This document shows, in pieces, positions 1-64,000 of a stretch of DNA of 64,000 bases (its first letter is position 1; every line of letters begins with the position of its first letter). Both the position numbers and the translations under genes were made by a program. The stretch covers positions 620,001 through 684,000 of the forward strand of contig OY986949.1 of NCBI GenBank assembly GCA_963920595.1, read 5' to 3'. The DNA comes from Eimeria praecox. Lineage: Eukaryota. Under the pieces are notes generated by a model that had not been told where the DNA came from, did not search any database, and worked only from the letters and a program-made list of their open reading frames with translations.

Positions 1-125
1 TCTACCTGCAGCAGTATAAGCAGGCATGATTTGCTTGTTCATTTCCTTTTGACAGCATTCAAGCCATAATATTCGTTTCCCTCCCCTGCTCTGCTTTTAC
101 TGCCTGTCTTCCGCCTTGTCTGCAG

Positions 126-208
126 ACACCTCGGAGACAGAAAATGCTTCGTGTAGTACCCCACCAGAAGATTATGCGCTCCGTCGGAAGCTTATTGGGC
201 ATTGCTAG
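126..208 (+). CDS. Putative last coding exon of the preceding gene copy, which starts upstream of the window
   Basis: A pyrimidine-rich acceptor (ctgcctgtcttccgccttgtctgcag) ends at 125, followed by (D)TSETENASCSTPPEDYALRRKLIGHC*. Equivalent to 7899-7981. Confidence 0.4.
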
Positions 209-3200
209 CTTGAGATTGCAAGCCTAGGTTCCTAGTCGTATCGACGCCACTGCAAATTTATGAATAGTGACAAGCAGAACGTTGCACGAGCGACGCAGAG
301 CCCAGGAGCAGCAGCTGTTCCGTCAGTTGCTGCGTCAGGGATGAATTGCTTCAGCACTGGTTAGATCGTGGATGCCAGCCGGCCAGCCTCAGCAAGCCCA
401 TACTCCCTTAATTATGCACTTACATGGACCACAATTGTTTTTCAAAGCGGACGAGCCTTGCATCCTATTGGAGAGCATGCTGGTGTGCCCTCGTCGCCTC
501 AGGCGGTACCTGGCCCACCTTCCTTCATTTACCATGAACAGCTTGCTGCCTGTTGCAGTCTAAGGTTGCCGACTCTGCATGGTGCATTCCACTGCGTGCC
601 ACTTATCAATGTTATGTTGAGTGCAACAAAGCCTTGATCTAGTATGGGAAGGGACTAGGGAAACATAAATCTATGTGGACTGCCCAATCAACAAAATCGG
701 AATACATGCGTTGAACGTAGACGTATTGATGTGATATGAAACTCCGAAGTTGCCGTGCTTTGTCCTTGGCATAAACAGGACTCGAGCTTTGCAACGATAG
801 GTAATAGATTACTTATATACTCGAGGGTGACAAACAGAACTGCATATGAGGTCATCACAGCAGCTAAAGGGTTACAGGAAGCGAACATTTAACTCAGCTG
901 CACTGCACTTGGTTGCTGCAGCTATTGGGAGAGCCTGTCTTTCTACAGTTAAGTGTAACATTAATTCAACTCACCAGCCCCTGCATGGGTGCTCCTCTAG
1001 TCAAATGCTTGGCGTAAAGCGCAAAGGCTCTCCACGGAAACCCTGTAATATTCATCTGGGTTTGGCAAAGCGTTGCCAAGGGAAATGTGTATCGCTTGCG
1101 AAGTACTGAGCAACTAATCGGGTGTCCGGCAGCCTGGAAACTTCTCTTGTTGTGGAGGCCGCAGATGGGGGTAAGGTTGCACTAGCGTTGGTGTCTGAAG
1201 AACCTGTGTCGAGCAATCCAGTTCGTTGCTCTACGGAGATACAGCCACTGGCGAGAGAAAGTGACCTCGCCGTACAGACGATTTAAGGGGCACCTGATGA
1301 GGCAAGGCTGCTTCCCTGGGTTTTAATCAGGAGCGAGCGAAAGCTGGATCTATGGCCAGACATACTTTGTATTTCCCCATAGATTCTGCCTGCCACTCGC
1401 CTCTAATAGCCTGCAAATAATGCGACGAAATCTTGGCCGACGGTATTTGTTTCCGTGAGAACGGAGAAGATCTGGACTACCCAGCCCAAAGCAATGGCAT
1501 CCCCTCCAAGTGTTTGCTGCTGGAGGTGCCCACTGTTTCGCTATCACAGGACCAGCCATCAACGCAGCAATGAAATGACGGCGTGTATATCTGAGCCCAC
1601 GAGGCAAAGGGTGCAAGCATGACTGCTTACTCGCTAAGGAAGGAAAGCGCATGCTCAGTCACGTCACCACCGATAGCATGAGTGGTTAAGCCAGCACAGG
1701 TAAAATGCAGCACAGACCGGCTCGCACCTTCTGTTACACACACGGCCTTCAGCACCTGTGACAGTACGCAAAGACCCCATTTCTGCTTCGCGTCCGCGCA
1801 GTAAACACAAATTATCAGCATTGTCATGTGATGTTTCTACCGCACTTTCGCTTGAAAGGACGATGCAGATTTAGGGAGTGAAACGGGCACTGAACCAATA
1901 TTATGCTCTGAGCATGGGGCTACAGCGTCACGAACATTCCGAGGCGCAGTGGAAAAGCCACGAGATTGTGCATATCCTACTCTGCATTAGAACAACGCGG
2001 ATGTGTGTAAATGCTTAAACACCCGCAACTCAAGATGACCACTTGCAATTCATGCTGTGAAGAGAAAGATACAAAAGGGAAGGCACGTGTAGTCCATGCA
2101 ATAGTGCAATAGACGAGGTACCCAGCAGTGTTCTGTTTCGTTCTGCTTCTGAACAGCGCAGAGTACACAGTGCTCCCTTACTCATGCATGTTTTAGATAT
2201 ATGGAGGGATTATCTAGCTTAGAGGTGGATGCCGGATGAGAGCGCGATGCCTTGTGCAGCTGCTAGAGTGAGTCATCTCATATTTTAGGGACACTACAGG
2301 AAGGGCAGAAGGAGAGCGGAAGCCTGCTGCAGGGTCACTGCCCCTTTCACGACCCGAAACAAGACCCTTCGTTAAAGGTGAAACAATGGATTAATCCAGA
2401 ATATATCGTGCAGTGTGGTGAGCTGCATGAAGGAGCTTTTCTTTCTAGTATCTGCACCCTAATGCTTGATGATGTCCACTCCTGACTGGTTCGCGAGGAA
2501 TAACCCAACGAAAAGGTGCGTCAGGAGGACACTACATGTACCACTTTTCGCCTCGAAATTTTCGGTTTGGCTCAATCGTAAAGCGGGCCCTTATGCTTAC
2601 ACTAGCTGGCTGTCTGAAGGGTAAGCTGCTGCACCATGGTTGTGCACGAGTCCCCTGAGGGGCCCTAGTGACCCATATTCACGAGTTTTGTGTGCAAGCC
2701 ATCTGCATCTTTAAGTTCTCATCAGAACTTTGCCAGAATTGAAATTAGACTGCATTGAAAACCATCAAGGTGCTTCTGTTGTGGCTAGGGAAGAGCTGCA
2801 GGAAACGACGCATTGGGGCACGAAGCCCTTCCAATGTGACTTGCTACCAATCACCTGGCCACAATAGATCAGGCCTTTTCCGTCCATTACAAGTGCAGTA
2901 AACGTATCAAGTGTTAGGATTAATTGATCAAAATTCAAATATAATCAAGGAAGACCGCTTTCAGGATGCAACGAAGCTCCAACCGAACGCCCGAGGTCCA
3001 GGACCTCGCTTGCCGACAGACCCTAGGCCACTGGACTGATGTCACGCTACCCGCCTCGTGGCTACCTTGTGGCCTTGTCCACTTTAATCAGTTTCGCTCT
3101 CAATCACCTGCAAATATCCGAATTAACAAGCAAACAAAGTGTTGCCTTTTTCAAAACCATTGTTTTTTCAATATTATTATCGCGTTAGCGTCTGCGTCTG

Positions 3201-3639
3201 CAAAGCAGCGAGTGTCCTGCCATCGACAGCCCAGGCAATTGTCTTCGGAAACAACTTTTGTCACGCTATCTGCTTCTCTCACCGCTTCTAACCGTCTGAA
3301 TATTATAGTCTGCTGTGAGGTCTTTCATCCTCACCAAGGTAAGAAGGCAAGAATTCCCTCCACGGCTGCGAGCCTTTACCCAGCAAAGCGAATTCTTAGT
3401 GTCTTTGGTCAGAATCTTTGGCGCCTTCGGTCACTGGGTGCACTCCTACACGCCTTGATGAAACCCGCTATCCTCATAGTTCCTTTACGCCCATTGGATG
3501 TTTTGTACATCACTCAAGTAACAAAGTTTGGACCTTAGGACATGGTGTACGCGCCACAGGCCCACTCAATGTCCATCGTGTGCTCTGCCTTTGGCCTGTC
3601 ATCTGCAGCCTGGACGGAAACTACTGAAACTACTGGAGA

Positions 3640-6600
3640 ATGACGCTCATAAGCTACCCGCTACATAGGGCATGTACCCTACTAGCTCTCCTTGGTGTCT
3701 TTGGGGGTTCTGAGGCAAATTACATGCCAAGCTCCTCATCAGGACTCTCCGCGCAGGAGCAGTTCACTAGAGAAGAGCCCGGACAGCTTCTAGACGGAAG
3801 TGCGCCATACTTGATTTATTGCTTACTCTGCTGAGTGCTTGAGCATCAGATAGTTTCAGTTCATATTGCATGAACATTCTTCAGGTGTTCATGGAATGGG
3901 CCGGGTCATTCTGTTCCTCGTTGTGTCTCCCGTTACCTCTCAGAAATTCCGCGTAACGACGGCGGTGGCTTTCGTAGTGGTGGTCAGAAAAGCAGTGATG
4001 GCGGCTTCGGGGAGGAGAAGGAAACTCCTCCGCATGAGTATCCCGAGATGGCAGCTATACCAATGATGGCTGAAGCCGTCTTGGAGGACTGCGAGGATGA
4101 GGAAGAAGAGGAAGAAGAAGAAACTTCAGGCAGCACAAGGAGTAGCGATGAATCTTCGTCAAAAGAAGCTGACGAAGCTGCTTCGTTCAGAAAGGTACAG
4201 ACATATAACACAACGGAGAGCGGTCCTCATCTGTTTGGTAGTAAAGGAATCCCCTGCTCTGGATGCACGGCCTCTAATGTTCAACCAGTCGCACAGCGGA
4301 AGACTTACCGGAGAACACCTGCTCATGCGCACCAGCTGCATGCACAAAGGAGTGTGAAAGTGCTTCATGATCGTTCCTTCAATGAGGCTACATCGGGAAA
4401 GCAGACGACCCTTCGTAGGAATCAGCCGCACAGTGAGGGAGCACCACGGAATCCACAGGTTTACCGCTTTGAAGGAAATGCGACTCATTTGAATATCCCG
4501 ATAATTCGCCGAGCGTCTGGTCCGCAAGACACGGGAGAGCTGGAAGGCACAACCCGCAACTGTACCAGCAAGGACTTTCCACAGGGCACCCGAGTCGCCT
4601 ACAGGGCCCGATATCCACGCGGAACAGGCACTCCTAAGGGATGCCTTCAAGAGAGGGTTTCCTCTCCACAAGTCTCTCACGTGGTTAAGAGAGAGCATTA
4701 TTCGTCCGATATGGGTGCAACTGAAGCAGAAGAGTACTGCACTGATGGCTGTCAGCAAGCCGTCCCACATGCTTTCATTGTTAGATGCCCACGCAGAACA
4801 GGCACGCCTCAGGGGTGCCTTCACAGGAGAGAGCATTCTCCACAAATCGTTCGTTCTGCCCGGACATTGGACTATCCCTCCGGTGTGCATGAATCTGAAG
4901 CAGAGCAATATTATCGTGGCCGCTGTAGGCAAGCAACTCGCGGGAGATACAGGGCTCGATATCCATGCGGAACAGGCACGCCTCAGGGAAGCCTTCACAG
5001 GAGAGACGCCTCACAACAAACATTTCATCAGTTTAAAGGCGCCACCCAGCAACATGGCAATGGCGCACCTGTTCCAAGCATGCGCAGCAGCGGGATGCAT
5101 CTACCAAGCACTCGGCCAAACCCTGGTACTCGGTTTCCACGAAGAACTGGCACACCGCAGGGAAGCCTTCAAAGGCTAGTTACCCCTCTGCCAAGGCCCC
5201 AATCAGTGCAGGTTCTCCATAGCCAGCACAGTAGCATCTCTCCTGAATCGCAAGTACGCATAGACGAAGAATGTCCGCAGGCGACACAATTGGCCCGCAG
5301 GGATCGGTGCCCACAAGGAACAGGTACGCCTCAGGGATGCCTTCGCAGGAGGGAACCTCCCGTACAAATCTCTCACATGGTTCAAGAAACCCCTTATTCT
5401 ACCGAGATGGACTTGCCTGAAAGCGAAGCATACAACAGTGACGACTGTTCGCAAGCCTTGCGTGGGACTTGGACGGATCCATTGCCATGCGCAGCAGGCG
5501 TGTTTCAGGGATGCCTTTGCATGAGGGAAGCCTCACCGCAACCCCTCCAGGCAGTTCAAGATCCCCCAGATGCAAGCGGCACGTGTACATCCGAAGGAAA
5601 AACATTCAGTGGAGAGACGTCTTCAACCAGTTTTCGCGAGGCCTTCACCGCTCGCTATTTTGCAGAAGCACGCATGGCGGAGACAGGTGCCGATAGTGAC
5701 TTTGACTTTCAGTGGGATGACGGTGAGGAAAATGACGAACTCATTTCCCTTGCTTGTGAGGCGGTCACAAAGTCAAGCTTATCACCATTGCAACAGCGGC
5801 AAAAGAGAACAGACGAACCTCAACAGAGCTGTCGAACTAACAGGTTCGAAGAGACTGTCCCAGCTGCCAATCAAAGGCAGGCCTTAGAAGCTGCCGACCC
5901 CTTCCAGATTGTGAGATTCTGTTCAATGTGCTGGCTGTACGGCCTTAGCAGCTGCCTTCGTGAGCGCATGAGCAACACCCATACCAATGCATATCATTGC
6001 ATATTGTTTTGCGGCAATTCAAAGTTTGCTTCTGGTTCCCGTTGTTTTGGGTTTGCAGCGAACACAAGAGACTCCCCAATATGCTATCGCCCCGCAAACA
6101 GATGGCCAGGACAAGCAGCAACAGGCGCACCAGCAGCAGAGCAGGATTGCACTATTAGGTTTGCCTCACACAGCAGTTGGGAGCACAAATTCTAAGTGGA
6201 GCACCTCTTGCGAGAATGCAGGTCTTCTCGACCCGTCGGGGATTTGGAGTTCTAAGTGGGTGCCAGATTTCCCTGGGAATCCTGCCTGGGAAGGGGTAGG
6301 AAGTGCCAACAGTACACATTTTTCGGTGGGACGTCAGGAGGATGATTGTTGGGGACGACGAAGGCACAAGGAGGTCTCGAGTTCAAATAGCGATTCAAAT
6401 CGTTGTCTGCAACATCCGGCTACGCCTGACGAACAGACGCAGATGCCGGGCCTTAGTACACATACAGTTAATCCTTTTCAGTTACCACAAGTTGCACAGG
6501 CTGCAGGTGGATGTGACCATTGTGGCATTTCGTCATCAATGAACTCAGGGAAAACATCATCATCTCCATCACATGGCATTACATCAGAGAATTCAGGGAC

Positions 6601-7981
6601 CACTTCACAAAGTCCCTTCAAACAAGGCCAAGCTGGCCTAGGAAATTTGAGCTGCTGTCTATCAGCTGGTACCTTCTTGCAATCTCCCAGGTTAGGGCCC
6701 GACTTTCGTGCTGCTCTGTTGTCGACATCGTGGGCCGCTTCCTGCGATTTAGCAGGCCTTGATAAAGGGGTTGTGGGATGCAACCCTGAGCACGTGGAAC
6801 CTGAGTCCTACGACTCATCCCACATGTCAGCGGACACTGAACAGCACGATAGCAGGGCAATGAAAGGCCCATTGCTCAGATCCGCGCAAGCTAACGATCT
6901 ACTCGGCCCAGCGGGTGGCAGCGAGTGCTCTCGCGCTGACCTTGGCAATGCACAGCAAGCTCCTAAGGATTCTCCTGCGCCTCAAGACAACTCTCCAGAG
7001 GCCTTGTCACCATTTTGGCTTGGAGACGATCCTGTCCTAGAGCTGGTACAGAAATCTCAGTTTGCTTCTATTGGGGCATACATACTTGCGAAGTCATCAA
7101 AGGGTTCAGCAAAGTTGCAGGAAGGCACTTCGAAAACTTCATCGCTCCCGGACGGTGTTGTACCTAGGTCTCGTGAATCGCCAGAAGTCGCCAGTAGACT
7201 GAGCGAAGGGCCTCTACGTCTTCAGGAAGAACGAAGATCACCAATACTTACGGTTTCAGGCGGCATTGATGCGCTTCCAGCATATCATGCAAATTATACT
7301 CTGGAGGTACGCCAGCCACACCCAAGTCATATATAAGCTAAACAAGTATTAGGCATGCATAAATGAAATGAAGCATTGAATTTGTACCTGTCCTAGATGG
7401 GTGCTTCCCTATCCACGCCGAGCTTCATCAGCAGAACTGGTGAATGCGCGTCATACCTCCTAGCATTTGCGAAAATACAAGCATCTACCTGTGTCCCCCT
7501 GGTCTGTCCAGCGTTCCCAAACTGTGTGCGGGCTTCGTCCATTAGTAATGGGGCACGAACATGAACCAGATAGGCAGCACAATGCCTCACAAGCAACGCA
7601 GCCACCGGACGCGGCATTATCGAGAATTCCAATGAGCGTGGTGAAGATAGAGCAGACTCCAAGTAGTATTGTGCCAAACTGTGAAGAATCAGAACTCTTG
7701 GATTGCTTTTCACCTGCATTACATCACAAACAAGAGTCCGTCCCAGGTGGCCGTAACCGCCAGCCAGTTCTTTTCTACCTGCAGCAGTATAAGCAGGCAT
7801 GATTTGCTTGTTCATTTCCTTTTGACAGCATTCAAGCCATAATATTCGTTTCCCTCCCCTGCTCTGCTTTTACTGCCTGTCTTCCGCCTTGTCTGCAGAC
7901 ACCTCGGAGACAGAAAATGCTTCGTGTAGTACCCCACCAGAAGATTATGCGCTCCGTCGGAAGCTTATTGGGCATTGCTAG
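3640..7981 (+). CDS. Hypothetical spliced, possibly secreted, repeat-containing low-complexity protein, copy 1 (~1246 aa; proposed exons 3640-3799, 3944-5910, 6059-7306, 7464-7746, 7899-7981)
   Basis: The 715-aa and 449-aa ORFs join in frame through intron 5911-6058 (ATT|gtgaga...gttttgggtttgcag|CGA). Intron 3800-3943 (gtgcgc...tgtgtctcccgttacctctcag) links the hydrophobic leader MTLISYPLHRACTLLALLGVFGGSEA in frame. Introns 7307-7463 and 7747-7898 also preserve frame but are less certain. All four introns are 144-157 bp. Confidence 0.65.
4540..5660 (+). repeat. Degenerate in-frame 174-bp (58-aa) tandem repeat, six copies, present in each intact gene copy
   Basis: The core GTGTPQG[C/S]L-like motif starts at 4621, 4795, 4969, 5143, 5317 and 5491, exactly 174 bp apart. 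Outer boundaries are approximate. Confidence 0.95.
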
Positions 7982-10900
7982 CTTGAGATTGCAAGCCTAG
8001 TTTCCTAGTCGTATCGACGCCACTGCAAATTTATGAATAATGACAAGCAGAACGTTGCACGAGCGACGCAGAGCCCAGGAGCAGCAGCTGTTCCGTCAGT
8101 TGCTGCGTCAGGGATGAATTGCTTCAGCACTGGTTAGGTCGTGGATGCCAGCCGGCCAGCCTCAGCAAGCCCATACTCCCTTAATTATGCACTTACATGG
8201 ACCACAATTGTTTTTCAAAGCGGACGAGCCTTGCATCCTATTGGAGAGCATGCTGGTGTGCCCTCGTCGCCTCAGGCGGTACCTGGCCCACCTTCCTTCA
8301 TTTACCATGAACAGCTTGCTGCCTGTTGCAGTCTAAGGTTGCCGACTCTGCATGGTGCATTCCACTGCGTGCCACTTATCAATGTTATGTTGAGTGCAAC
8401 AAAGCCTTGATCTAGTATGGGAAGGGACTAGGGAAACATAAATCTATGTGGACTGCCCAATCAACAAAATCGGAATACATGCGTTGAACGTAGACGTATT
8501 GATGTGATATGAAACTCCGAAGTTGCCGTGCTTTGTCCTTGGCATAAACAGGACTCGAGCTTTGCAACGATAGGTAATAGATTACTTATATACTCGAGGG
8601 TGACAAACAGAACTGCATATGAGGTCATCACAGCAGCTAAAGGGTTACAGGAAGCGAACATTTAACTCAGCTGCACTGCACTTGGTTGCTGCAGCTATTG
8701 GGAGAGCCTGTCTTTCTACAGTTAAGTGTAACATTAATTCAACTCACCAGCCCCTGCATGGGTGCTCCTCTAGTCAAATGCTTGCCGTAAAGCGCAAAGG
8801 CTCTCCACGGAAACCCTGTAATATTCATCTGGGTTTGGCAAAGCGTTGCCAAGGGAAATGTGTATCGCTTGCGAAGTACTGAGCAACTAATCGGGTGTCC
8901 GGCAGCCTGGAAACTTCTCTTGTTGTGGAGGCCGCAGATGGGGGTAAGGTTGCACTAGCGTTGGTGTCTGAAGAACCTGTGTCGAGCAATCCAGTTCGTT
9001 GCTCTACGGAGATACAGCCACTGGCGAGAGAAAGTGACCTCGCCGTACAGACGATTTAAGGGGCACCTGATGAGGCAAGGCTGCTTCCCTGGGTTTTAAT
9101 CAGGAGCGAGCGAAAGCTGGATCTATGGCCAGACATACTTTGTATTTCCCCATAGATTCTGCCTGCCACTCGCCTCTAATAGCCTGCAAATAATGCGACG
9201 AAATCTTGGCCGACGGTATTTGTTTCCGTGAGAACGGAGAAGATCTGGACTACCCAGCCCAAAGCAATGGCATCCCCTCCAAGTGTTTGCTGCTGGAGGT
9301 GCCCACTGTTTCGCTATCACAGGACCAGCCATCAACGCAGCAATGAAATGACGGCGTGTATATCTGAGCCCACGAGGCAAAGGGTGCAAGCATGACTGCT
9401 TACTCGCTAAGGAAGGAAAGCGCATGCTCAGTCACGTCACCACCGATAGCATGAGTGGTTAAGCCAGCACAGGTAAAATGCAGCACAGACCGGCTCGCAC
9501 CTTCTGTTACACACACGGCCTTCAGCACCTGTGACAGTACGCAAAGACCCCATTTCTGCTTCGCGTCCGCGCAGTAAACACAAATTATCAGCATTGTCAT
9601 GTGATGTTTCTACCGCACTTTCGCTTGAAAGGACGATGCAGATTTAGGGAGTGAAACGGGCACTGAACCAATATTATGCTCTGAGCATGGGGCTACAGCG
9701 TCACGAACATTCCGAGGCGCAGTGGAAAAGCCACGAGATTGTGCATATCCTACTCTGCATTAGAACAACGCGGATGTGTGTAAATGCTTAAACACCCGCA
9801 ACTCAAGATGACCACTTGCAATTCATGCTGTGAAGAGAAAGATACAAAAGGGAAGGCACGTGTAGTCCATGCAATAGTGCAATAGACGAGGTACCCAGCA
9901 GTGTTCTGTTTCGTTCTGCTTCTGAACAGCGCAGAGTACACAGTGCTCCCTTACTCATGCATGTTTTAGATATATGGAGGGATTATCTAGCTTAGAGGTG
10001 GATGCCGGATGAGAGCGCGATGCCTTGTGCAGCTGCTAGAGTGAGTCATCTCATATTTTAGGGACACTACAGGAAGGGCAGAAGGAGAGCGGAAGCCTGC
10101 TGCAGGGTCACTGCCCCTTTCACGACCCGAAACAAGACCCTTCGTTAAAGGTGAAACAATGGATTAATCCAGAATATATCGTGCAGTGTGGTGAGCTGCA
10201 TGAAGGAGCTTTTCTTTCTAGTATCTGCACCCTAATGCTTGATGATGTCCACTCCTGACTGGTTCGCGAGGAATAACCCAACGAAAAGGTGCGTCAGGAG
10301 GACACTACATGTACCACTTTTCGCCTCGAAATTTTCGGTTTGGCTCAATCGTAAAGCGGGCCCTTATGCTTACACTAGCTGGCTGTCTGAAGGGTAAGCT
10401 GCTGCACCATGGTTGTGCACGAGTCCCCTGAGGGGCCCTAGTGACCCATATTCACGAGTTTTGTGTGCAAGCCATCTGCATCTTTAAGTTCTCATCAGAA
10501 CTTTGCCAGAATTGAAATTAGACTGCATTGAAAACCATCAAGGTGCTTCTGTTGTGGCTAGGGAAGAGCTGCAGGAAACGACGCATTGGGGCACGAAGCC
10601 CTTCCAATGTGACTTGCTACCAATCACCTGGCCACAATAGATCAGGCCTTTTCCGTCCATTACAAGTGCAGTAAACGTATCAAGTGTTAGGATTAATTGA
10701 TCAAAATTCAAATATAATCAAGGAAGACCGCTTTCAGGATGCAACGAAGCTCCAACCGAACGCCCGAGGTCCAGGACCTCGCTTGCCGACAGACCCTAGG
10801 CCACTGGACTGATGTCACGCTACCCGCCTCGTGGCTACCTTGTGGCCTTGTCCACTTTAATCAGTTTCGCTCTCAATCACCTGCAAATATCCGAATTAAC

Positions 10901-11412
10901 AAGCAAACAAAGTGTTGCCTTTTTCAAAACCATTGTTTTTTCAATATTATTATCGCGTTAGCGTCTGCGTCTGCAAAGCAGCGAGTGTCCTGCCATCGAC
11001 AGCCCAGGCAATTGTCTTCGGAAACAACTTTTGTCACGCTATCTGCTTCTCTCACCGCTTCTAACCGTCTGAATATTATAGTCTGCTGTGAGGTCTTTCA
11101 TCCTCACCAAGGTAAGAAGGCAAGAATTCCCTCCACGGCTGCGAGCCTTTACCCAGCAAAGCGAATTCTTAGTGTCTTTGGTCAGAATCTTTGGCGCCTT
11201 CGGTCACTGGGTGCACTCCTACACGCCTTGATGAAACCCGCTATCCTCATAGTTCCTTTACGCCCATTGGATGTTTTGTACATCACTCAAGTAACAAAGT
11301 TTGGACCTTCGGACATGGTGTACGCACCACAGGCCCACTCAATGTCCATCGTGTGCTCTGCCTTTGGCCTGTCATCCGCAGCCTGGACGGAAACTACTGA
11401 AACTACTGGAGA

Positions 11413-14400
11413 ATGACGCTCATAAGCTACCCGCTACATAGGGCATGTACCCTACTAGCTCTCCTTGGTGTCTTTGGGGGTTCTGAGGCAAATTACATGC
11501 CAAGCTCCTCATCAGGACTCTCCGCGCAGGAGCAGTTCACTAGAGAAGAGCCCGGACAGCTTCTAGACGGAAGTGCGCCATACTTGATTTATTGCTTACT
11601 CTGCTGAGTGCTTGAGCATCAGATAGTTTCAGTTCATATTGCATGAACATTCTTCAGGTGTTCATGGAATGGGCCGGGTCATTCTGTTCCTCGTTGTGTC
11701 TCCCGTTACCTCTCAGAAATTCCGCGTAACGACGGCGGTGGCTTTCGTAGTGGTGGTCAGAAGAGCAGTGATGGCGGCTTCGGGGAGGAGAAGGAAACTC
11801 CTCCGCATGAGTATCCCGAGATGGCAGCTATACCAATGATGGCTGAAGCCGTCTTGGAGGACTGCGAGGATGAGGAAGAAGAGGAAGAAGAAGAAACTTC
11901 AGGCAGCACAAGGAGTAGCGATGAATCTTCGTCAAAAGAAGCTGACGAAGCTGCTTCGTTCAGAAAGGTACAGACATATAACACAACGGAGAGCGGTCCT
12001 CATCTGTTTGGTAGTAAAGGAATCCCCTGCTCTGGATGCACGGCCTCTAATGTTCAACCAGTCGCACAGCGGAAGACTTACCGGAGAACACCTGCTCATG
12101 CGCACCAGCTGCATGCACAAAGGAGTGTGAAAGTGCTTCATGATCGTTCCTTCAATGAGGCTACATCGGGAAAGCAGACGACCCTTCGTAGGAATCAGCC
12201 GCACAGTGAGGGAGCACCACGGAATCCACAGGTTTACCGCTTTGAAGGAAATGCGACTCATTTGAATATCCCGATAATTCGCCGAGCGTCTGGTCCGCAA
12301 GACACGGGAGAGCTGGAAGGCACAACCCGCAACTGTACCAGCAAGGACTTTCCACAGGGCACCCGAGTCGCCTACAGGGCCCGATATCCACGCGGAACAG
12401 GCACTCCTAAGGGATGCCTTCAAGAGAGGGTTTCCTCTCCACAAGTCTCTCACGTGGTTAAGAGAGAGCATTATTCGTCCGATATGGGTGCAACTGAAGC
12501 AGAAGAGTACTGCACTGATGGCTGTCAGCAAGCCGTCCCACATGCTTTCATTGTTAGATGCCCACGCAGAACAGGCACGCCTCAGGGGTGCCTTCACAGG
12601 AGAGAGCATTCTCCACAAATCGTTCGTTCTGCCCGGACATTGGACTATCCCTCCGGTGTGCATGAATCTGAAGCAGAGCAATATTATCGTGGCCGCTGTA
12701 GGCAAGCAACTCGCGGGAGATACAGGGCTCGATATCCATGCGGAACAGGCACGCCTCAGGGAAGCCTTCACAGGAGAGACGCCTCACAACAAACATTTCA
12801 TCAGTTTAAAGGCGCCACCCAGCAACATGGCAATGGCGCACCTGTTCCAAGCATGCGCAGCAGCGGGATGCATCTACCAAGCACTCGGCCAAACCCTGGT
12901 ACTCGGTTTCCACGAAGAACTGGCACACCGCAGGGAAGCCTTCAAAGGCTAGTTACCCCTCTGCAAAGGCCCCAATCAGTGCAGGTTCTCCATAGCCAGC
13001 ACAGTAGCATCTCTCCTGAATCGCAAGTACGCATAGACGAAGAATGTCCGCAGGCGACACAATTGGCCCGCAGGGATCGGTGCCCACAAGGAACAGGCAC
13101 GCCTCAGGGATGCCTTCGCAGGAGGGAACCCCCCGTACAAATCTCTCACATGGTTCAAGAAACCCCTTATTCTACCGAGATGGACTTGCCTGAAAGCGAA
13201 GCATACAACAGTGACGACTGTTCGCAAGCCTTGCGTGGGACTTGGACGGATCCATTGCCATGCGCAGCAGGCGTGTTTCAGGGATGCCTTTGCATGAGGG
13301 AAGCCTCACCGCAACCCCTCCAGGCAGTTCAAGATCCCCCAGATGCAAGCGGCACGTGTACATCCGAAGGAAAAACATTCAGTGGAGAGACGTCTTCAAC
13401 CAGTTTTCGCGAGGCCTTCACCGCTCGCTATTTTGCAGAAGCACGCATGGCGGAGACAGGTGCCGATAGTGACTTTGACTTTCAGTGGGATGACGGTGAG
13501 GAAAATGACGAACTCATTTCCCTTGCTTGTGAGGCGGTCACAAAGTCAAGCTTATCACCATTGCAACAGCGGCAAAAGAGAACAGACGAACCTCAACAGA
13601 GCTGTCGAACTAACAGGTTCGAAGAGACTGTCCCAGCTGCCAATCAAAGGCAGGCCTTAGAAGCTGCCGACCCCTTCCAGATTGTGAGATTCTGTTCAAT
13701 GTGCTGGCTGTACGGCCTTAGCAGCTGCCTTCGTGAGCGCATGAGCAACACCCATACCAATGCATATCATTGCATATTGTTTTGCGGCAATTCAAAGTTT
13801 GCTTCTGGTTCCCGTTGTTTTGGGTTTGCAGCGAACACAAGAGACTCCCCAATATGCTATCGCCCCGCAAACAGATGGCCAGGACAAGCAGCAACAGGCG
13901 CACCAGCAGCAGAGCAGGATTGCACTATTAGGTTTGCCTCACACAGCAGTTGGGAGCACAAATTCTAAGTGGAGCACCTCTTGCGAGAATGCAGGTCTTC
14001 TCGACCCGTCGGGGATTTGGAGTTCTAAGTGGGTGCCAGATTTCCCTGGGAATCCTGCCTGGGAAGGGGTAGGAAGTGCCAACAGTACACATTTTTCGGT
14101 GGGACGTCAGGAGGATGATTGTTGGGGACGACGAAGGCACAAGGAGGTCTCGAGTTCAAATAGCGATTCAAATCGTTGTCTGCAACATCCGGCTACGCCT
14201 GACGAACAGACGCAGATGCCGGGCCTTAGTACACATACAGTTAATCCTTTTCAGTTACCACAAGTTGCACAGGCTGCAGGTGGATGTGACCATTGTGGCA
14301 TTTCGTCATCAATGAACTCAGGGAAAACATCATCATCTCCATCACATGGCATTACATCAGAGAATTCAGGGACCACTTCACAAAGTCCCTTCAAACAAGG

Positions 14401-15754
14401 CCAAGCTGGCCTAGGAAATTTGAGCTGCTGTCTATCAGCTGGTACCTTCTTGCAATCTCCCAGGTTAGGGCCCGACTTTCGTGCTGCTCTGTTGTCGACA
14501 TCGTGGGCCGCTTCCTGCGATTTAGCAGGCCTTGATAAAGGGGTTGTGGGATGCAACCCTGAGCACGTGGAACCTGAGTCCTACGACTCATCCCACATGT
14601 CAGCGGACACTGAACAGCACGATAGCAGGGCAATGAAAGGCCCATTGCTCAGATCCGCGCAAGCTAACGATCTACTCGGCCCAGCGGGTGGCAGCGAGTG
14701 CTCTCGCGCTGACCTTGGCAATGCACAGCAAGCTCCTAAGGATTCTCCTGCGCCTCAAGACAACTCTCCAGAGGCCTTGTCACCATTTTGGCTTGGAGAC
14801 GATCCTGTCCTAGAGCTGGTACAGAAATCTCAGTTTGCTTCTATTGGGGCATACATACTTGCGAAGTCATCAAAGGGTTCAGCAAAGTTGCAGGAAGGCA
14901 CTTCGAAAACTTCATCGCTCCCGGACGGTGTTGTACCTAGGTCTCGTGAATCGCCAGAAGTCGCCAGTAGACTGAGCGAAGGGCCTCTACGTCTTCAGGA
15001 AGAACGAAGATCACCAATACTTACGGTTTCAGGCGGCATTGATGCGCTTCCAGCATATCATGCAAATTATACTCTGGAGGTACGCCAGCCACACCCAAGT
15101 CATATATAAGCTAAACAAGTATTAGGCATGCATAAATGAAATGAAGCATTGAATTTGTACCTGTCCTAGATGGGTGCTTCCCTATCCACGCCGAGCTTCA
15201 TCAGCAGAACTGGTGAATGCGCGTCATACCTCCTAGCATTTGCGAAAATACAAGCATCTACCTGTGTCCCCCTGGTCTGTCCAGCGTTCCCAAACTGTGT
15301 GCGGGCTTCGTCCATTAGTAATGGGGCACGAACATGAACCAGATAGGCAGCACAATGCCTCACAAGCAACGCAGCCACCGGACGCGGCATTATCGAGAAT
15401 TCCAATGAGCGTGGTGAAGATAGAGCAGACTCCAAGTAGTATTGTGCCAAACTGTGAAGAATCAGAACTCTTGGATTGCTTTTCACCTGCATTACATCAC
15501 AAACAAGAGTCCGTCCCAGGTGGCCGTAACCGCCAGCCAGTTCTTTTCTACCTGCAGCAGTATAAGCAGGCATGATTTGCTTGTTCATTTCCTTTTGACA
15601 GCATTCAAGCCATAATATTCGTTTCCCTCCCCTGCTCTGCTTTTACTGCCTGTCTTCCGCCTTGTCTGCAGACACCTCGGAGACAGAAAATGCTTCGTGT
15701 AGTACCCCACCAGAAGATTATGCGCTCCGTCGGAAGCTTATTGGGCATTGCTAG
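11413..15754 (+). CDS. Hypothetical spliced repeat protein, copy 2
   Basis: Copy 1 shifted by 7773. ORFs 11413, 11821..13968, 13760..15109 and 15240 are intact, with the same splice signals. Confidence 0.65.
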
Positions 15755-18700
15755 CTTGAGATTGCAAGCCTAGTTTCCTAGTCGTATCGACGCCACTGCA
15801 AATTTATGAATAATGACAAGCAGAACGTTGCACGAGCGACGCAGAGCCCAGGAGCAGCAGCTGTTCCGTCAGTTGCTGCGTCAGGGATGAATTGCTTCAG
15901 CACTGGTTAGGTCGTGGATGCCAGCCGGCCAGCCTCAGCAAGCCCATACTCCCTTAATTATGCACTTACATGGACCACAATTGTTTTTCAAAGCGGACGA
16001 GCCTTGCATCCTATTGGAGAGCATGCTGGTGTGCCCTCGTCGCCTCAGGCGGTACCTGGCCCACCTTCCTTCATTTACCATGAACAGCTTGCTGCCTGTT
16101 GCAGTCTAAGGTTGCCGACTCTGCATGGTGCATTCCACTGCGTGCCACTTATCAATGTTATGTTGAGTGCAACAAAGCCTTGATCTAGTATGGGAAGGGA
16201 CTAGGGAAACATAAATCTATGTGGACTGCCCAATCAACAAAATCGGAATACATGCGTTGAACGTAGACGTATTGATGTGATATGAAACTCCGAAGTTGCC
16301 GTGCTTTGTCCTTGGCATAAACAGGACTCGAGCTTTGCAACGATAGGTAATAGATTACTTATATACTCGAGGGTGACAAACAGAACTGCATATGAGGTCA
16401 TCACAGCAGCCAAAGGGTTACAGGAAGCGAACATTTAACTCAGCTGCATTGCACTTGGTTGCTGCAGCTATTGGGAGAGCCTGTCTTTCTACAGTTAAGT
16501 GTAACATTAATTCAACTCACCAGCCCCTGCATGGGTGCTCCTCTAGTCAAATGCTTGGCGTAAAGCGCAAAGGCTCTCCACGGAAACCCTGTAATATTCA
16601 TCTGGGTTTGGCAAAGCGTTGCCAAGGGAAATGTGTATCGCTTGCGAAGTACTGAGCAACTAATCGGGTGTCCGGCAGCCTGGAAACTTCTCTTGTTGTG
16701 GAGGCCGCAGATGGGGGTAAGGTTGCACTAGCGTTGGTGTCTGAAGAACCTGTGTCGAGCAATCCAGTTCGTTGCTCTACGGAGATACAGCCACTGGCGA
16801 GAGAAAGTGACCTCGCCGTACAGACGATTTAAGGGGCACCTGATGAGGCAAGGCTGCTTCCCTGGGTTTTAATCAGGAGCGAGCGAAAGCTGGATCTATG
16901 GCCAGACATACTTTGTATTTCCCCATAGATTCTGCCTGCCACTCGCCTCTAATAGCCTGCAAATAATGCGACGAAATCTTGGCCGACGGTATTTGTTTCC
17001 GTGAGAACGGAGAAGATCTGGACTACCCAGCCCAAAGCAATGGCATCCCCTCCAAGTGTTTGCTGCTGGAGGTGCCCACTGTTTCGCTATCACAGGACCA
17101 GCCATCAACGCAGCAATGAAATGACGGCGTGTATATCTGAGCCCACGAGGCAAAGGGTGCAAGCATGACTGCTTACTCACTAAGGAAGGAAAGCGCATGC
17201 TCAGTCACGTCACCACCGATAGCATGAGTGGTTAAGCCAGCGCAGGTAAAACGCAGCACAGACCGGCTCGCACCTTCTGTTACACATACGGCCTTCAGCA
17301 CCTGTGACAGTACGCAAAGACCCCATTTCTGCTTCGCGTCCGCGCAGTAAACACAAATTATCAGCATTGTCATGTGATGTTTCTACCGCACTTTCGCTTG
17401 AAAGGACGATGCAGATTTAGGGAGTGAAACGGGCACTGAACCAATATTATGCTCTGAGCATGGGGCTACAGCGTCACGAACATTCCGAGGCGCAGCGGAA
17501 AAGCCACGAGATTGTGCATATCCTACTCTGCATTAGAACAACGCGGATGTGTGTAAATGCTTAAACACCCGCAACTCAAGATGGCCACTTGCCATTCATG
17601 CTGTGAAGAGAAAGATACAAAAGGGAAGGCACGTGTAGTCCATGCAATAGTGCAATAGACGAGGTACCCAGCAGTGTTCTGTTTCGTTCTGCTTCTGAAC
17701 AGCGCAGAGTACACAGTGCTCCCTTACTCATGCATGTTTTAGATATATGGAGGGATTATCTAGCTTAGAGGTGGATGCCGGATGAGAGCGCGATGCCTTG
17801 TGCAGCTGCTAGAGTGAGTCATCTCATATTTTAGGGACACTACAGGAGGGGCAGAAGGAGAGCGGAAGCCTGCTGCAGTGTCACTGCCCCTTTCACGACC
17901 CGAAACAAGACCCTTCGTTAAAGGTGAAACAATGGATTAATCCAGAATATATCGTGCAGTGTGGTGAGCTGCATGAAGGAGCTTTTCTTTCTAATATCTG
18001 CACCCTAATGCTTGATGATGTCCACTCCTGACTGGTTCGCGAGGAATAACCCAACGAAAAGGTGCGTCAGGAGGACACTACATGTACCACTTTTCGCCTC
18101 GAAATTTTCGGTTTGGCTCAATCGTAAAGCGGGCCCTTATGCTTACACTAGCTGGCTGTCTGAGGGGTAAGCTGCTGCTCCATGGTTGTGCACGAGTCCC
18201 CTGAGGGGCCCTAGTGACCCATATTCACGAGGTTTGTGTGCAAGCCATCTGCATCTTTAAGTTCTCATCAGAACTTTGCCAGAATTGAAATTAGACTGCA
18301 TTGAAAACCATCAAGGTGCTTCTGCTGTGGCTAGGGAAGAGCTGCAGGAAACGACGCATTGGGGCACGAAGCCCTTCCAATGTGACTTGCTACCAATCAC
18401 CTGGCCACAATAGATCAGGCCTTTTCCGTCCATTACAAGTGCAGTAAACGTATCAAGTGTTAGGATTAATTGATCAAAATTCAAATATAATCAAGGAAGA
18501 CCGCTTTCAGGATGCAACGAAGCTCCAACCGAACGCCCGAGGTCCAGGACCTCGCTTGCCGACAGACCCTAGGCCACTGGACTGATGTCACGCTACCCGC
18601 CTCGTGGCTACCTTGTGGCCTTGTCCACTTTAATCAGTTTCGCTCTCAATCACCTGCAAATATCCGAATTAACAAGCAAACAAAGTGTTGCCTTTTTCAA

Positions 18701-19185
18701 AACCATTGTTTTTTCAATATTATTATCGCGTTAGCGTCTGCGTCTGCAAAGCAGCGAGTGTCCTGCCATCGACAGCCCAGGCAATTGTCTTCGGAAACAA
18801 CTTTTGTCACGCTATCTGCTTCTCTCACCGCTTCTAACCGTCTGAATATTATAGTCTGCTGTGAGGTCTTTCATCCTCACCAAGGTAAGAAGGCAAGAAT
18901 TCCCTCCACGGCTGCGAGCCTTTACCCAGCAAAGCGAATTCTTAGTGTCTTTGGTCAGAATCTTTGGCGCCTTCGGTCACTGGGTGCACTCCTACACGCC
19001 TTGATGAAACCCGCTATCCTCATAGTTCCTTTACGCCCATTGGATGTTTTGTACATCACTCAAGTAACAAAGTTTGGACCTTCGGACATGGTGTACGCAC
19101 CACAGGCCCACTCAATGTCCATCGTGTGCTCTGCCTTTGGCCTGTCATCCGCAGCCTGGACGGAAACTACTGAAACTACTGGAGA

Positions 19186-22100
19186 ATGACGCTCATAAGC
19201 TACCCGCTACATAGGGCATGTACCCTACTAGCTCTCCTTGGTGTCTTTGGGGGTTCTGAGGCAAATTACATGCCAAGCTCCTCATCAGGACTCTCCGCGC
19301 AGGAGCAGTTCACTAGAGAAGAGCCCGGACAGCTTCTAGACGGAAGTGCGCCATACTTGATTTATTGCTTACTCTGCTGAGTGCTTGAGCATCAGATAGT
19401 TTCAGTTCATATTGCATGAACATTCTTCAGGTGTTCATGGAATGGGCCGGGTCATTCTGTTCCTCGTTGTGTCTCCCGTTACCTCTCAGAAATTCCGCGT
19501 AACGACGGCGGTGGCTTTCGTAGTGGTGGTCAGAAGAGCAGTGATGGCGGCTTCGGGGAGGAGAAGGAAACTCCTCCGCATGAGTATCCCGAGATGGCAG
19601 CTATACCAATGATGGCTGAAGCCGTCTTGGAGGACTGCGAGGATGAGGAAGAAGAGGAAGAAGAAGAAACTTCAGGCAGCACAAGGAGTAGCGATGAATC
19701 TTCGTCAAAAGAAGCTGACGAAGCTGCTTCGTTCAGAAAGGTACAGACATATAACACAACGGAGAGCGGTCCTCATCTGTTTGGTAGTAAAGGAATCCCC
19801 TGCTCTGGATGCACGGCCTCTAATGTTCAACCAGTCGCACAGCGGAAGACTTACCGGAGAACACCTGCTCATGCGCACCAGCTGCATGCACAAAGGAGTG
19901 TGAAAGTGCTTCATGATCGTTCCTTCAATGAGGCTACATCGGGAAAGCAGACGACCCTTCGTAGGAATCAGCCGCACAGTGAGGGAGCACCACGGAATCC
20001 ACAGGTTTACCGCTTTGAAGGAAATGCGACTCATTTGAATATCCCGATAATTCGCCGAGCGTCTGGTCCGCAAGACACGGGAGAGCTGGAAGGCACAACC
20101 CGCAACTGTACCAGCAAGGACTTTCCACAGGGCACCCGAGTCGCCTACAGGGCCCGATATCCACGCGGAACAGGCACTCCTAAGGGATGCCTTCAAGAGA
20201 GGGTTTCCTCTCCACAAGTCTCTCACGTGGTTAAGAGAGAGCATTATTCGTCCGATATGGGCGCAACTGAAGCAGAAGAGTACTGCACTGATGGCTGTCA
20301 GCAAGCCGTCCCACATGCTTTCATTGTTAGATGCCCACGCAGAACAGGCACGCCTCAGGGGTGCCTTCACAGGAGAGAGCATTCTCCACAAATCGTTCGT
20401 TCTGCCCGGACATTGGACTATCCCTCCGGTGTGCATGAATCTGAAGCAGAGCAATATTATCGTGGCCGCTGTAGGCAAGCAACTCGCGGGAGATACAGGG
20501 CTCGATATCCATGCGGAACAGGCACGCCTCAGGGAAGCCTTCACAGGAGAGACGCCTCACAACAAACATTTCATCAGTTTAAAGGCGCCACCCAGCAACA
20601 TGGCAATGGCGCACCTGTTCCAAGCATGCGCAGCAGCGGGATGCATCTACCAAGCACTCGGCCAAACCCTGGTACTCGGTTTCCACGAAGAACTGGCACA
20701 CCGCAGGGAAGCCTTCAAAGGCTAGTTACCCCTCTGCAAAGGCCCCAATCAGTGCAGGTTCTCCATAGCCAGCACAGTAGCATCTCTCCTGAATCGCAAG
20801 TACGCATAGACGAAGAATGTCCGCAGGCGACACAATTGGCCCGCAGGGATCGGTGCCCACAAGGAACAGGCACGCCTCAGGGATGCCTTCGCAGGAGGGA
20901 ACCCCCCGTACAAATCTCTCACATGGTTCAAGAAACCCCTTATTCTACCGAGATGGACTTGCCTGAAAGCGAAGCATACAACAGTGACGACTGTTCGCAA
21001 GCCTTGCGTGGGACTTGGACGGATCCATTGCCATGCGCAGCAGGCGTGTTTCAGGGATGCCTTTGCATGAGGGAAGCCTCACCGCAACCCCCCCAAGCAG
21101 TTCAAGATCCCCCAGATGCAAGCGGCACGTGTACATCCGAAGGAAAAACATTCAGTGGAGAGACGTCTTCAACCAGTTTTCGCGAGGCCTTCACCGCTCG
21201 CTATTTTGCAGAAGCACGCATGGCGGAGACAGGTGCCGATAGTGACTTTGACTTTCAGTGGGATGACGGTGAGGAAAATGACGAACTCATTTCCCTTGCT
21301 TGTGAGGCGGTCACAAAGTCAAGCTTATCACCATTGCAACAGCGGCAAAAGAGAACAGACGAACCTCAACAGAGCTGTCGAACTAACAGGTTCGAAGAGA
21401 CTGTCCCAGCTGCCAATCAAAGGCAGGCCTTAGAAGCTGTCGACCCCTTCCAGATTGTGAGATTCTGTTCAATGTGCTGGCTGTACGGCCTTAGCAGCTG
21501 CCTTCGTGAGCGCATGAGCAACACCCATACCAATGCATATCATTGCATATTGTTTTGCGGCAATTCAAAGTTTGCTTCTGGTTCCCGTTGTTTTGGGTTT
21601 GCAGCGAACACAAGAGACTCCCCAATATGCTATCGCCCCGCAAACAGATGGCCAGGACAAGCAGCAACAGGCGCACCAGCAGCAGAGCAGGATTGCACTA
21701 TTAGGTTTGCCTCACACAGCAGTTGGGAGCACAAATTCTAAGTGGAGCACCTCTTGCGAGAATACAGGTCTTCTCGACCCGTCGGGGATTTGGAGTTCTA
21801 AGTGGGTGCCAGATTTCCCTGGGAATCCTGCCTGGGAAGGGGTAGGAAGTGCCAACAGTACACATTTTTCGGTGGGACGTCAGGAGGATGATTGTTGGGG
21901 ACGACGAAGGCACGAGGAGGTCTCGAGTTCTAATAGCGATTCAAATCGTTGTCTGCAACATCCGGCTACGCCTGACGAACAGACGCAGATGCCGGGCCTT
22001 AGTACACATACAGTTAATCCTTTTCAGTTACCACAAGTTGCACAGGCTGCAGGTGGATGTGACCATTGTGGCATTTCGTCATCAATGAACTCAGGGAAAA

Positions 22101-23527
22101 CATCATCATCTCCATCACATGGCATTACATCAGAGAATTCAGGGACCACTTCACAAAGTCCCTTCAAACAAGGCCAAGCTGGCCTAGGAAATTTGAGTTG
22201 CTGTCTATCAGCCGGTACCTTCTTGCAATCTCCCAGGTTAGGGCCCGACTTACGTGCTGCTCTGTTGTCGACATCGTGGGCCGCTTCCTGCGATTTAGCA
22301 GGCCTTGATAAAGGGGTTGTGGGATGCAACCCTGAGCACGTGGAACCTGAGTCCTACGACTCATCCCACATGTCAGCGGACACTGAACAGCACGATAGCA
22401 GGGCAATGAAAGGCCCATTGCTCAGATCCGCGCAAGCTAACGATCTACTCGGCCCAGCGGGTGGCAGCGAGTGCTCTCGCGCTGACCTTGGCAATGCACA
22501 GCAAGCTCCTAAGGATTCTCCTGCGCCTCAAGACAACTCTCCAGAGGCCTTGTCACCATTTTGGCTTGGAGACGATCCTGTCCTAGAGCTGGTACAGAAA
22601 TCTCAGTTTGCTTCTATTGGGGCATACATACTTGCGAAGTCATCAAAGGGTTCAGCAAAGTTGCAGGAAGGCACTTCGAAAACTTCATCGCTCCCGGACG
22701 GTGTTGTACCTAGGTCTCGTGAATCGCCAGAAGTCGCCAGTAGACTGAGCGAAGGGCCTCTACGTCTTCAGGAAGAACGAAGATCACCAATACTTACGGT
22801 TTCAGGCGGCATTGATGCGCTTCCAGCATATCATGCAAATTATACTCTGGAGGTACGCCAGCCACACCCAAGTCATATATAAGCTAAACAAGTATTAGGC
22901 ATGCATAAATGAAATGAAGCATTGAATTTGTACCTGTCCTAGATGGGTGCTTCCCTATCCACGCCGAGCTTCATCAGCAGAACTGGTGAATGCGCGTCAT
23001 ACCTCCTAGCATTTGCGAAAATACAAGCATCTACCTGTGTCCCCCTGGTCTGTCCAGCGTTCCCAAACTGTGTGCGGGCTTCGTCCATTAGTAATGGGGC
23101 ACGAACATGAACCAGATAGGCAGCACAATGCCTCACAAGCAACGCAGCCACCGGACGCGGCATTATCGAGAATTCCAATGAGCGTGGTGAAGATAGAGCA
23201 GACTCCAAGTAGTATTGTGCCAAACTGTGAAGAATCAGAACTCTTGGATTGCTTTTCACCTGCATTACATCACAAACAAGAGTCCGTCCCAGGTGGCCGT
23301 AACCGCCAGCCAGTTCTTTTCTACCTGCAGCAGTATAAGCAGGCATGATTTGCTTGTTCATTTCCTTTTGACAGCATTCAAGCCATAATATTCGTTTCCC
23401 TCCCCTGCTCTGCTTTTACTGCCTGTCTTCCGCCTTGTCTGCAGACACCTCGGAGACAGAAAATGCTTCGTGTAGTACCCCACCAGAAGATTATGCGCTC
23501 CGTCGGAAGCTTATTGGGCATTGCTAG
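19186..23527 (+). CDS. Hypothetical spliced repeat protein, copy 3
   Basis: Copy 1 shifted by 15546. ORFs intact with a few substitutions (PQPPQ, EAVDP, ENTG, HEEV, PDLR). Confidence 0.65.
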
Positions 23528-26500
23528 CTTGAGATTGCAAGCCTAGGTTCCTAGTCGTATCGACGCCACTGCAAATTTATGAATAATGACAAGCAGAACG
23601 TTGCACGAGCGACGCAGAGCCCAGGAGCAGCAGCTGTTCCGTCAGTTGCTGCGTCAGGGATGAATTGCTTCAGCACTGGTTAGGTCGTGGATGCCAGCCG
23701 GCCAGCCTCAGCAAGCCCATGCTCCCTTAATTATGCACTTACATGGACCACAATTGTTTTTCAAAGCGGACGAGCCTTGCATCCTATTGGAGAGCATGCT
23801 GGTGTGCCCTCGTCGCCTCAGGCGGTACCTGGCCCACCTTCCTTCATTTACCATGAACAGCTTGCTGCCTGTTGCAGTCTAAGGTTGCCGACTCTGCATG
23901 GTGCATTCCACTGCGTGCCACTTATCAATGTTATGTTGAGTGCAACAAAGCCTTGATCTAGTATGGGAAGGGACTAGGGAAACATAAATCTATGTGGACT
24001 GCCCAATCAACAAAATCGGAATACATGCGTTGAACGTAGACGTATTGATGTGATATGAAACTCCGAAGTTGCCGTGCTTTGTCCTTGGCATAAACAGGAC
24101 TCGAGCTTTGCAACGATAGGTAATAGATTACTTATATACTCGAGGGTGACAAACAGAACTGCATATGAGGTCATCACAGCAGCCAAAGGGTTACAGGAAG
24201 CGAACATTTAACTCAGCTGCATTGCACTTGGTTGCTGCAGCTATTGGGAGAGCCTGTCTTTCTACAGTTAAGTGTAACATTAATTCAACTCACCAGCCCC
24301 TGCATGGGTGCTCCTCTAGTCAAATGCTTGGCGTAAAGCGCAAAGGCTCTCCACGGAAACCCTGTAATATTCATCTGGGTTTGGCAAAGCGTTGCCAAGG
24401 GAAATGTGTATCGCTTGCGAAGTACTGAGCAACTAATCGGGTGTCCGGCAGCCTGGAAACTTCTCTTGTTGTGGAGGCCGCAGATGGGGGTAAGGTTGCA
24501 CTAGCGTTGGTGTCTGAAGAACCTGTGTCGAGCAATCCAGTTCGTTGCTCTACGGAGATACAGCCACTGGCGAGAGAAAGTGACCTCGCCGTACAGACGA
24601 TTTAAGGGGCACCTGATGAGGCAAGGCTGCTTCCCTGGGTTTTAATCAGGAGCGAGCGAAAGCTGGATCTATGGCCAGACATACTTTGTATTTCCCCATA
24701 GATTCTGCCTGCCACTCGCCTCTAATAGCCTGCAAATAATGCGACGAAATCTTGGCCGACGGTATTTGTTTCCGTGAGAACGGAGAAGATCTGGACTACC
24801 CAGCCCAAAGCAATGGCATCCCCTCCAAGTGTTTGCTGCTGGAGGTGCCCACTGTTTCGCTATCACAGGACCAGCCATCAACGCAGCAATGAAATGACGG
24901 CGTGTATATCTGAGCCCACGAGGCAAAGGGTGCAAGCATGACTGCTTACTCACTAAGGAAGGAAAGCGCATGCTCAGTCACGTCACCACCGATAGCATGA
25001 GTGGTTAAGCCAGCGCAGGTAAAACGCAGCACAGACCGGCTCGCACCTTCTGTTACACATACGGCCTTCAGCACCTGTGACAGTACGCAAAGACCCCATT
25101 TCTGCTTCGCGTCCGCGCAGTAAACACAAATTATCAGCATTGTCATGTGATGTTTCTACCGCACTTTCGCTTGAAAGGACGATGCAGATTTAGGGAGTGA
25201 AACGGGCACTGAACCAATATTATGCTCTGAGCATGGGGCTACAGCGTCACGAACATTCCGAGGCGCAGTGGAAAAGCCACGAGATTGTGCATATCCTACT
25301 CTGCATTAGAACAACGCGGATGTGTGTAAATGCTTAAACACCCGCAACTCAAGATGACCACTTGCAATTCATGCTGTGAAGAGAAAGATACAAAAGGGAA
25401 GGCACGTGTAGTCCATGCAATAGTGCAATAGACGAGGTACCCAGCAGTGTTCTGTTTCGTTCTGCTTCTGAACAGCGCAGAGTACACAGTGCTCCCTTAC
25501 TCATGCATGTTTTAGATATATGGAGGGATTATCTAGCTTAGAGGTGGATGCCGGATGAGAGCGCGATGCCTTGTGCAGCTGCTAGAGTGAGTCATCTCAT
25601 ATTTTAGGGACACTACAGGAGGGGCAGAAGGAGAGCGGAAGCCTGCTGCAGTGTCACTGCCCCTTTCACGACCCGAAACAAGACCCTTCGTTAAAGGTGA
25701 AACAATGGATTAATCCAGAATATATCGTGCAGTGTGGTGAGCTGCATGAAGGAGCTTTTCTTTCTAATATCTGCACCCTAATGCTTGATGATGTCCACTC
25801 CTGACTGGTTCGCGAGGAATAACCCAACGAAAAGGTGCGTCAGGAGGACACTACATGTACCACTTTTCGCCTCGAAATTTTCGGTTTGGCTCAATCGTAA
25901 AGCGGGCCCTTATGCTTACACTAGCTGGCTGTCTGAAGGGTAAGCTGCTGCTCCATGGTTGTGCACGAGTCCCCTGAGGGGCCCTAGTGACCCATATTCA
26001 CGAGTTTTGTGTGCAAGCCATCTGCATCTTTAAGTTCTCATCAGAACTTTGCCAGAATTGAAATTAGACTGCATTGAAAACCATCAAGGTGCTTCTGCTG
26101 TGGCTAGGGAAGAGCTGCAGGAAACGACGCATTGGGGCACGAAGCCCTTCCAATGTGACTTGCTACCAATCACCTGGCCACAATAGATCAGGCCTTTTCC
26201 GTCCATTACAAGTGCAGTAAACGTATCACGTGTTAGGATTAATTGATCAAAATTCAAATATAATCAAGGAAGACCGCTTTCAGGATGCAACGAAGCTCCA
26301 ACCGAACGCCCGAGATCCCGGACCTCGCTTGCCGACAGACCCTAGGCCACTGGACTGATGTCACGCTACCCGCCTCGTGGCTACCTTGTGGCCTTGTCCA
26401 CTTTAATCAGTTTCGCTCTCAATCACCTGCAAATATCCGAATTAACAAGCAAACAAAGTGTTGCCTTTTTCAAAACCTTTGTTTTTTCAATATTATTATC

Positions 26501-26958
26501 GCATTAGCGTCTGCGTCTGCAAAGCAGCGAGTGTCCTGCCATCGACAGCCCAGGCAATTGTCTTCGGAAACAACTTTCGTCACGCTATCTGCTTCTCTCA
26601 CCGCTTCTAACCGTCTGAATATTATAGTCTGCTGTGAGGTCTTTCATCCTCACCAAGGTAAGAAGGCAAGAATTCCCTCCACGGCTGCGAGCCTTTACCC
26701 AGCAAAGCGAATTCTTAGTGTCTTTGGTCAGAATCTTTGGCGCCTTCGGTCACTGGGTGCACTCCTACACGCCTTGATGAAACCCGCTATCCTCATAGTT
26801 CCTTTACGCCCATTGGATGTTTTGTACATCACTCAAGTAACAAAGTTTGGACCTTAGGACATGGTGTACGCGCCACAGGCCCACTCAATGTCCATCGTGT
26901 GCTCTGCCTTTGGCCTGTCATCTGCAGCCTGGACGGAAACTACTGAAACTACTGGAGA

Positions 26959-29900
26959 ATGACGCTCATAAGCTACCCGCTACATAGGGCATGTACCCTA
27001 CTAGCTCTCCTTGGTGTCTTTGGGGGTTCTGAGGCAAATTACATGCCAAGCTCCTCATCAGGACTCTCCGCGCAGGAGCAGTTCACTAGAGAAGAGCCCG
27101 GACAGCTTCTAGACGGAAGTGCGCCATACTTGATTTATTGCTTACTCTGCTGAGTGCTTGAGCATCAGATAGTTTCAGTTCATATTGCATGAACATTCTT
27201 CAGGTGTTCATGGAATGGGCCGGGTCATTCTGTTCCTCGTTGTGTCTCCCGTTACCTCTCAGAAATTCCGCGTAACGACGGCGGTGGCTTTCGTAGTGGT
27301 GGTCAGAAGAGCAGTGATGGCGGCTTCGGGGAGGAGAAGGAAACTCCTCCGCATGAGTATCCCGAGATGGCAGCTATACCAATGATGGCTGAAGCCGTCT
27401 TGGAGGACTGCGAGGATGAGGAAGAAGAGAAAGAAGAAGAAACTTCAGGCAGCACAAGGAGTAGCGATGAATCTTCGTCAAAAGAAGCTGACGAAGCTGC
27501 TTCGTTCAGAAAGGTACAGACATATAACACAACGGAGAGCGGTCCTCATCTGTTTGGTAGTAAAGGAATCCCCTGCTCTGGATGCACGGCCTCTAATGTT
27601 CAACCAGTCGCACAGCGGAAGACTTACCGGAGAACACCTGCTCATGCGCACCAGCTGCATGCACAAAGGAGTGTGAAAGTGCTTCATGATCGTTCCTGCA
27701 ATGAGGCTACATCGGGAAAGCAGACGACCCTTCGTAGGAATCAGCCGCACAGTGAGGGAGCACCACGGAATCCACAGGTTTACCGCTTTGAAGGAAATGC
27801 GACTCATTTGAATATCCCGATAATTCGCCGAGCGTCTGGTCCGCAAGACACGGGAGAGCTGGAAGGCACAACCCGCAACTGTACCAGCAAGGACTTTCCA
27901 CAGGGCACCCGAGTCGCCTACAGGGCCCGATATCCACGCGGAACAGGCACTCCTAAGGGATGCCTTCAAGAGAGGGTTTCCTCTCCACAAGTCTCTCACG
28001 TGGTTAAGAGAGAGCATTATTCGTCCGATATGGGCGCAACTGAAGCAGAAGAGTACTGCACTGATGGCTGTCAGCAAGCCGTCCCACATGCTTTCATTGT
28101 TAGATGCCCACGCAGAACAGGCACGCCTCAGGGGTGCCTTCACAGGAGAGAGCATTCTCCACAAATCGTTCGTTCTGCCCGGACATTGGACTATCCCTCC
28201 GGTGTGCATGAATCTGAAGCAGAGCAATATTATCGTGGCCGCTGTAGGCAAGCAACTCGCGGGAGATACAGGGCTCGATATCCATGCGGAACAGGCACGC
28301 CTCAGGGAAGCCTTCACAGGAGAGACGCCTCACAACAAACATTTCATCAGTTTAAAGGCGCCACCCAGCAACATGGCAATGGCGCACCTGTTCCAAGCAT
28401 GCGCAGCAGCGGGATGCATCTACCAAGCACTCGGCCAAACCCTGGTACTCGGTTTCCACGAAGAACTGGCACACCGCAGGGAAGCCTTCAAAGGCTAGTT
28501 ACCCCTCTGCAAAGGCCCCAATCAGTGCAGGTTCTCCATAGCCAGCACAGTAGCATCTCTCCTGAATCGCAAGTACGCATAGACGAAGAATGTCCGCAGG
28601 CGACACAATTGGCCCGCAGGGATCGGTGCCCACAAGGAACAGGCACGCCTCAGGGATGCCTTCGCAGGAGGGAACCCCCCGTACAAATCTCTCACATGGT
28701 TCAAGAAACCCCTTATTCTACCGAGATGGACTTGCCTGAAAGCGAAGCATACAACAGTGACGACTGTTCGCAAGCCTTGCGTGGGACTTGGACGGATCCA
28801 TTGCCATGCGCAGCAGGCGTGTTTCAGGGATGCCTTTGCATGAGGGAAGCCTCACCGCAACCCCCCCAAGCAGTTCAAGATCCCCCAGATGCAAGCGGCA
28901 CGTGTACATCCGAAGGAAAAACATTCAGTGGAGAGACGTCTTCAACCAGTTTTCGCGAGGCCTTCACCGCTCGCTATTTTGCAGAAGCACGCATGGCGGA
29001 GACAGGTGCCGATAGTGACTTTGACTTTCAGTGGGATGACGGTGAGGAAAATGACGAACTCATTTCCCTTGCTTGTGAGGCGGTCACAAAGTCAAGCTTA
29101 TCACCATTGCAACAGCGGCAAAAGAGAACAGACGAACCTCAACAGAGCTGTCGAACTAACAGGTTCGAAGAGACTGTCCCAGCTGCCAATCAAAGGCAGG
29201 CCTTAGAAGCTGTCGACCCCTTCCAGATTGTGAGATTCTGTTCAATGTGCTGGCTGTACGGCCTTAGCAGCTGCCTTCGTGAGCGCATGAGCAACACCCA
29301 TACCAATGCATATCATTGCATATTGTTTTGCGGCAATTCAAAGTTTGCTTCTGGTTCCCGTTGTTTTGGGTTTGCAGCGAACACAAGAGACTCCCCAATA
29401 TGCTATCGCCCCGCAAACAGATGGCCAGGACAAGCAGCAACAGGCGCACCAGCAGCAGAGCAGGATTGCACTATTAGGTTTGCCTCACACAGCAGTTGGG
29501 AGCACAAATTCTAAGTGGAGCACCTCTTGCGAGAATACAGGTCTTCTCGACCCGTCGGGGATTTGGAGTTCTAAGTGGGTGCCAGATTTCCCTGGGAATC
29601 CTGCCTGGGAAGGGGTAGGAAGTGCCAACAGTACACATTTTTCGGTGGGACGTCAGGAGGATGATTGTTGGGGACGACGAAGGCACGAGGAGGTCTCGAG
29701 TTCTAATAGCGATTCAAATCGTTGTCTGCAACATCCGGCTACGCCTGACGAACAGACGCAGATGCCGGGCCTTAGTACACATACAGTTAATCCTTTTCAG
29801 TTACCACAAGTTGCACAGGCTGCAGGTGGATGTGACCATTGTGGCATTTCGTCATCAATGAACTCAGGGAAAACATCATCATCTCCATCACATGGCATTA

Positions 29901-31300
29901 CATCAGAGAATTCAGGGACCACTTCACAAAGTCCCTTCAAACAAGGCCAAGCTGGCCTAGGAAATTTGAGTTGCTATCTATCAGCCGGTACCTTCTTGCA
30001 ATCTCCCAGGTTAGGGCCCGACTTACGTGCTGCTCTGTTGTCGACATCGTGGGCCGCTTCCTGCGATTTAGCAGGCCTTGATAAAGGGGTTGTGGGATGC
30101 AACCCTGAGCACGTGGAACCTGAGTCCTACGACTCATCCCACATGTCAGCGGACACTGAACAGCACGATAGCAGGGCAATGAAAGGCCCATTGCTCAGAT
30201 CCGCGCAAGCTAACGATCTACTCGGCCCAGCGGGTGGCAGCGAGTGCTCTCGCGCTGACCTTGGCAATGCACAGCAAGCTCCTAAGGATTCTCCTGCGCC
30301 TCAAGACAACTCTCCAGAGGCCTTGTCACCATTTTGGCTTGGAGACGATCCTGTCCTAGAGCTGGTACAGAAATCTCAGTTTGCTTCTATTGGGGCATAC
30401 ATACTTGCGAAGTCATCAAAGGGTTCAGCAAAGTTGCAGGAAGGCACTTCGAAAACTTCATCGCTCCCGGACGGTGTTGTACCTAGGTCTCGTGAATCGC
30501 CAGAAGTCGCCAGTAGACTGAGCGAAGGGCCTCTACGTCTTCAGGAAGAACGAAGATCACCAATACTTACGGTTTCAGGCGGCATTGATGCGCTTCCAGC
30601 ATATCATGCAAATTATACTCTGGAGGTACGCCAGCCACACCCAAGTCATATATAAGCTAAACAAGTATTAGGCATGCATAAATGAAATGAAGCATTGAAT
30701 TTGTACCTGTCCTAGATGGGTGCTTCCCTATCCACGCCGAGCTTCATCAGCAGAACTGGTGAATGCGCGTCATACCTCCTAGCATTTGCGAAAATACAAG
30801 CATCTACCTGTGTCCCCCTGGTCTGTCCAGCGTTCCCAAACTGTGTGCGGGCTTCGTCCATTAGTAATGGGGCACGAACATGAACCAGATAGGCAGCACA
30901 ATGCCTCACAAGCAACGCAGCCACCGGACGCGGCATTATCGAGAATTCCAATGAGCGTGGTGAAGATAGAGCAGACTCCAAGTAGTATTGTGCCAAACTG
31001 TGAAGAATCAGAACTCTTGGATTGCTTTTCACCTGCATTACATCACAAACAAGAGTCCGTCCCAGGTGGCCGTAACCGCCAGCCAGTTCTTTTCTACCTG
31101 CAGCAGTATAAGCAGGCATGATTTGCTTGTTCATTTCCTTTTGACAGCATTCAAGCCATAATATTCGTTTCCCTCCCCTGCTCTGCTTTTACTGCCTGTC
31201 TTCCGCCTTGTCTGCAGACACCTCGGAGACAGAAAATGCTTCGTGTAGTACCCCACCAGAAGATTATGCGCTCCGTCGGAAGCTTATTGGGCATTGCTAG
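26959..31300 (+). CDS. Hypothetical spliced repeat protein, copy 4
   Basis: Copy 1 shifted by 23319. ORFs intact, with additional substitutions (EEEEKEEE, RSCNE, SCYL). Confidence 0.65.
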
Positions 31301-32151
31301 CTTGAGATTGCAAGCCTAGTTTCCTAGTCGTATCGACGCCACTGCAAATTTATGAATAGTGACAAGCAGAACGTTGCACGAGCGACGCAGAGCCCAGGAG
31401 CAGCAGCTGTTCCGTCAGTTGCTGCGTCAGGGATGAATTGCTTCAGCACTGGTTAGATCGTGGATGCCAGCCGGCCAGCCTCAGCAAGCCCATACTCCCT
31501 TAATTATGCACTTACATGGACCACAATTGTTTTTCAAAGCGGACGAGCCTTGCATCCTATTGGAGAGCATGCTGGTGTGCCCTCGTCGCCTCAGGCGGTA
31601 CCTGGCCCACCTTCCTTCATTTACCATGAACAGCTTGCTGCCTGTTGCAGTCTAAGGTTGCCGACTCTGCATGGTGCATTCCACTGCGTGCCACTTATCA
31701 ATGTTATGTTGAGTGCAACAAAGCCTTGATCTAGTATGGGAAGGGACTAGGGAAACATAAATCTATGTGGACTGCCCAATCAACAAAATCGGAATACATG
31801 CGTTGAACGTAGACGTATTGATGTGATATGAAACTCCGAAGTTGCCGTGCTTTGTCCTTGGCATAAACAGGACTCGAGCTTTGCAACGATAGGTAATAGA
31901 TTACTTATATACTCGAGGGTGACAAACAGAACTGCATATGAGGTCATCACAGCAGCTAAAGGGTTACAGGAAGCGAACATTTAACTCAGCTGCACTGCAC
32001 TTGGTTGCTGCAGCTATTGGGAGAGCCTGTCTTTCTACAGTTAAGTGTAACATTAATTCAACTCACCAGCCCCTGCATGGGTGCTCCTCTAGTCAAATGC
32101 TTGCCGTAAAGCGCAAAGGCTCTCCACGGAAACCCTGTAATATTCATCTGG

Positions 32152-32250
32152 AATACGTAGGATACTTATCCTTGCGTTGCACCTTTCCAAGTGTTGTTGC
32201 TGCTAGACTAGTTCATGCACTACACAGTCAGCACGCACAATGTTGCATGG
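32152..32250. other. 99-bp segment present only in units 5 and 6 (second instance 40009-40107)
   Basis: Units 1-4 read catctgg|gtttggcaaag. Units 5-6 read catctgg-aatacgtagg...gttgcatgg-atttggcaaag, with TGG microhomology at both ends. Confidence 0.95.
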
Positions 32251-34830
32251 ATTTGGCAAAGCGTTGCCAAGGGAATTGTGTATCGCTTGCGAAGTACTGC
32301 GCAACTAACCGGGTGTCCGGCAGCCTGGAAACTTCCCTTGTTTTGGAGGCCGCAGATGGGGGTAAGGTTGCACTAGCGTTGGTGTCTGAAGAACCTGTGT
32401 CGAGCAATCCAGTTCGTTGCTCTACGGAGATATAGCCACTGGCGAGAGAAAGTGACCTCGCCGTACAGACGATTTAAGGGGCACCTGATGAGGCAAGGCT
32501 GCTTCCCTGGGTTTTAATCAGGAGCGAGCGAGAGCTGGATCTATGGCCAGACATACTTTGTATTTCCCCATAGATTCTGCCTGCCACTCGCCTCTAATAG
32601 CCTGCAAATAATGAGACGAAATCTTGGCCGACGGTATTTGTTTCCGTGAGAACGGAGAAGATCTGGACTACCCAGCCCAAAGCAATGGCATCACCTCCAA
32701 TTTTGCGCTGCTGGAGGTGCCCACTGTTTCGCTATCACTGGACCAGCCATCAACACAGCAATGAAATGACGGCGTGTATATCTGAGCCCACGATGCAAAG
32801 GGTGCAAGCATGACTGCTTACTCGCTAAGGAAGGAAAGCGCATGCTCAGTCACGTCACCACCGATAGCATGAGTGGTTAAGCCAGCACAGGTAAAATGCA
32901 GCACAGACCCGCTCGCACCTTCTGTTACACACACGGCCTTCAGCACCTGTGACAGTACGCAAAGACCCCATTTCTGCTTCGCGTCCGCGCAGTAAACACA
33001 AATTATCAGCATTATCATGTGATGTTTCTACCGCACTTTCGCTTGAAAGGACGATGCAGATTTAGGGAGTGAAACGGGCACTGAACCAATATTATGCTCT
33101 GAGCATGGGGCTACAGCGTCACGAACATTCCGAGGCGCAGCGGAAAAGCCACGAGATTGTGCATATCCTACTCTGCATTAGAACAACGCGGATGTGTGTA
33201 AATGCTTAAACACCCGCAACTCAAGATGGCCACTTGCCATTCATGCTGTGAAGAGAAAGATACAAAAGGGAAGGCACGTGTAGTCCATGCAATAGTGCAA
33301 TAGACGAGGTACCCAGCAGTGTTCTGTTTCGTTCTGCTTCTGAACAGCGCAGAGTACACAGTGCTCCCTTACTCATGCATGTTTTAGATATATGGAGGGA
33401 TTATCTAGCTTAGAGGTGGATGCCGGATGAGAGCGCGATGCCTTGTGCAGCTGCTAGAGTGAGTCATCTCATATTTTAGGGACACTACAGGAGGGGCAGA
33501 AGGAGAGCGGAAGCCTGCTGCAGTGTCACTGCCCCTTTCACGACCCGAAACAAGACCCTTCGTTAAAGGTGAAACAATGGATTAATCCAGCATATATCGT
33601 GCAGTGTGGTGAGCTGCAGGAAGGAGCTTTTCTTTCTAATATCTGCACCCTAATGCTTGATGATGTCCACTCCTGACTGGTTCGCGAGGAATAACCCAAC
33701 GAAAAGGTGCGTCAGGAGGACACTACATGTACCACTTTTCGCCTCGAAATTTTCGGTTTGGCTCAATCGTAAAGCGGGCCCTTATGCTTACACTAGCTGG
33801 CTGTCTGAGGGGTAAGCTGCTGCTCCATGGTTGTGCACGAGTCCCCTGAGGGGCCCTAGTGACCCATATTCACGAGGTTTGCGTGCAAGCCATCTGCATC
33901 TTTAAGTTCTCATCAGAACATTGCCAGAATTGAAATTGGACTGCATTGAAAACCATCAAGGTGCTTCTGTTGTGGCTAGGGAAGAGCTGCAGGAAACGAC
34001 GCATTGGGGCACGAAGCCCTTCCAATGTGACTTGCTACCAATCACCTGGCCACAATAGATCAGGCCTTTTCCGTCCATTACAAGTGCAGTAAACGTATCA
34101 CGTGTTAGGATTAATTGATCAAAATTCAAATATAATCAAGGAAGACCGCTTTCAGGATGCAACGAAGCTCCAACCGAACGCCCGAGATCCCGGACCTCGC
34201 TTGCCGACAGACCCTAGGCCACTGGACTGATGTCACGCTACCCGCCTCGTGGCTACCTTGTGGCCTTGTCCACTTTAATCAGTTTCGCTCTCAATCACCT
34301 GCAAATATCCGAATTAACAAGCAAACAAAGTGTTGCCTTTTTCAAAACCTTTGTTTTTTCAATATTATTATCGCATTAGCGTCTGCGTCTGCAAAGCAGC
34401 GAGTGTCCTGCCATCGACAGCCCAGGCAATTGTCTTCGGAAACAACTTTCGTCACGCTATCTGCTTCTCTCACCGCTTCTAACCGTCTGAATATTATAGT
34501 CTGCTGTGAGGTCTTTCATCCTCACCAAGGTAAGAAGGCAAGAATTCCCTCCACGGCTGCGAGCCTTTACCCAGCAAAGCGAATTCTTAGTGTCTTTGGT
34601 CAGAATCTTTGGCGCCTTCGGTCACTGGGTGCACTCCTACACGCCTTGATGAAACCCGCTATCCTCACAGCTCCTTTACGCCCATTGGATGTTTTGTACA
34701 TCACTCAAGTAGCAAAGTTTGGACCTTAGGACATGGTGTACGCGCCACAGGCCCACTCAATGTCCATCGTGTGCTCTGCCTTTGGCCTGTCATCTGCAGC
34801 CTGGACGGAAACTACTGAAACTACTGGAGA

Positions 34831-37800
34831 ATGACGCTCATAAGCTACCCGCTACATAGGGCATGTACCCTACTAGCTCTCCTTGGTGTCTTTGGGGGTT
34901 CTGAGGCAAATTACATGCCAAGCTCCTCATCAGGACTCTCCGCGCAGGAGCAGTTCACTAGAGAAGAGCCCGGACAGCTTCTAGACGGAAGTGCGCCATA
35001 CTTGATTTATTGCTTACTCTGCTGAGTGCTTGAGCATCAGATAGTTTCAGTTCATATTGCATGAACATTCTTCAGGTGTTCATGGAATGGGCCGGGTCAT
35101 TCTGTTCCTCGTTGTGTCTCCCGTTACCTCTCAGAAATTCCGCGTAACGACGGCGGTGGCTTTCGTAGTGGTGGTCAGAAGAGCAGTGATGGCGGCTTCG
35201 GGGAGGAGAAGGAAACTCCTCCGCATGAGTATCCCGAGATGGCAGCTATACCAATGATGGCTGAAGCCGTCTTGGAGGACTGCGAGGATGAGGAAGAAGA
35301 GAAAGAAGAAGAAACTTCAGGCAGCACAAGGAGTAGCGATGAATCTTCGTCAAAAGAAGCTGACGAAGCTGCTTCGTTCAGAAAGGTACAGACATATAAC
35401 ACAACGGAGAGCGGTCCTCATCTGTTTGGTAGTAAAGGAATCCCCTGCTCTGGATGCACGGCCTCTAATGTTCAACCAGTCGCACAGCGGAAGACTTACC
35501 GGAGAACACCTGCTCATGCGCACCAGCTGCATGCACAAAGGAGTGTGAAAGTGCTTCATGATCGTTCCTGCAATGAGGCTACATCGGGAAAGCAGACGAC
35601 CCTTCGTAGGAATCAGCCGCACAGTGAGGGAGCACCACGGAATCCACAGGTTTACCGCTTTGAAGGAAATGCGACTCATTTGAATATCCCGATAATTCGC
35701 CGAGCGTCTGGTCCGCAAGACACGGGAGAGCTGGAAGGCACAACCCGCAACTGTACCAGCAAGGACTTTCCACAGGGCACCCGAGTCGCCTACAGGGCCC
35801 GATATCCACGCGGAACAGGCACTCCTAAGGGATGCCTTCAAGAGAGGGTTTCCTCTCCACAAGTCTCTCACGTGGTTAAGAGAGAGCATTATTCGTCCGA
35901 TATGGGTGCAACTGAAGCAGAAGAGTACTGCACTGATGGCTGTCAGCAAGCCGTCCCACATGCTTTCATCGTTAGATGCCCACGCAGAACAGGCACGCCT
36001 CAGGGGTGCCTTCACAGGAGAGAGCATTCTCCACAAATCGTTCGTTCTGCCCGGACATTGGACTATCCCTCCGGTGTGCATGAATCTGAAGCAGAGCAAT
36101 ATTATCGTGGCCGCTGTAGGCAAGCAACTCGCGGGAGATACAGGGCTCGATATCCATGCGGAACAGGCACGCCTCAGGGAAGCCTTCACAGGAGAGACGC
36201 CTCACAACAAACATTTCATCAGTTTAAAGGCGCCACCCAGCAACATGGCAATGGCGCACCTGTTCCAAGCATGCGCAGCAGCGGGATGCATCTACCAAGC
36301 ACTCGGCCAAACCCTGGTACTCGGTTTCCACGAAGAACTGGCACACCGCAGGGAAGCCTTCAAAGGCTAGTTACCCCTCTGCAAAGGCCCCAATCAGTGC
36401 AGGTTCTCCATAGCCAGCACAGTAGCATCTCTCCTGAATCGCAAGTACGCATAGACGAAGAATGTCCGCAGGCGACACAATTGGCCCGCAGGGATCGGTG
36501 CCCACAAGGAACAGGCACGCCTCAGGGATGCCTTCGCAGGAGGGAACCCCCCGTACAAATCTCTCACATGGTTCAAGAAACCCCTTATTCTACCGAGATG
36601 GACTTGCCTGAAAGCGAAGCATACAACAGTGACGACTGTTCGCAAGCCTTGCGTGGGACTTGGACGGATCCATTGCCATGCGCAGCAGGCGTGTTTCAGG
36701 GATGCCTTTGCATGAGGGAAGCCTCACCGCAACCCCCCCAAGCAGTTCAAGATCCCCCAGATGCAAGCGGCACGTGTACATCCGAAGGAAAAACATTCAG
36801 TGGAGAGACGTCTTCAACCAGTTTTCGCGAGGCCTTCACCGCTCGCTATTTTGCAGAAGCACGCATGGCGGAGACAGGTGCCGATAGTGACTTTGACTTT
36901 CAGTGGGATGACGGTGAGGAAAATGACGAACTCATTTCCCTTGCTTGTGAGGCGGTCACAAAGTCAAGCTTATCACCATTGCAACAGCGGCAAAAGAGAA
37001 CAGACGAACCTCAACAGAGCTGTCGAACTAACAGGTTCGAAGAGACTGTCCCAGCTGCCAATCAAAGGCAGGCCTTAGAAGCTGTCGACCCCTTCCAGAT
37101 TGTGAGATTCTGTTCAATGTGCTGGCTGTACGGCCTTAGCAGCTGCCTTCGTGAGCGCATGAGCAACACCCATACCAATGCATATCATTGCATATTGTTT
37201 TGCGGCAATTCAAAGTTTGCTTCTGGTTCCCGTTGTTTTGGGTTTGCAGCGAACACAAGAGACTCCCCAATATGCTATCGCCCCGCAAACAGATGGCCAG
37301 GACAAGCAGCAACAGGCGCACCAGCAGCAGAGCAGGATTGCACTATTAGGTTTGCCTCACACAGCAGTTGGGAGCACAAATTCTAAGTGGAGCACCTCTT
37401 GCGAGAATACAGGTCTTCTCGACCCGTCGGGGATTTGGAGTTCTAAGTGGGTGCCAGATTTCCCTGGGAATCCTGCCTGGGAAGGGGTAGGAAGTGCCAA
37501 CAGTACACATTTTTCGGTGGGACGTCAGGAGGATGATTGTTGGGGACGACGAAGGCACGAGGAGGTCTCGAGTTCTAATAGCGATTCAAATCGTTGTCTG
37601 CAACATCCGGCTACGCCTGACGAACAGACGCAGATGCCGGGCCTTAGTACACATACAGTTAATCCTTTTCAGTTACCACAAGTTGCACAGGCTGCAGGTG
37701 GATGTGACCATTGTGGCATTTCGTCATCAATGAACTCAGGGAAAACATCATCATCTCCATCACATGGCATTACATCAGAGAATTCAGGGACCACTTCACA

Positions 37801-39176
37801 AAGTCCCTTCAAACAAGGCCAAGCTGGCCTAGGAAATTTGAGCTGCTGTCTATCAGCTGGTACCTTCTTGCAATCTCCCAGGTTAGGGCCCGACTTACGT
37901 GCTGCTCTGTTGTCGACATCGTGGGCCGCTTCCTGCGATTTAGCAGGCCTTGATAAAGGGGTTGTGGGATGCAACCCTGAGCACGTGGAACCTGAGTCCT
38001 ACGACTCATCCCACATGTCAGCGGACACTGAACAGCACGATAGCAGGGCAATGAAAGGCCCATTGCTCAGATCCGCGCAAGCTAACGATCTACTCGGCCC
38101 AGCGGGTGGCAGCGAGTGCTCTCGCGCTGACCTTGGCAATGCACAGCAAGCTCCTAAGGATTCTCCTGCGCCTCAAGACAACTCTCCAGAGGCCTTGTCA
38201 CCATTTTGGCTTGGAGACGATCCTGTCCTAGAGCTGGTACAGAAATCTCAGTTTGCTTCTATTGGGGCATACATACTTGCGAAGCCATCAAAGGGTTCAG
38301 CAAAGTTGCAGGAAGGCACTTCGAAAACTTCATCGCTCCCGGACGGTGTTGTACCTAGGTCTCGTGAATCGCCAGAAGTCGCCAGTAGACTGAGCGAAGG
38401 TCCTCTACGTCTTCAGGAAGAACGAAGATCACCAATACTTACGGTTTCAGGCGGCATTGATGCGCTTCCAGCATATCATGCAAATTATACTCTGGAGGTA
38501 CGCCAGCCACACCCAAGTCATATATAAGCTAAACAAGTATTAGGCATGCATAAATGAAATGAAGCATTGAATTTGTACCTGTCCTAGATGGGTGCTTCCC
38601 TATCCACGCCGAGCTTCATCAGCAGAACTGGTGAATGCGCGTCATACCTCCTAGCATTTGCGAAAATACAAGCATCTACCTGTCCCCCTGGTCTGTCCAG
38701 CGTTCCCAAACTGTGTGCGGGCTTCGTCCATTAGTAATGGGGCACGAACATGAACCAGATAGGCAGCACAATGCCTCACAAGCAACGCAGGCACCGGACG
38801 CGGCATTATCGAGAGTTCCAATGAGCGTGGTGAAGATAGAGCAGACTCCAAGTAGTATTGTGCCAAACTGTGAAGAATCAGAACTCTTGGATTGCTTTTC
38901 ACCTGCATTACATCACAAACAAGAGTCCGTCCCAGGTGGCCGTAACCGCCAGCCAGTTCTTTTCTACCTGCAGCAGTATAAGCAGGCATGATTTGCTTGT
39001 TCATTTCCTTTTGGCAGCATTCAAGCCATAATATTCGTTTCCCTCCCCTGCTCTGCTTTTACTGCCTGTCTTCCGCCTTGTCTGCAGACACCTCGGAGAC
39101 AGAAAATGCTTCGTGTAGTACCCCACCAGAAGATTATGCGCCCCGTCGCATTGCTAGCTTGAGATTGCAAGCCTAG
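34831..39176 (+). pseudogene. Copy 5 of the hypothetical gene: exons 1-3 intact, putative exons 4-5 disrupted
   Basis: A 2-bp deletion near 38680 (cctgtgtcccc to cctgtcccc) and a 13-bp deletion near 39148 fall in the proposed 3' exons. Pseudogene status depends on the 3' exon model being right. Confidence 0.45.
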
Positions 39177-42100
39177 TTTCCTAGTCGTATCGACGCCACT
39201 GCAAATTTATGAATAGTGACAAGCAGAACGTTGCACGAGCGACGCAGAGCCCAGGAGCAGCAGCTGTTCCGTCAGTTGCTGCGTCAGGGATGAATTGCTT
39301 CAGCACTGGTTAGGTCGTGGATGCCAGCCGGCCAGCCTCAGCAAGCCCATACTCCCTTAATTATGCACTTACATGGACCACAATTGTTTTTCAAAGCGGA
39401 CGAGCCTTGCATCCTATTGGAGAGCATGCTGGTGTGCCCTCGTCGCCTCAGGCGGTACCTGGCCCACCTTCCTTCATTTACCATGAACAGCTTGCTGCCT
39501 GTTGCAGTCTAAGGTTGCCGACTCTGCATGGTGCATTCCACTGCGTGCCACTTATCAATGTTATGTTGAGTGCAACAAAGCCTTGATCTAGTATGGGAAG
39601 GGACTAGGGAAACATAAATCTATGTGGACTGCCCAATCAACAAAATCGGAATACATGCGTTGAACGTAGACGTATTGATGTGATATGAAACTCCGAAGTT
39701 GCCGTGCTTTGTCCTTGGCATAAACAGGACTCGAGCTTTGCAACGATAGGTAATAGATTACTTATATACTCGAGGGTGACAAACAGAACTGCATATGAGG
39801 TCATCACAGCAGCCAAAGGGTTACAGGAAGCGAACATTTAACTCAGCTGCATTGCACTTGGTTGCTGCAGCTATTGGGAGAGCCTGTCTTTCTACAGTTA
39901 AGTGTAACATTAATTCAACTCACCAGCCCCTGCATGGGTGCTCCTCTAGTCAAATGCTTGCCGTAAAGCGCAAAGGCTCTCCACGGAAACCCTGTAATAT
40001 TCATCTGGAATACGTAGGATACTTATCCTTGCGTTGCACCTTTCCAAGTGTTGTTGCTGCTAGACTAGTTCATGCACTACACAGTCAGCACGCACAATGT
40101 TGCATGGATTTGGCAAAGCGTTGCCAAGGGAATTGTGTATCGCTTGCGAAGTACTGCGCAACTAACCGGGTGTCCGGCAGCCTGGAAACTTCCCTTGTTT
40201 TGGAGGCCGCAGATGGGGGTAAGGTTGCACTAGCGTTGGTGTCTGAAGAACCTGTGTCGAGCAATCCAGTTCGTTGCTCTACGGAGATATAGCCACTGGC
40301 GAGAGAAAGTGACCTCGCCGTACAGACGATTTAAGGGGCACCTGATGAGGCAAGGCTGCTTCCCTGGGTTTTAATCAGGAGCGAGCGAGAGCTGGATCTA
40401 TGGCCAGACATACTTTGTATTTCCCCATAGATTCTGCCTGCCACTCGCCTCTAATAGCCTGCAAATAATGAGACGAAATCTTGGCCGACGGTATTTGTTT
40501 CCGTGAGAACGGAGAAGATCTGGACTACCCAGCCCAAAGCAATGGCATCACCTCCAATTTTGCGCTGCTGGAGGTGCCCACTGTTTCGCTATCACTGGAC
40601 CAGCCATCAACGCAGCAATGAAATGACGGCGTGTATATCTGAGCCCACGAGGCAAAGGGTGCAAGCATGACTGCCTACTCACTAAGGAAGGAAAGCGCAT
40701 GCTCAGTCACGTCACCACCGATAGCATGAGTGGTTAAGCCAGCGCAGGCAAAACCCAGCACAGACCGGCTCGCATCTTCTGTTACACACACGGCCTTCAG
40801 CACCTGTGACAGTACGCAAAGACCCCATTTCTGCTTCGCGTCCGCGCAGTAAACACAAATTATCAGCATTGTCATGTGATGTTTCTACCGCACTTTCGCT
40901 TGAAAGGACGATGCAGATTTAGGGAGTGAAACGGGCACTGAACCAATATTATGCTCTGAGCATGGGGCTACAGCGTCACGAAAATTCCGAGGCGCAGTGG
41001 AAAAGCCACGAGATTGTGCATATCCTACTCTGCATTAGAACAACGCGGAGGTGCGTAAATGCTTAAACACCCGCAACTCAAGATGGCCACTTGCCATTCA
41101 TGCTGTGAAGAGAAAGATACAAAAGGGAAGGCACGTGTAGTCCATGCAATAGTGCAATAGACGAGGTACCCAGCAGTGTTCTGTTTCGTTCTGCTTCTGA
41201 ACAGCGCAGAGTACACAGTGCTCCCTTACTCATGCATGTTTTAGATATATGGAGGGATTATCTAGCTTAGAGGTGGATGCCGGATGAGAGCGCGATGCCT
41301 TGTGCAGCTGCTAGAGTGAGTCATCTCATATTTTAGGGACACTACAGGAGGGGCAGAAGGAGAGCGGAAGCCTGCTGCAGTGTCACTGCCCCTTTCACGA
41401 CCCGAAACAAGACCCTTCGTTAAAGGTGAAACAATGGATTAATCCAGAATATATCGTGCAGTGTGGTGAGCTGCATGAAGGAGCTTTTCTTTCTAATATC
41501 TGCACCCTAATGCTTGATGATGTCCACTCCTGACTGGTTCGCGAGGAATAACCCAACGAAAAGGTGCGTCAGGAGGACACTACATGTACCACTTTTCGCC
41601 TCGAAATTTTCGGTTTGGCTCAATCGTAAAGCGGGCCCTTATGCTTACACTAGCTGGCTGTCTGAGGGGTAAGCTGCTGCTCCATGGTTGTGCACGAGTC
41701 CCCTGAGGGGCCCTAGTGACCCATATTCACGAGGTTTGTGTGCAAGCCATCTGCATCTTTAAGTTCTCATCAGAACATTGCCAGAATTGAAATTGGACTG
41801 CATTGAAAACCATCAAGGTGCTTCTGCTGTGGCTAGGGAAGAGCTGCAGGAAACGACGCATTGGGGCACGAAGCCCTTCCAATGTGACTTGCTACCAATC
41901 ACCTGGCCACAATAGATCAGGCCTTTTCCGTCCATTACAAGTGCAGTAAACATATCAAGTGTTAGGATTAATTGATCAAAATTCAAATATAATCAAGGAA
42001 GACCGCCTTCAGGATGCAACGAAGCTCCAACCGAACGCCCGAGGTCCCGGGCCTCGCTTGCCGACAGACCCTAGCCCACTGGACTGATGTCACGCTACCC

Positions 42101-42687
42101 GCCTCGCGGCTAGCTTGTGGCCTTGTCCACTTTAATCAGTTTCGCTCTCAATCACCTGCAAATATCCGAATTAACAAGCAAACAAAGTATTGCCTTTTTC
42201 AAAACCTTTTGTTTTTTCAATATTATTATCGCGTTAGCGTCTGTGTCTGCAAAGCAGCGAGTGTCCTGCCATCGACAGCCCAGGCAATTATCTTCGGAAA
42301 CAACTTTCGTCACGCTATCTGCTTCTCTCACCGCTTCTAACCGTCTGAATATTATAGTCTGCTGTGAGGTCTTTCATCCTCACCAAGGTAAGAAGGCAAG
42401 AATTCCCTCCACGGCTGCGAGCCTTTACCCAGCAAAGCGAATTCTTAGTGTCTTTGGTCAGAATCTTTGGCGCCTTCGGTCACTGGGTGCACTCCTACAC
42501 GCCTTGATGAAGCCGCTATCCTCATAGCTCCTTTACGCCCATTGGATGTTTTGTACATCACTCAAGTAGCAAAGTTTGGACCTTAGGACATGGTGTACGC
42601 GCCACAGGCCCACTCAATGTCCATCGTGTGCTCTGCCTTTGGCCTGTCATCCGCAGCCTGGACGGAAACTACTGAAACTACTGGAGA

Positions 42688-43476
42688 ATGATGCTCATAA
42701 GCTACCCGCTACATAGGGCATGTACCCTACTAGCTCTCCTTGGTGTCTTTGGGGGTTCTGAGGCAAATTACATGCCAAGCTCCTCATCAGGACTCTCCGT
42801 GCAGGAGCAGTTCACTAGAGAAGAGCCCGGACAGCTTCTAGACGGAAGTACGCCATGCTTGATTTATTGCTTACTCTGCTGAGTGCTTGAGCATCAGATA
42901 GTTTCAGTTCATATTGCATGAACATTCTTCAGGTGTTCATGGAATGGGCCGGGTCATTCTGTTCCTCGTTGTGTCTCCCGTTACCTCTCAGAAATTCCGC
43001 GTAACGACGGCGGTGGCTTTCGTAGTGGTGGTCAGAAGAGCAGTGATGGCGGCTTCGGGGAGGAGAAGGAAACTCCTCCGCATGAGTATCCCGAGATGGC
43101 AGCTATACCAATGATGGCTGAAGCCGTCTTGGAGGACTGCGAGGATGAGGAAGAAGAGAAAGAAGAAGAAACTTCAGGCAGCACAAGGAGTAGCGATGAA
43201 TCTTCGTCAAAAGAAGCTGACGAAGCTGCTTCGTTCAGAAAGGTACAGACATATAACACAACGGAGAGCGGTCCTCATCTGTTTGGTAGTAAAGGAATCC
43301 CCTGCTCTGGATGCACGGCCTCTAATGTTCAACCAGTCGCACAGCGGAAGACTTACCGGAGAACACCTGCTCATGCGCACCAGCTGCATGCACAATCGGG
43401 AAACCTGCATGGGCCAACCTTGAAGCCGAAGGAAAGATTTGTGGAGGATCTTCCCTTTTCCGACGCCCATTCTTAG
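42688..43476 (+). pseudogene. Copy 6: 5' fragment of the gene fused to the satellite
   Basis: Exon 1, intron 1 (donor gtacgc) and the start of exon 2 are retained. Identity to the unit stops at 43395. The frame continues SGNLHGPTLKPKERFVEDLPFSDAHS* into satellite sequence (stop at 43476). Confidence 0.85.
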
Positions 43477-43911
43477 GCACCACTTGACGGATCCCCAACT
43501 ATACGCATCCAGCAGCGACGAAGCCGCCCAGTCTACCCACCCACCTGCAATACTCGATCCCCAATCGACCCAAACGCGACTCAACGGCGCCGTTGCAGCA
43601 GGAAAGCATCTCCACAAATCTTTTACTCGGATTCAAGCTTCGGCTATTCACCGCAAGGTGCATGGGCCAACCTTGAAGCCGAAGGAAAGATTTGTGGAGA
43701 ATCTTCCCTTCTCCGACGCCCATTCTTAGGCACCACTTGACGGATCCCCAACTATACGCATCCAGCAGCGACGAAGCCGCCCAGTCTACCCACCCACCTG
43801 CAATACTCGATCCCCAACCGACCCAAACGCGACTCAACGGCGCCGTTGCAGAAGCCAAGCATCTCCACAAATCTTTTACTCGGCTTCAAGCTTCGGCTAT
43901 TCTCCTGGCCT
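43406..43911 (+). repeat. Two ~253-bp sub-repeats at the satellite start; the same 253/258-bp sub-repeat occurs about twice inside each 943-bp unit
   Basis: tgcatgggccaaccttgaagccgaaggaaagatttgtggag occurs at 43406 and 43659; ORF starts 43439 and 43692 are 253 apart. Confidence 0.93.
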
Positions 43912-44405
43912 CCGCCAGCCCGAAGCAGATGCATATTGCCGTGACCACTCTCCGCAAGCAACAGAAACGAGATGCAGGACCCACTCTCCACAACAAACTG
44001 ACACGCCTCAGGGATGCTTCCACGGGACACACACATCCGAAGACGTCTTCTTCTTCTGTCCATTGCTAAATGCTCCTCAGCAGCGCGAAAACGACCCTCT
44101 CGGTGCAAACCATACGCAGCAGTGGCGCGCATCCATCAAACATTCAACCAGGCCCCGCTATTCCAGTGCCACTACCAAAACCCACTCCGCAGCGAAGAAG
44201 CCTCCAAGCACTAGGTGAACTTCCTCAAACGAACCAGCAGCTACCCTGGCCCTTGTCAAAGGCGCGTCATGCGCTTTCAACAGATTGCTTCCGGAGAGTC
44301 ATCGCGGCAGTATGCATCTGCTTCGGGCTGGCGCACGCATGGTGAAGGGTCTAACCTTGAAGCCGAAGGAAAGATTTGTGGAGACGTTTTCCTTTTCCCG
44401 ACGCC
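43839..44405. repeat. ~120-bp imperfect inverted repeat (arms 43839-43961 and 44285-44405, spacer 323 bp), repeated along the satellite
   Basis: 43913-43961 matches the reverse complement of 44285-44333 at 44 of 49 nt. The + strand reads SPQIFYSASSFGYSPGLRQPEADAYCRDHSPQA and the - strand reads SPQIFPSASRLDPSPCVRQPEADAYCRDDSPEA. Confidence 0.93.
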
Positions 44406-44523
44406 CACGCTTAGGCAACGCTGGACGGATCCACAACTATACGCATGCAGCAGCGACGAGGAATCCCAGCCTACCCACCCACATGAAATACTCGATCCCC
44501 AACCGACCCCGACACACCTCAAA

Positions 44524-44658
44524 GGCGTCGTTGCAGAAGGGAAGCATCTCCACAAATCTTTTACTCGGCTTCAAGCTTCGGCTATTCACCGCAAGGTGCA
44601 TGGACCAACCTTGAAGCCGAAGGAAAGATTTGTGGAGAATCTTCCCTTCTCCGACGCC
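44524..44658. repeat. ~135-nt imperfect palindrome (fold-back hairpin) with cacc-GCAA-ggtg apex at 44591-44594; one per standard satellite unit
   Basis: The left arm ggcgtcg..agaagggaag..tctccacaaatcttt..tcggcttcaag pairs with the right arm cttgaagccga..aaagatttgtggaga..cttcccttct..cgacgcc. The register is ungapped out to agaagggaag/cttcccttct. Confidence 0.93.
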
Positions 44659-47600
44659 CATTCTGAGGCACCACTTGACGGATCGGATCCCCAACTATAC
44701 GCATCCAGCAGCGACGAAGCCGCCCAGTCTACCCACCCACATGAAATACTCGATCCCCAACCGACCCAAACGCGACTCAACGGCGTCGTCGCAGAAGCGA
44801 AGCATCTCCACAAATCTTTTACTCGGCTTCAAGCTTCGGCTATTCTCCTGGCCTCCGCCAGCCCGATGCAGATGCATATTGCCGTGACCACTCTCCGCAA
44901 GCAACAGAAACGAGATGCAGGACCCACTCTCCACAACAAACTGACACGCCTCAGGGATGCCTCCACGGGACACACACATCCGAAGACGTCTTCTTCTTCT
45001 GTCCATTGCTAAATGCTCCTCAGCAGCGCGAAAACGACCCTCTCGGTGCAAACCATACGCAGCAGTGGCGCGCATCCATCAAACATTCAACCAGGCCCCA
45101 CTATTCCAGTGCCACTACCAAAACCCACTCCGCAGCGAAGAAGCCTCCAAGCATTAGATGAACTTCCTCAAACGAACCAGCAGCTACCCTGGCCCTTGTC
45201 AAAGGCGCGTCATGCGCTTTCAACAGATTGCTTCCGGAGAGTCATCACGGCAGTATGCATCTGCTTCGGGCTGGCGCACGCATGGTGAAGGGTCTAACCT
45301 TGAAGCCGAAGGAAAGATTTGTGGAGACGTTTTCCTTTTCCCGACGCCCACGCTTAGGCAACGCTGGACGGATCCACAACTATACGCATGCAGCAGCGAC
45401 GAGGAATCCCAGCCTACCCACCCACATGAAATACTCGATCCCCAACCGACCCCGACACACCTCAACGGCGTCGTTGCAGAAGGGAAGCTTCTCCACAAAT
45501 CTTTTACTCGGCTTCAAGCTTCGGCTATTCACCGCAAGGTGCATGGACCAACCTTGAAGCCCAAGGAAAGATTTGTGGAGAATCTTCCCTTCTCCGACGC
45601 CCATTCTGAGGCACCACTTGACGGATCGGATCCCCAACTATACGCATCCAGCAGCGACGAAGCCGCCCAGTCTACCCACCCACATGAAATACTCGATCCC
45701 CAACCGACCCAAACGCGACTCAACGGCGTCGTCGCAGAAGCGAAGCATCTCCACAAATCTTTTACTCGGCTTCAAGCTTCGGCTATTCTCCTGGCCTCCG
45801 CCAGCCCGATGCAGATGCATATTGCCGTGACCACTCTCCGCAAGCAACAGAAACGAGATGCAGGACCCACTCTCCACAACAAACTGACACGCCTCAGGGA
45901 TGCCTCCACGGGACACACACATCCGAAGACGTCTTCTTCTTCTGTCCATTGCTAAATGCTCCTCAGCAGCGCGAAAACGACCCTCTCGGTGCAAACCATA
46001 CGCAGCAGTGGCGCGCATCCATCAAACATTCAACCAGGCCCCGCTATTCCAGTGCCACTACCAAAACCCACTCCGCAGCGAAGAAGCCTCCAAGCACTAG
46101 GTGAACTTCCTCAAACGAACCAGCAGCTACCCTGGCCCTTGTCAAAGCCGCGTCATGCGCTTTCAACAGATTGCTTCCGGAGAGTCATCGCGGCAGTATG
46201 CATCTGCTTCGGGCTGGCGCACGCATGGTGAAGGGTCTAACCTTGAAGCCGAAGGAAAGATTTGTGGAGACGTTTTCCTTTTCCCGACGCCCACGCTTAG
46301 GCAACGCTGGACGGATCCACAACTATACGCATGCAGCAGCGACGAGGAATCCCAGCCTACCCACCCACATGAAATACTCGATCCCCAACCGACCCCGACA
46401 CACCTCAAAGGCGTCGTTGCAGAAGGGAAGCATCTCCACAAATCTTTTACTCGGCTTCAAGCTTCGGCTATTCACCGCAAGGTGCATGGACCAACCTTGA
46501 AGCCGAAGGAAAGATTTGTGGAGAATCTTCCCTTCTCCGACGCCCATTCTGAGGCACCACTTGACGGATCGGATCCCCAACTATACGCATCCAGCAGCGA
46601 CGAAGCCGCCCAGTCTACCCACCCACCTGCAATACTCGATCCCCAACCGACCCAAACGCGACTCAACGGCGCCGTCGCAGCAGGGAAGCATCTCCACAAA
46701 TCTTTTACTCGGCTTCAAGCTTCGGCTATTCTCCTGGCCTCCGCCAGCCCGAAGCAGATGCATATTGCCGTGACCACTCTCCGCAAGCAACAGAAACGAG
46801 ATGCAGGACCCACTCTCCACAACAAACTGACACGCCTCAGGGATGCTTCCACGGGACACACACATCCGAAGACGTCTTCTTCTTCTGTCCATTGCTAAAT
46901 GCTCCTCAGCAGCGCGAAAACGACCCTCTCGGTGCAAACCATACGCAGCAGTGGCGCGCATCCATCAAACATTCAACCAGGCCCCGCTATTCCAGTGCCA
47001 CTACCAAAACGCACTCCGCAGCGAAGAAGCCTCCAAGCACTAGGTGAACTTCCTCAAACGAACCAGCAGCTACCCTGGCCCTTGTCAAAGGCGCGTCATG
47101 CGCTTTCAACAGATTGCTTCCGGAGAGTCATCGCGGCAGTATGCATCTGCTTCGGGCTGGCGCACGCATGGTGAAGGGTCTAACCTTGAAGCCGAAGGAA
47201 AGATTTGTGGAGACGTTTTCCTTTTCCCGACGCCCACGCTTAGGCAACGCTGGACGGATCCACAACTATACGCATGCAGCAGCGACGAGGAATCCCAGCC
47301 TACCCACCCACATGAAATACTCGATCCCCAACCGACCCCGACACACCTCAACGGCGTCGTTGCAGAAGGGAAGCATCTCCACAAATCTTTTACTCGGCTT
47401 CAAGCTTCGGCTATTCACCGCAAGGTGCATGGACCAACCTTGAAGCCCAAGGAAAGATTTGTGGAGAATCTTCCCTTCTCCGACGCCCATTCTGAGGCAC
47501 CACTTGACGGATCGGATCCCCAACTATACGCATCCAGCAGCGACGAAGCCGCCCAGTCTACCCACCCACATGAAATACTCGATCCCCAACCGACCCAAAC

Positions 47601-50600
47601 GCGACTCAACGGCGTCGTCGCAGAAGCGAAGCATCTCCACAAATCTTTTACTCGGCTTCAAGCTTCGGCTATTCTCCTGGCCTCCGCCAGCCCGATGCAG
47701 ATGCATATTGCCGTGACCACTCTCCGCAAGCAACAGAAACGAGATGCAGGACCCACTCTCCACAACAAACTGACACGCCTCAGGGATGCCTCCACGGGAC
47801 ACACACATCCGAAGACGTCTTCTTCTTCTGTCCATTGCTAAATGCTCCTCAGCAGCGCGAAAACGACCCTCTCGGTGCAAACCATACGCAGCAGTGGCGC
47901 GCATCCATCAAACATTCAACCAGGCCCCGCTATTCCAGTGCCACTACCAAAACCCACTCCGCAGCGAAGAAGCCTCCAAGCACTAGGTGAACTTCCTCAA
48001 ACGAACCAGCAGCTACCCTGGCCCTTGTCAAAGCCGCGTCATGCGCTTTCAACAGATTGCTTCCGGAGAGTCATCGCGGCAGTATGCATCTGCTTCGGGC
48101 TGGCGCACGCATGGTGAAGGGTCTAACCTTGAAGCCGAAGGAAAGATTTGTGGAGACGTTTTCCTTTTCCCGACGCCCACGCTTAGGCAACGCTGGACGG
48201 ATCCACAACTATACGCATGCAGCAGCGACGAGGAATCCCAGCCTACCCACCCACATGAAATACTCGATCCCCAACCGACCCCGACACACCTCAAAGGCGT
48301 CGTTGCAGAAGGGAAGCATCTCCACAAATCTTTTACTCGGCTTCAAGCTTCGGCTATTCACCGCAAGGTGCATGGACCAACCTTGAAGCCGAAGGAAAGA
48401 TTTGTGGAGAATCTTCCCTTCTCCGACGCCCATTCTGAGGCACCACTTGACGGATCGGATCCCCAACTATACGCATCCAGCAGCGACGAAGCCGCCCAGT
48501 CTACCCACCCACCTGCAATACTCGATCCCCAACCGACCCAAACGCGACTCAACGGCGCCGTCGCAGCAGGTAAGCATCTCCACAAATCTTTTACTCGGCT
48601 TCAAGCTTCGGCTATTCTCCTGGCCTCCGCCAGCCCGAAGCAGATGCATATTGCCGTGACCACTCTCCGCAAGCAACAGAAACGAGATGCAGGACCCACT
48701 CTCCACAACAAACTGACACGCCTCAGGGATGCTTCCACGGGACACACACATCCGAAGACGTCTTCTTCTTCTGTCCATTGCTAAATGCTCCTCAGCAGCG
48801 CGAAAACGACCCTCTCGGTGCAAACCATACGCAGCAGTGGCGCGCATCCATCAAACATTCAACCAGGCCCCGCTATTCCAGTGCCACTACCAAAACCCAC
48901 TCCGCAGCGAAGAAGCCTCCAAGCACTAGGTGAACTTCCTCAAACGAACCAGCAGCTACCCTGGCCCTTGTCAAAGCCGCGTCATGCGCTTTCAACAGAT
49001 TGCTTCCGGAGAGTCATCGCGGCAGTATGCATCTGCTTCGGGCTGGCGCACGCATGGTGAAGGGTCTAACCTTGAAGCCGAAGGAAAGATTTGTGGAGAC
49101 GTTTTCCTTTTCCCGACGCCCACGCTTAGGCAACGCTGGACGGATCCACAACTATACGCATGCAGCAGCGACGAGGAATCCCAGCCTACCCACCCACATG
49201 AAATACTCGATCCCCAACCGACCCCGACACACCTCAACGGCGTCGTTGCAGAAGGGAAGCATCTCCACAAATCTTTTACTCGGCTTCAAGCTTCGGCTAT
49301 TCACCGCAAGGTGCATGGGCCAACCTTGAAGCCGAAGGAAAGATTTGTGGAGAATCTTCCCTTCTCCGACGCCCATTCTGAGGCACCACTTGACGGATCG
49401 GATCCCCAGCTATACGCATCCAGCAGCGACGAAGCCGCCCAGTCTACCCACCCACCTGCAATACTCGATCCCCAACCGACCCAAACGCGACTCAACGGCG
49501 TCGTCGCAGAAGCCAAGCATCTCCACAAATCTTTTACTCGGCTTCAAGCTTCGGCTATTCTCCTGGCCTGCGCCAGCCCGAAGCAGATGCATATTGCCGT
49601 GACCACTCTCCGCAAGCAACAGAAACGAGATGCAGGACCCACTCTCCACAACAAACTGACACGCCTCAGGGATGCTTCCACGGGACACACACATCCGAAG
49701 ACGTCTTCTTCTTCTGTCCATTGCTAAATGCTCCTCAGCAGCGCGAAAACGACCCTCTCGGTGCAAACCATACGCAGCAGTGGCGCGCATCCATCAAACA
49801 TTCAACCAGGCCCCGCTATTCCAGTGCCACTACCAAAACCCACTCCGCAGCGAAGAAGCCTCCAAGCACTAGGTGAACTTCCTCAAACGAACCAGCAGCT
49901 ACCCTGGCCCTTGTCAAAGGCGCGTCATGCGCTTTCAACAGATTGCTTCCGGAGAGTCATCACGGCAGTATGCATCTGCTTCGGGCTGGCGCACGCAAGG
50001 TGAAGGGTCTAACCTTGAAGCCGAAGGAAAGATTTGTGGAGACGTTTTCCTTTTCCCGACGCCCACGCTTAGGCAACGCTGGACGGATCCACAACTATAC
50101 GCATGCAGCAGCGACGAGGAATCCCAGCCTACCCACCCACATGAAATACTCGATCCCCAACCGACCCCGACACACCTCAAAGGCGTCGTTGCAGAAGGGA
50201 AGCATCTCCACAAATCTTTTACTCGGCTTCAAGCTTCGGCTATTCACCGCAAGGTGCATGGACCAACCTTGAAGCCGAAGGAAAGATTTGTGGAGAATCT
50301 TCCCTTCTCCGACGCCCATTCTGAGGCACCACTTGACGGATCGGATCCCCAACTATACGCATCCAGCAGCGACGAAGCCGCCCAGTCTACCCACCCACCT
50401 GCAATACTCGATCCCCAACCGACCCAAACGCGACTCAACGGCGCCGTCGCAGCAGGGAAGCATCTCCACAAATCTTTTACTCGGATTCAAGCTTCGGCTA
50501 TTCTCCTGGCCTCCGCCAGCCCGAAGCAGATGCATATTGCCGTGACCACTCTCCGCAAGCAACAGAAACGAGATGCAGGACCCACTCTCCACAACAAACT

Positions 50601-52701
50601 GACACGCCTCAGGGATGCTTCCACGGGACACACACATCCGAAGACGTCTTCTTCTTCTGTCCATTGCTAAATGCTCCTCAGCAGCGCGAAAACGACCCTC
50701 TCGGTGCAAACCATACGCAGCAGTGGCGCGCATCCATCAAACATTCAACCAGGCCCCGCTATTCCAGTGCCACTACCAAAACGCACTCCGCAGCGAAGAA
50801 GCCTCCAAGCACTAGGTGAACTTCCTCAAACGAACCAGCAGCTACCCTGGCCCTTGTCAAAGGCGCGTCATGCGCTTTCAACAGATTGCTTCCGGAGAGT
50901 CATCGCGGCAGTATGCATCTGCTTCGGGCTGGCGCACGCATGGTGAAGGGTCTAACCTTGAAGCCGAAGGAAAGATTTGTGGAGACGTTTTCCTTTTCCC
51001 GACGCCCACGCTTAGGCAACGCTGGACGGATCCACAACTATACGCATGCAGCAGCGACGAGGAATCCCAGCCTACCCACCCACATGAAATACTCGATCCC
51101 CAACCGACCCCGACACACCTCAACGGCGTCGTTGCAGAAGGGAAGCATCTCCACAAATCTTTTACTCGGCTTCAAGCTTCGGCTATTCACCGCAAGGTGC
51201 ATGGGCCAACCTTGAAGCCGAAGGAAAGATTTGTGGAGAATCTTCCCTTCTCCGACGCCCATTCTGAGGCACCACTTGACGGATCGGATCCCCAGCTATA
51301 CGCATCCAGCAGCGACGAAGCCGCCCAGTCTACCCACCCACCTGCAATACTCGATCCCCAACCGACCCAAACGCGACTCAACGGCGTCGTCGCAGAAGCC
51401 AAGCATCTCCACAAATCTTTTACTCGGCTTCAAGCTTCGGCTATTCTCCTGGCCTGCGCCAGCCCGAAGCAGATGCATATTGCCGTGACCACTCTCCGCA
51501 AGCAACAGAAACGAGATGCAGGACCCACTCTCCACAACAAACTGACACGCCTCAGGGATGCTTCCACGGGACACACACATCCGAAGACGTCTTCTTCTTC
51601 TGTCCATTGCTAAATGCTCCTCAGCAGCGCGAAAACGACCCTCTCGGTGCAAACCATACGCAGCAGTGGCGCGCATCCATCAAACATTCAACCAGGCCCC
51701 GCTATTCCAGTGCCACTACCAAAACCCACTCCGCAGCGAAGAAGCCTCCAAGCACTAGGTGAACTTCCTCAAACGAACCAGCAGCTACCCTGGCCCTTGT
51801 CAAAGGCGCGTCATGCGCTTTCAACAGATTGCTTCCGGAGAGTCATCACGGCAGTATGCATCTGCTTCCGGCTGGCGCACGCAAGGTGAAGGGTCTAACC
51901 TTGAAGCCGAAGGAAAGATTTGTGGAGACGTTTTCCTTTTCCCGACGCCCACGCTTAGGCAACGCTGGACGGATCCACAACTATACGCATGCAGCAGCGA
52001 CGAGGAATCCCAGCCTACCCACCCACATGAAATACTCGATCCCCAACCGACCCCGACACACCTCAACGGCGTCGTTGCAGAAGGGAAGCATCTCCACAAA
52101 TCTTTTACTCGGCTTCAAGCTTCGGCTATTCACCGCAAGGTGCATGGACCAACCTTGAAGCCCAAGGAAAGATTTGTGGAGAATCTTCCCTTCTCCGACG
52201 CCCATTCTGAGGCACCACTTGACGGATCGGATCCCCAGCTATACGCATCCAGCAGCGACGAAGCCGCCCAGTCTACCCACCCACCTGCAATACTCGATCC
52301 CCAACCGACCCAAACGCGACTCAACGGCGTCGTCGCAGAAGCCAAGCATCTCCACAAATCTTTTACTCGGCTTCAAGCTTCGGCTATTCTCCTGGCCTCC
52401 GCCAGCCCGAAGCAGATGCATATTGCCGTGACCACTCTCCGCAAGCAACAGAAACGAGATGCAGGACCCACTCTCCACAACAAACTGACACGCCTCAGGG
52501 ATGCCTCTGCGGGACACACACATCCGAAGACGTCTTCTTCTTCTGTCCATTGCTAAATGCTCCTCAGCAGCGCGAAAACGACCCTCTCGGTGCAAACCAT
52601 ACGCAGCAGTGGCGCGCATCCATCAAACATTCAACCAGGCCCCGCTATTCCAGTGCCACTACCAAAACGCACTCCGCAGCGAAGAAGCCTCCAAGCACTA
52701 G

Positions 52702-53897
52702 GTGAACTTCCTCAAACGAACCAGCAGCTACCCTGGCCCTTGTCAAAGGCGCGTCATGCGCTTTCAACAGATTGCTTCCGGAGAGTCATCACGGCAGTAT
52801 GCATCTGCTTCGGGCTGGCGCACGCATGGTGAAGGGTCTAACCTTGAAGCCGAAGGAAAGATTTGTGGAGACGTTTTCCTTTTCCCGACGCCCACTCTTA
52901 GGCAACGCTAGACGGATCCACAACTATACGCATGCAGCAGCGACGAGGAATCCCAGCCTACCCACCCACATGAAATACTCGATCCCCAACCGACCCCGAC
53001 ACACCTCAACGGCGTCGTTGCAGAAGGGAAGCTTCTCCACAAATCTTTTACTCGGCTTCAAGCTTCGGCTATTCACCGCAAGGTGCATGGACCAACCTTG
53101 AAGCCCAAGGAAAGATTTGTGGAGAATCTTCCCTTCTCCGACGCCCATTCTGAGGCAACACTTGACGGATCGGATCCCCAACTATACGCATCCAGCAGCG
53201 ACGAAGCCGCCCAGTCTACCCACCCACCTGCAATACTCGATTCCCAACCGACCCCGACACACCTCAACGGCGTCGTTGCAGAAGGGAAGCATCTCCACAA
53301 ATCTTTTACTCGGCTTCAAGCTTCGGCTATTCACCGCAAGGTGCATGGACCAACCTTGAAGCCCAAGGAAAGATTTGTGGAGAATCTTCCCTTCTCCGAC
53401 GCCCATTCTGAGGCAACACTTGACGGATCATCAACTACACGGATGCAGCAGCGACGAAGCCGCCCAGTCTACCCACCCACCTGCAATACTCGGTCCCCAA
53501 CCGACCCAAACGCGACTCAACGGCGTCGTCGCAGAAGCCAAGCATCTCCACAAATCTTTTACTCGGCTTCAAGCTTCGGCTATTCTCCTGGCCTCCGCCA
53601 GCCCGAAGCAGATGCATATTGCCGTGACCACTCTCCGCAAGCAACAGAAACGAGATGCAGGACCCACTCTCCACAACAAACTGACACGCCTCAGGGATGC
53701 TTCCACGGGACACACACATCCGAAGACGTCTTCTTCTTCTGTCCATTGCTAAATGCTCCTCAGCAGCGCGAAAACGACCCTCTCGGTGCAAACCATACGC
53801 AGCAGTGGCGCGCATCCATCAAACATTCAACCAGGCCCCGCTATTCCAGTGCCACTACCAAAACGCACTCCGCAGCGAAGAAGCCTCCAAGCACTAG
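52702..53897 (+). repeat. 1196-bp long satellite variant (extra 253-bp sub-repeat, two hairpins); second instance 58575-59770
   Basis: Marker spacing is 1196 = 943+253. GCAA apices lie at 53078 and 53336. Confidence 0.95.
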
Positions 53898-54513
53898 GTG
53901 AACTTCCTCAAACGAACCAGCAGCTACCCTGGCCCTTGTCAAAGGCGCGTCATGCGCTTTCAACAGATTGCTTCCGGAGAGTCATCACGGCAGTATGCAT
54001 CTGCTTCGGGCTGGCGCACGCAAGGTGAAGGGTCTAACCTTGAAGCCGAAGGAAAGATTTGTGGAGACGTTTTCCTTTTTCCGACGCCCACGCTTAGGCA
54101 ACGCTGGACGGATCCACAACTATACGCATGCAGCAGCGGAGCCGTCGCAGAAGCGAAGCATCTCCACAAATCTTTTACTCGGCTTCAAGCTTCGGCTATT
54201 CTCCTGGCCTGCGCCAGCCCGAAGCAGATGCATATTGCCGTGACCACTCTCCGCAAGGAACAGAAACGAGATGCAGGACCCACTCTCCACAACAAACTGA
54301 CACGCCTCAGGGATGCCTCCACGGGACACACACATCCGAAGACGTCTTCTTCTTCTGTCCATTGCTAAATGCTCCTCAGCAGCGCGAAAACGACCCTCTC
54401 GGTGCAAACCATACGCAGCAGTGGCGCGCATCCATCAAACATTCAACCAGGCCCCGCTATTCCAGTGCCACTACCAAAACCCACTCCGCAGCGAAGAAGC
54501 CTCCAAGCACTAG
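53898..54513 (+). repeat. 616-bp short satellite variant (327-bp deletion removing the GCAA hairpin); also 56400-57015 and 57016-57631
   Basis: Marker spacing is 616. The same novel junction gcatgcagcagcggagccgtcgcagaag is seen near 54138, 56640 and 57256. Confidence 0.95.
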
Positions 54514-57500
54514 GTGAACTTCCTCAAACGAACCAGCAGCTACCCTGGCCCTTGTCAAAGCCGCGTCATGCGCTTTCAACAGATTGCTTCCGGAGAGTCA
54601 TCGCGGCAGTATGCATCTGCTTCGGGCTGGCGCACGCATGGTGAAGGGTCTAACCTTGAAGCCGAAGGAAAGATTTGTGGAGACGTTTTCCTTTTCCCGA
54701 CGCCCACGCTTAGGCAACGCTGGACGGATCCACAACTATACGCATGCAGCAGCGACGAGGAATCCCAGCCTACCCACCCACATGAAATACTCGATCCCCA
54801 ACCGACCCCGACACACCTCAACGGCGTCGTTGCAGAAGGGAAGCATCTCCACAAATCTTTTACTCGGCTTCAAGCTTCGGCTATTCACCGCAAGGTGCAT
54901 GGGCCAACCTTGAAGCCGAAGGAAAGATTTGTGGAGAATCTTCCCTTCTCCGACGCCCATTCTGAGGCACCACTTGACGGATCGGATCCCCAGCTATACG
55001 CATCCAGCAGCGACGAAGCCGCCCAGTCTACCCACCCACCTGCAATACTCGATCCCCAACCGACCCAAACGCGACTCAACGGCGTCGTCGCAGAAGCCAA
55101 GCATCTCCACAAATCTTTTACTCGGCTTCAAGCTTCGGCTATTCTCCTGGCCTGCGCCAGCCCGAAGCAGATGCATATTGCCGTGACCACTCTCCGCAAG
55201 CAACAGAAACGAGATGCAGGACCCACTCTCCACAACAAACTGACACGCCTCAGGGATGCCTCCACGGGACACACACATCCGACGACGTCTTCTTCTTCTG
55301 TCCATTGCTAAATGCTCCTCAGCAGCGCGAAAACGACCCTCTCGGTGCAAACCATACGCAGCAGTGGCGCGCATCCATCAAACATTCAACCAGGCCCCGC
55401 TATTCCAGTGCCACTACCAAAACGCACTCCGCAGCGAAGAAGCCTCCAAGCACTAGGTGAACTTCCTCAAACGAACCAGCAGCTACCCTGGCCCTTGTCA
55501 AAGGCGCGTCATGCGCTTTCAACAGATTGCTTCCGGAGAGTCATCACGGCAGTATGCATCTGCTTCGGGCTGGCGCACGCATGGTGAAGGGTCTAACCTT
55601 GAAGCCGAAGGAAAGATTTGTGGAGACGTTTTCCTTTTCCCGACGCCCACGCTTAGGCAACGCTGGACGGATCCACAACTATACGCATGCAGCAGCGACG
55701 AGGAATCCCAGCCTACCCACCCACATGAAATACTCGATCCCCAACCGACCCCGACACACCTCAACGGCGTCGTTGCAGAAGGGAAGCATCTCCACAAATC
55801 TTTTACTCGGCTTCAAGCTTCGGCTATTCACCGCAAGGTGCATGGACCAACCTTGAAGCCGAAGGAAAGATTTGTGGAGAATCTTCCCTTCTCCGACGCC
55901 CATTCTGAGGCACCACTTGACGGATCGGATCCCCAGCTATACGCATCCAGCAGCGACGAAGCCGCCCAGTCTACCCACCCACCTGCAATACTCGATCCCC
56001 AACCGACCCAAACGCGACTCAACGGCGTCGTCGCAGAAGCCAAGCATCTCCGCAAATCTTTTACTCGGCTTCAAGCTTCGGCTATTCTCCTGGCCTCCGC
56101 CAGCCCGAAGCAGATGCATATTGCCGTGACCACTCTCCGCAAGCAACAGAAACGAGATGCAGGACCCACTCTCCACAACAAACTGACACGCCTCAGGGAT
56201 GCCTCCACGGGACACACACATCCGAAGACGTCTTCTTCTTCTGTCCATTGCTAAATGCTCCTCAGCAGCGCGAAAACGACCCTCTCGGTGCAAACCATAC
56301 GCAGCAGTGGCGCGCATCCATCAAACATTCAACCAGGCCCCGCTATTCCAGTGCCACTACCAAAACCCACTCCGCAGCGAAGAAGCCTCCAAGCACTAGG
56401 TGAACTTCCTCAAACGAACCAGCAGCTACCCTGGCCCTTGTCAAAGGCGCGTCATGCGCTTTCAACAGATTGCTTCCGGAGAGTCATCACGGCAGTATGC
56501 ATCTGCTTCGGGCTGGCGCACGCAAGGTGAAGGGTCTAACCTTGAAGCCGAAGGAAAGATTTGTGGAGACGTTTTCCTTTTCCCGACGCCCACGCTTAGG
56601 CAACGCTGGACGGATCCACAACTATACGCATGCAGCAGCGGAGCCGTCGCAGAAGCGAAGCATCTCCACAAATCTTTTACTCGGCTTCAAGCTTCGGCTA
56701 TTCTCCTGGCCTGCGCCAGCCCGAAGCAGATGCATATTGCCGTGACCACTCTCCGCAAGCAACAGAAACGAGATGCAGGACCCACTCTCCACAACAAACT
56801 GACACGCCTCAGGGATGCTTCCACGGGACACACACATCCGAAGACGTCTTCTTCTTCTGTCCATTGCTAAATGCTCCTCAGCAGCGCGAAAACGACCCTC
56901 TCGGTGCAAACCATACGCAGCAGTGGCGCGCATCCATCAAACATTCAACCAGGCCCCGCTATTCCAGTGCCACTACCAAAACCCACTCCGCAGCGAAGAA
57001 GCCTCCAAGCACTAGGTGAACTTCCTCAAACGAACCAGCAGCTACCCTGGCCCTTGTCAAAGGCGCGTCATGCGCTTTCAACAGATTGCTTCCGGAGAGT
57101 CATCACGGCAGTATGCATCTGCTTCGGGCTGGCGCACGCAAGGTGAAGGGTCTAACCTTGAAGCCGAAGGAAAGATTTGTGGAGACGTTTTCCTTTTCCC
57201 GACGCCCACGCTTAGGCAACGCTGGACGGATCCACAACTATACGCATGCAGCAGCGGAGCCGTCGCAGAAGCGAAGCATCTCCACAAATCTTTTACTCGG
57301 CTTCAAGCTTCGGCTATTCTCCTGGCCTGCGCCAGCCCGAAGCAGATGCATATTGCCGTGACCACTCTCCGCAAGCAACAGAAACGAGATGCAGGACCCA
57401 CTCTCCACAACAAACTGACACGCCTCAGGGATGCTTCCACGGGACACACACATCCGAAGACGTCTTCTTCTTCTGTCCATTGCTAAATGCTCCTCAGCAG

Positions 57501-60500
57501 CGCGAAAACGACCCTCTCGGTGCAAACCATACGCAGCAGTGGCGCGCATCCATCAAACATTCAACCAGGCCCCGCTATTCCAGTGCCACTACCAAAACCC
57601 ACTCCGCAGCGAAGAAGCCTCCAAGCACTAGGTGAACTTCCTCAAACGAACCAGCAGCTACCCTGGCCCTTGTCAAAGGCGCGTCATGCGCTTTCAACAG
57701 ATTGCTTCCGGAGAGTCATCACGGCAGTATGCATCTGCTTCGGGCTGGCGCACGCATGGTGAAGGGTCTAACCTTGAAGCCGAAGGAAAGATTTGTGGAG
57801 ACGTTTTCCTTTTCCCGACGCCCACGCTTAGGCAACGCTGGACGGATCCACAACTATACGCATGCAGCAGCGACGAGGAATCCCAGCCTACCCACCCACA
57901 TGAAATACTCGATCCCCAACCGACCCCGACACACCTCAACGGCGTCGTTGCAGAAGGGAAGCATCTCCACAAATCTTTTACTCGGCTTCAAGCTTCGGCT
58001 ATTCACCGCAAGGTGCATGGACCAACCTTGAAGCCCAAGGAAAGATTTGTGGAGAATCTTCCCTTCTCCGACGCCCATTCTGAGGCACCACTTGACGGAT
58101 CGGATCCCCAGCTATACGCATCCAGCAGCGACGAAGCCGCCCAGTCTACCCACCCACCTGCAATACTCGATCCCCAACCGACCCAAACGCGACTCAACGG
58201 CGTCGTCGCAGAAGCGAAGCATCTCCACAAATCTTTTACTCGGCTTCAAGCTTCGGCTATTCTCCTGGCCTCCGCCAGCCCGAAGCAGATGCATATTGCC
58301 GTGACCAGTCTCCGCAAGCAACAGAAACGAGATGCAGGACCCACTCTCCACAACAAACTGACACGCCTCAGGGATGCCTCCACGGGACACACACATCCGA
58401 AGACGTCTTCTTCTTCTGTCCATTGCTAAATGCTCCTCAGCAGCGCGAAAACGACCCTCTCGGTGCAAACCATACGCAGCAGTGGCGCGCATCCATCAAA
58501 CATTCAACCAGGCCCCGCTATTCCAGTGCCACTACCAAAACCCACTCCGCAGCGAAGAAATCTCCAAGCACTAGGTGAACTTCCTCAAACGAACCAGCAG
58601 CTACCCTGGCCCTTGTCAAAGCCGCGTCATGCGCTTTCAACAGATTGCTTCCGGAGAGTCATCGCGGCAGTATGCATCTGCTTCGGGCTGGCGCACGCAT
58701 GGTGAAGGGTCTAACCTTGAAGCCGAAGGAAAGATTTGTGGAGACGTTTTCCTTTTCCCGACGCCCACTCTTAGGCAACGCTGGACGGATCCACAACTAT
58801 ACGCATGCAGCAGCGACGAGGAATCCCAGCCTACCCACCCACATGAAATACTCGATCCCCAACCGACCCCGACACACCTCAACGGCGTCGTTGCAGAAGG
58901 GAAGCTTCTCCACAAATCTTTTACTCGGCTTCAAGCTTCGGCTATTCACCGCAAGGTGCATGGACCAACCTTGAAGCCGAAGGAAAGATTTGTGGAGAAT
59001 CTTCCCTTCTCCGACGCCCATTCTGAGGCACCACTTGACGGATCGGATCCCCAACTATACGCATCCAGCAGCGACGAAGCCGCCCAGTCTAACCACCCAC
59101 CTGCAATACTCGATTCCCAACCGAGCCCGACACACCTCAACGGCGTCGTTGCAGAAGGGAAGCTTCTCCACAAATCTTTTACTCGGCTTCAAGCTTCGGC
59201 TATTCACCGCAAGGTGCATGGACCAACCTTGAAGCCCAAGGAAAGATTTGTGGAGAATCTTCCCTTCTCCGACGCCCATTCTGAGGCACCACTTGACGGA
59301 TCATCAACTACACGGATGCAGCAGCGACGAAGCCGCCCAGTCTACCCACCCACCTGCAATACTCGGTCCCCAACCGACCCAAACGCGACTCAACGGCGTC
59401 GTCGCAGAAGCGAAGCATCTCCACAAATCTTTTACTCGGCTTCAAGCTTCGGCTATTCTCCTGGCCTCCGCCAGCCCGAAGCAGATGCATATTGCCGTGA
59501 CCACTCTCCGCAAGCAACAGAAACGAGATGCAGGACCCACTCTCCACAACAAACTGACACGCTTCAGGGATGCCTCCACGGGACACACACATCCGAAGAC
59601 GTCTTCTTCTTCTGTCCATTGCTAAATGCTCCTCAGCAGCGCGAAAACGACCCTCTCGGTGCAAACCATACGCAGCAGTGGCGCGCATCCATCAAACATT
59701 CAACCAGGCCCCGCTATTCCAGTGCCACTACCAAAACCCACTCCGCAGCGAAGAAGCCTCCAAGCACTAGGTGAACTTCCTCAAACGAACCAGCAGCTAC
59801 CCTGGCCCTTGTCAAAGGCGCGTCATGCGCTTTCAACAGATTGCTTCCGGAGAGTCATCACGGCAGTATGCATCTGCTTCGGGCTGGCGCACGCATGGTG
59901 AAGGGTCTAACCTTGAAGCCGAAGGAAAGATTTGTGGAGACGTTTTCCTTTTCCCGACGCCCACGCTTAGGCAACGCTGGACGGATCCACAACTATACGC
60001 ATGCAGCAGCGACGAGGAATCCCAGCCTACCCACCCACATGAAATACTCGATCCCCAACCGACCCCGACACACCTCAACGGCGTCGTTGCAGAAGGGAAG
60101 CTTCTCCACAAATCTTTTACTCGGCTTCAAGCTTCGGCTATTCACCGCAAGGTGCATGGACCAACCTTGAAGCCGAAGGAAAGATTTGTGGAGAATCTTC
60201 CCTTCTCCGACGCCCATTCTGAGGCACCACTTGACGGATCGGATCCCCAGCTATACGCATCCAGCAGCGACGAAGCCGCCCAGTCTACCCACCCACCTGC
60301 AATACTCGATCCCCAACCGACCCAAACGCGACTCAACGGCGTCGTCGCAGAAGCGAAGCATCTCCACAAATCTTTTACTCGGCTTCAAGCTTCGGCTATT
60401 CTCCTGGCCTCCGCCAGCCCGAAGCAGATGCATATTGCCGTGACCACTCTCCGCAAGCAACAGAAACGAGATGCAGGACCCACTCTCCACAACAAACTGA

Positions 60501-63500
60501 CACGCCTCAGGGATGCCTCCACGGGACACACACATCCGAAGACGTCTTCTTCTTCTGTCCATTGCTAAATGCTCCTCAGCAGCGCGAAAACGACCCTCTC
60601 GGTGCAAACCATACGCAGCAGTGGCGCGCATCCATCAAACATTCAACCAGGCCCCGCTATTCCAGTGCCACTACCAAAACGCACTCCGCAGCGAAGAAAT
60701 CTCCAAGCACTAGGTGAACTTCCTCAAACGAACCAGCAGCTACCCTGGCCCTTGTCAAAGGCGCGTCATGCGCTTTCAACAGATTGCTTCCGGAGAGTCA
60801 TCACGGCAGTATGCATCTGCTTCGGGCTGGCGCACGCATGGTGAAGGGTCTAACCTTGAAGCCGAAGGAAAGATTTGTGGAGACGTTTTCCTTTTCCCGA
60901 CGCCCACGCTTAGGCAACGCTGGACGGATCCACAACTATACGCATGCAGCAGCGACGAGGAATCCCAGCCTACCCACCCACATGAAATACTCGATCCCCA
61001 ACCGACCCCGACACACCTCAACGGCGTCGTTGCAGAAGGGAAGCTTCTCCACAAATCTTTTACTCGGCTTCAAGCTTCGGCTATTCACCGCAAGGTGCAT
61101 GGACCAACCTTGAAGCCGAAGGAAAGATTTGTGGAGAATCTTCCCTTCTCCGACGCCCATTCTGAGGCACCACTTGACGGATCGGATCCCCAGCTATACG
61201 CATCCAGCAGCGACGAAGCCGCCCAGTCTACCCACCCACCTGCAATACTCGATCCCCAACCGACCCAAACGCGACTCAACGGCGCCGTCGCAGAAGCGAA
61301 GCATCTCCACAAATCTTTTACTCGGCTTCAAGCTTCGGCTATTCTCCTGGCCTCCGCCAGCCCGATGCAGATACATATTGCCGTGACCACTCTCCGCAAG
61401 CAACAGAAACGAGATGCAGGACCCACTCTCCACAACAAACTGACACGCCTCAGGGATGCCTCCACGGGACACACACATCCGAAGACGTCTTCTTCTTCTG
61501 TCCATTGCTAAATGCTCCTCAGCAGCGCGAAAACGACCCTCTCGGTGCAAACCATACGCAGCAGTGGCGCGCATCCATCAAACATTCAACCAGGCCCCGC
61601 TATTCCAGTGCCACTACCAAAACCCACTCCGCAGCGAAGAAGCCTCCAAGCACTAGGTGAACTTCCTCAAACGAACCAGCAGCTACCCTGGCCCTTGTCA
61701 AAGGCGCGTCATGCGCTTTCAACAGATTGCTTCCGGAGAGTCATCGCGGCAGTATGCATCTGCTTCGGGCTGGCGCACGCATGGTGAAGGGTCTAACCTT
61801 GAAGCCGAAGGAAAGATTTGTGGAGACGTTTTCCTTTTCCCGACGCCCACGCTTAGGCAACGCTGGACGGATCCACAACTATACGCATGCAGCAGCGACG
61901 AGGAATCCCAGCCTACCCACCCACATGAAATACTCGATCCCCAACCGACCCCGACACACCTCAACGGCGTCGTTGCAGAAGGGAAGCATCTCCACAAATC
62001 TTTTACTCGGCTTCAAGCTTCGGCTATTCACCGCAAGGTGCATGGGCCAACCTTGAAGCCCAAGGAAAGATTTGTGGAGAATCTTCCCTTCTCCGACGCC
62101 CATTCTGAGGCACCACTTGACGGATCGGATCCCCAACTATACGCATCCAGCAGCGACGAAGCCGCCCAGTCTACCCACCCACCTGCAATACTCGATCCCC
62201 AACCGACCCAAACGCGACTCAACGGCGCCGTCGCAGAAGCGAAGCATCTCCACAAATCTTTTACTCGGCTTCAAGCTTCGGCTATTCTCCTGGCCTCCGC
62301 CAGCCCGATGCAGATGCATATTGCCGTGACCACTCTCCGCAAGCAACAGAAACGAGATGCAGGACCCACTCTCCACAACAAACTGACACGCCTCAGGGAT
62401 GCCTCCACGGGACACACACATCCGAAGACGTCTTCTTCTTCTGTCCATTGCTAAATGCTCCTCAGCAGCGCGAAAACGACCCTCTCGGTGCAAACCATAC
62501 GCAGCAGTGGCGCGCATCCATCAAACATTCAACCAGGCCCCGCTATTCCAGTGCCACTACCAAAACGCACTCCGCAGCGAAGAAGCCTCCAAGCACTAGG
62601 TGAACTTCCTCAAACGAACCAGCAGCTACCCTGGCCCTTGTCAAAGGCGCGTCATGCGCTTTCAACAGATTGCTTCCGGAGAGTCATCGCGGCAGTATGC
62701 ATCTGCTTCGGGCTGGCGCACGCATGGTGAAGGGTCTAACCTTGAAGCCGAAGGAAAGATTTGTGGAGACGTTTTCCTTTTCCCGACGCCCACGCTTAGG
62801 CAACGCTGGACGGATCCACAACTATACGCATGCAGCAGCGACGAGGAATCCGAGCCTACCCACCCACATGAAATACTCGATTCCCAACCGACCCCGACAC
62901 ACCTCAACGGCGTCGTTGCAGAAGGGAAGCATCTCCACAAATCTTTTACTCGGCTTCAAGCTTCGGCTATTCACCGCAAGGTGCATGGGCCAACCTTGAA
63001 GCCCAAGGAAAGATTTGTGGAGAATCTTCCCTTCTCCGACGCCCATTCTGAGGCACCACTTGACGGATCGGATCCCCAGCTATACGCATCCAGCAGCGAC
63101 GAAGCCGCCCAGTCTACCCACCCACCTGCAATACTCGATCCCCAACCGACCCAAACGCGACTCAACGGCGCCGTCGCAGAAGCGAAGCATCTCCACAAAT
63201 CTTTTACTCGGCTTCAAGCTTCGGCTATTCTCCTGGCCTCCGCCAGCCCGATGCAGATACATATTGCCGTGACCACTCTCCGCAAGCAACAGAAACGAGA
63301 TGCAGGACCCACTCTCCACAACAAACTGACACGCCTCAGGGATGCCTCCACGGGACACACACATCCGAAGACGTCTTCTTCTTCTGTCCATTGCTAAATG
63401 CTCCTCAGCAGCGCGAAAACGACCCTCTCGGTGCAAACCATACGCAGCAGTGGCGCGCATCCATCAAACATTCAACCAGGCCCCGCTATTCCAGTGCCAC

Positions 63501-64000
63501 TACCAAAACGCACTCCGCAGCGAAGAAGCCTCCAAGCACTAGGTGAACTTCCTCAAACGAACCAGCAGCTACCCTGGCCCTTGTCAAAGGCGCGTCATGC
63601 GCTTTCAACAGATTGCTTCCGGAGAGTCATCGCGGCAGTATGCATCTGCTTCGGGCTGGCGCACGCATGGTGAAGGGTCTAACCTTGAAGCCGAAGGAAA
63701 GATTTGTGGAGACGTTTTCCTTTTCCCGACGCCCACGCTTAGGCAACGCTGGACGGATCCACAACTATACGCATGCAGCAGCGACGAGGAATCCCAGCCT
63801 ACCCACCCACATGAAATACTCGATTCCCAACCGACCCCGACACACCTCAACGGCGTCGTTGCAGAAGGGAAGCATCTCCACAAATCTTTTACTCGGCTTC
63901 AAGCTTCGGCTATTCACCGCAAGGTGCATGGACCAACCTTGAAGCCCAAGGAAAGATTTGTGGAGAATCTTCCCTTCTCCGACGCCCATTCTGAGGCACC

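What the first reader, a model, noticed from the sequence alone, without database searches (positions are those of the whole stretch)
42000..64000. Candidate hairpin-RNA locus: a truncated gene copy points into an array of fold-back copies of its own family's repeat
Seen: copy 6 retains the whole upstream intergenic region, exon 1 and intron 1, lacks its normal 3' end, and runs straight into the satellite. Each standard satellite unit has the gene-related module in alternating orientation (R 44285-44405, F 44524-44590, R 44595-44658, F 44782-44904). Inference: read-through transcription would give a long RNA with repeated dsRNA stems, including sequence antisense-like to the gene repeat. Established knowledge: long inverted-repeat transcripts feed Dicer/Argonaute pathways, and paralogue-derived hairpin RNAs silence amplified genes in Drosophila. 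Caveat: exact matches to the adjacent gene are short (for example tctccacaaatc and acgcctcagggatgcct), so any target may be a closer paralogue elsewhere, or the satellite itself.
Basis: inference. Interest (0 to 1): 0.75.

Follow-up and report, generated by a model that had tools for sequence, protein, structure and literature searches.

The report
Gene-derived fold-back satellite in Eimeria
In the chicken gut parasite Eimeria praecox, a tandem gene array ends in a broken copy joined to a 943-base repeat built from an old relative of the same gene and predicted to fold into long hairpins; the repeat likely arose from DNA rearrangements, and a gene-silencing RNA role is possible but untested.

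Summary
Anatomy confirmed; hairpin-RNA function not shown. The window is Eimeria praecox. Five 7.8-kb copies of an uncharacterised gene are followed by copy 6, cut in exon 2 at 43395 and joined through 10 filler bases to a 943-bp satellite of at least 20.6 kb. The junction is present in raw-data contigs. The unit is a decayed exon-2 paralogue (62% over 444 bp) with inverted arms 75-79% alike, folding at z about -16 on either strand; 14 of 21 units have a perfect helix of 23-25 bp. Against a selected hairpin RNA: stems are no more stable than randomly decayed arms, are as polymorphic as non-arm DNA and show no compensatory pair; only one site is antisense to the gene (22 of 25 nt); copy 6's predicted exon 1 is frameshifted; a published search found Argonaute but no Dicer in the E. 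praecox draft. The gene junction and the internal duplication ends sit at the fold-back apex, as DNA hairpin-driven rearrangement predicts. No RNA data were available. Best reading: a gene-derived fold-back satellite (0.6); gene-targeting hairpin RNA about 0.12.

The parts
1057..40104 (+). Five full tandem copies (7,773-7,872 bp; arbitrary phase) of an uncharacterised Eimeria gene; 1-1056 is the end of a further copy
   Evidence: Self-BLAST; copy alignment; P0001 = CDI79888.1, E. praecox hypothetical protein, 100% over 29% of the query
34157..34529 (+). Predicted coding exon 1 of copy 5 (124 codons from ATG, open in copies 1-5, in frame with exon 2 if spliced to the AG before 35135)
   Evidence: prediction only, no RNA
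35135..37102 (+). Predicted exon 2 of copy 5, carrying the RxPxxTGTPQGxL-type peptide repeats
   Evidence: ORF 35065-37386; 3' splice agrees with the P0001 model; alignment with P0002-P0009
35935..36392 (+). Exon-2 stretch homologous to the satellite unit (absent from copy 6)
   Evidence: score 250.5 vs best shuffle 72.5 of 100; tblastn 37% aa, E 2e-12 against two units; 62% over 444 aligned bases
36026..36050 (+). Only exon-2 site with near-complete antisense match to the + strand of the satellite (22 of 25 nt)
40105..43395 (+). Copy 6: truncated, most diverged copy; 1-bp insertion at 42207 frameshifts the predicted exon 1 (42014-42387); exon-2 remnant from 42933/42992
43396..43405 (.). 10-base filler at the junction; its first 8 bases also occur 46 bp past the break in intact copies (35584) and on the - strand of R1
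   Evidence: junction contigs in X1 and X2 with 0 differences
43406..44284 (+). Edge unit of the satellite; starts at unit position 313, 2 bases past the hairpin loop; the exon-2 frame reads in and stops at 43476
44285..44405 (-). Arm R1 (inverted copy of F2)
44406..44523 (+). Spacer S1 (80% like S2)
44524..44590 (+). Arm F1 (95.5% like the start of F2)
44591..44594 (+). 4-base loop of the inner hairpin; inherited from R1 positions 53-56 by the internal duplication
44595..44658 (-). Arm R2; holds the best antisense match to exon 2 (44616-44640)
44659..44781 (+). Spacer S2; its 3' part is exon-2-derived
44782..44904 (+). Arm F2, exon-2-derived, sense
44905..45227 (+). Tail; exon-2-derived to about 45179, with stops and frameshifts; holds the 18-nt exact sense match to the gene
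44285..64000 (+). Satellite array: 16 standard units, 1196-bp units at 52772 and 58645 (extra R-S-F module), 616-bp units at 53968, 56470 and 57086 (inner hairpin deleted, outer one kept); runs off the window

Best explanation
The array is a satellite built from a decayed exon-2 relative of the neighbouring gene, and it likely arose and was joined to copy 6 by DNA fold-back rearrangements, with the predicted RNA hairpins a likely by-product. Shown: the unit is exon-2-derived, holds inverted arms, repeats head to tail at about 98-99% identity, and abuts a truncated copy. Inferred order: (1) an older paralogue decayed and acquired an inverted ~121-bp arm (R1 against F2); (2) a ~254-bp duplication with its ends almost opposite each other in that stem created R-S-F-R-S-F and a tight 4-base-loop palindrome; (3) the 943-bp unit was amplified and homogenised by unequal exchange; (4) a break at the palindrome tip was end-joined, with a short probably templated filler, to a break in copy 6, leaving a pseudogene at the array edge.
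For: Exon-2 origin. Duplication ends at unit positions 52 and 564, where 52 pairs with 569 and 57 with 564; gene junction at position 313, loop at 307-310. By my rough estimate each placement has a 1-2% chance, post hoc. Stem energies equal those of arms with the same number of randomly placed changes: P 0.33-0.88 in 8 of 8 strand/stem tests, 300 simulations each. Polymorphic sites: 22 of 375 in arms, 30 of 564 outside. No two-sided compensatory change among 22 minor alleles. A pair-breaking allele is the majority at 571 (15 of 21 units) although gene and R1 both carry the pairing base. G-U versus A-C on + is 10:4, P 0.09. R1 is not closer to the gene than F2 (6 vs 12 sites). Copy 6 is the most diverged copy and is frameshifted. 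Cruciform-forming imperfect inverted repeats are linked to breaks and deletions (PMC12887540, passages). No Dicer-like hit in E. praecox (PMC9353057).
Against: Mismatches between arms are mildly clustered (P 0.02-0.055). 14 of 21 units keep a 23-25-bp perfect helix inside 32-34 unbroken pairs. The R arms, not the F arms, hold the best 25-nt window against the gene (R2 22/25, P 0.035; R1 21/25, P 0.046; F 19/25, P 0.30 and 0.81; uncorrected), and it lies in the blocks shared by all four arms. All 21 measured units, deletion variants included, keep the outer hairpin. Copy 6 has no private change in its exon-2 remnant. A DNA origin does not exclude later use as RNA. The selection tests have low power.
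Confidence: 0.6

Rival explanations
1. Cis-acting repeat silencing. The satellite is transcribed, by read-through or from its own start, folds back without needing an RdRP, and yields small RNAs that guide Argonaute to the satellite itself, so heterochromatin forms and may spread into the gene array, like Toxoplasma satRNA/rdsRNA. Compatible with the DNA origin above.
For: Dicer-length helices in 14 of 21 units; any small RNA would match the array near-perfectly; E. praecox has an Argonaute, EPH_0024580 (PMC9353057 supplement); Toxoplasma satellites yield small RNAs and lie in heterochromatin (PMC2877743, passages).
Against: No Ribonuclease_3 hit listed for E. praecox (part 1 of the file; section text); both strands fold equally, so there is no sign of a preferred transcript; no selection signal on stems.
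Confidence: 0.18
2. Paralogue-targeting hairpin-RNA locus. Copy 6's promoter drives a long RNA through the array; stems are cut into siRNAs, and the R-arm species silence the amplified gene family or a closer paralogue in trans.
For: Promoter-side DNA and splice motifs of copy 6 are retained and point into the array; the architecture resembles the tandem hp-CG4068 and hp-tHMG clusters (PMC10317233, passages); one 21-mer pairs at nt 2-14 with 3 mismatches in all, and two 21-mers have only 2 mismatches; R-arm bias in the best window.
Against: No perfect 21-mer; 24 of 943 plus-strand 21-mers have <=4 mismatches to the gene unit, 22 of them at one site; the best helix is 5-7 mismatches from the gene; an 18-nt exact sense match outside the stems shows such windows arise without hairpins; no selection signal; Dicer not found in the draft.
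Confidence: 0.12
3. Structural chromosomal satellite (centromeric or similar) whose DNA hairpins matter, with the gene junction incidental.
For: At least 20.6 kb homogeneous array; inner hairpin stable as DNA, -48 and -51 kcal/mol.
Against: Depth ratios suggest only some tens of units (rough); nothing links the array to a centromere; the whole genome was not available.
Confidence: 0.08
4. Assembly artefact: the junction or the inversions are mis-joins.
For: Both sides are near-identical repeats; X1 and X2 are one sample and may be the source of the assembly.
Against: Exact 69-70-bp junction contigs at depth 1700 (X1) and 529.5 (X2); a run of another study (X3) has 639-bp and 271-bp contigs with 3 and 4 differences across the arms and the loop.
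Confidence: 0.02

Closest known systems
Drosophila hairpin RNAs (hp-CG4068 tandem cluster, hp-tHMG cluster, hp58, Nmy/Tmy; PMC10317233, passages read)
   Same: Inverted fragment of a gene's exon, in tandem copies, next to full-length and truncated paralogues; imperfect long stems
   Different: Those are defined by Dcr-2-dependent 21-22-nt siRNAs and primary transcripts, often fully complementary to targets. Here none of that is shown, the arms are only about 60% like the neighbour, and no Dicer has been found in the host draft
Toxoplasma gondii satRNA/rdsRNA from Sat350, Sat529a and REP/SDR elements (PMC2877743, passages read)
   Same: Coccidian satellite or inverted-repeat DNA as a source of Argonaute-bound small RNA
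   Different: Toxoplasma has a full Dicer; its satellites are high-copy (>800) and not described there as gene-derived fold-backs; no small-RNA data exist here
Complex satellite DNA under concerted evolution, with quasi-palindrome-driven rearrangement (PMC12887540, passages read; concerted evolution recalled)
   Same: Head-to-tail homogeneous units, divergent edge units, unequal-exchange length variants, breakpoints at the fold-back
   Different: Long (943-bp) unit traceable to a coding exon of the adjacent family, with nested hairpins
MITE-like fold-back elements (definition recalled)
   Same: The 620-bp R1...F2 block has ~121-bp terminal inverted arms
   Different: Arms are exon-derived, copies are tandem, and no dispersal or target-site duplication was shown

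Membership tests
Drosophila-type hpRNA locus | Long inverted repeat able to form an extended duplex | tested here: met
Drosophila-type hpRNA locus | Arms homologous to a protein-coding gene or paralogue | tested here: met
   (57-66% identity of arms to exon 2)
Drosophila-type hpRNA locus | Predicted siRNAs highly or fully complementary to a target | tested here: inconclusive
   Neighbour gene: no perfect 21-mer, best 2 mismatches, one site. Closer paralogues elsewhere in the genome could not be searched
Drosophila-type hpRNA locus | Primary transcript through the inverted repeat | not testable with these tools
   Only contig runs not on record as RNA were offered
Drosophila-type hpRNA locus | Dicer-dependent 21-22-nt siRNAs and target de-repression on Dicer loss | not testable with these tools
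   No small-RNA data; definition from PMC10317233
Drosophila-type hpRNA locus | Host Dicer and Argonaute | not testable with these tools
   No genome held. Literature: Argonaute present, Dicer-like not found in the draft (PMC9353057)
Conserved structured RNA | Compensatory or pair-preserving change in stems | tested here: not met
   low power, one species
Known Rfam RNA family | Match at gathering score | tested here: not met
   32000-47200: only mir-208 at 24.6 bits against a gathering score of 56.4 (E 0.075)
Satellite DNA (complex, tandem) | Many head-to-tail units of high mutual identity | tested here: met
   standard units 98.3-99.4% identical to the first
Satellite DNA (complex, tandem) | No continuous coding frame through the array | tested here: met
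   943 is not a multiple of 3; longest stop-to-stop frame 265 codons in 43400-47000; no Pfam match
Toxoplasma-type satRNA/heterochromatin locus | Small RNAs tiling the satellite and silent histone marks | not testable with these tools
   No RNA or ChIP data
MITE | Dispersed insertions with target-site duplications | not testable with these tools
   No genome held; all copies in the window are tandem

The most novel reading that the evidence does not exclude
An apicomplexan hairpin-RNA cluster: a pseudogenised edge copy lends its promoter to a satellite of exon-derived hairpins, and the tight inner hairpin releases an R2 small RNA (22 of 25 nt antisense) that dampens an amplified Eimeria gene family through the divergent Eimeria Argonaute, possibly with no canonical Dicer.
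Probability: 0.12. Interest if true: 0.75.

Novelty: new variant of a known kind. Interest (0 to 1): 0.36.

Why it matters
It shows the steps by which a satellite can be born from a coding exon: decay, inversion, duplication across the stem, amplification, and a break at the hairpin tip. It also gives a specific test substrate for an open question: what the Argonaute of Eimeria species with no identified Dicer is loaded with. If stem-derived small RNAs exist, it would be a hairpin-RNA silencing locus in a coccidian parasite; I found none described in the searches.

Tried and rejected
No whole genome is held, so Dicer, RdRP, closer paralogues and other arrays were not searched. Sequencing runs: no RNA holder listed; this says nothing about expression. 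Pfam: 0 of 7 ORFs matched at E<=1. Homolog searches: none among 7,032 longer candidates for exon 2; none among 125 candidates for the satellite's exon-like frame, which missed even P0001-P0003-level relatives, so it is weak evidence on closer paralogues. Metagenome scans for a shared DNA motif and with alignment A1 found nothing. The profile search of representatives and the protein atlas gave no answer, so distant relatives of the protein stay untested. The mir-208 Rfam hit is a chance hairpin match. The GCAA loop is not evidence of RNA design: it is copied from R1. No hammerhead-core motif on + and one partial hit on - (motif recalled). Codon-position bias between unit and gene: none over 444 bases (P 0.47); a weak third-position excess in the arm region (13 of 27 R1/F2 differences), not significant. 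A coding satellite was rejected (stops and frameshifts). Earlier scan notes: none on this genome; two unrelated prokaryotic notes.

Full report
Source. Exon 2 of the tandem gene matches P0001 (CDI79888.1, Eimeria praecox hypothetical protein) at 100% over 29% of the query. It also matches an unnamed cluster (P0002, 39%) and a second E. praecox protein (P0003, 27%); these are the 3 hits among 7,992 scored candidates. No Pfam family matched 7 of 7 ORFs tested. The protein is an uncharacterised family with internal RxPxxTGTPQGxL-type repeats.

Gene array. Bases 1-43395 are a 7,773-bp tandem repeat. Copies 1-5 keep open exon-2 and exon-3 frames; among them exon 2 has 5 synonymous and 5 non-synonymous variable codons of 621, and exon 3 has 4 and 5 of 416. 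A 124-codon frame from ATG 34157 to the GT donor after 34529 is open in 5 of 5 full copies and joins exon 2 in frame if spliced to the AG before 35135. Copy 6 (40105-43395) has 23 private variants in the shared stretch, against 8 for copy 5 and 0-1 for copies 1-4. One is an insertion at 42207 that shifts this frame into two stops. None of the private variants lies in its exon-2 remnant. From the exon-2 ATG at 43096 the frame runs 100 codons, crosses the junction and stops at 43476.

Junction. The gene ends at 43395, ten filler bases follow, and the satellite begins at 43406. Exact junction contigs exist in X1 (70 bp, depth 1700) and X2 (69 bp, depth 529.5), against gene contigs at 14000 and 7000. 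If the junction is single, that is roughly 8-13 gene copies; contig depth is a poor copy measure. X1 and X2 are one sample and may be the assembly's source. They cover introns and intergenic DNA evenly, so I read them as DNA. X3, from another study, holds satellite pieces only, including 639 bp with 3 differences and 271 bp with 4 differences across the hairpin tip.

Satellite. The array has 16 standard 943-bp units, two of 1196 bp, three of 616 bp, an edge unit and a cut unit. The unit reads R1 (1-121), S1, F1 (240-306), loop (307-310), R2 (311-374), S2, F2 (498-620), tail. The stretch 44716-45179 aligns colinearly to exon 2 at 35935-36392 (score 250.5; best of 100 shuffles 72.5), with 62% identity over 444 bases in the third unit. 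So the unit comes from an older paralogue, not from the 99%-identical copies, and its fusion to copy 6 is secondary. Arms are 75-79% alike in inverted orientation; the direct duplicates are 85% (R), 80% (S) and 95.5% (F) alike.

Fold. The 620-base block folds into nested hairpins at z -16.0 (+) and -17.7 (-) against 15 shuffles. A long enough Dicer substrate would therefore exist if the array is transcribed.

Tests of selection on the RNA fold. (a) Energies equal those of arms given the same numbers of transitions and transversions at random places: P 0.33-0.88 in 8 of 8 tests. (b) G-U versus A-C on the + strand is 10:4 over the two non-redundant stems, P 0.09; 22 further mismatches are transversions. 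(c) Polymorphic sites are 22 of 375 in arms and 30 of 564 outside. That script left out the extra module of the two 1196-bp units and laid their F1-like copy and the deletion fillers on S2/F2. Removing those 10 sites by hand gives 19 of 375 and 23 of 564, the same result. (d) No two-sided compensatory change among 22 minor alleles; at position 571 the pair-breaking base is in 15 of 21 units although gene and R1 carry the pairing one. On the other side, mismatches are mildly clustered (P 0.016-0.055), which selection or arm-to-arm DNA conversion could both give. These tests have little power.

Target. Of 943 plus-strand 21-mers, 24 have at most 4 mismatches to the 7.9-kb copy-4 unit. 22 of them hit one exon-2 site; the best two have 2 mismatches and none is perfect. 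Against exon 2 alone, 30 shuffled units averaged 0.3 such 21-mers. The longest exact antisense match is 14 nt, while the 18-nt exact match is sense and outside the stems. The best helix (R1 19-52) is 5-7 mismatches per 21-mer from the gene. R1 matches the gene at 6 and F2 at 12 of their differing sites; R2 at 6 and F1 at 2. The best 25-nt window is 22 for R2 (P 0.035) and 21 for R1 (P 0.046) but 19 for both F arms, uncorrected and post hoc. This is the main hint for the RNA reading.

Breakpoints. The internal duplication joins F at 564 to R at 52; in the outer stem 52 faces 569 and 57 faces 564, so the ends are 5 bases from opposite. The GCAA loop is R1's own positions 53-56. The gene junction falls at position 313, two bases past the loop. 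Eight filler bases recur 46 bp beyond the break in intact copies and on the - strand of R1. These placements are what slippage across a DNA hairpin and cleavage at a hairpin tip followed by end-joining would give (inference; review passages in PMC12887540). The inner hairpin is also stable as DNA.

Host machinery. PMC9353057 (passages, section 14, part 1 of supplement 1) reports one Argonaute in each chicken Eimeria, including E. praecox EPH_0024580, and a Dicer-like protein only in E. tenella. The authors allow for incomplete genomes, and the E. praecox genome of PMC4199364 was a draft (passages). I could not repeat this search. PMC10317233 (passages) defines hairpin RNAs by Dcr-2-dependent siRNAs and shows tandem clusters beside truncated paralogues. 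PMC2877743 (passages) describes satellite small RNAs in Toxoplasma.

Novelty. Searches (listings) and passages of PMC11387943, PMC9131526, PMC4199364 and bioRxiv 10.64898/2026.09.17.752431 showed no description of this repeat. Subscription papers and most supplements were not seen.

Verdict. The best-supported account is a gene-derived fold-back satellite made by DNA rearrangement, beside a pseudogenised edge copy (0.6). Self-silencing small RNAs (0.18) and gene-targeting hairpin RNA (0.12) remain open and directly testable.

Noticed in passing
window 32152-32247 and 40009-40104: A 96-99-bp segment is present only before copies 5 and 6; X1 and X2 contigs that skip it are at high depth, so most gene copies lack it.
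   Followed up: partly
window 38680 and 39147: Copy 5 alone has a 2-bp and a 13-bp deletion near its 3' end, so the two copies nearest the satellite are the most diverged.
   Followed up: partly
window 42933-43395: Copy 6's exon-2 remnant has no private variant while its upstream 2.8 kb has 23; conversion from intact copies or constraint on a short product.
   Followed up: no
window 44285-64000: Satellite polymorphisms are rich in C/G and A/T swaps, whereas the gene array has 67 transitions to 35 transversions; may reflect hairpin or single-strand mutagenesis.
   Followed up: no
window 53968, 56470, 57086: The 616-bp deletion units lose the inner hairpin, carry a 4-base filler and have the most Watson-Crick pairs in the outer stem (92-93 of 114).
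   Followed up: partly
run X2 contig laid at 32101-32191: A contig at depth 394 joins 36197 to 32101 and 32191 to 39149, suggesting another rearranged gene copy outside the window; a loose end at 36148 points to a further paralogue.
   Followed up: no
window 35088-35140: Just before the second splice acceptor a different frame reads as a short hydrophobic, signal-peptide-like stretch; P0003 begins with such a stretch (read by eye).
   Followed up: no

Follow-up and report, generated by a model that had tools for sequence, protein, structure and literature searches.

The gene array and the adjoining satellite

The window, that is, the whole stretch of 64,000 nucleotides analysed here, corresponds to positions 620,001 to 684,000 of the forward strand of contig OY986949.1 (assembly GCA_963920595.1) from Eimeria praecox, Eimeria being a gut parasite of chicken. 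Positions 1-43400 are occupied by tandem units of 7.8 kb, which repeat with periods of 7773, 7773, 7773, 7872, and 7857 nt, are 98-99% identical, and contain open reading frames (ORFs) starting at 4048, 11821, 19594, 27367, 35239, and 43096. Behind the last of these begins a satellite made of a short monomer (S) and a long monomer (L), which mostly alternate with a higher-order period of 943 nt, adding up to 44 monomers across 20.6 kb. The features of one gene unit, of the junction, and of one S-L pair are collected in Table 1.

Table 1. Features of the gene array and the satellite (window coordinates; paired blocks are numbered within the S monomer)
Feature	Position	Strand	Remarks
715-codon ORF of the 7.8-kb unit	35239..37386	+	174-nt modules; relative of the source of the satellite
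Gene site complementary to S 104-124	36019..36039	+	14 nt perfect, plant-style penalty 2.5
Gene-satellite junction	43391..43410	+	sixth gene copy stops after codon ~100; filler of about 11 nt; satellite begins at S 74
Satellite array	43406..64000	+	22 S and 22 L monomers; continues past the window end
S left arm	44524..44590	+	sense fragment of gene module; 64/67 identical to L left arm
GCAA loop	44591..44594	+	equals L positions 499-502
S right arm	44595..44658	+	inverted (antisense) gene-module copy; G>C at 44619 (S 96)
10-bp block	S 12-21/118-127		perfect pairing
15-bp block	S 24-38/101-115		perfect pairing
11-bp block	S 42-52/87-97		perfect pairing; broken by variant G96C
S spacer	44659..44781	+	5' part is a further inverted gene fragment (19/36); 3' part starts the next sense fragment (19/36)
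L left arm	44782..44904	+	about 123 nt; follows the gene module collinearly from 36005
L loop	44905..45227	+	323 nt; missing in S along with the upper stem
L right arm	45228..45348	+	copy of the left arm in inverse orientation; complementarity 82/100 across L 24-123
L spacer	45349..45466	+	20/118 differences from S spacer

The protein encoded by the gene array is built of modules of 58 residues with the motif R.P.GTGTPQG.L. No Pfam family was recovered for any of the ORFs searched (5/5, the 715-codon ORF included), and a protein search scored just three proteins among 7991 candidates. The best relative is a 'hypothetical protein, conserved' of Eimeria praecox, whose identity is 100% across 25% of the query (the C-terminal quarter). 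The 7.8-kb array is a recent amplification of an Eimeria-specific hypothetical gene, and gene families specific to Eimeria are described in PMC4199364. At 38640-38720, and at the same place in the copies of the unit, an indel of 84-99 nt and small frameshifts occur close to the 3' portion of the gene, and some gene copies may therefore be damaged.

In the satellite, 18 S monomers measure 258 nt, three measure 253 nt, and one is cut by the window end, while 19 L monomers measure 685 nt and three measure 616 nt; the mean pairwise difference between monomers is about 1-1.6%. The three L monomers of 616 nt (at 54137, 56639, and 57255) have lost the same 69 nt of spacer at a common GGAGC junction, and this joint is also found in sequencing run X1, which indicates a real variant family. 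Two of the S monomers of 253 nt (53269-53521 and 59142-59394) combine a hairpin of S type with a spacer of L type; being recombinants, they point to exchange between S and L. The first S monomer (43586-43838, -61.4 kcal/mol) is the most divergent, with four private changes, all at paired positions, and it lies at the array edge, where homogenisation is expected to be weakest.

The satellite was also found in three DNA runs from two studies (X1, X2, and X3, of which X1 and X3 are one sample, possibly the source), and a 271-nt contig of X2 spans the hairpin apex, so the repeat is no artefact of this assembly. No run recorded as RNA was among those listed, which carries no information on expression. 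In X1, a loose end of 238 nt departs from the S right arm 9 nt beyond the loop (44603) into unrelated sequence, which possibly marks a diverged copy or the end of a further array. An exact 28-letter pattern gave 0 matches in JGI metagenomes, and a search of the open-access literature at listing level found no description of this satellite. A promoter and terminator scan of prokaryotic type, unsuited to a eukaryote, returned 0 and 1 sites, the same as shuffles.

Within the satellite the reading frame of the gene is interrupted by stops, and the lengths of 253, 616, 685, and 943 nt are not divisible by 3. Open frames of 125-265 codons persist, with no Pfam match and no relatives in the databases searched; in a weak protein search, the 125-codon frame of L gave 68 candidates, none with E<=1. 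A recurring frame of 265 codons (44215-45012), which extends from the right arm of one L through S into the following L, differs from the gene frame, has no Pfam match, and is likely incidental.

The short-monomer hairpin and its relation to the long monomer

Positions 44524-44658 (135 nt) form a single hairpin, with a minimum free energy as RNA of -83.9 kcal/mol (z -12.3) that is matched by 0/200 dinucleotide shuffles. The minus strand folds equally well (-84.6 kcal/mol, z -13.8), and the same stretch folded as DNA reaches -48 kcal/mol (z -10.8). Read from the apex, the register covers 62 positions, comprising 50 Watson-Crick pairs, 3 G-U pairs, and 9 mismatches; shifted registers of the arms give only 14-23 pairs. 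The apex, CACCGCAAGGTG, is found in 22/22 S monomers. The S hairpin is confirmed as real. A preliminary description of this DNA had given its coordinates, the GCAA apex, the three perfect blocks, and an in-register pairing of more than 50 positions, all of them correctly, and the comparison with dinucleotide shuffles that it proposed places the folding energy far beyond them. Two of its statements need amending: the 11-bp block is present but broken by the variant G96C in 10/22 S monomers, and the hairpin, assigned there to each standard unit, does recur in every S monomer, but the same arms are also carried, around a loop of 323 nt, by the 22 L monomers, which had been overlooked.

In L, arms of about 123 nt enclose the 323-nt loop, and the resulting stem-loop has a folding energy of -230 kcal/mol (z -8.6, 30 shuffles); the arms of S are 64-67 nt long, and complementarity between arms is 78-82%. 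The alignment of S to L contains one central gap of 431 nt, which departs from symmetry about the stem by no more than 4 nt. Judged from this single gap, S is L minus about 431 central nucleotides.

When L together with the 60 nt upstream was compared to gene positions 35945-36204, 156/260 positions agreed without gaps (background 67), with extra peaks at the 174-nt period, and tblastn gave an E value of 2e-13. Sense homology to the gene begins at L -60, crosses the left arm, and ends within the loop at about L 380. The right arm is an inverted gene module, and its homology does not stop at the arm ends: the adjoining 36 nt of spacer still match at 19/36 (p 3e-4), and on the loop side a weak match (22/52, p about 0.005-0.008) perhaps reaches another 50 nt. 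Both arms are about equally distant from the gene, and the overall identity of the satellite to the neighbouring gene is about 60%. At the level of alignment, both arms are homologous to the 174-nt module of the gene in opposite directions, and the sense homology of the left arm together with the inverted homology of the right arm makes the monomer two gene fragments facing each other.

This extent of homology bears on the reading of the array as a tandem series of a MITE or foldback transposon, in which the arms would be terminal inverted repeats and S an internally deleted copy. L does resemble an element with inverted ends of 123 nt around 323 nt, and S resembles its deletion derivative, but the gene homology crosses the arm ends into both spacer and loop, the flanks (AAC on the left, CAT or CAC on the right) form no target-site duplication, and no dispersed copy is present in window positions 1-43400, all of which make a transposon origin hardly tenable.

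The reading that is favoured here takes L as the older form and S as its deletion derivative, given that the left arm of L passes unbroken into gene-like sequence. The stem would fold transiently in DNA made single-stranded during replication or repair, and such folding, with template switching between the arms, could account for both the near-symmetrical deletion and the patches of ~90% complementarity. S and L would then have been co-amplified as the 943-nt higher-order repeat, and unequal exchange would homogenise this repeat, carrying the hairpin along. On balance, the hairpin belongs to a monomer assembled from two pieces of the gene family, one in sense orientation and the other inverted; it likely arose through the central deletion of about 431 nt from L, which brought the two together, and is likely a by-product without a sequence-specific function. 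The preliminary description had derived the structure from a fold-back inversion of the gene-derived module; the inversion of the module stands as the source of the arms, and the apex is better ascribed to the central deletion of L than to a direct fold-back at a 4-nt tip.

GNRA loops are stable in RNA, and the GCAA apex had been taken as one of them. The corresponding positions of L (499-502), which belong there to the stem region, read GCAA in 5/22 copies and GCAT in 17/22. With GCAA already standing at the deletion junction in those five copies, a GNRA loop in S needs neither selection nor a new mutation, and a new T-to-A change, considered as its origin, was rejected on the same grounds. 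Any one 4-mer has a 2.6% chance of being GNRA on this strand and a 3.3% chance on the opposite one; as the choice was made post hoc, these figures are suggestive at most. The GNRA reading of the hairpin is weak.

At the boundary between the two arrays, the filler resembles gene sequence located 44 nt downstream, and the first satellite monomer begins two bases beyond the loop. A break at the hairpin tip may have created this junction, but the case is a single event with short microhomology.

Arm complementarity, sequence variation, and DNA structure

Complementarity between the arms is unevenly distributed. It amounts to 82/100 in the stem (L 24-123) and to 37/88 in the gene-homologous flanks (p 1e-8), a flank count that includes the inner flank, whose homology to the gene is weak (p about 0.005-0.008). 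By stem segment, the values are 26/29, 13/23, and 43/48, with a scan statistic of p 0.04-0.15 depending on window size. A Fisher test of 15/36 against 79/97 gave p 2e-5. Within the modules of the gene itself, conservation is highest in the outer flank (23-32/36), and protein constraint is thus no explanation for the dissimilarity of the flanks. The contrast between stem and flanks means that uniform decay after one inversion is insufficient, and that either copying from arm to arm or selection is needed.

Template switching between the arms would be the likeliest cause of both the patches and the near-symmetrical deletion, although selection on two helices would yield a similar pattern. According to PMC8604942, template switching homogenises the arms of inverted repeats without selection, and PMC7999016 describes hairpins that form in single-stranded DNA of the lagging strand and promote deletions. 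The quasi-palindromes treated in both papers are likewise imperfect inverted repeats whose arms are homogenised patchwise; they illustrate a mutational process and not a family of sequences, and in the satellite the process is deduced from the pattern alone.

The mismatches between the arms could also be older than the satellite, if two diverged gene copies had been fused in opposite orientation, leaving a functionless structure whose mismatches are partly inherited from the coding past. Of the 21 differences between the arms, many of them conservative, 11 are at third codon positions (p 0.056), a weak excess which hints that part of the arm mismatch dates from the coding past. The similar distance of both arms from the gene would also fit such a fusion. 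The third-position excess is marginal, however, 11/16 changed codons are non-synonymous, and a fusion alone would not account for the flanks, the most conserved regions of the modules, being the least alike between the arms. As the whole explanation, joined paralogues are highly improbable.

The preliminary description had proposed tabulating SNPs across all units as a check on pairing. In the 22 S hairpins (7 distinct), no change affects both sides of a pair, and no one-sided change keeps a pair; the S pairs that vary (5/57) all do so by breaking. The commonest variant, G96C, disrupts a C-G pair of the 11-bp block; it accounts for roughly half of the contig depth summed over X1, depth not being equal to copy number, and is present in the single contig of X2. 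Variable sites of S number 4/92 at paired and 2/20 at unpaired positions (p 0.29), or 1/92 and 2/20 if common variants are considered (p 0.08), and S 100-135 is invariant in 22/22 copies. In L, variable sites amount to 7/158 at paired positions and 12/325 in the loop (p 0.80), with diversities of 0.0064 and 0.0073, respectively.

The comparison of S with L gives a similar picture. Their stems differ at 11 positions, 0 of which are changed on both sides. Divergence of the right arm (9/64) is not distinguishable from that of the spacer (20/118; p 0.68), and divergence of the left arm (3/67) is below that of the spacer (p 0.02). At the informative right-arm differences, the pair is kept by S five times and by L once (p 0.22); like the lower share of variable sites at paired positions of S, this speaks against neutrality without reaching significance. 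S and L share a right-arm core of 32 nt without a difference, and almost the same is true of a spacer stretch of comparable length. In L, G-U outnumbers A-C by 7:3 (p 0.34) and in S by 2:1, transversion mismatches make up 15/25 in L and 7/10 in S, and no significant strand preference emerges. The tabulation thus revealed neither covariation nor depletion of variation at paired sites, and falls on the neutral side with low power: the number of events is small, and in an array of so many copies any single one is under weak selection, which leaves these tests compatible with some constraint.

A role as a DNA structure has also been considered, in which an extruded cruciform or hairpin would be bound by a protein, for example in a centromere or a heterochromatin block. 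The DNA hairpin described above, with its loop of 4 nt, is stable, the array begins two bases from the apex (a single event), and long dyads occur in putative pericentromeric satellites of beetles, for which a role is proposed in PMC13081366. Energetically, however, extrusion of two hairpins from the duplex costs 93 kcal/mol, compared with 12 kcal/mol for a perfect control with the same arm, and the first 15 positions from the tip include 5 mismatches and 1 wobble. According to a rough estimate, extrusion never pays at a supercoiling of -0.03 and is about break-even at -0.06 for 44-56 bp, before junction costs. The cruciform put forward in the preliminary description is therefore unlikely on energetic grounds, and a functional DNA structure in general is very unlikely.

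A possible hairpin RNA and comparable systems

The alternative with a function at the RNA level supposes that the array is transcribed, that the stems of S and L are diced, and that right-arm small RNAs repress the neighbouring genes or maintain heterochromatin at the locus. Besides the 56-bp in-register stem of S (z -12), the -230 kcal/mol stem-loop of L (z -8.6), the high complementarity of the arms in patches, and the unchanged S 100-135, it can appeal to the gene site complementary to S 104-124, whose penalty of 2.5 compares with 5.0 in the best of 100 shuffled arms, and whose 14-nt core and flanks are identical in 5/5 whole gene copies. However, a 21-mer from the L loop, outside the stem, matches the gene better (penalty 1.0). 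As this control indicates that common ancestry is enough to account for matches of this kind, the antisense match was dropped as a sign of selection.

Further arguments come from other organisms. The layout is like that of the hp-tHMG cluster of Drosophila simulans, as presented in PMC10317233; one Argonaute per Eimeria species is reported in PMC9353057; and, according to PMC2877743, Toxoplasma satellites are a source of small RNAs, as is an imperfect repeat stem-loop. Against these stand the absence of covariation and of a significant G-U bias, the equal folding of both strands, and the statement, in PMC9353057 and for draft genomes that are incomplete, that E. tenella is the one chicken coccidian in which a Dicer-like gene was found. 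An Rfam scan of positions 34000-50000 gave four matches, all to mir-208 and all below the gathering threshold (24.5-24.6 bits, cut-off 56.4), and three 10-mers of the stem were absent from two supplements of one E. tenella microRNA study, a result of little weight given the different species. Although the satellite may work like an hpRNA by analogy, and may form the pre-miRNA-like stem suggested in the preliminary description, a hairpin-RNA cluster is unlikely. Its more specific form, in which the stems are kept paired and diced to silence the adjacent tandem genes as Drosophila hpRNA clusters do, would imply an unfound Dicer route in E. praecox and is quite unlikely.

The Drosophila loci provide a parallel in arrangement. 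According to PMC10317233, hp-tHMG of D. simulans consists of 13 tandem hpRNAs, together with paralogues of the source gene, at a heterochromatin boundary, and both hp-tHMG and hp-CG4068 have in common with the satellite that they are tandem inverted fragments of an amplified neighbouring gene with an antisense stem. In contrast, these loci are transcribed and Dicer-dependent, whereas the Eimeria satellite is at most a candidate for transcription, is only about 60% identical to the neighbouring gene, and belongs to a species in whose draft no Dicer-like gene has been found.

Among coccidia, the satellites Sat350 and Sat529 and the solo-SDR of Toxoplasma gondii, as described in PMC2877743, are also high-copy repeats, and the imperfect stem-loop of the solo-SDR yields small RNAs at a low level. 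Toxoplasma differs in possessing a full silencing machinery, and the SDR flanks mitochondrial-like fragments and not modules of a nuclear gene. If the stems of E. praecox yielded small RNAs, they would constitute the first gene-derived hairpin-RNA cluster in Eimeria, with its target next door, and would bear on RNA silencing in chicken coccidia other than E. tenella.

Plant microRNA genes are reportedly born by inverted duplication, as Allen et al. are said to have proposed in 2004, and would share with the satellite the inverted gene fragments and the antisense stem.

With regard to satellites themselves, long imperfect inverted arms in tandem monomers are likewise found in TmSat2 of Tribolium madens, in the 1061-bp satellite of T. 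brevicornis, and in the 385-bp satellite of Trichogramma brassicae, according to PMC13081366, and there, as in Eimeria, the hairpin is predicted and its function unproven. Inverted elements of 15 kb, described in PMC13652916, are no close match to the satellite. Compared with the beetle and wasp satellites, the Eimeria satellite is distinguished by arms that can be traced to the protein-coding module of an adjacent gene array, by two types of monomer that are a central deletion apart, and by its apicomplexan host. If the hairpin is a by-product, as favoured here, the satellite would have been caught beside its parent gene family, with the steps of its formation (fragment, inversion, central deletion, and dimer amplification) still readable; it would also be a high-copy candidate species marker, of modest interest.

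What the first reader, a model, noticed from the sequence alone, without database searches (positions are those of the whole stretch)
44782..45155. The 943-bp satellite is homologous to the neighbouring gene's 174-bp coding repeat
Seen: satellite 44805-44966 aligns without gaps to gene 4837-4998; tctccacaaatc and acgcctcaggga sit at the same offset of 39968. Translations are SPQIFYSASSFGYSPGLRQPEADAYCRDHSPQATETRCRTHSPQQTDTPQGCLH versus SPQIVRSARTLDYPSGVHESEAEQYYRGRCRQATRGRYRARYPCGTGTPQGSLH, 25 of 54 identical by hand count. After a frameshift the similarity continues collinearly (VQTIRSSGAHPSNIQPGP...PQRRSLQAL versus VPSMRSSGMHLPSTRPNP...PQGSLQRL), following gene repeats 2, 3 and 4 in order. 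The sub-repeat also reads TRSPTDPDTPQRRRCRREASPQI, resembling the gene core. Inference: either a diverged paralogue's exon was scrambled and amplified into more than 20 kb of satellite, or an old 174-bp repeat was recruited into the protein. The divergence is far greater than that among the 7.8-kb units, so the satellite did not derive recently from these copies.
Basis: partly seen in the sequence, partly recalled or inferred. Interest (0 to 1): 0.9.

Follow-up and report, generated by a model that had tools for sequence, protein, structure and literature searches.

The report
Satellite built from dead parasite gene
In the chicken parasite Eimeria praecox, a repeat array of more than 20 kb is built from a broken, partly inverted piece of the same gene family as the predicted secreted-protein genes beside it, so it is likely a dead gene copy that folded back on itself and was amplified into satellite DNA.

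Summary
The homology is real: 104/162 bases and 24/54 residues are identical; score 253 against 52±8 in shuffles, 0 of 300 reaching it. The window is Eimeria praecox. The neighbour is a spliced gene with a predicted signal peptide, whose homologues, where named, are all Eimeria. Direction is most likely gene to satellite: the satellite follows the gene's differentiated modules 2 then 3, an order also seen in a 45%-identical homologue, and all four satellite arms form one clade beside module 2. Each unit holds two inverted arms, about 80% complementary to the forward arms. The array begins inside a sixth, truncated gene copy that keeps its signal-peptide exon. Negative results: no codon signal in the divergence (P=0.45), weak support for module 4, no significant G·U bias, no perfect antisense 21-mer to the gene, no progenitor found. 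Best reading: a non-coding by-product of fold-back and unequal exchange. A hairpin-RNA role is possible but untested. The scan's look-ups showed no earlier finding of this.

The parts
1..43395 (+). Tandem array of 7773-bp units: five with a complete gene, and a sixth cut at 43395 (equivalent to position 4347 of unit 1)
   Evidence: self-BLAST 98-99.8%; long ORFs intact in 5 of 6 copies
3640..3799 (+). Exon 1 of gene copy 1, predicted signal peptide (hydrophobic N-terminus)
   Evidence: hydropathy and alignment to the E. mitis P0012 N-terminus; open spliced frame; splicing inferred, no RNA data
3944..5910 (+). Exon 2, encoding an acidic stretch and six 58-aa (174-bp) modules at 4624-5667; likely disordered
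   Evidence: P0002 follows it to the same end; AlphaFold mean pLDDT 31 from a 3-sequence alignment
6059..7336 (+). Downstream coding frame (exon 3 onward, end approximate), matching annotated E. praecox protein CDI79888.1
42688..43476 (+). Truncated gene copy 6: start codon, signal-peptide exon and first intron intact; the frame runs 26 codons into the satellite and stops (214 aa predicted)
   Evidence: ORF table
43396..43403 (+). 8-base filler at the gene/satellite junction; in the window it occurs otherwise only 45 bases further downstream in the five complete gene copies (likely a templated insertion)
   Evidence: contigs of X2 and X3 (one sample) cross the junction but with only 30 bases on the gene side
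43396..64000 (.). Satellite array, running off the window: 21 complete units between 44285 and 63612 (16 of 943 bp, 3 of 616 bp, 2 of 1196 bp) plus partial ends; 943-bp units differ by 9.7 bases on average
44426..44590 (+). Short forward arm f (tail of module 1 to start of module 2), 149/165 identical to the head of F
44591..44672 (-). Inverted arm R2; folds back on f around a 4-base loop (apex 44587-44598), 49 of 61 positions complementary
44693..45200 (+). Long forward block F: degenerate copy of gene 4724-5201 (module 2 at 44766-44939, module 3 at 44940-45117 with a frameshift, possible start of module 4)
45228..45380 (-). Inverted arm R1: reverse copy of the module-2 region, 89 of 113 positions complementary to F 44792-44904 (end approximate)

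Best explanation
The satellite unit is a frameshifted, partly inverted copy of repeat modules 2-3 of the neighbouring gene family, and it likely arose from an old duplicate of that gene that died, folded back on itself and was amplified into a non-coding array. Shown: the homology, the module order, the inverted arms, the sub-repeat, the 99% homogeneity, and the fusion to truncated copy 6. Inferred order of events: (1) a gene duplicate split off long ago (about 40% DNA divergence, as deep as the split among the gene's own modules 1, 2 and 5); (2) a fold-back or template-switch event made an inverted arm (arms now about 20% apart); (3) the arm-plus-forward piece was duplicated, giving the 258-bp sub-repeat (10-15% apart); (4) unequal exchange amplified and homogenised the unit (1% apart) and still produces 616- and 1196-bp variants; (5) a microhomology-type deletion with an 8-base templated filler joined the array to gene copy 6. 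Today it most likely behaves as ordinary heterochromatic satellite DNA with no sequence-specific action on the gene.
For: Shuffle tests. Segment-to-module scores put A on module 2 and B on module 3, and the best register scores 247 against 90-186 for the four shifted registers. Homologue P0002 keeps an open frame with the same A-B-C module order. In the DNA tree all four satellite arms form a clade (91/90) beside gene module 2 (82/88). The gene looks functional: 5 of 5 complete copies are open, 6 of 11 exon-2 differences are synonymous, and the signal exon is conserved in E. mitis. The satellite is also in run X1, from another study. The loose ends shown there are satellite-internal except for one low-depth 9.1-kb contig, which argues against dispersal (3 loose ends not shown).
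Against: There is no codon-position signal between satellite and gene: 26/24/30 differences by position, amino-acid identity P=0.45, so a long coding history of the progenitor is not shown. The protein module tree has no starred branch, and segment B groups with P0011 module 1 instead of the B modules. The DNA-tree support values (82/88, 91/90) fall below the tool's star threshold, and the tree is midpoint-rooted. No intact progenitor was found. The whole genome was not available. Heterochromatin and lack of function are assumed by analogy with Toxoplasma satellites, not tested.
Confidence: 0.68

Rival explanations
1. Same origin, but the array is functional as a tandem hairpin-RNA locus. Transcription from the intact start of truncated copy 6 would run into the inverted arms, giving double-stranded RNA and small RNAs that build heterochromatin over, or tune, the neighbouring gene array.
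For: One unit folds at -359 kcal/mol, z=-18.7 against 20 shuffles. Copy 6 keeps its start codon, exon 1 and intron 1. Toxoplasma satellites yield small RNAs and lie in heterochromatin (PMC2877743, passages). Argonaute is reported in each chicken Eimeria species (PMC9353057, passages). The D. simulans hp-tHMG cluster has a similar layout of paralogues, a truncated copy and tandem hairpins (PMC10317233, passages).
Against: Strong folding follows from any inverted duplication, and the minus strand folds better (-443). G·U against A·C pairs is 10:4, P=0.18. The longest perfect arm pairing is 15 bp. The best antisense 21-mers still have 2 mismatches to the gene (2 windows; 11 have 3), and the longest exact antisense match is 14 bases. 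[quoted passage not shown] No Rfam match.
Confidence: 0.13
2. An old non-coding 174-bp repeat or mobile element gave rise to both: it was recruited into the protein and separately amplified as satellite.
For: The divergence between satellite and gene carries no coding signature. Satellite module A is as far from module 2 (103/174) as the gene's modules 1, 2 and 5 are from each other (103-108/174).
Against: The satellite copies two different, already specialised modules in gene order, and 174-bp periodicity is not the satellite's own period (258 and 943 bp). The modules are in frame in P0002 and in paralogue P0011. Only one unique flank was seen in X1.
Confidence: 0.08
3. The dyad-rich array serves a structural chromosome role (centromeric or pericentromeric), and its genic origin is incidental.
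For: Monomer-scale dyad symmetry resembles Tribolium madens TmSat2 in putative (peri)centromeres (PMC13081366, passages). Toxoplasma sat529 is called centromeric in PMC9498087 (passages).
Against: Rough depth ratios suggest only about 50 units in X1, if the depth-52 contig is single copy, and one or few loci. That is too little for every chromosome. The array abuts and cuts an apparently active gene array.
Confidence: 0.06
4. The units are still coding: a repeated exon-intron cassette of a giant gene, or the junction or array is an assembly artefact.
For: Each unit holds open frames of 138-265 codons. No listed contig in X1 crosses the junction, and those in X2 and X3 have only 30 bases on the gene side, below the tool's bridging rule.
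Against: 943 is not a multiple of 3, the gene frame is shifted and ends in a stop, and half of each unit is antisense. Units carry 33 variable sites in shared haplotypes. The unit sequence is present in runs of two studies.
Confidence: 0.05

Closest known systems
Satellite DNA derived from pre-existing functional sequence (rDNA intergenic spacer, transposable elements; review PMC5615363, passages seen)
   Same: Long homogenised tandem array with a complex monomer, seeded by an existing genomic sequence and built by duplication and divergence cycles
   Different: The seed here is a protein-coding repeat exon of a predicted secreted parasite protein, and a living relative of the seed gene lies directly next to it. 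The passages seen name rDNA spacer and mobile elements as sources, not host exons.
Drosophila simulans hp-tHMG cluster and hp-CG4068 tandem hairpin-RNA loci (PMC10317233, passages seen)
   Same: Gene-derived inverted repeats, tandemly amplified, beside full-length and truncated paralogues
   Different: Those have near-perfect arms and Dcr-2-dependent siRNAs that match their targets. Here the arms are about 80% complementary, similarity to the gene is about 60%, and no RNA evidence exists.
Toxoplasma gondii sat350, sat529 and sat240 (PMC9498087, PMC2877743; passages seen)
   Same: Coccidian satellite arrays neighbouring multigene families of predicted secreted or membrane proteins
   Different: No genic origin is given in the passages seen ('derived' occurs 0 times in PMC9498087). 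No sequence comparison with these satellites was made here.
Tribolium madens TmSat2 (PMC13081366, passages seen)
   Same: Monomer of several hundred bases built from one ancestral subunit, with an internal large dyad symmetry
   Different: It is a megabase-scale (peri)centromeric satellite; no coding ancestor appears in the passages seen.
D4Z4 macrosatellite with DUX4 (recalled, from no call)
   Same: Gene-derived tandem array
   Different: D4Z4 units keep an intact ORF. That resembles the 7.8-kb array here, not the frameshifted and inverted 943-bp unit.

Membership tests
Satellite DNA (complex monomer) | Long head-to-tail array of near-identical monomers | tested here: met
   21 complete units over 19.3 kb, about 1% apart, running off the window
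Satellite DNA (complex monomer) | Non-coding monomer | tested here: inconclusive
   Gene frame shifted and stopped, unit length not a multiple of 3; but open frames up to 265 codons exist and no RNA run was available
Satellite DNA (complex monomer) | Heterochromatic state (H3K9 methylation) | not testable with these tools
   No chromatin data available
Hairpin-RNA (hpRNA) locus | Inverted repeat able to form a long duplex | tested here: met
   89/113 and 49/61 complementary positions; z=-18.7
Hairpin-RNA (hpRNA) locus | Near-perfect antisense complementarity to a target gene | tested here: not met
   Best antisense 21-mers have 2 mismatches, longest exact match 14 bases, tested against the neighbouring gene only
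Hairpin-RNA (hpRNA) locus | Transcribed and processed by Dicer into Argonaute-bound siRNAs | not testable with these tools
Dispersed mobile element (MITE-like) | Many copies with different unique flanks | tested here: not met
   Of the loose ends shown for X1 and X2, one is a unique flank and the rest are satellite-internal; 3 were not shown and contigs drop records
Eimeria-specific families esf1-esf6 (Reid et al. 2014), for the gene | Homologues listed as members in Dataset S1 | tested here: inconclusive
   The two E. mitis homologues (EMH_0096020, EMH_0013000) are absent from the lists; locus tags of the E. praecox and E. brunetti homologues were not known, so they were not checked
Centromeric satellite | CenH3 binding and presence on each chromosome | not testable with these tools

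The most novel reading that the evidence does not exclude
A parasite secreted-protein gene family has spawned its own tandem hairpin-RNA satellite. A dead paralogue folded back, was amplified about 50-fold and then captured the promoter of a truncated family member, so that it is transcribed whenever the family is on and feeds Argonaute-guided heterochromatin or feedback silencing over the adjacent gene array. It would be an apicomplexan counterpart of Drosophila gene-derived hpRNA clusters.
Probability: 0.12. Interest if true: 0.82.

Novelty: new variant of a known kind. Interest (0 to 1): 0.52.

Why it matters
The seed of a satellite is rarely recognisable. Here the progenitor family, the fold-back step, the sub-repeat step, ongoing unit-length variants and a recent junction can all be read in one locus, with nested divergences of about 40, 20, 10-15 and 1%. 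That gives a clean case of satellite birth from a host protein-coding exon in a coccidian. It also makes one question directly testable in Eimeria: whether repeat-derived small RNAs or heterochromatin control tandem arrays of secreted-protein genes. The roughly 50-copy repeat could also be tested as a sensitive PCR marker for E. praecox; its species specificity was not established here.

Tried and rejected
No whole genome is held for this window, so genome-wide dispersal and location could not be tested directly. No RNA holder was listed for the gene. Pfam: 0 of 5 window ORFs matched; 2 of 5 homologues had weak hits below the curated cut-off. Rfam: 0 matches in 1-46500. A search for longer homologues found none among 6689 candidates. 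A search for an intact progenitor with the satellite's own frame found none among 39 candidates, which is weak evidence. JGI metagenome scans gave no relative among 64 pattern matches and 0 exact matches to a 22-base satellite pattern. The ESM Atlas did not answer. The AlphaFold model was low confidence (pLDDT 31), so no fold search was run. The codon-constraint test was negative, the G·U bias test was not significant, and the transversion excess between arms was not significant (P=0.11). The idea that the 616-bp unit is ancestral was rejected: it reads as a 327-bp deletion from the 943-bp unit. My first intron acceptor was off by one base and was corrected. P0005 is an unrelated cluster member and was ignored; P0004-P0008 were left out of alignment A2 (3 of 8 rows kept). 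Literature: nine searches showed no description of this satellite or of a gene-derived satellite in Eimeria. Subscription papers are not covered, and file 1 of the PMC4199364 supplements was not searchable. The scan's own notes showed nothing relevant.

Full report
Setting. The first 43.4 kb of the window are tandem 7773-bp units, 98-99.8% identical, and the rest is satellite. The long ORF in each unit matches an annotated Eimeria praecox protein at 99% (P0001, CDI79888.1), so the window is E. praecox. No whole genome was held.

Observation. Smith-Waterman score 253 against 52±8 in 300 dinucleotide shuffles, none reaching it; protein score 129 against 45±6, none of 300 reaching it. The match extends over about 490 bases, with a 277-base ungapped diagonal at 59% followed by several indels that shift the frame.

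The gene. Splicing 3640-3799 to 3944-5910 gives an open 709-codon frame starting with a hydrophobic N-terminus. That start and the following motif align with E. mitis P0012. Exon 2 ends where homologue P0002 ends its similarity and where CDI79888.1 splices. Splicing is inferred; no RNA run could be laid. A profile search of 1.84 billion proteins found 7 hits; the five that carry a name are from E. praecox (2), E. mitis (2) and E. brunetti (1), and two are unnamed. No Pfam family passes its cut-off. The repeat region models as disordered, though from only three sequences. All five complete copies keep both long frames open, and 6 of 11 differences in exon 2 are synonymous, where about a quarter of sites are synonymous. 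The six modules are exactly 58 residues but differ in type: A-like (1, 2, 5), B (3), C (4) and a terminal one (6). P0002 shows the same A, B (four times), C order. The two E. mitis homologues are not in the esf1-6 lists of Reid et al. 2014 (PMC4199364, passages and supplement Dataset S1 part 1).

Direction. At DNA level, satellite segment A scores 121 with module 2 (next best 86) and B scores 118 with module 3 (next best 52), against nulls near 27. The in-register alignment beats the four shifted registers, 247 against 90-186. Segment C and the head do not beat their nulls. At protein level A is closest to module 2 and P0002 module 1 (82, 78), B to module 3 (78) and C to P0002 module 6 (41). 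In an 80-base DNA tree all four satellite arms form one clade (91/90) beside module 2 (82/88). The protein tree is poorly resolved and misplaces B. A repeat that gave rise to the protein would not be expected to carry two already specialised modules in gene order, so gene to satellite is the likely direction. Against a long coding history of the progenitor: differences fall 26/24/30 on the three codon positions, and amino-acid identity (27 of 71) is what the DNA identity predicts (26.1±2.8, P=0.45). The gene's own modules are also weakly constrained (dN/dS mostly 0.65-1.0), so this test has little power.

A unit reads F (forward, gene 4724-5201), R1 (inverted module-2 region), f (short forward) and R2 (inverted). 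F and R1 are complementary at 89 of 113 positions; f and R2 at 49 of 61, around a 4-base loop. R1 plus f, and R2 plus the head of F, make the 258-bp sub-repeat (about 85-90% alike). The array holds 16 units of 943 bp, 3 of 616 bp and 2 of 1196 bp between 44285 and 63612; the 943-bp units differ by 9.7 bases on average over 33 variable sites. The nested divergences (about 40, 20, 10-15 and 1%) give the inferred order: duplicate, fold back, sub-duplicate, amplify.

The sixth unit stops at 43395, before the repeats, and the satellite begins at once, near the f/R2 apex. Copy 6 keeps its start codon, signal exon and intron and would give a 214-residue product. An 8-base filler at the junction matches gene sequence 45 bases downstream and occurs nowhere else in the window, which suggests a template switch (inference; the motif was noticed after the fact). 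Contigs of X2 and X3, one sample, cross the junction with 30 bases on the gene side, one short of the tool's bridging rule; none is listed for X1. Copy 6 differs from the other copies at 38-57 of 3263 sites, while the first satellite unit is as close to the majority as internal ones.

Outside evidence. The unit is present in X1 and X2, from two studies. In X1 the gene contig has depth 545, the satellite block 2606, and a 9.1-kb contig that abuts a satellite piece at 44844 has depth 52. If 52 is single copy, that suggests about 10 gene copies and about 50 satellite units; the tool warns that depth is not a copy number. No X1 contig was laid at under 90% likeness (0 of 48) and only 5 of 247 in X2, so no intact close progenitor showed up; a protein search also found none. 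Only one unique flank was seen among the loose ends shown, which argues against a dispersed element.

Function. One unit folds far better than shuffles (z=-18.7), as any inverted duplication would. Tests for selection on an RNA duplex were negative or weak: G·U against A·C 10:4 (P=0.18), better folding on the minus strand, longest perfect stem 15 bp, and no antisense 21-mer with fewer than 2 mismatches to the gene. Toxoplasma satellites give small RNAs and are heterochromatic (PMC2877743, passages). Argonaute is reported in all chicken Eimeria, but Dicer only in E. tenella (PMC9353057, passages). I therefore favour an inert, probably heterochromatic satellite (0.68) over a hairpin-RNA regulator (0.13).

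Comparison and novelty. Satellites seeded by rDNA spacers and mobile elements are known (PMC5615363, passages), as are gene-derived tandem hairpin loci in Drosophila (PMC10317233, passages) and monomers with large dyads in Tribolium (PMC13081366, passages). Toxoplasma satellites lie beside secreted-protein families without a stated genic origin (PMC9498087, passages). PMC9141347 and PMC11912684 (passages) do not describe this repeat in the passages seen. Nine searches found no description of it; subscription papers and unseen supplements could hold one. Verdict: a real and well-resolved new variant of a known process, interest 0.52.

Noticed in passing
window 32152-32247 and 40009-40104: A 96-bp insertion is present only in the two 7.8-kb units nearest the satellite. 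These units also share many substitutions, so the array has a divergent satellite-proximal end.
   Followed up: partly
window 4505-5179 (+), and P0012: An alternative reading frame over the repeats stays open for 224 codons, and the E. mitis annotation P0012 appears to use that frame through its repeats. The satellite's 265-codon ORF is in the same alternative frame. This is probably a mis-annotation or a low stop-codon composition.
   Followed up: no
run X1, record 5, abutting window 44776-44844: A 9132-base contig at depth 52 joins the satellite at the f/R2 apex with a diverged version of that apex. It may be the other end of the array, in which case both ends lie at the same fold-back point. 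Only 30 bases of the flank were visible.
   Followed up: partly
window 44587-44598 and equivalents: The f/R2 hairpin closes with a 4-base GNRA-type loop (label recalled); the DNA hairpin folds at -43.5 kcal/mol over 132 bases, a candidate cruciform or break site.
   Followed up: partly
window 5378 onward, against CDI79888.1: The public annotation starts inside module 5 and omits the signal-peptide exon and most repeats. It sits on a 5.4-kb contig, so the tandem array was probably collapsed in that draft.
   Followed up: partly
window 4197-4349: Possible in-frame 153-base intron (GT start; ends in a TGCATG-like motif before AG). The copy-6 breakpoint falls two bases before its putative acceptor. 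Seen by eye, not tested.
   Followed up: no
satellite arms and units: Differences between arms and among satellite units are rich in transversions (F/R1 10 transitions to 14 transversions; units 15:17) compared with the 7.8-kb units (66:35); not significant for F/R1 against the pooled polymorphisms (P=0.11).
   Followed up: partly
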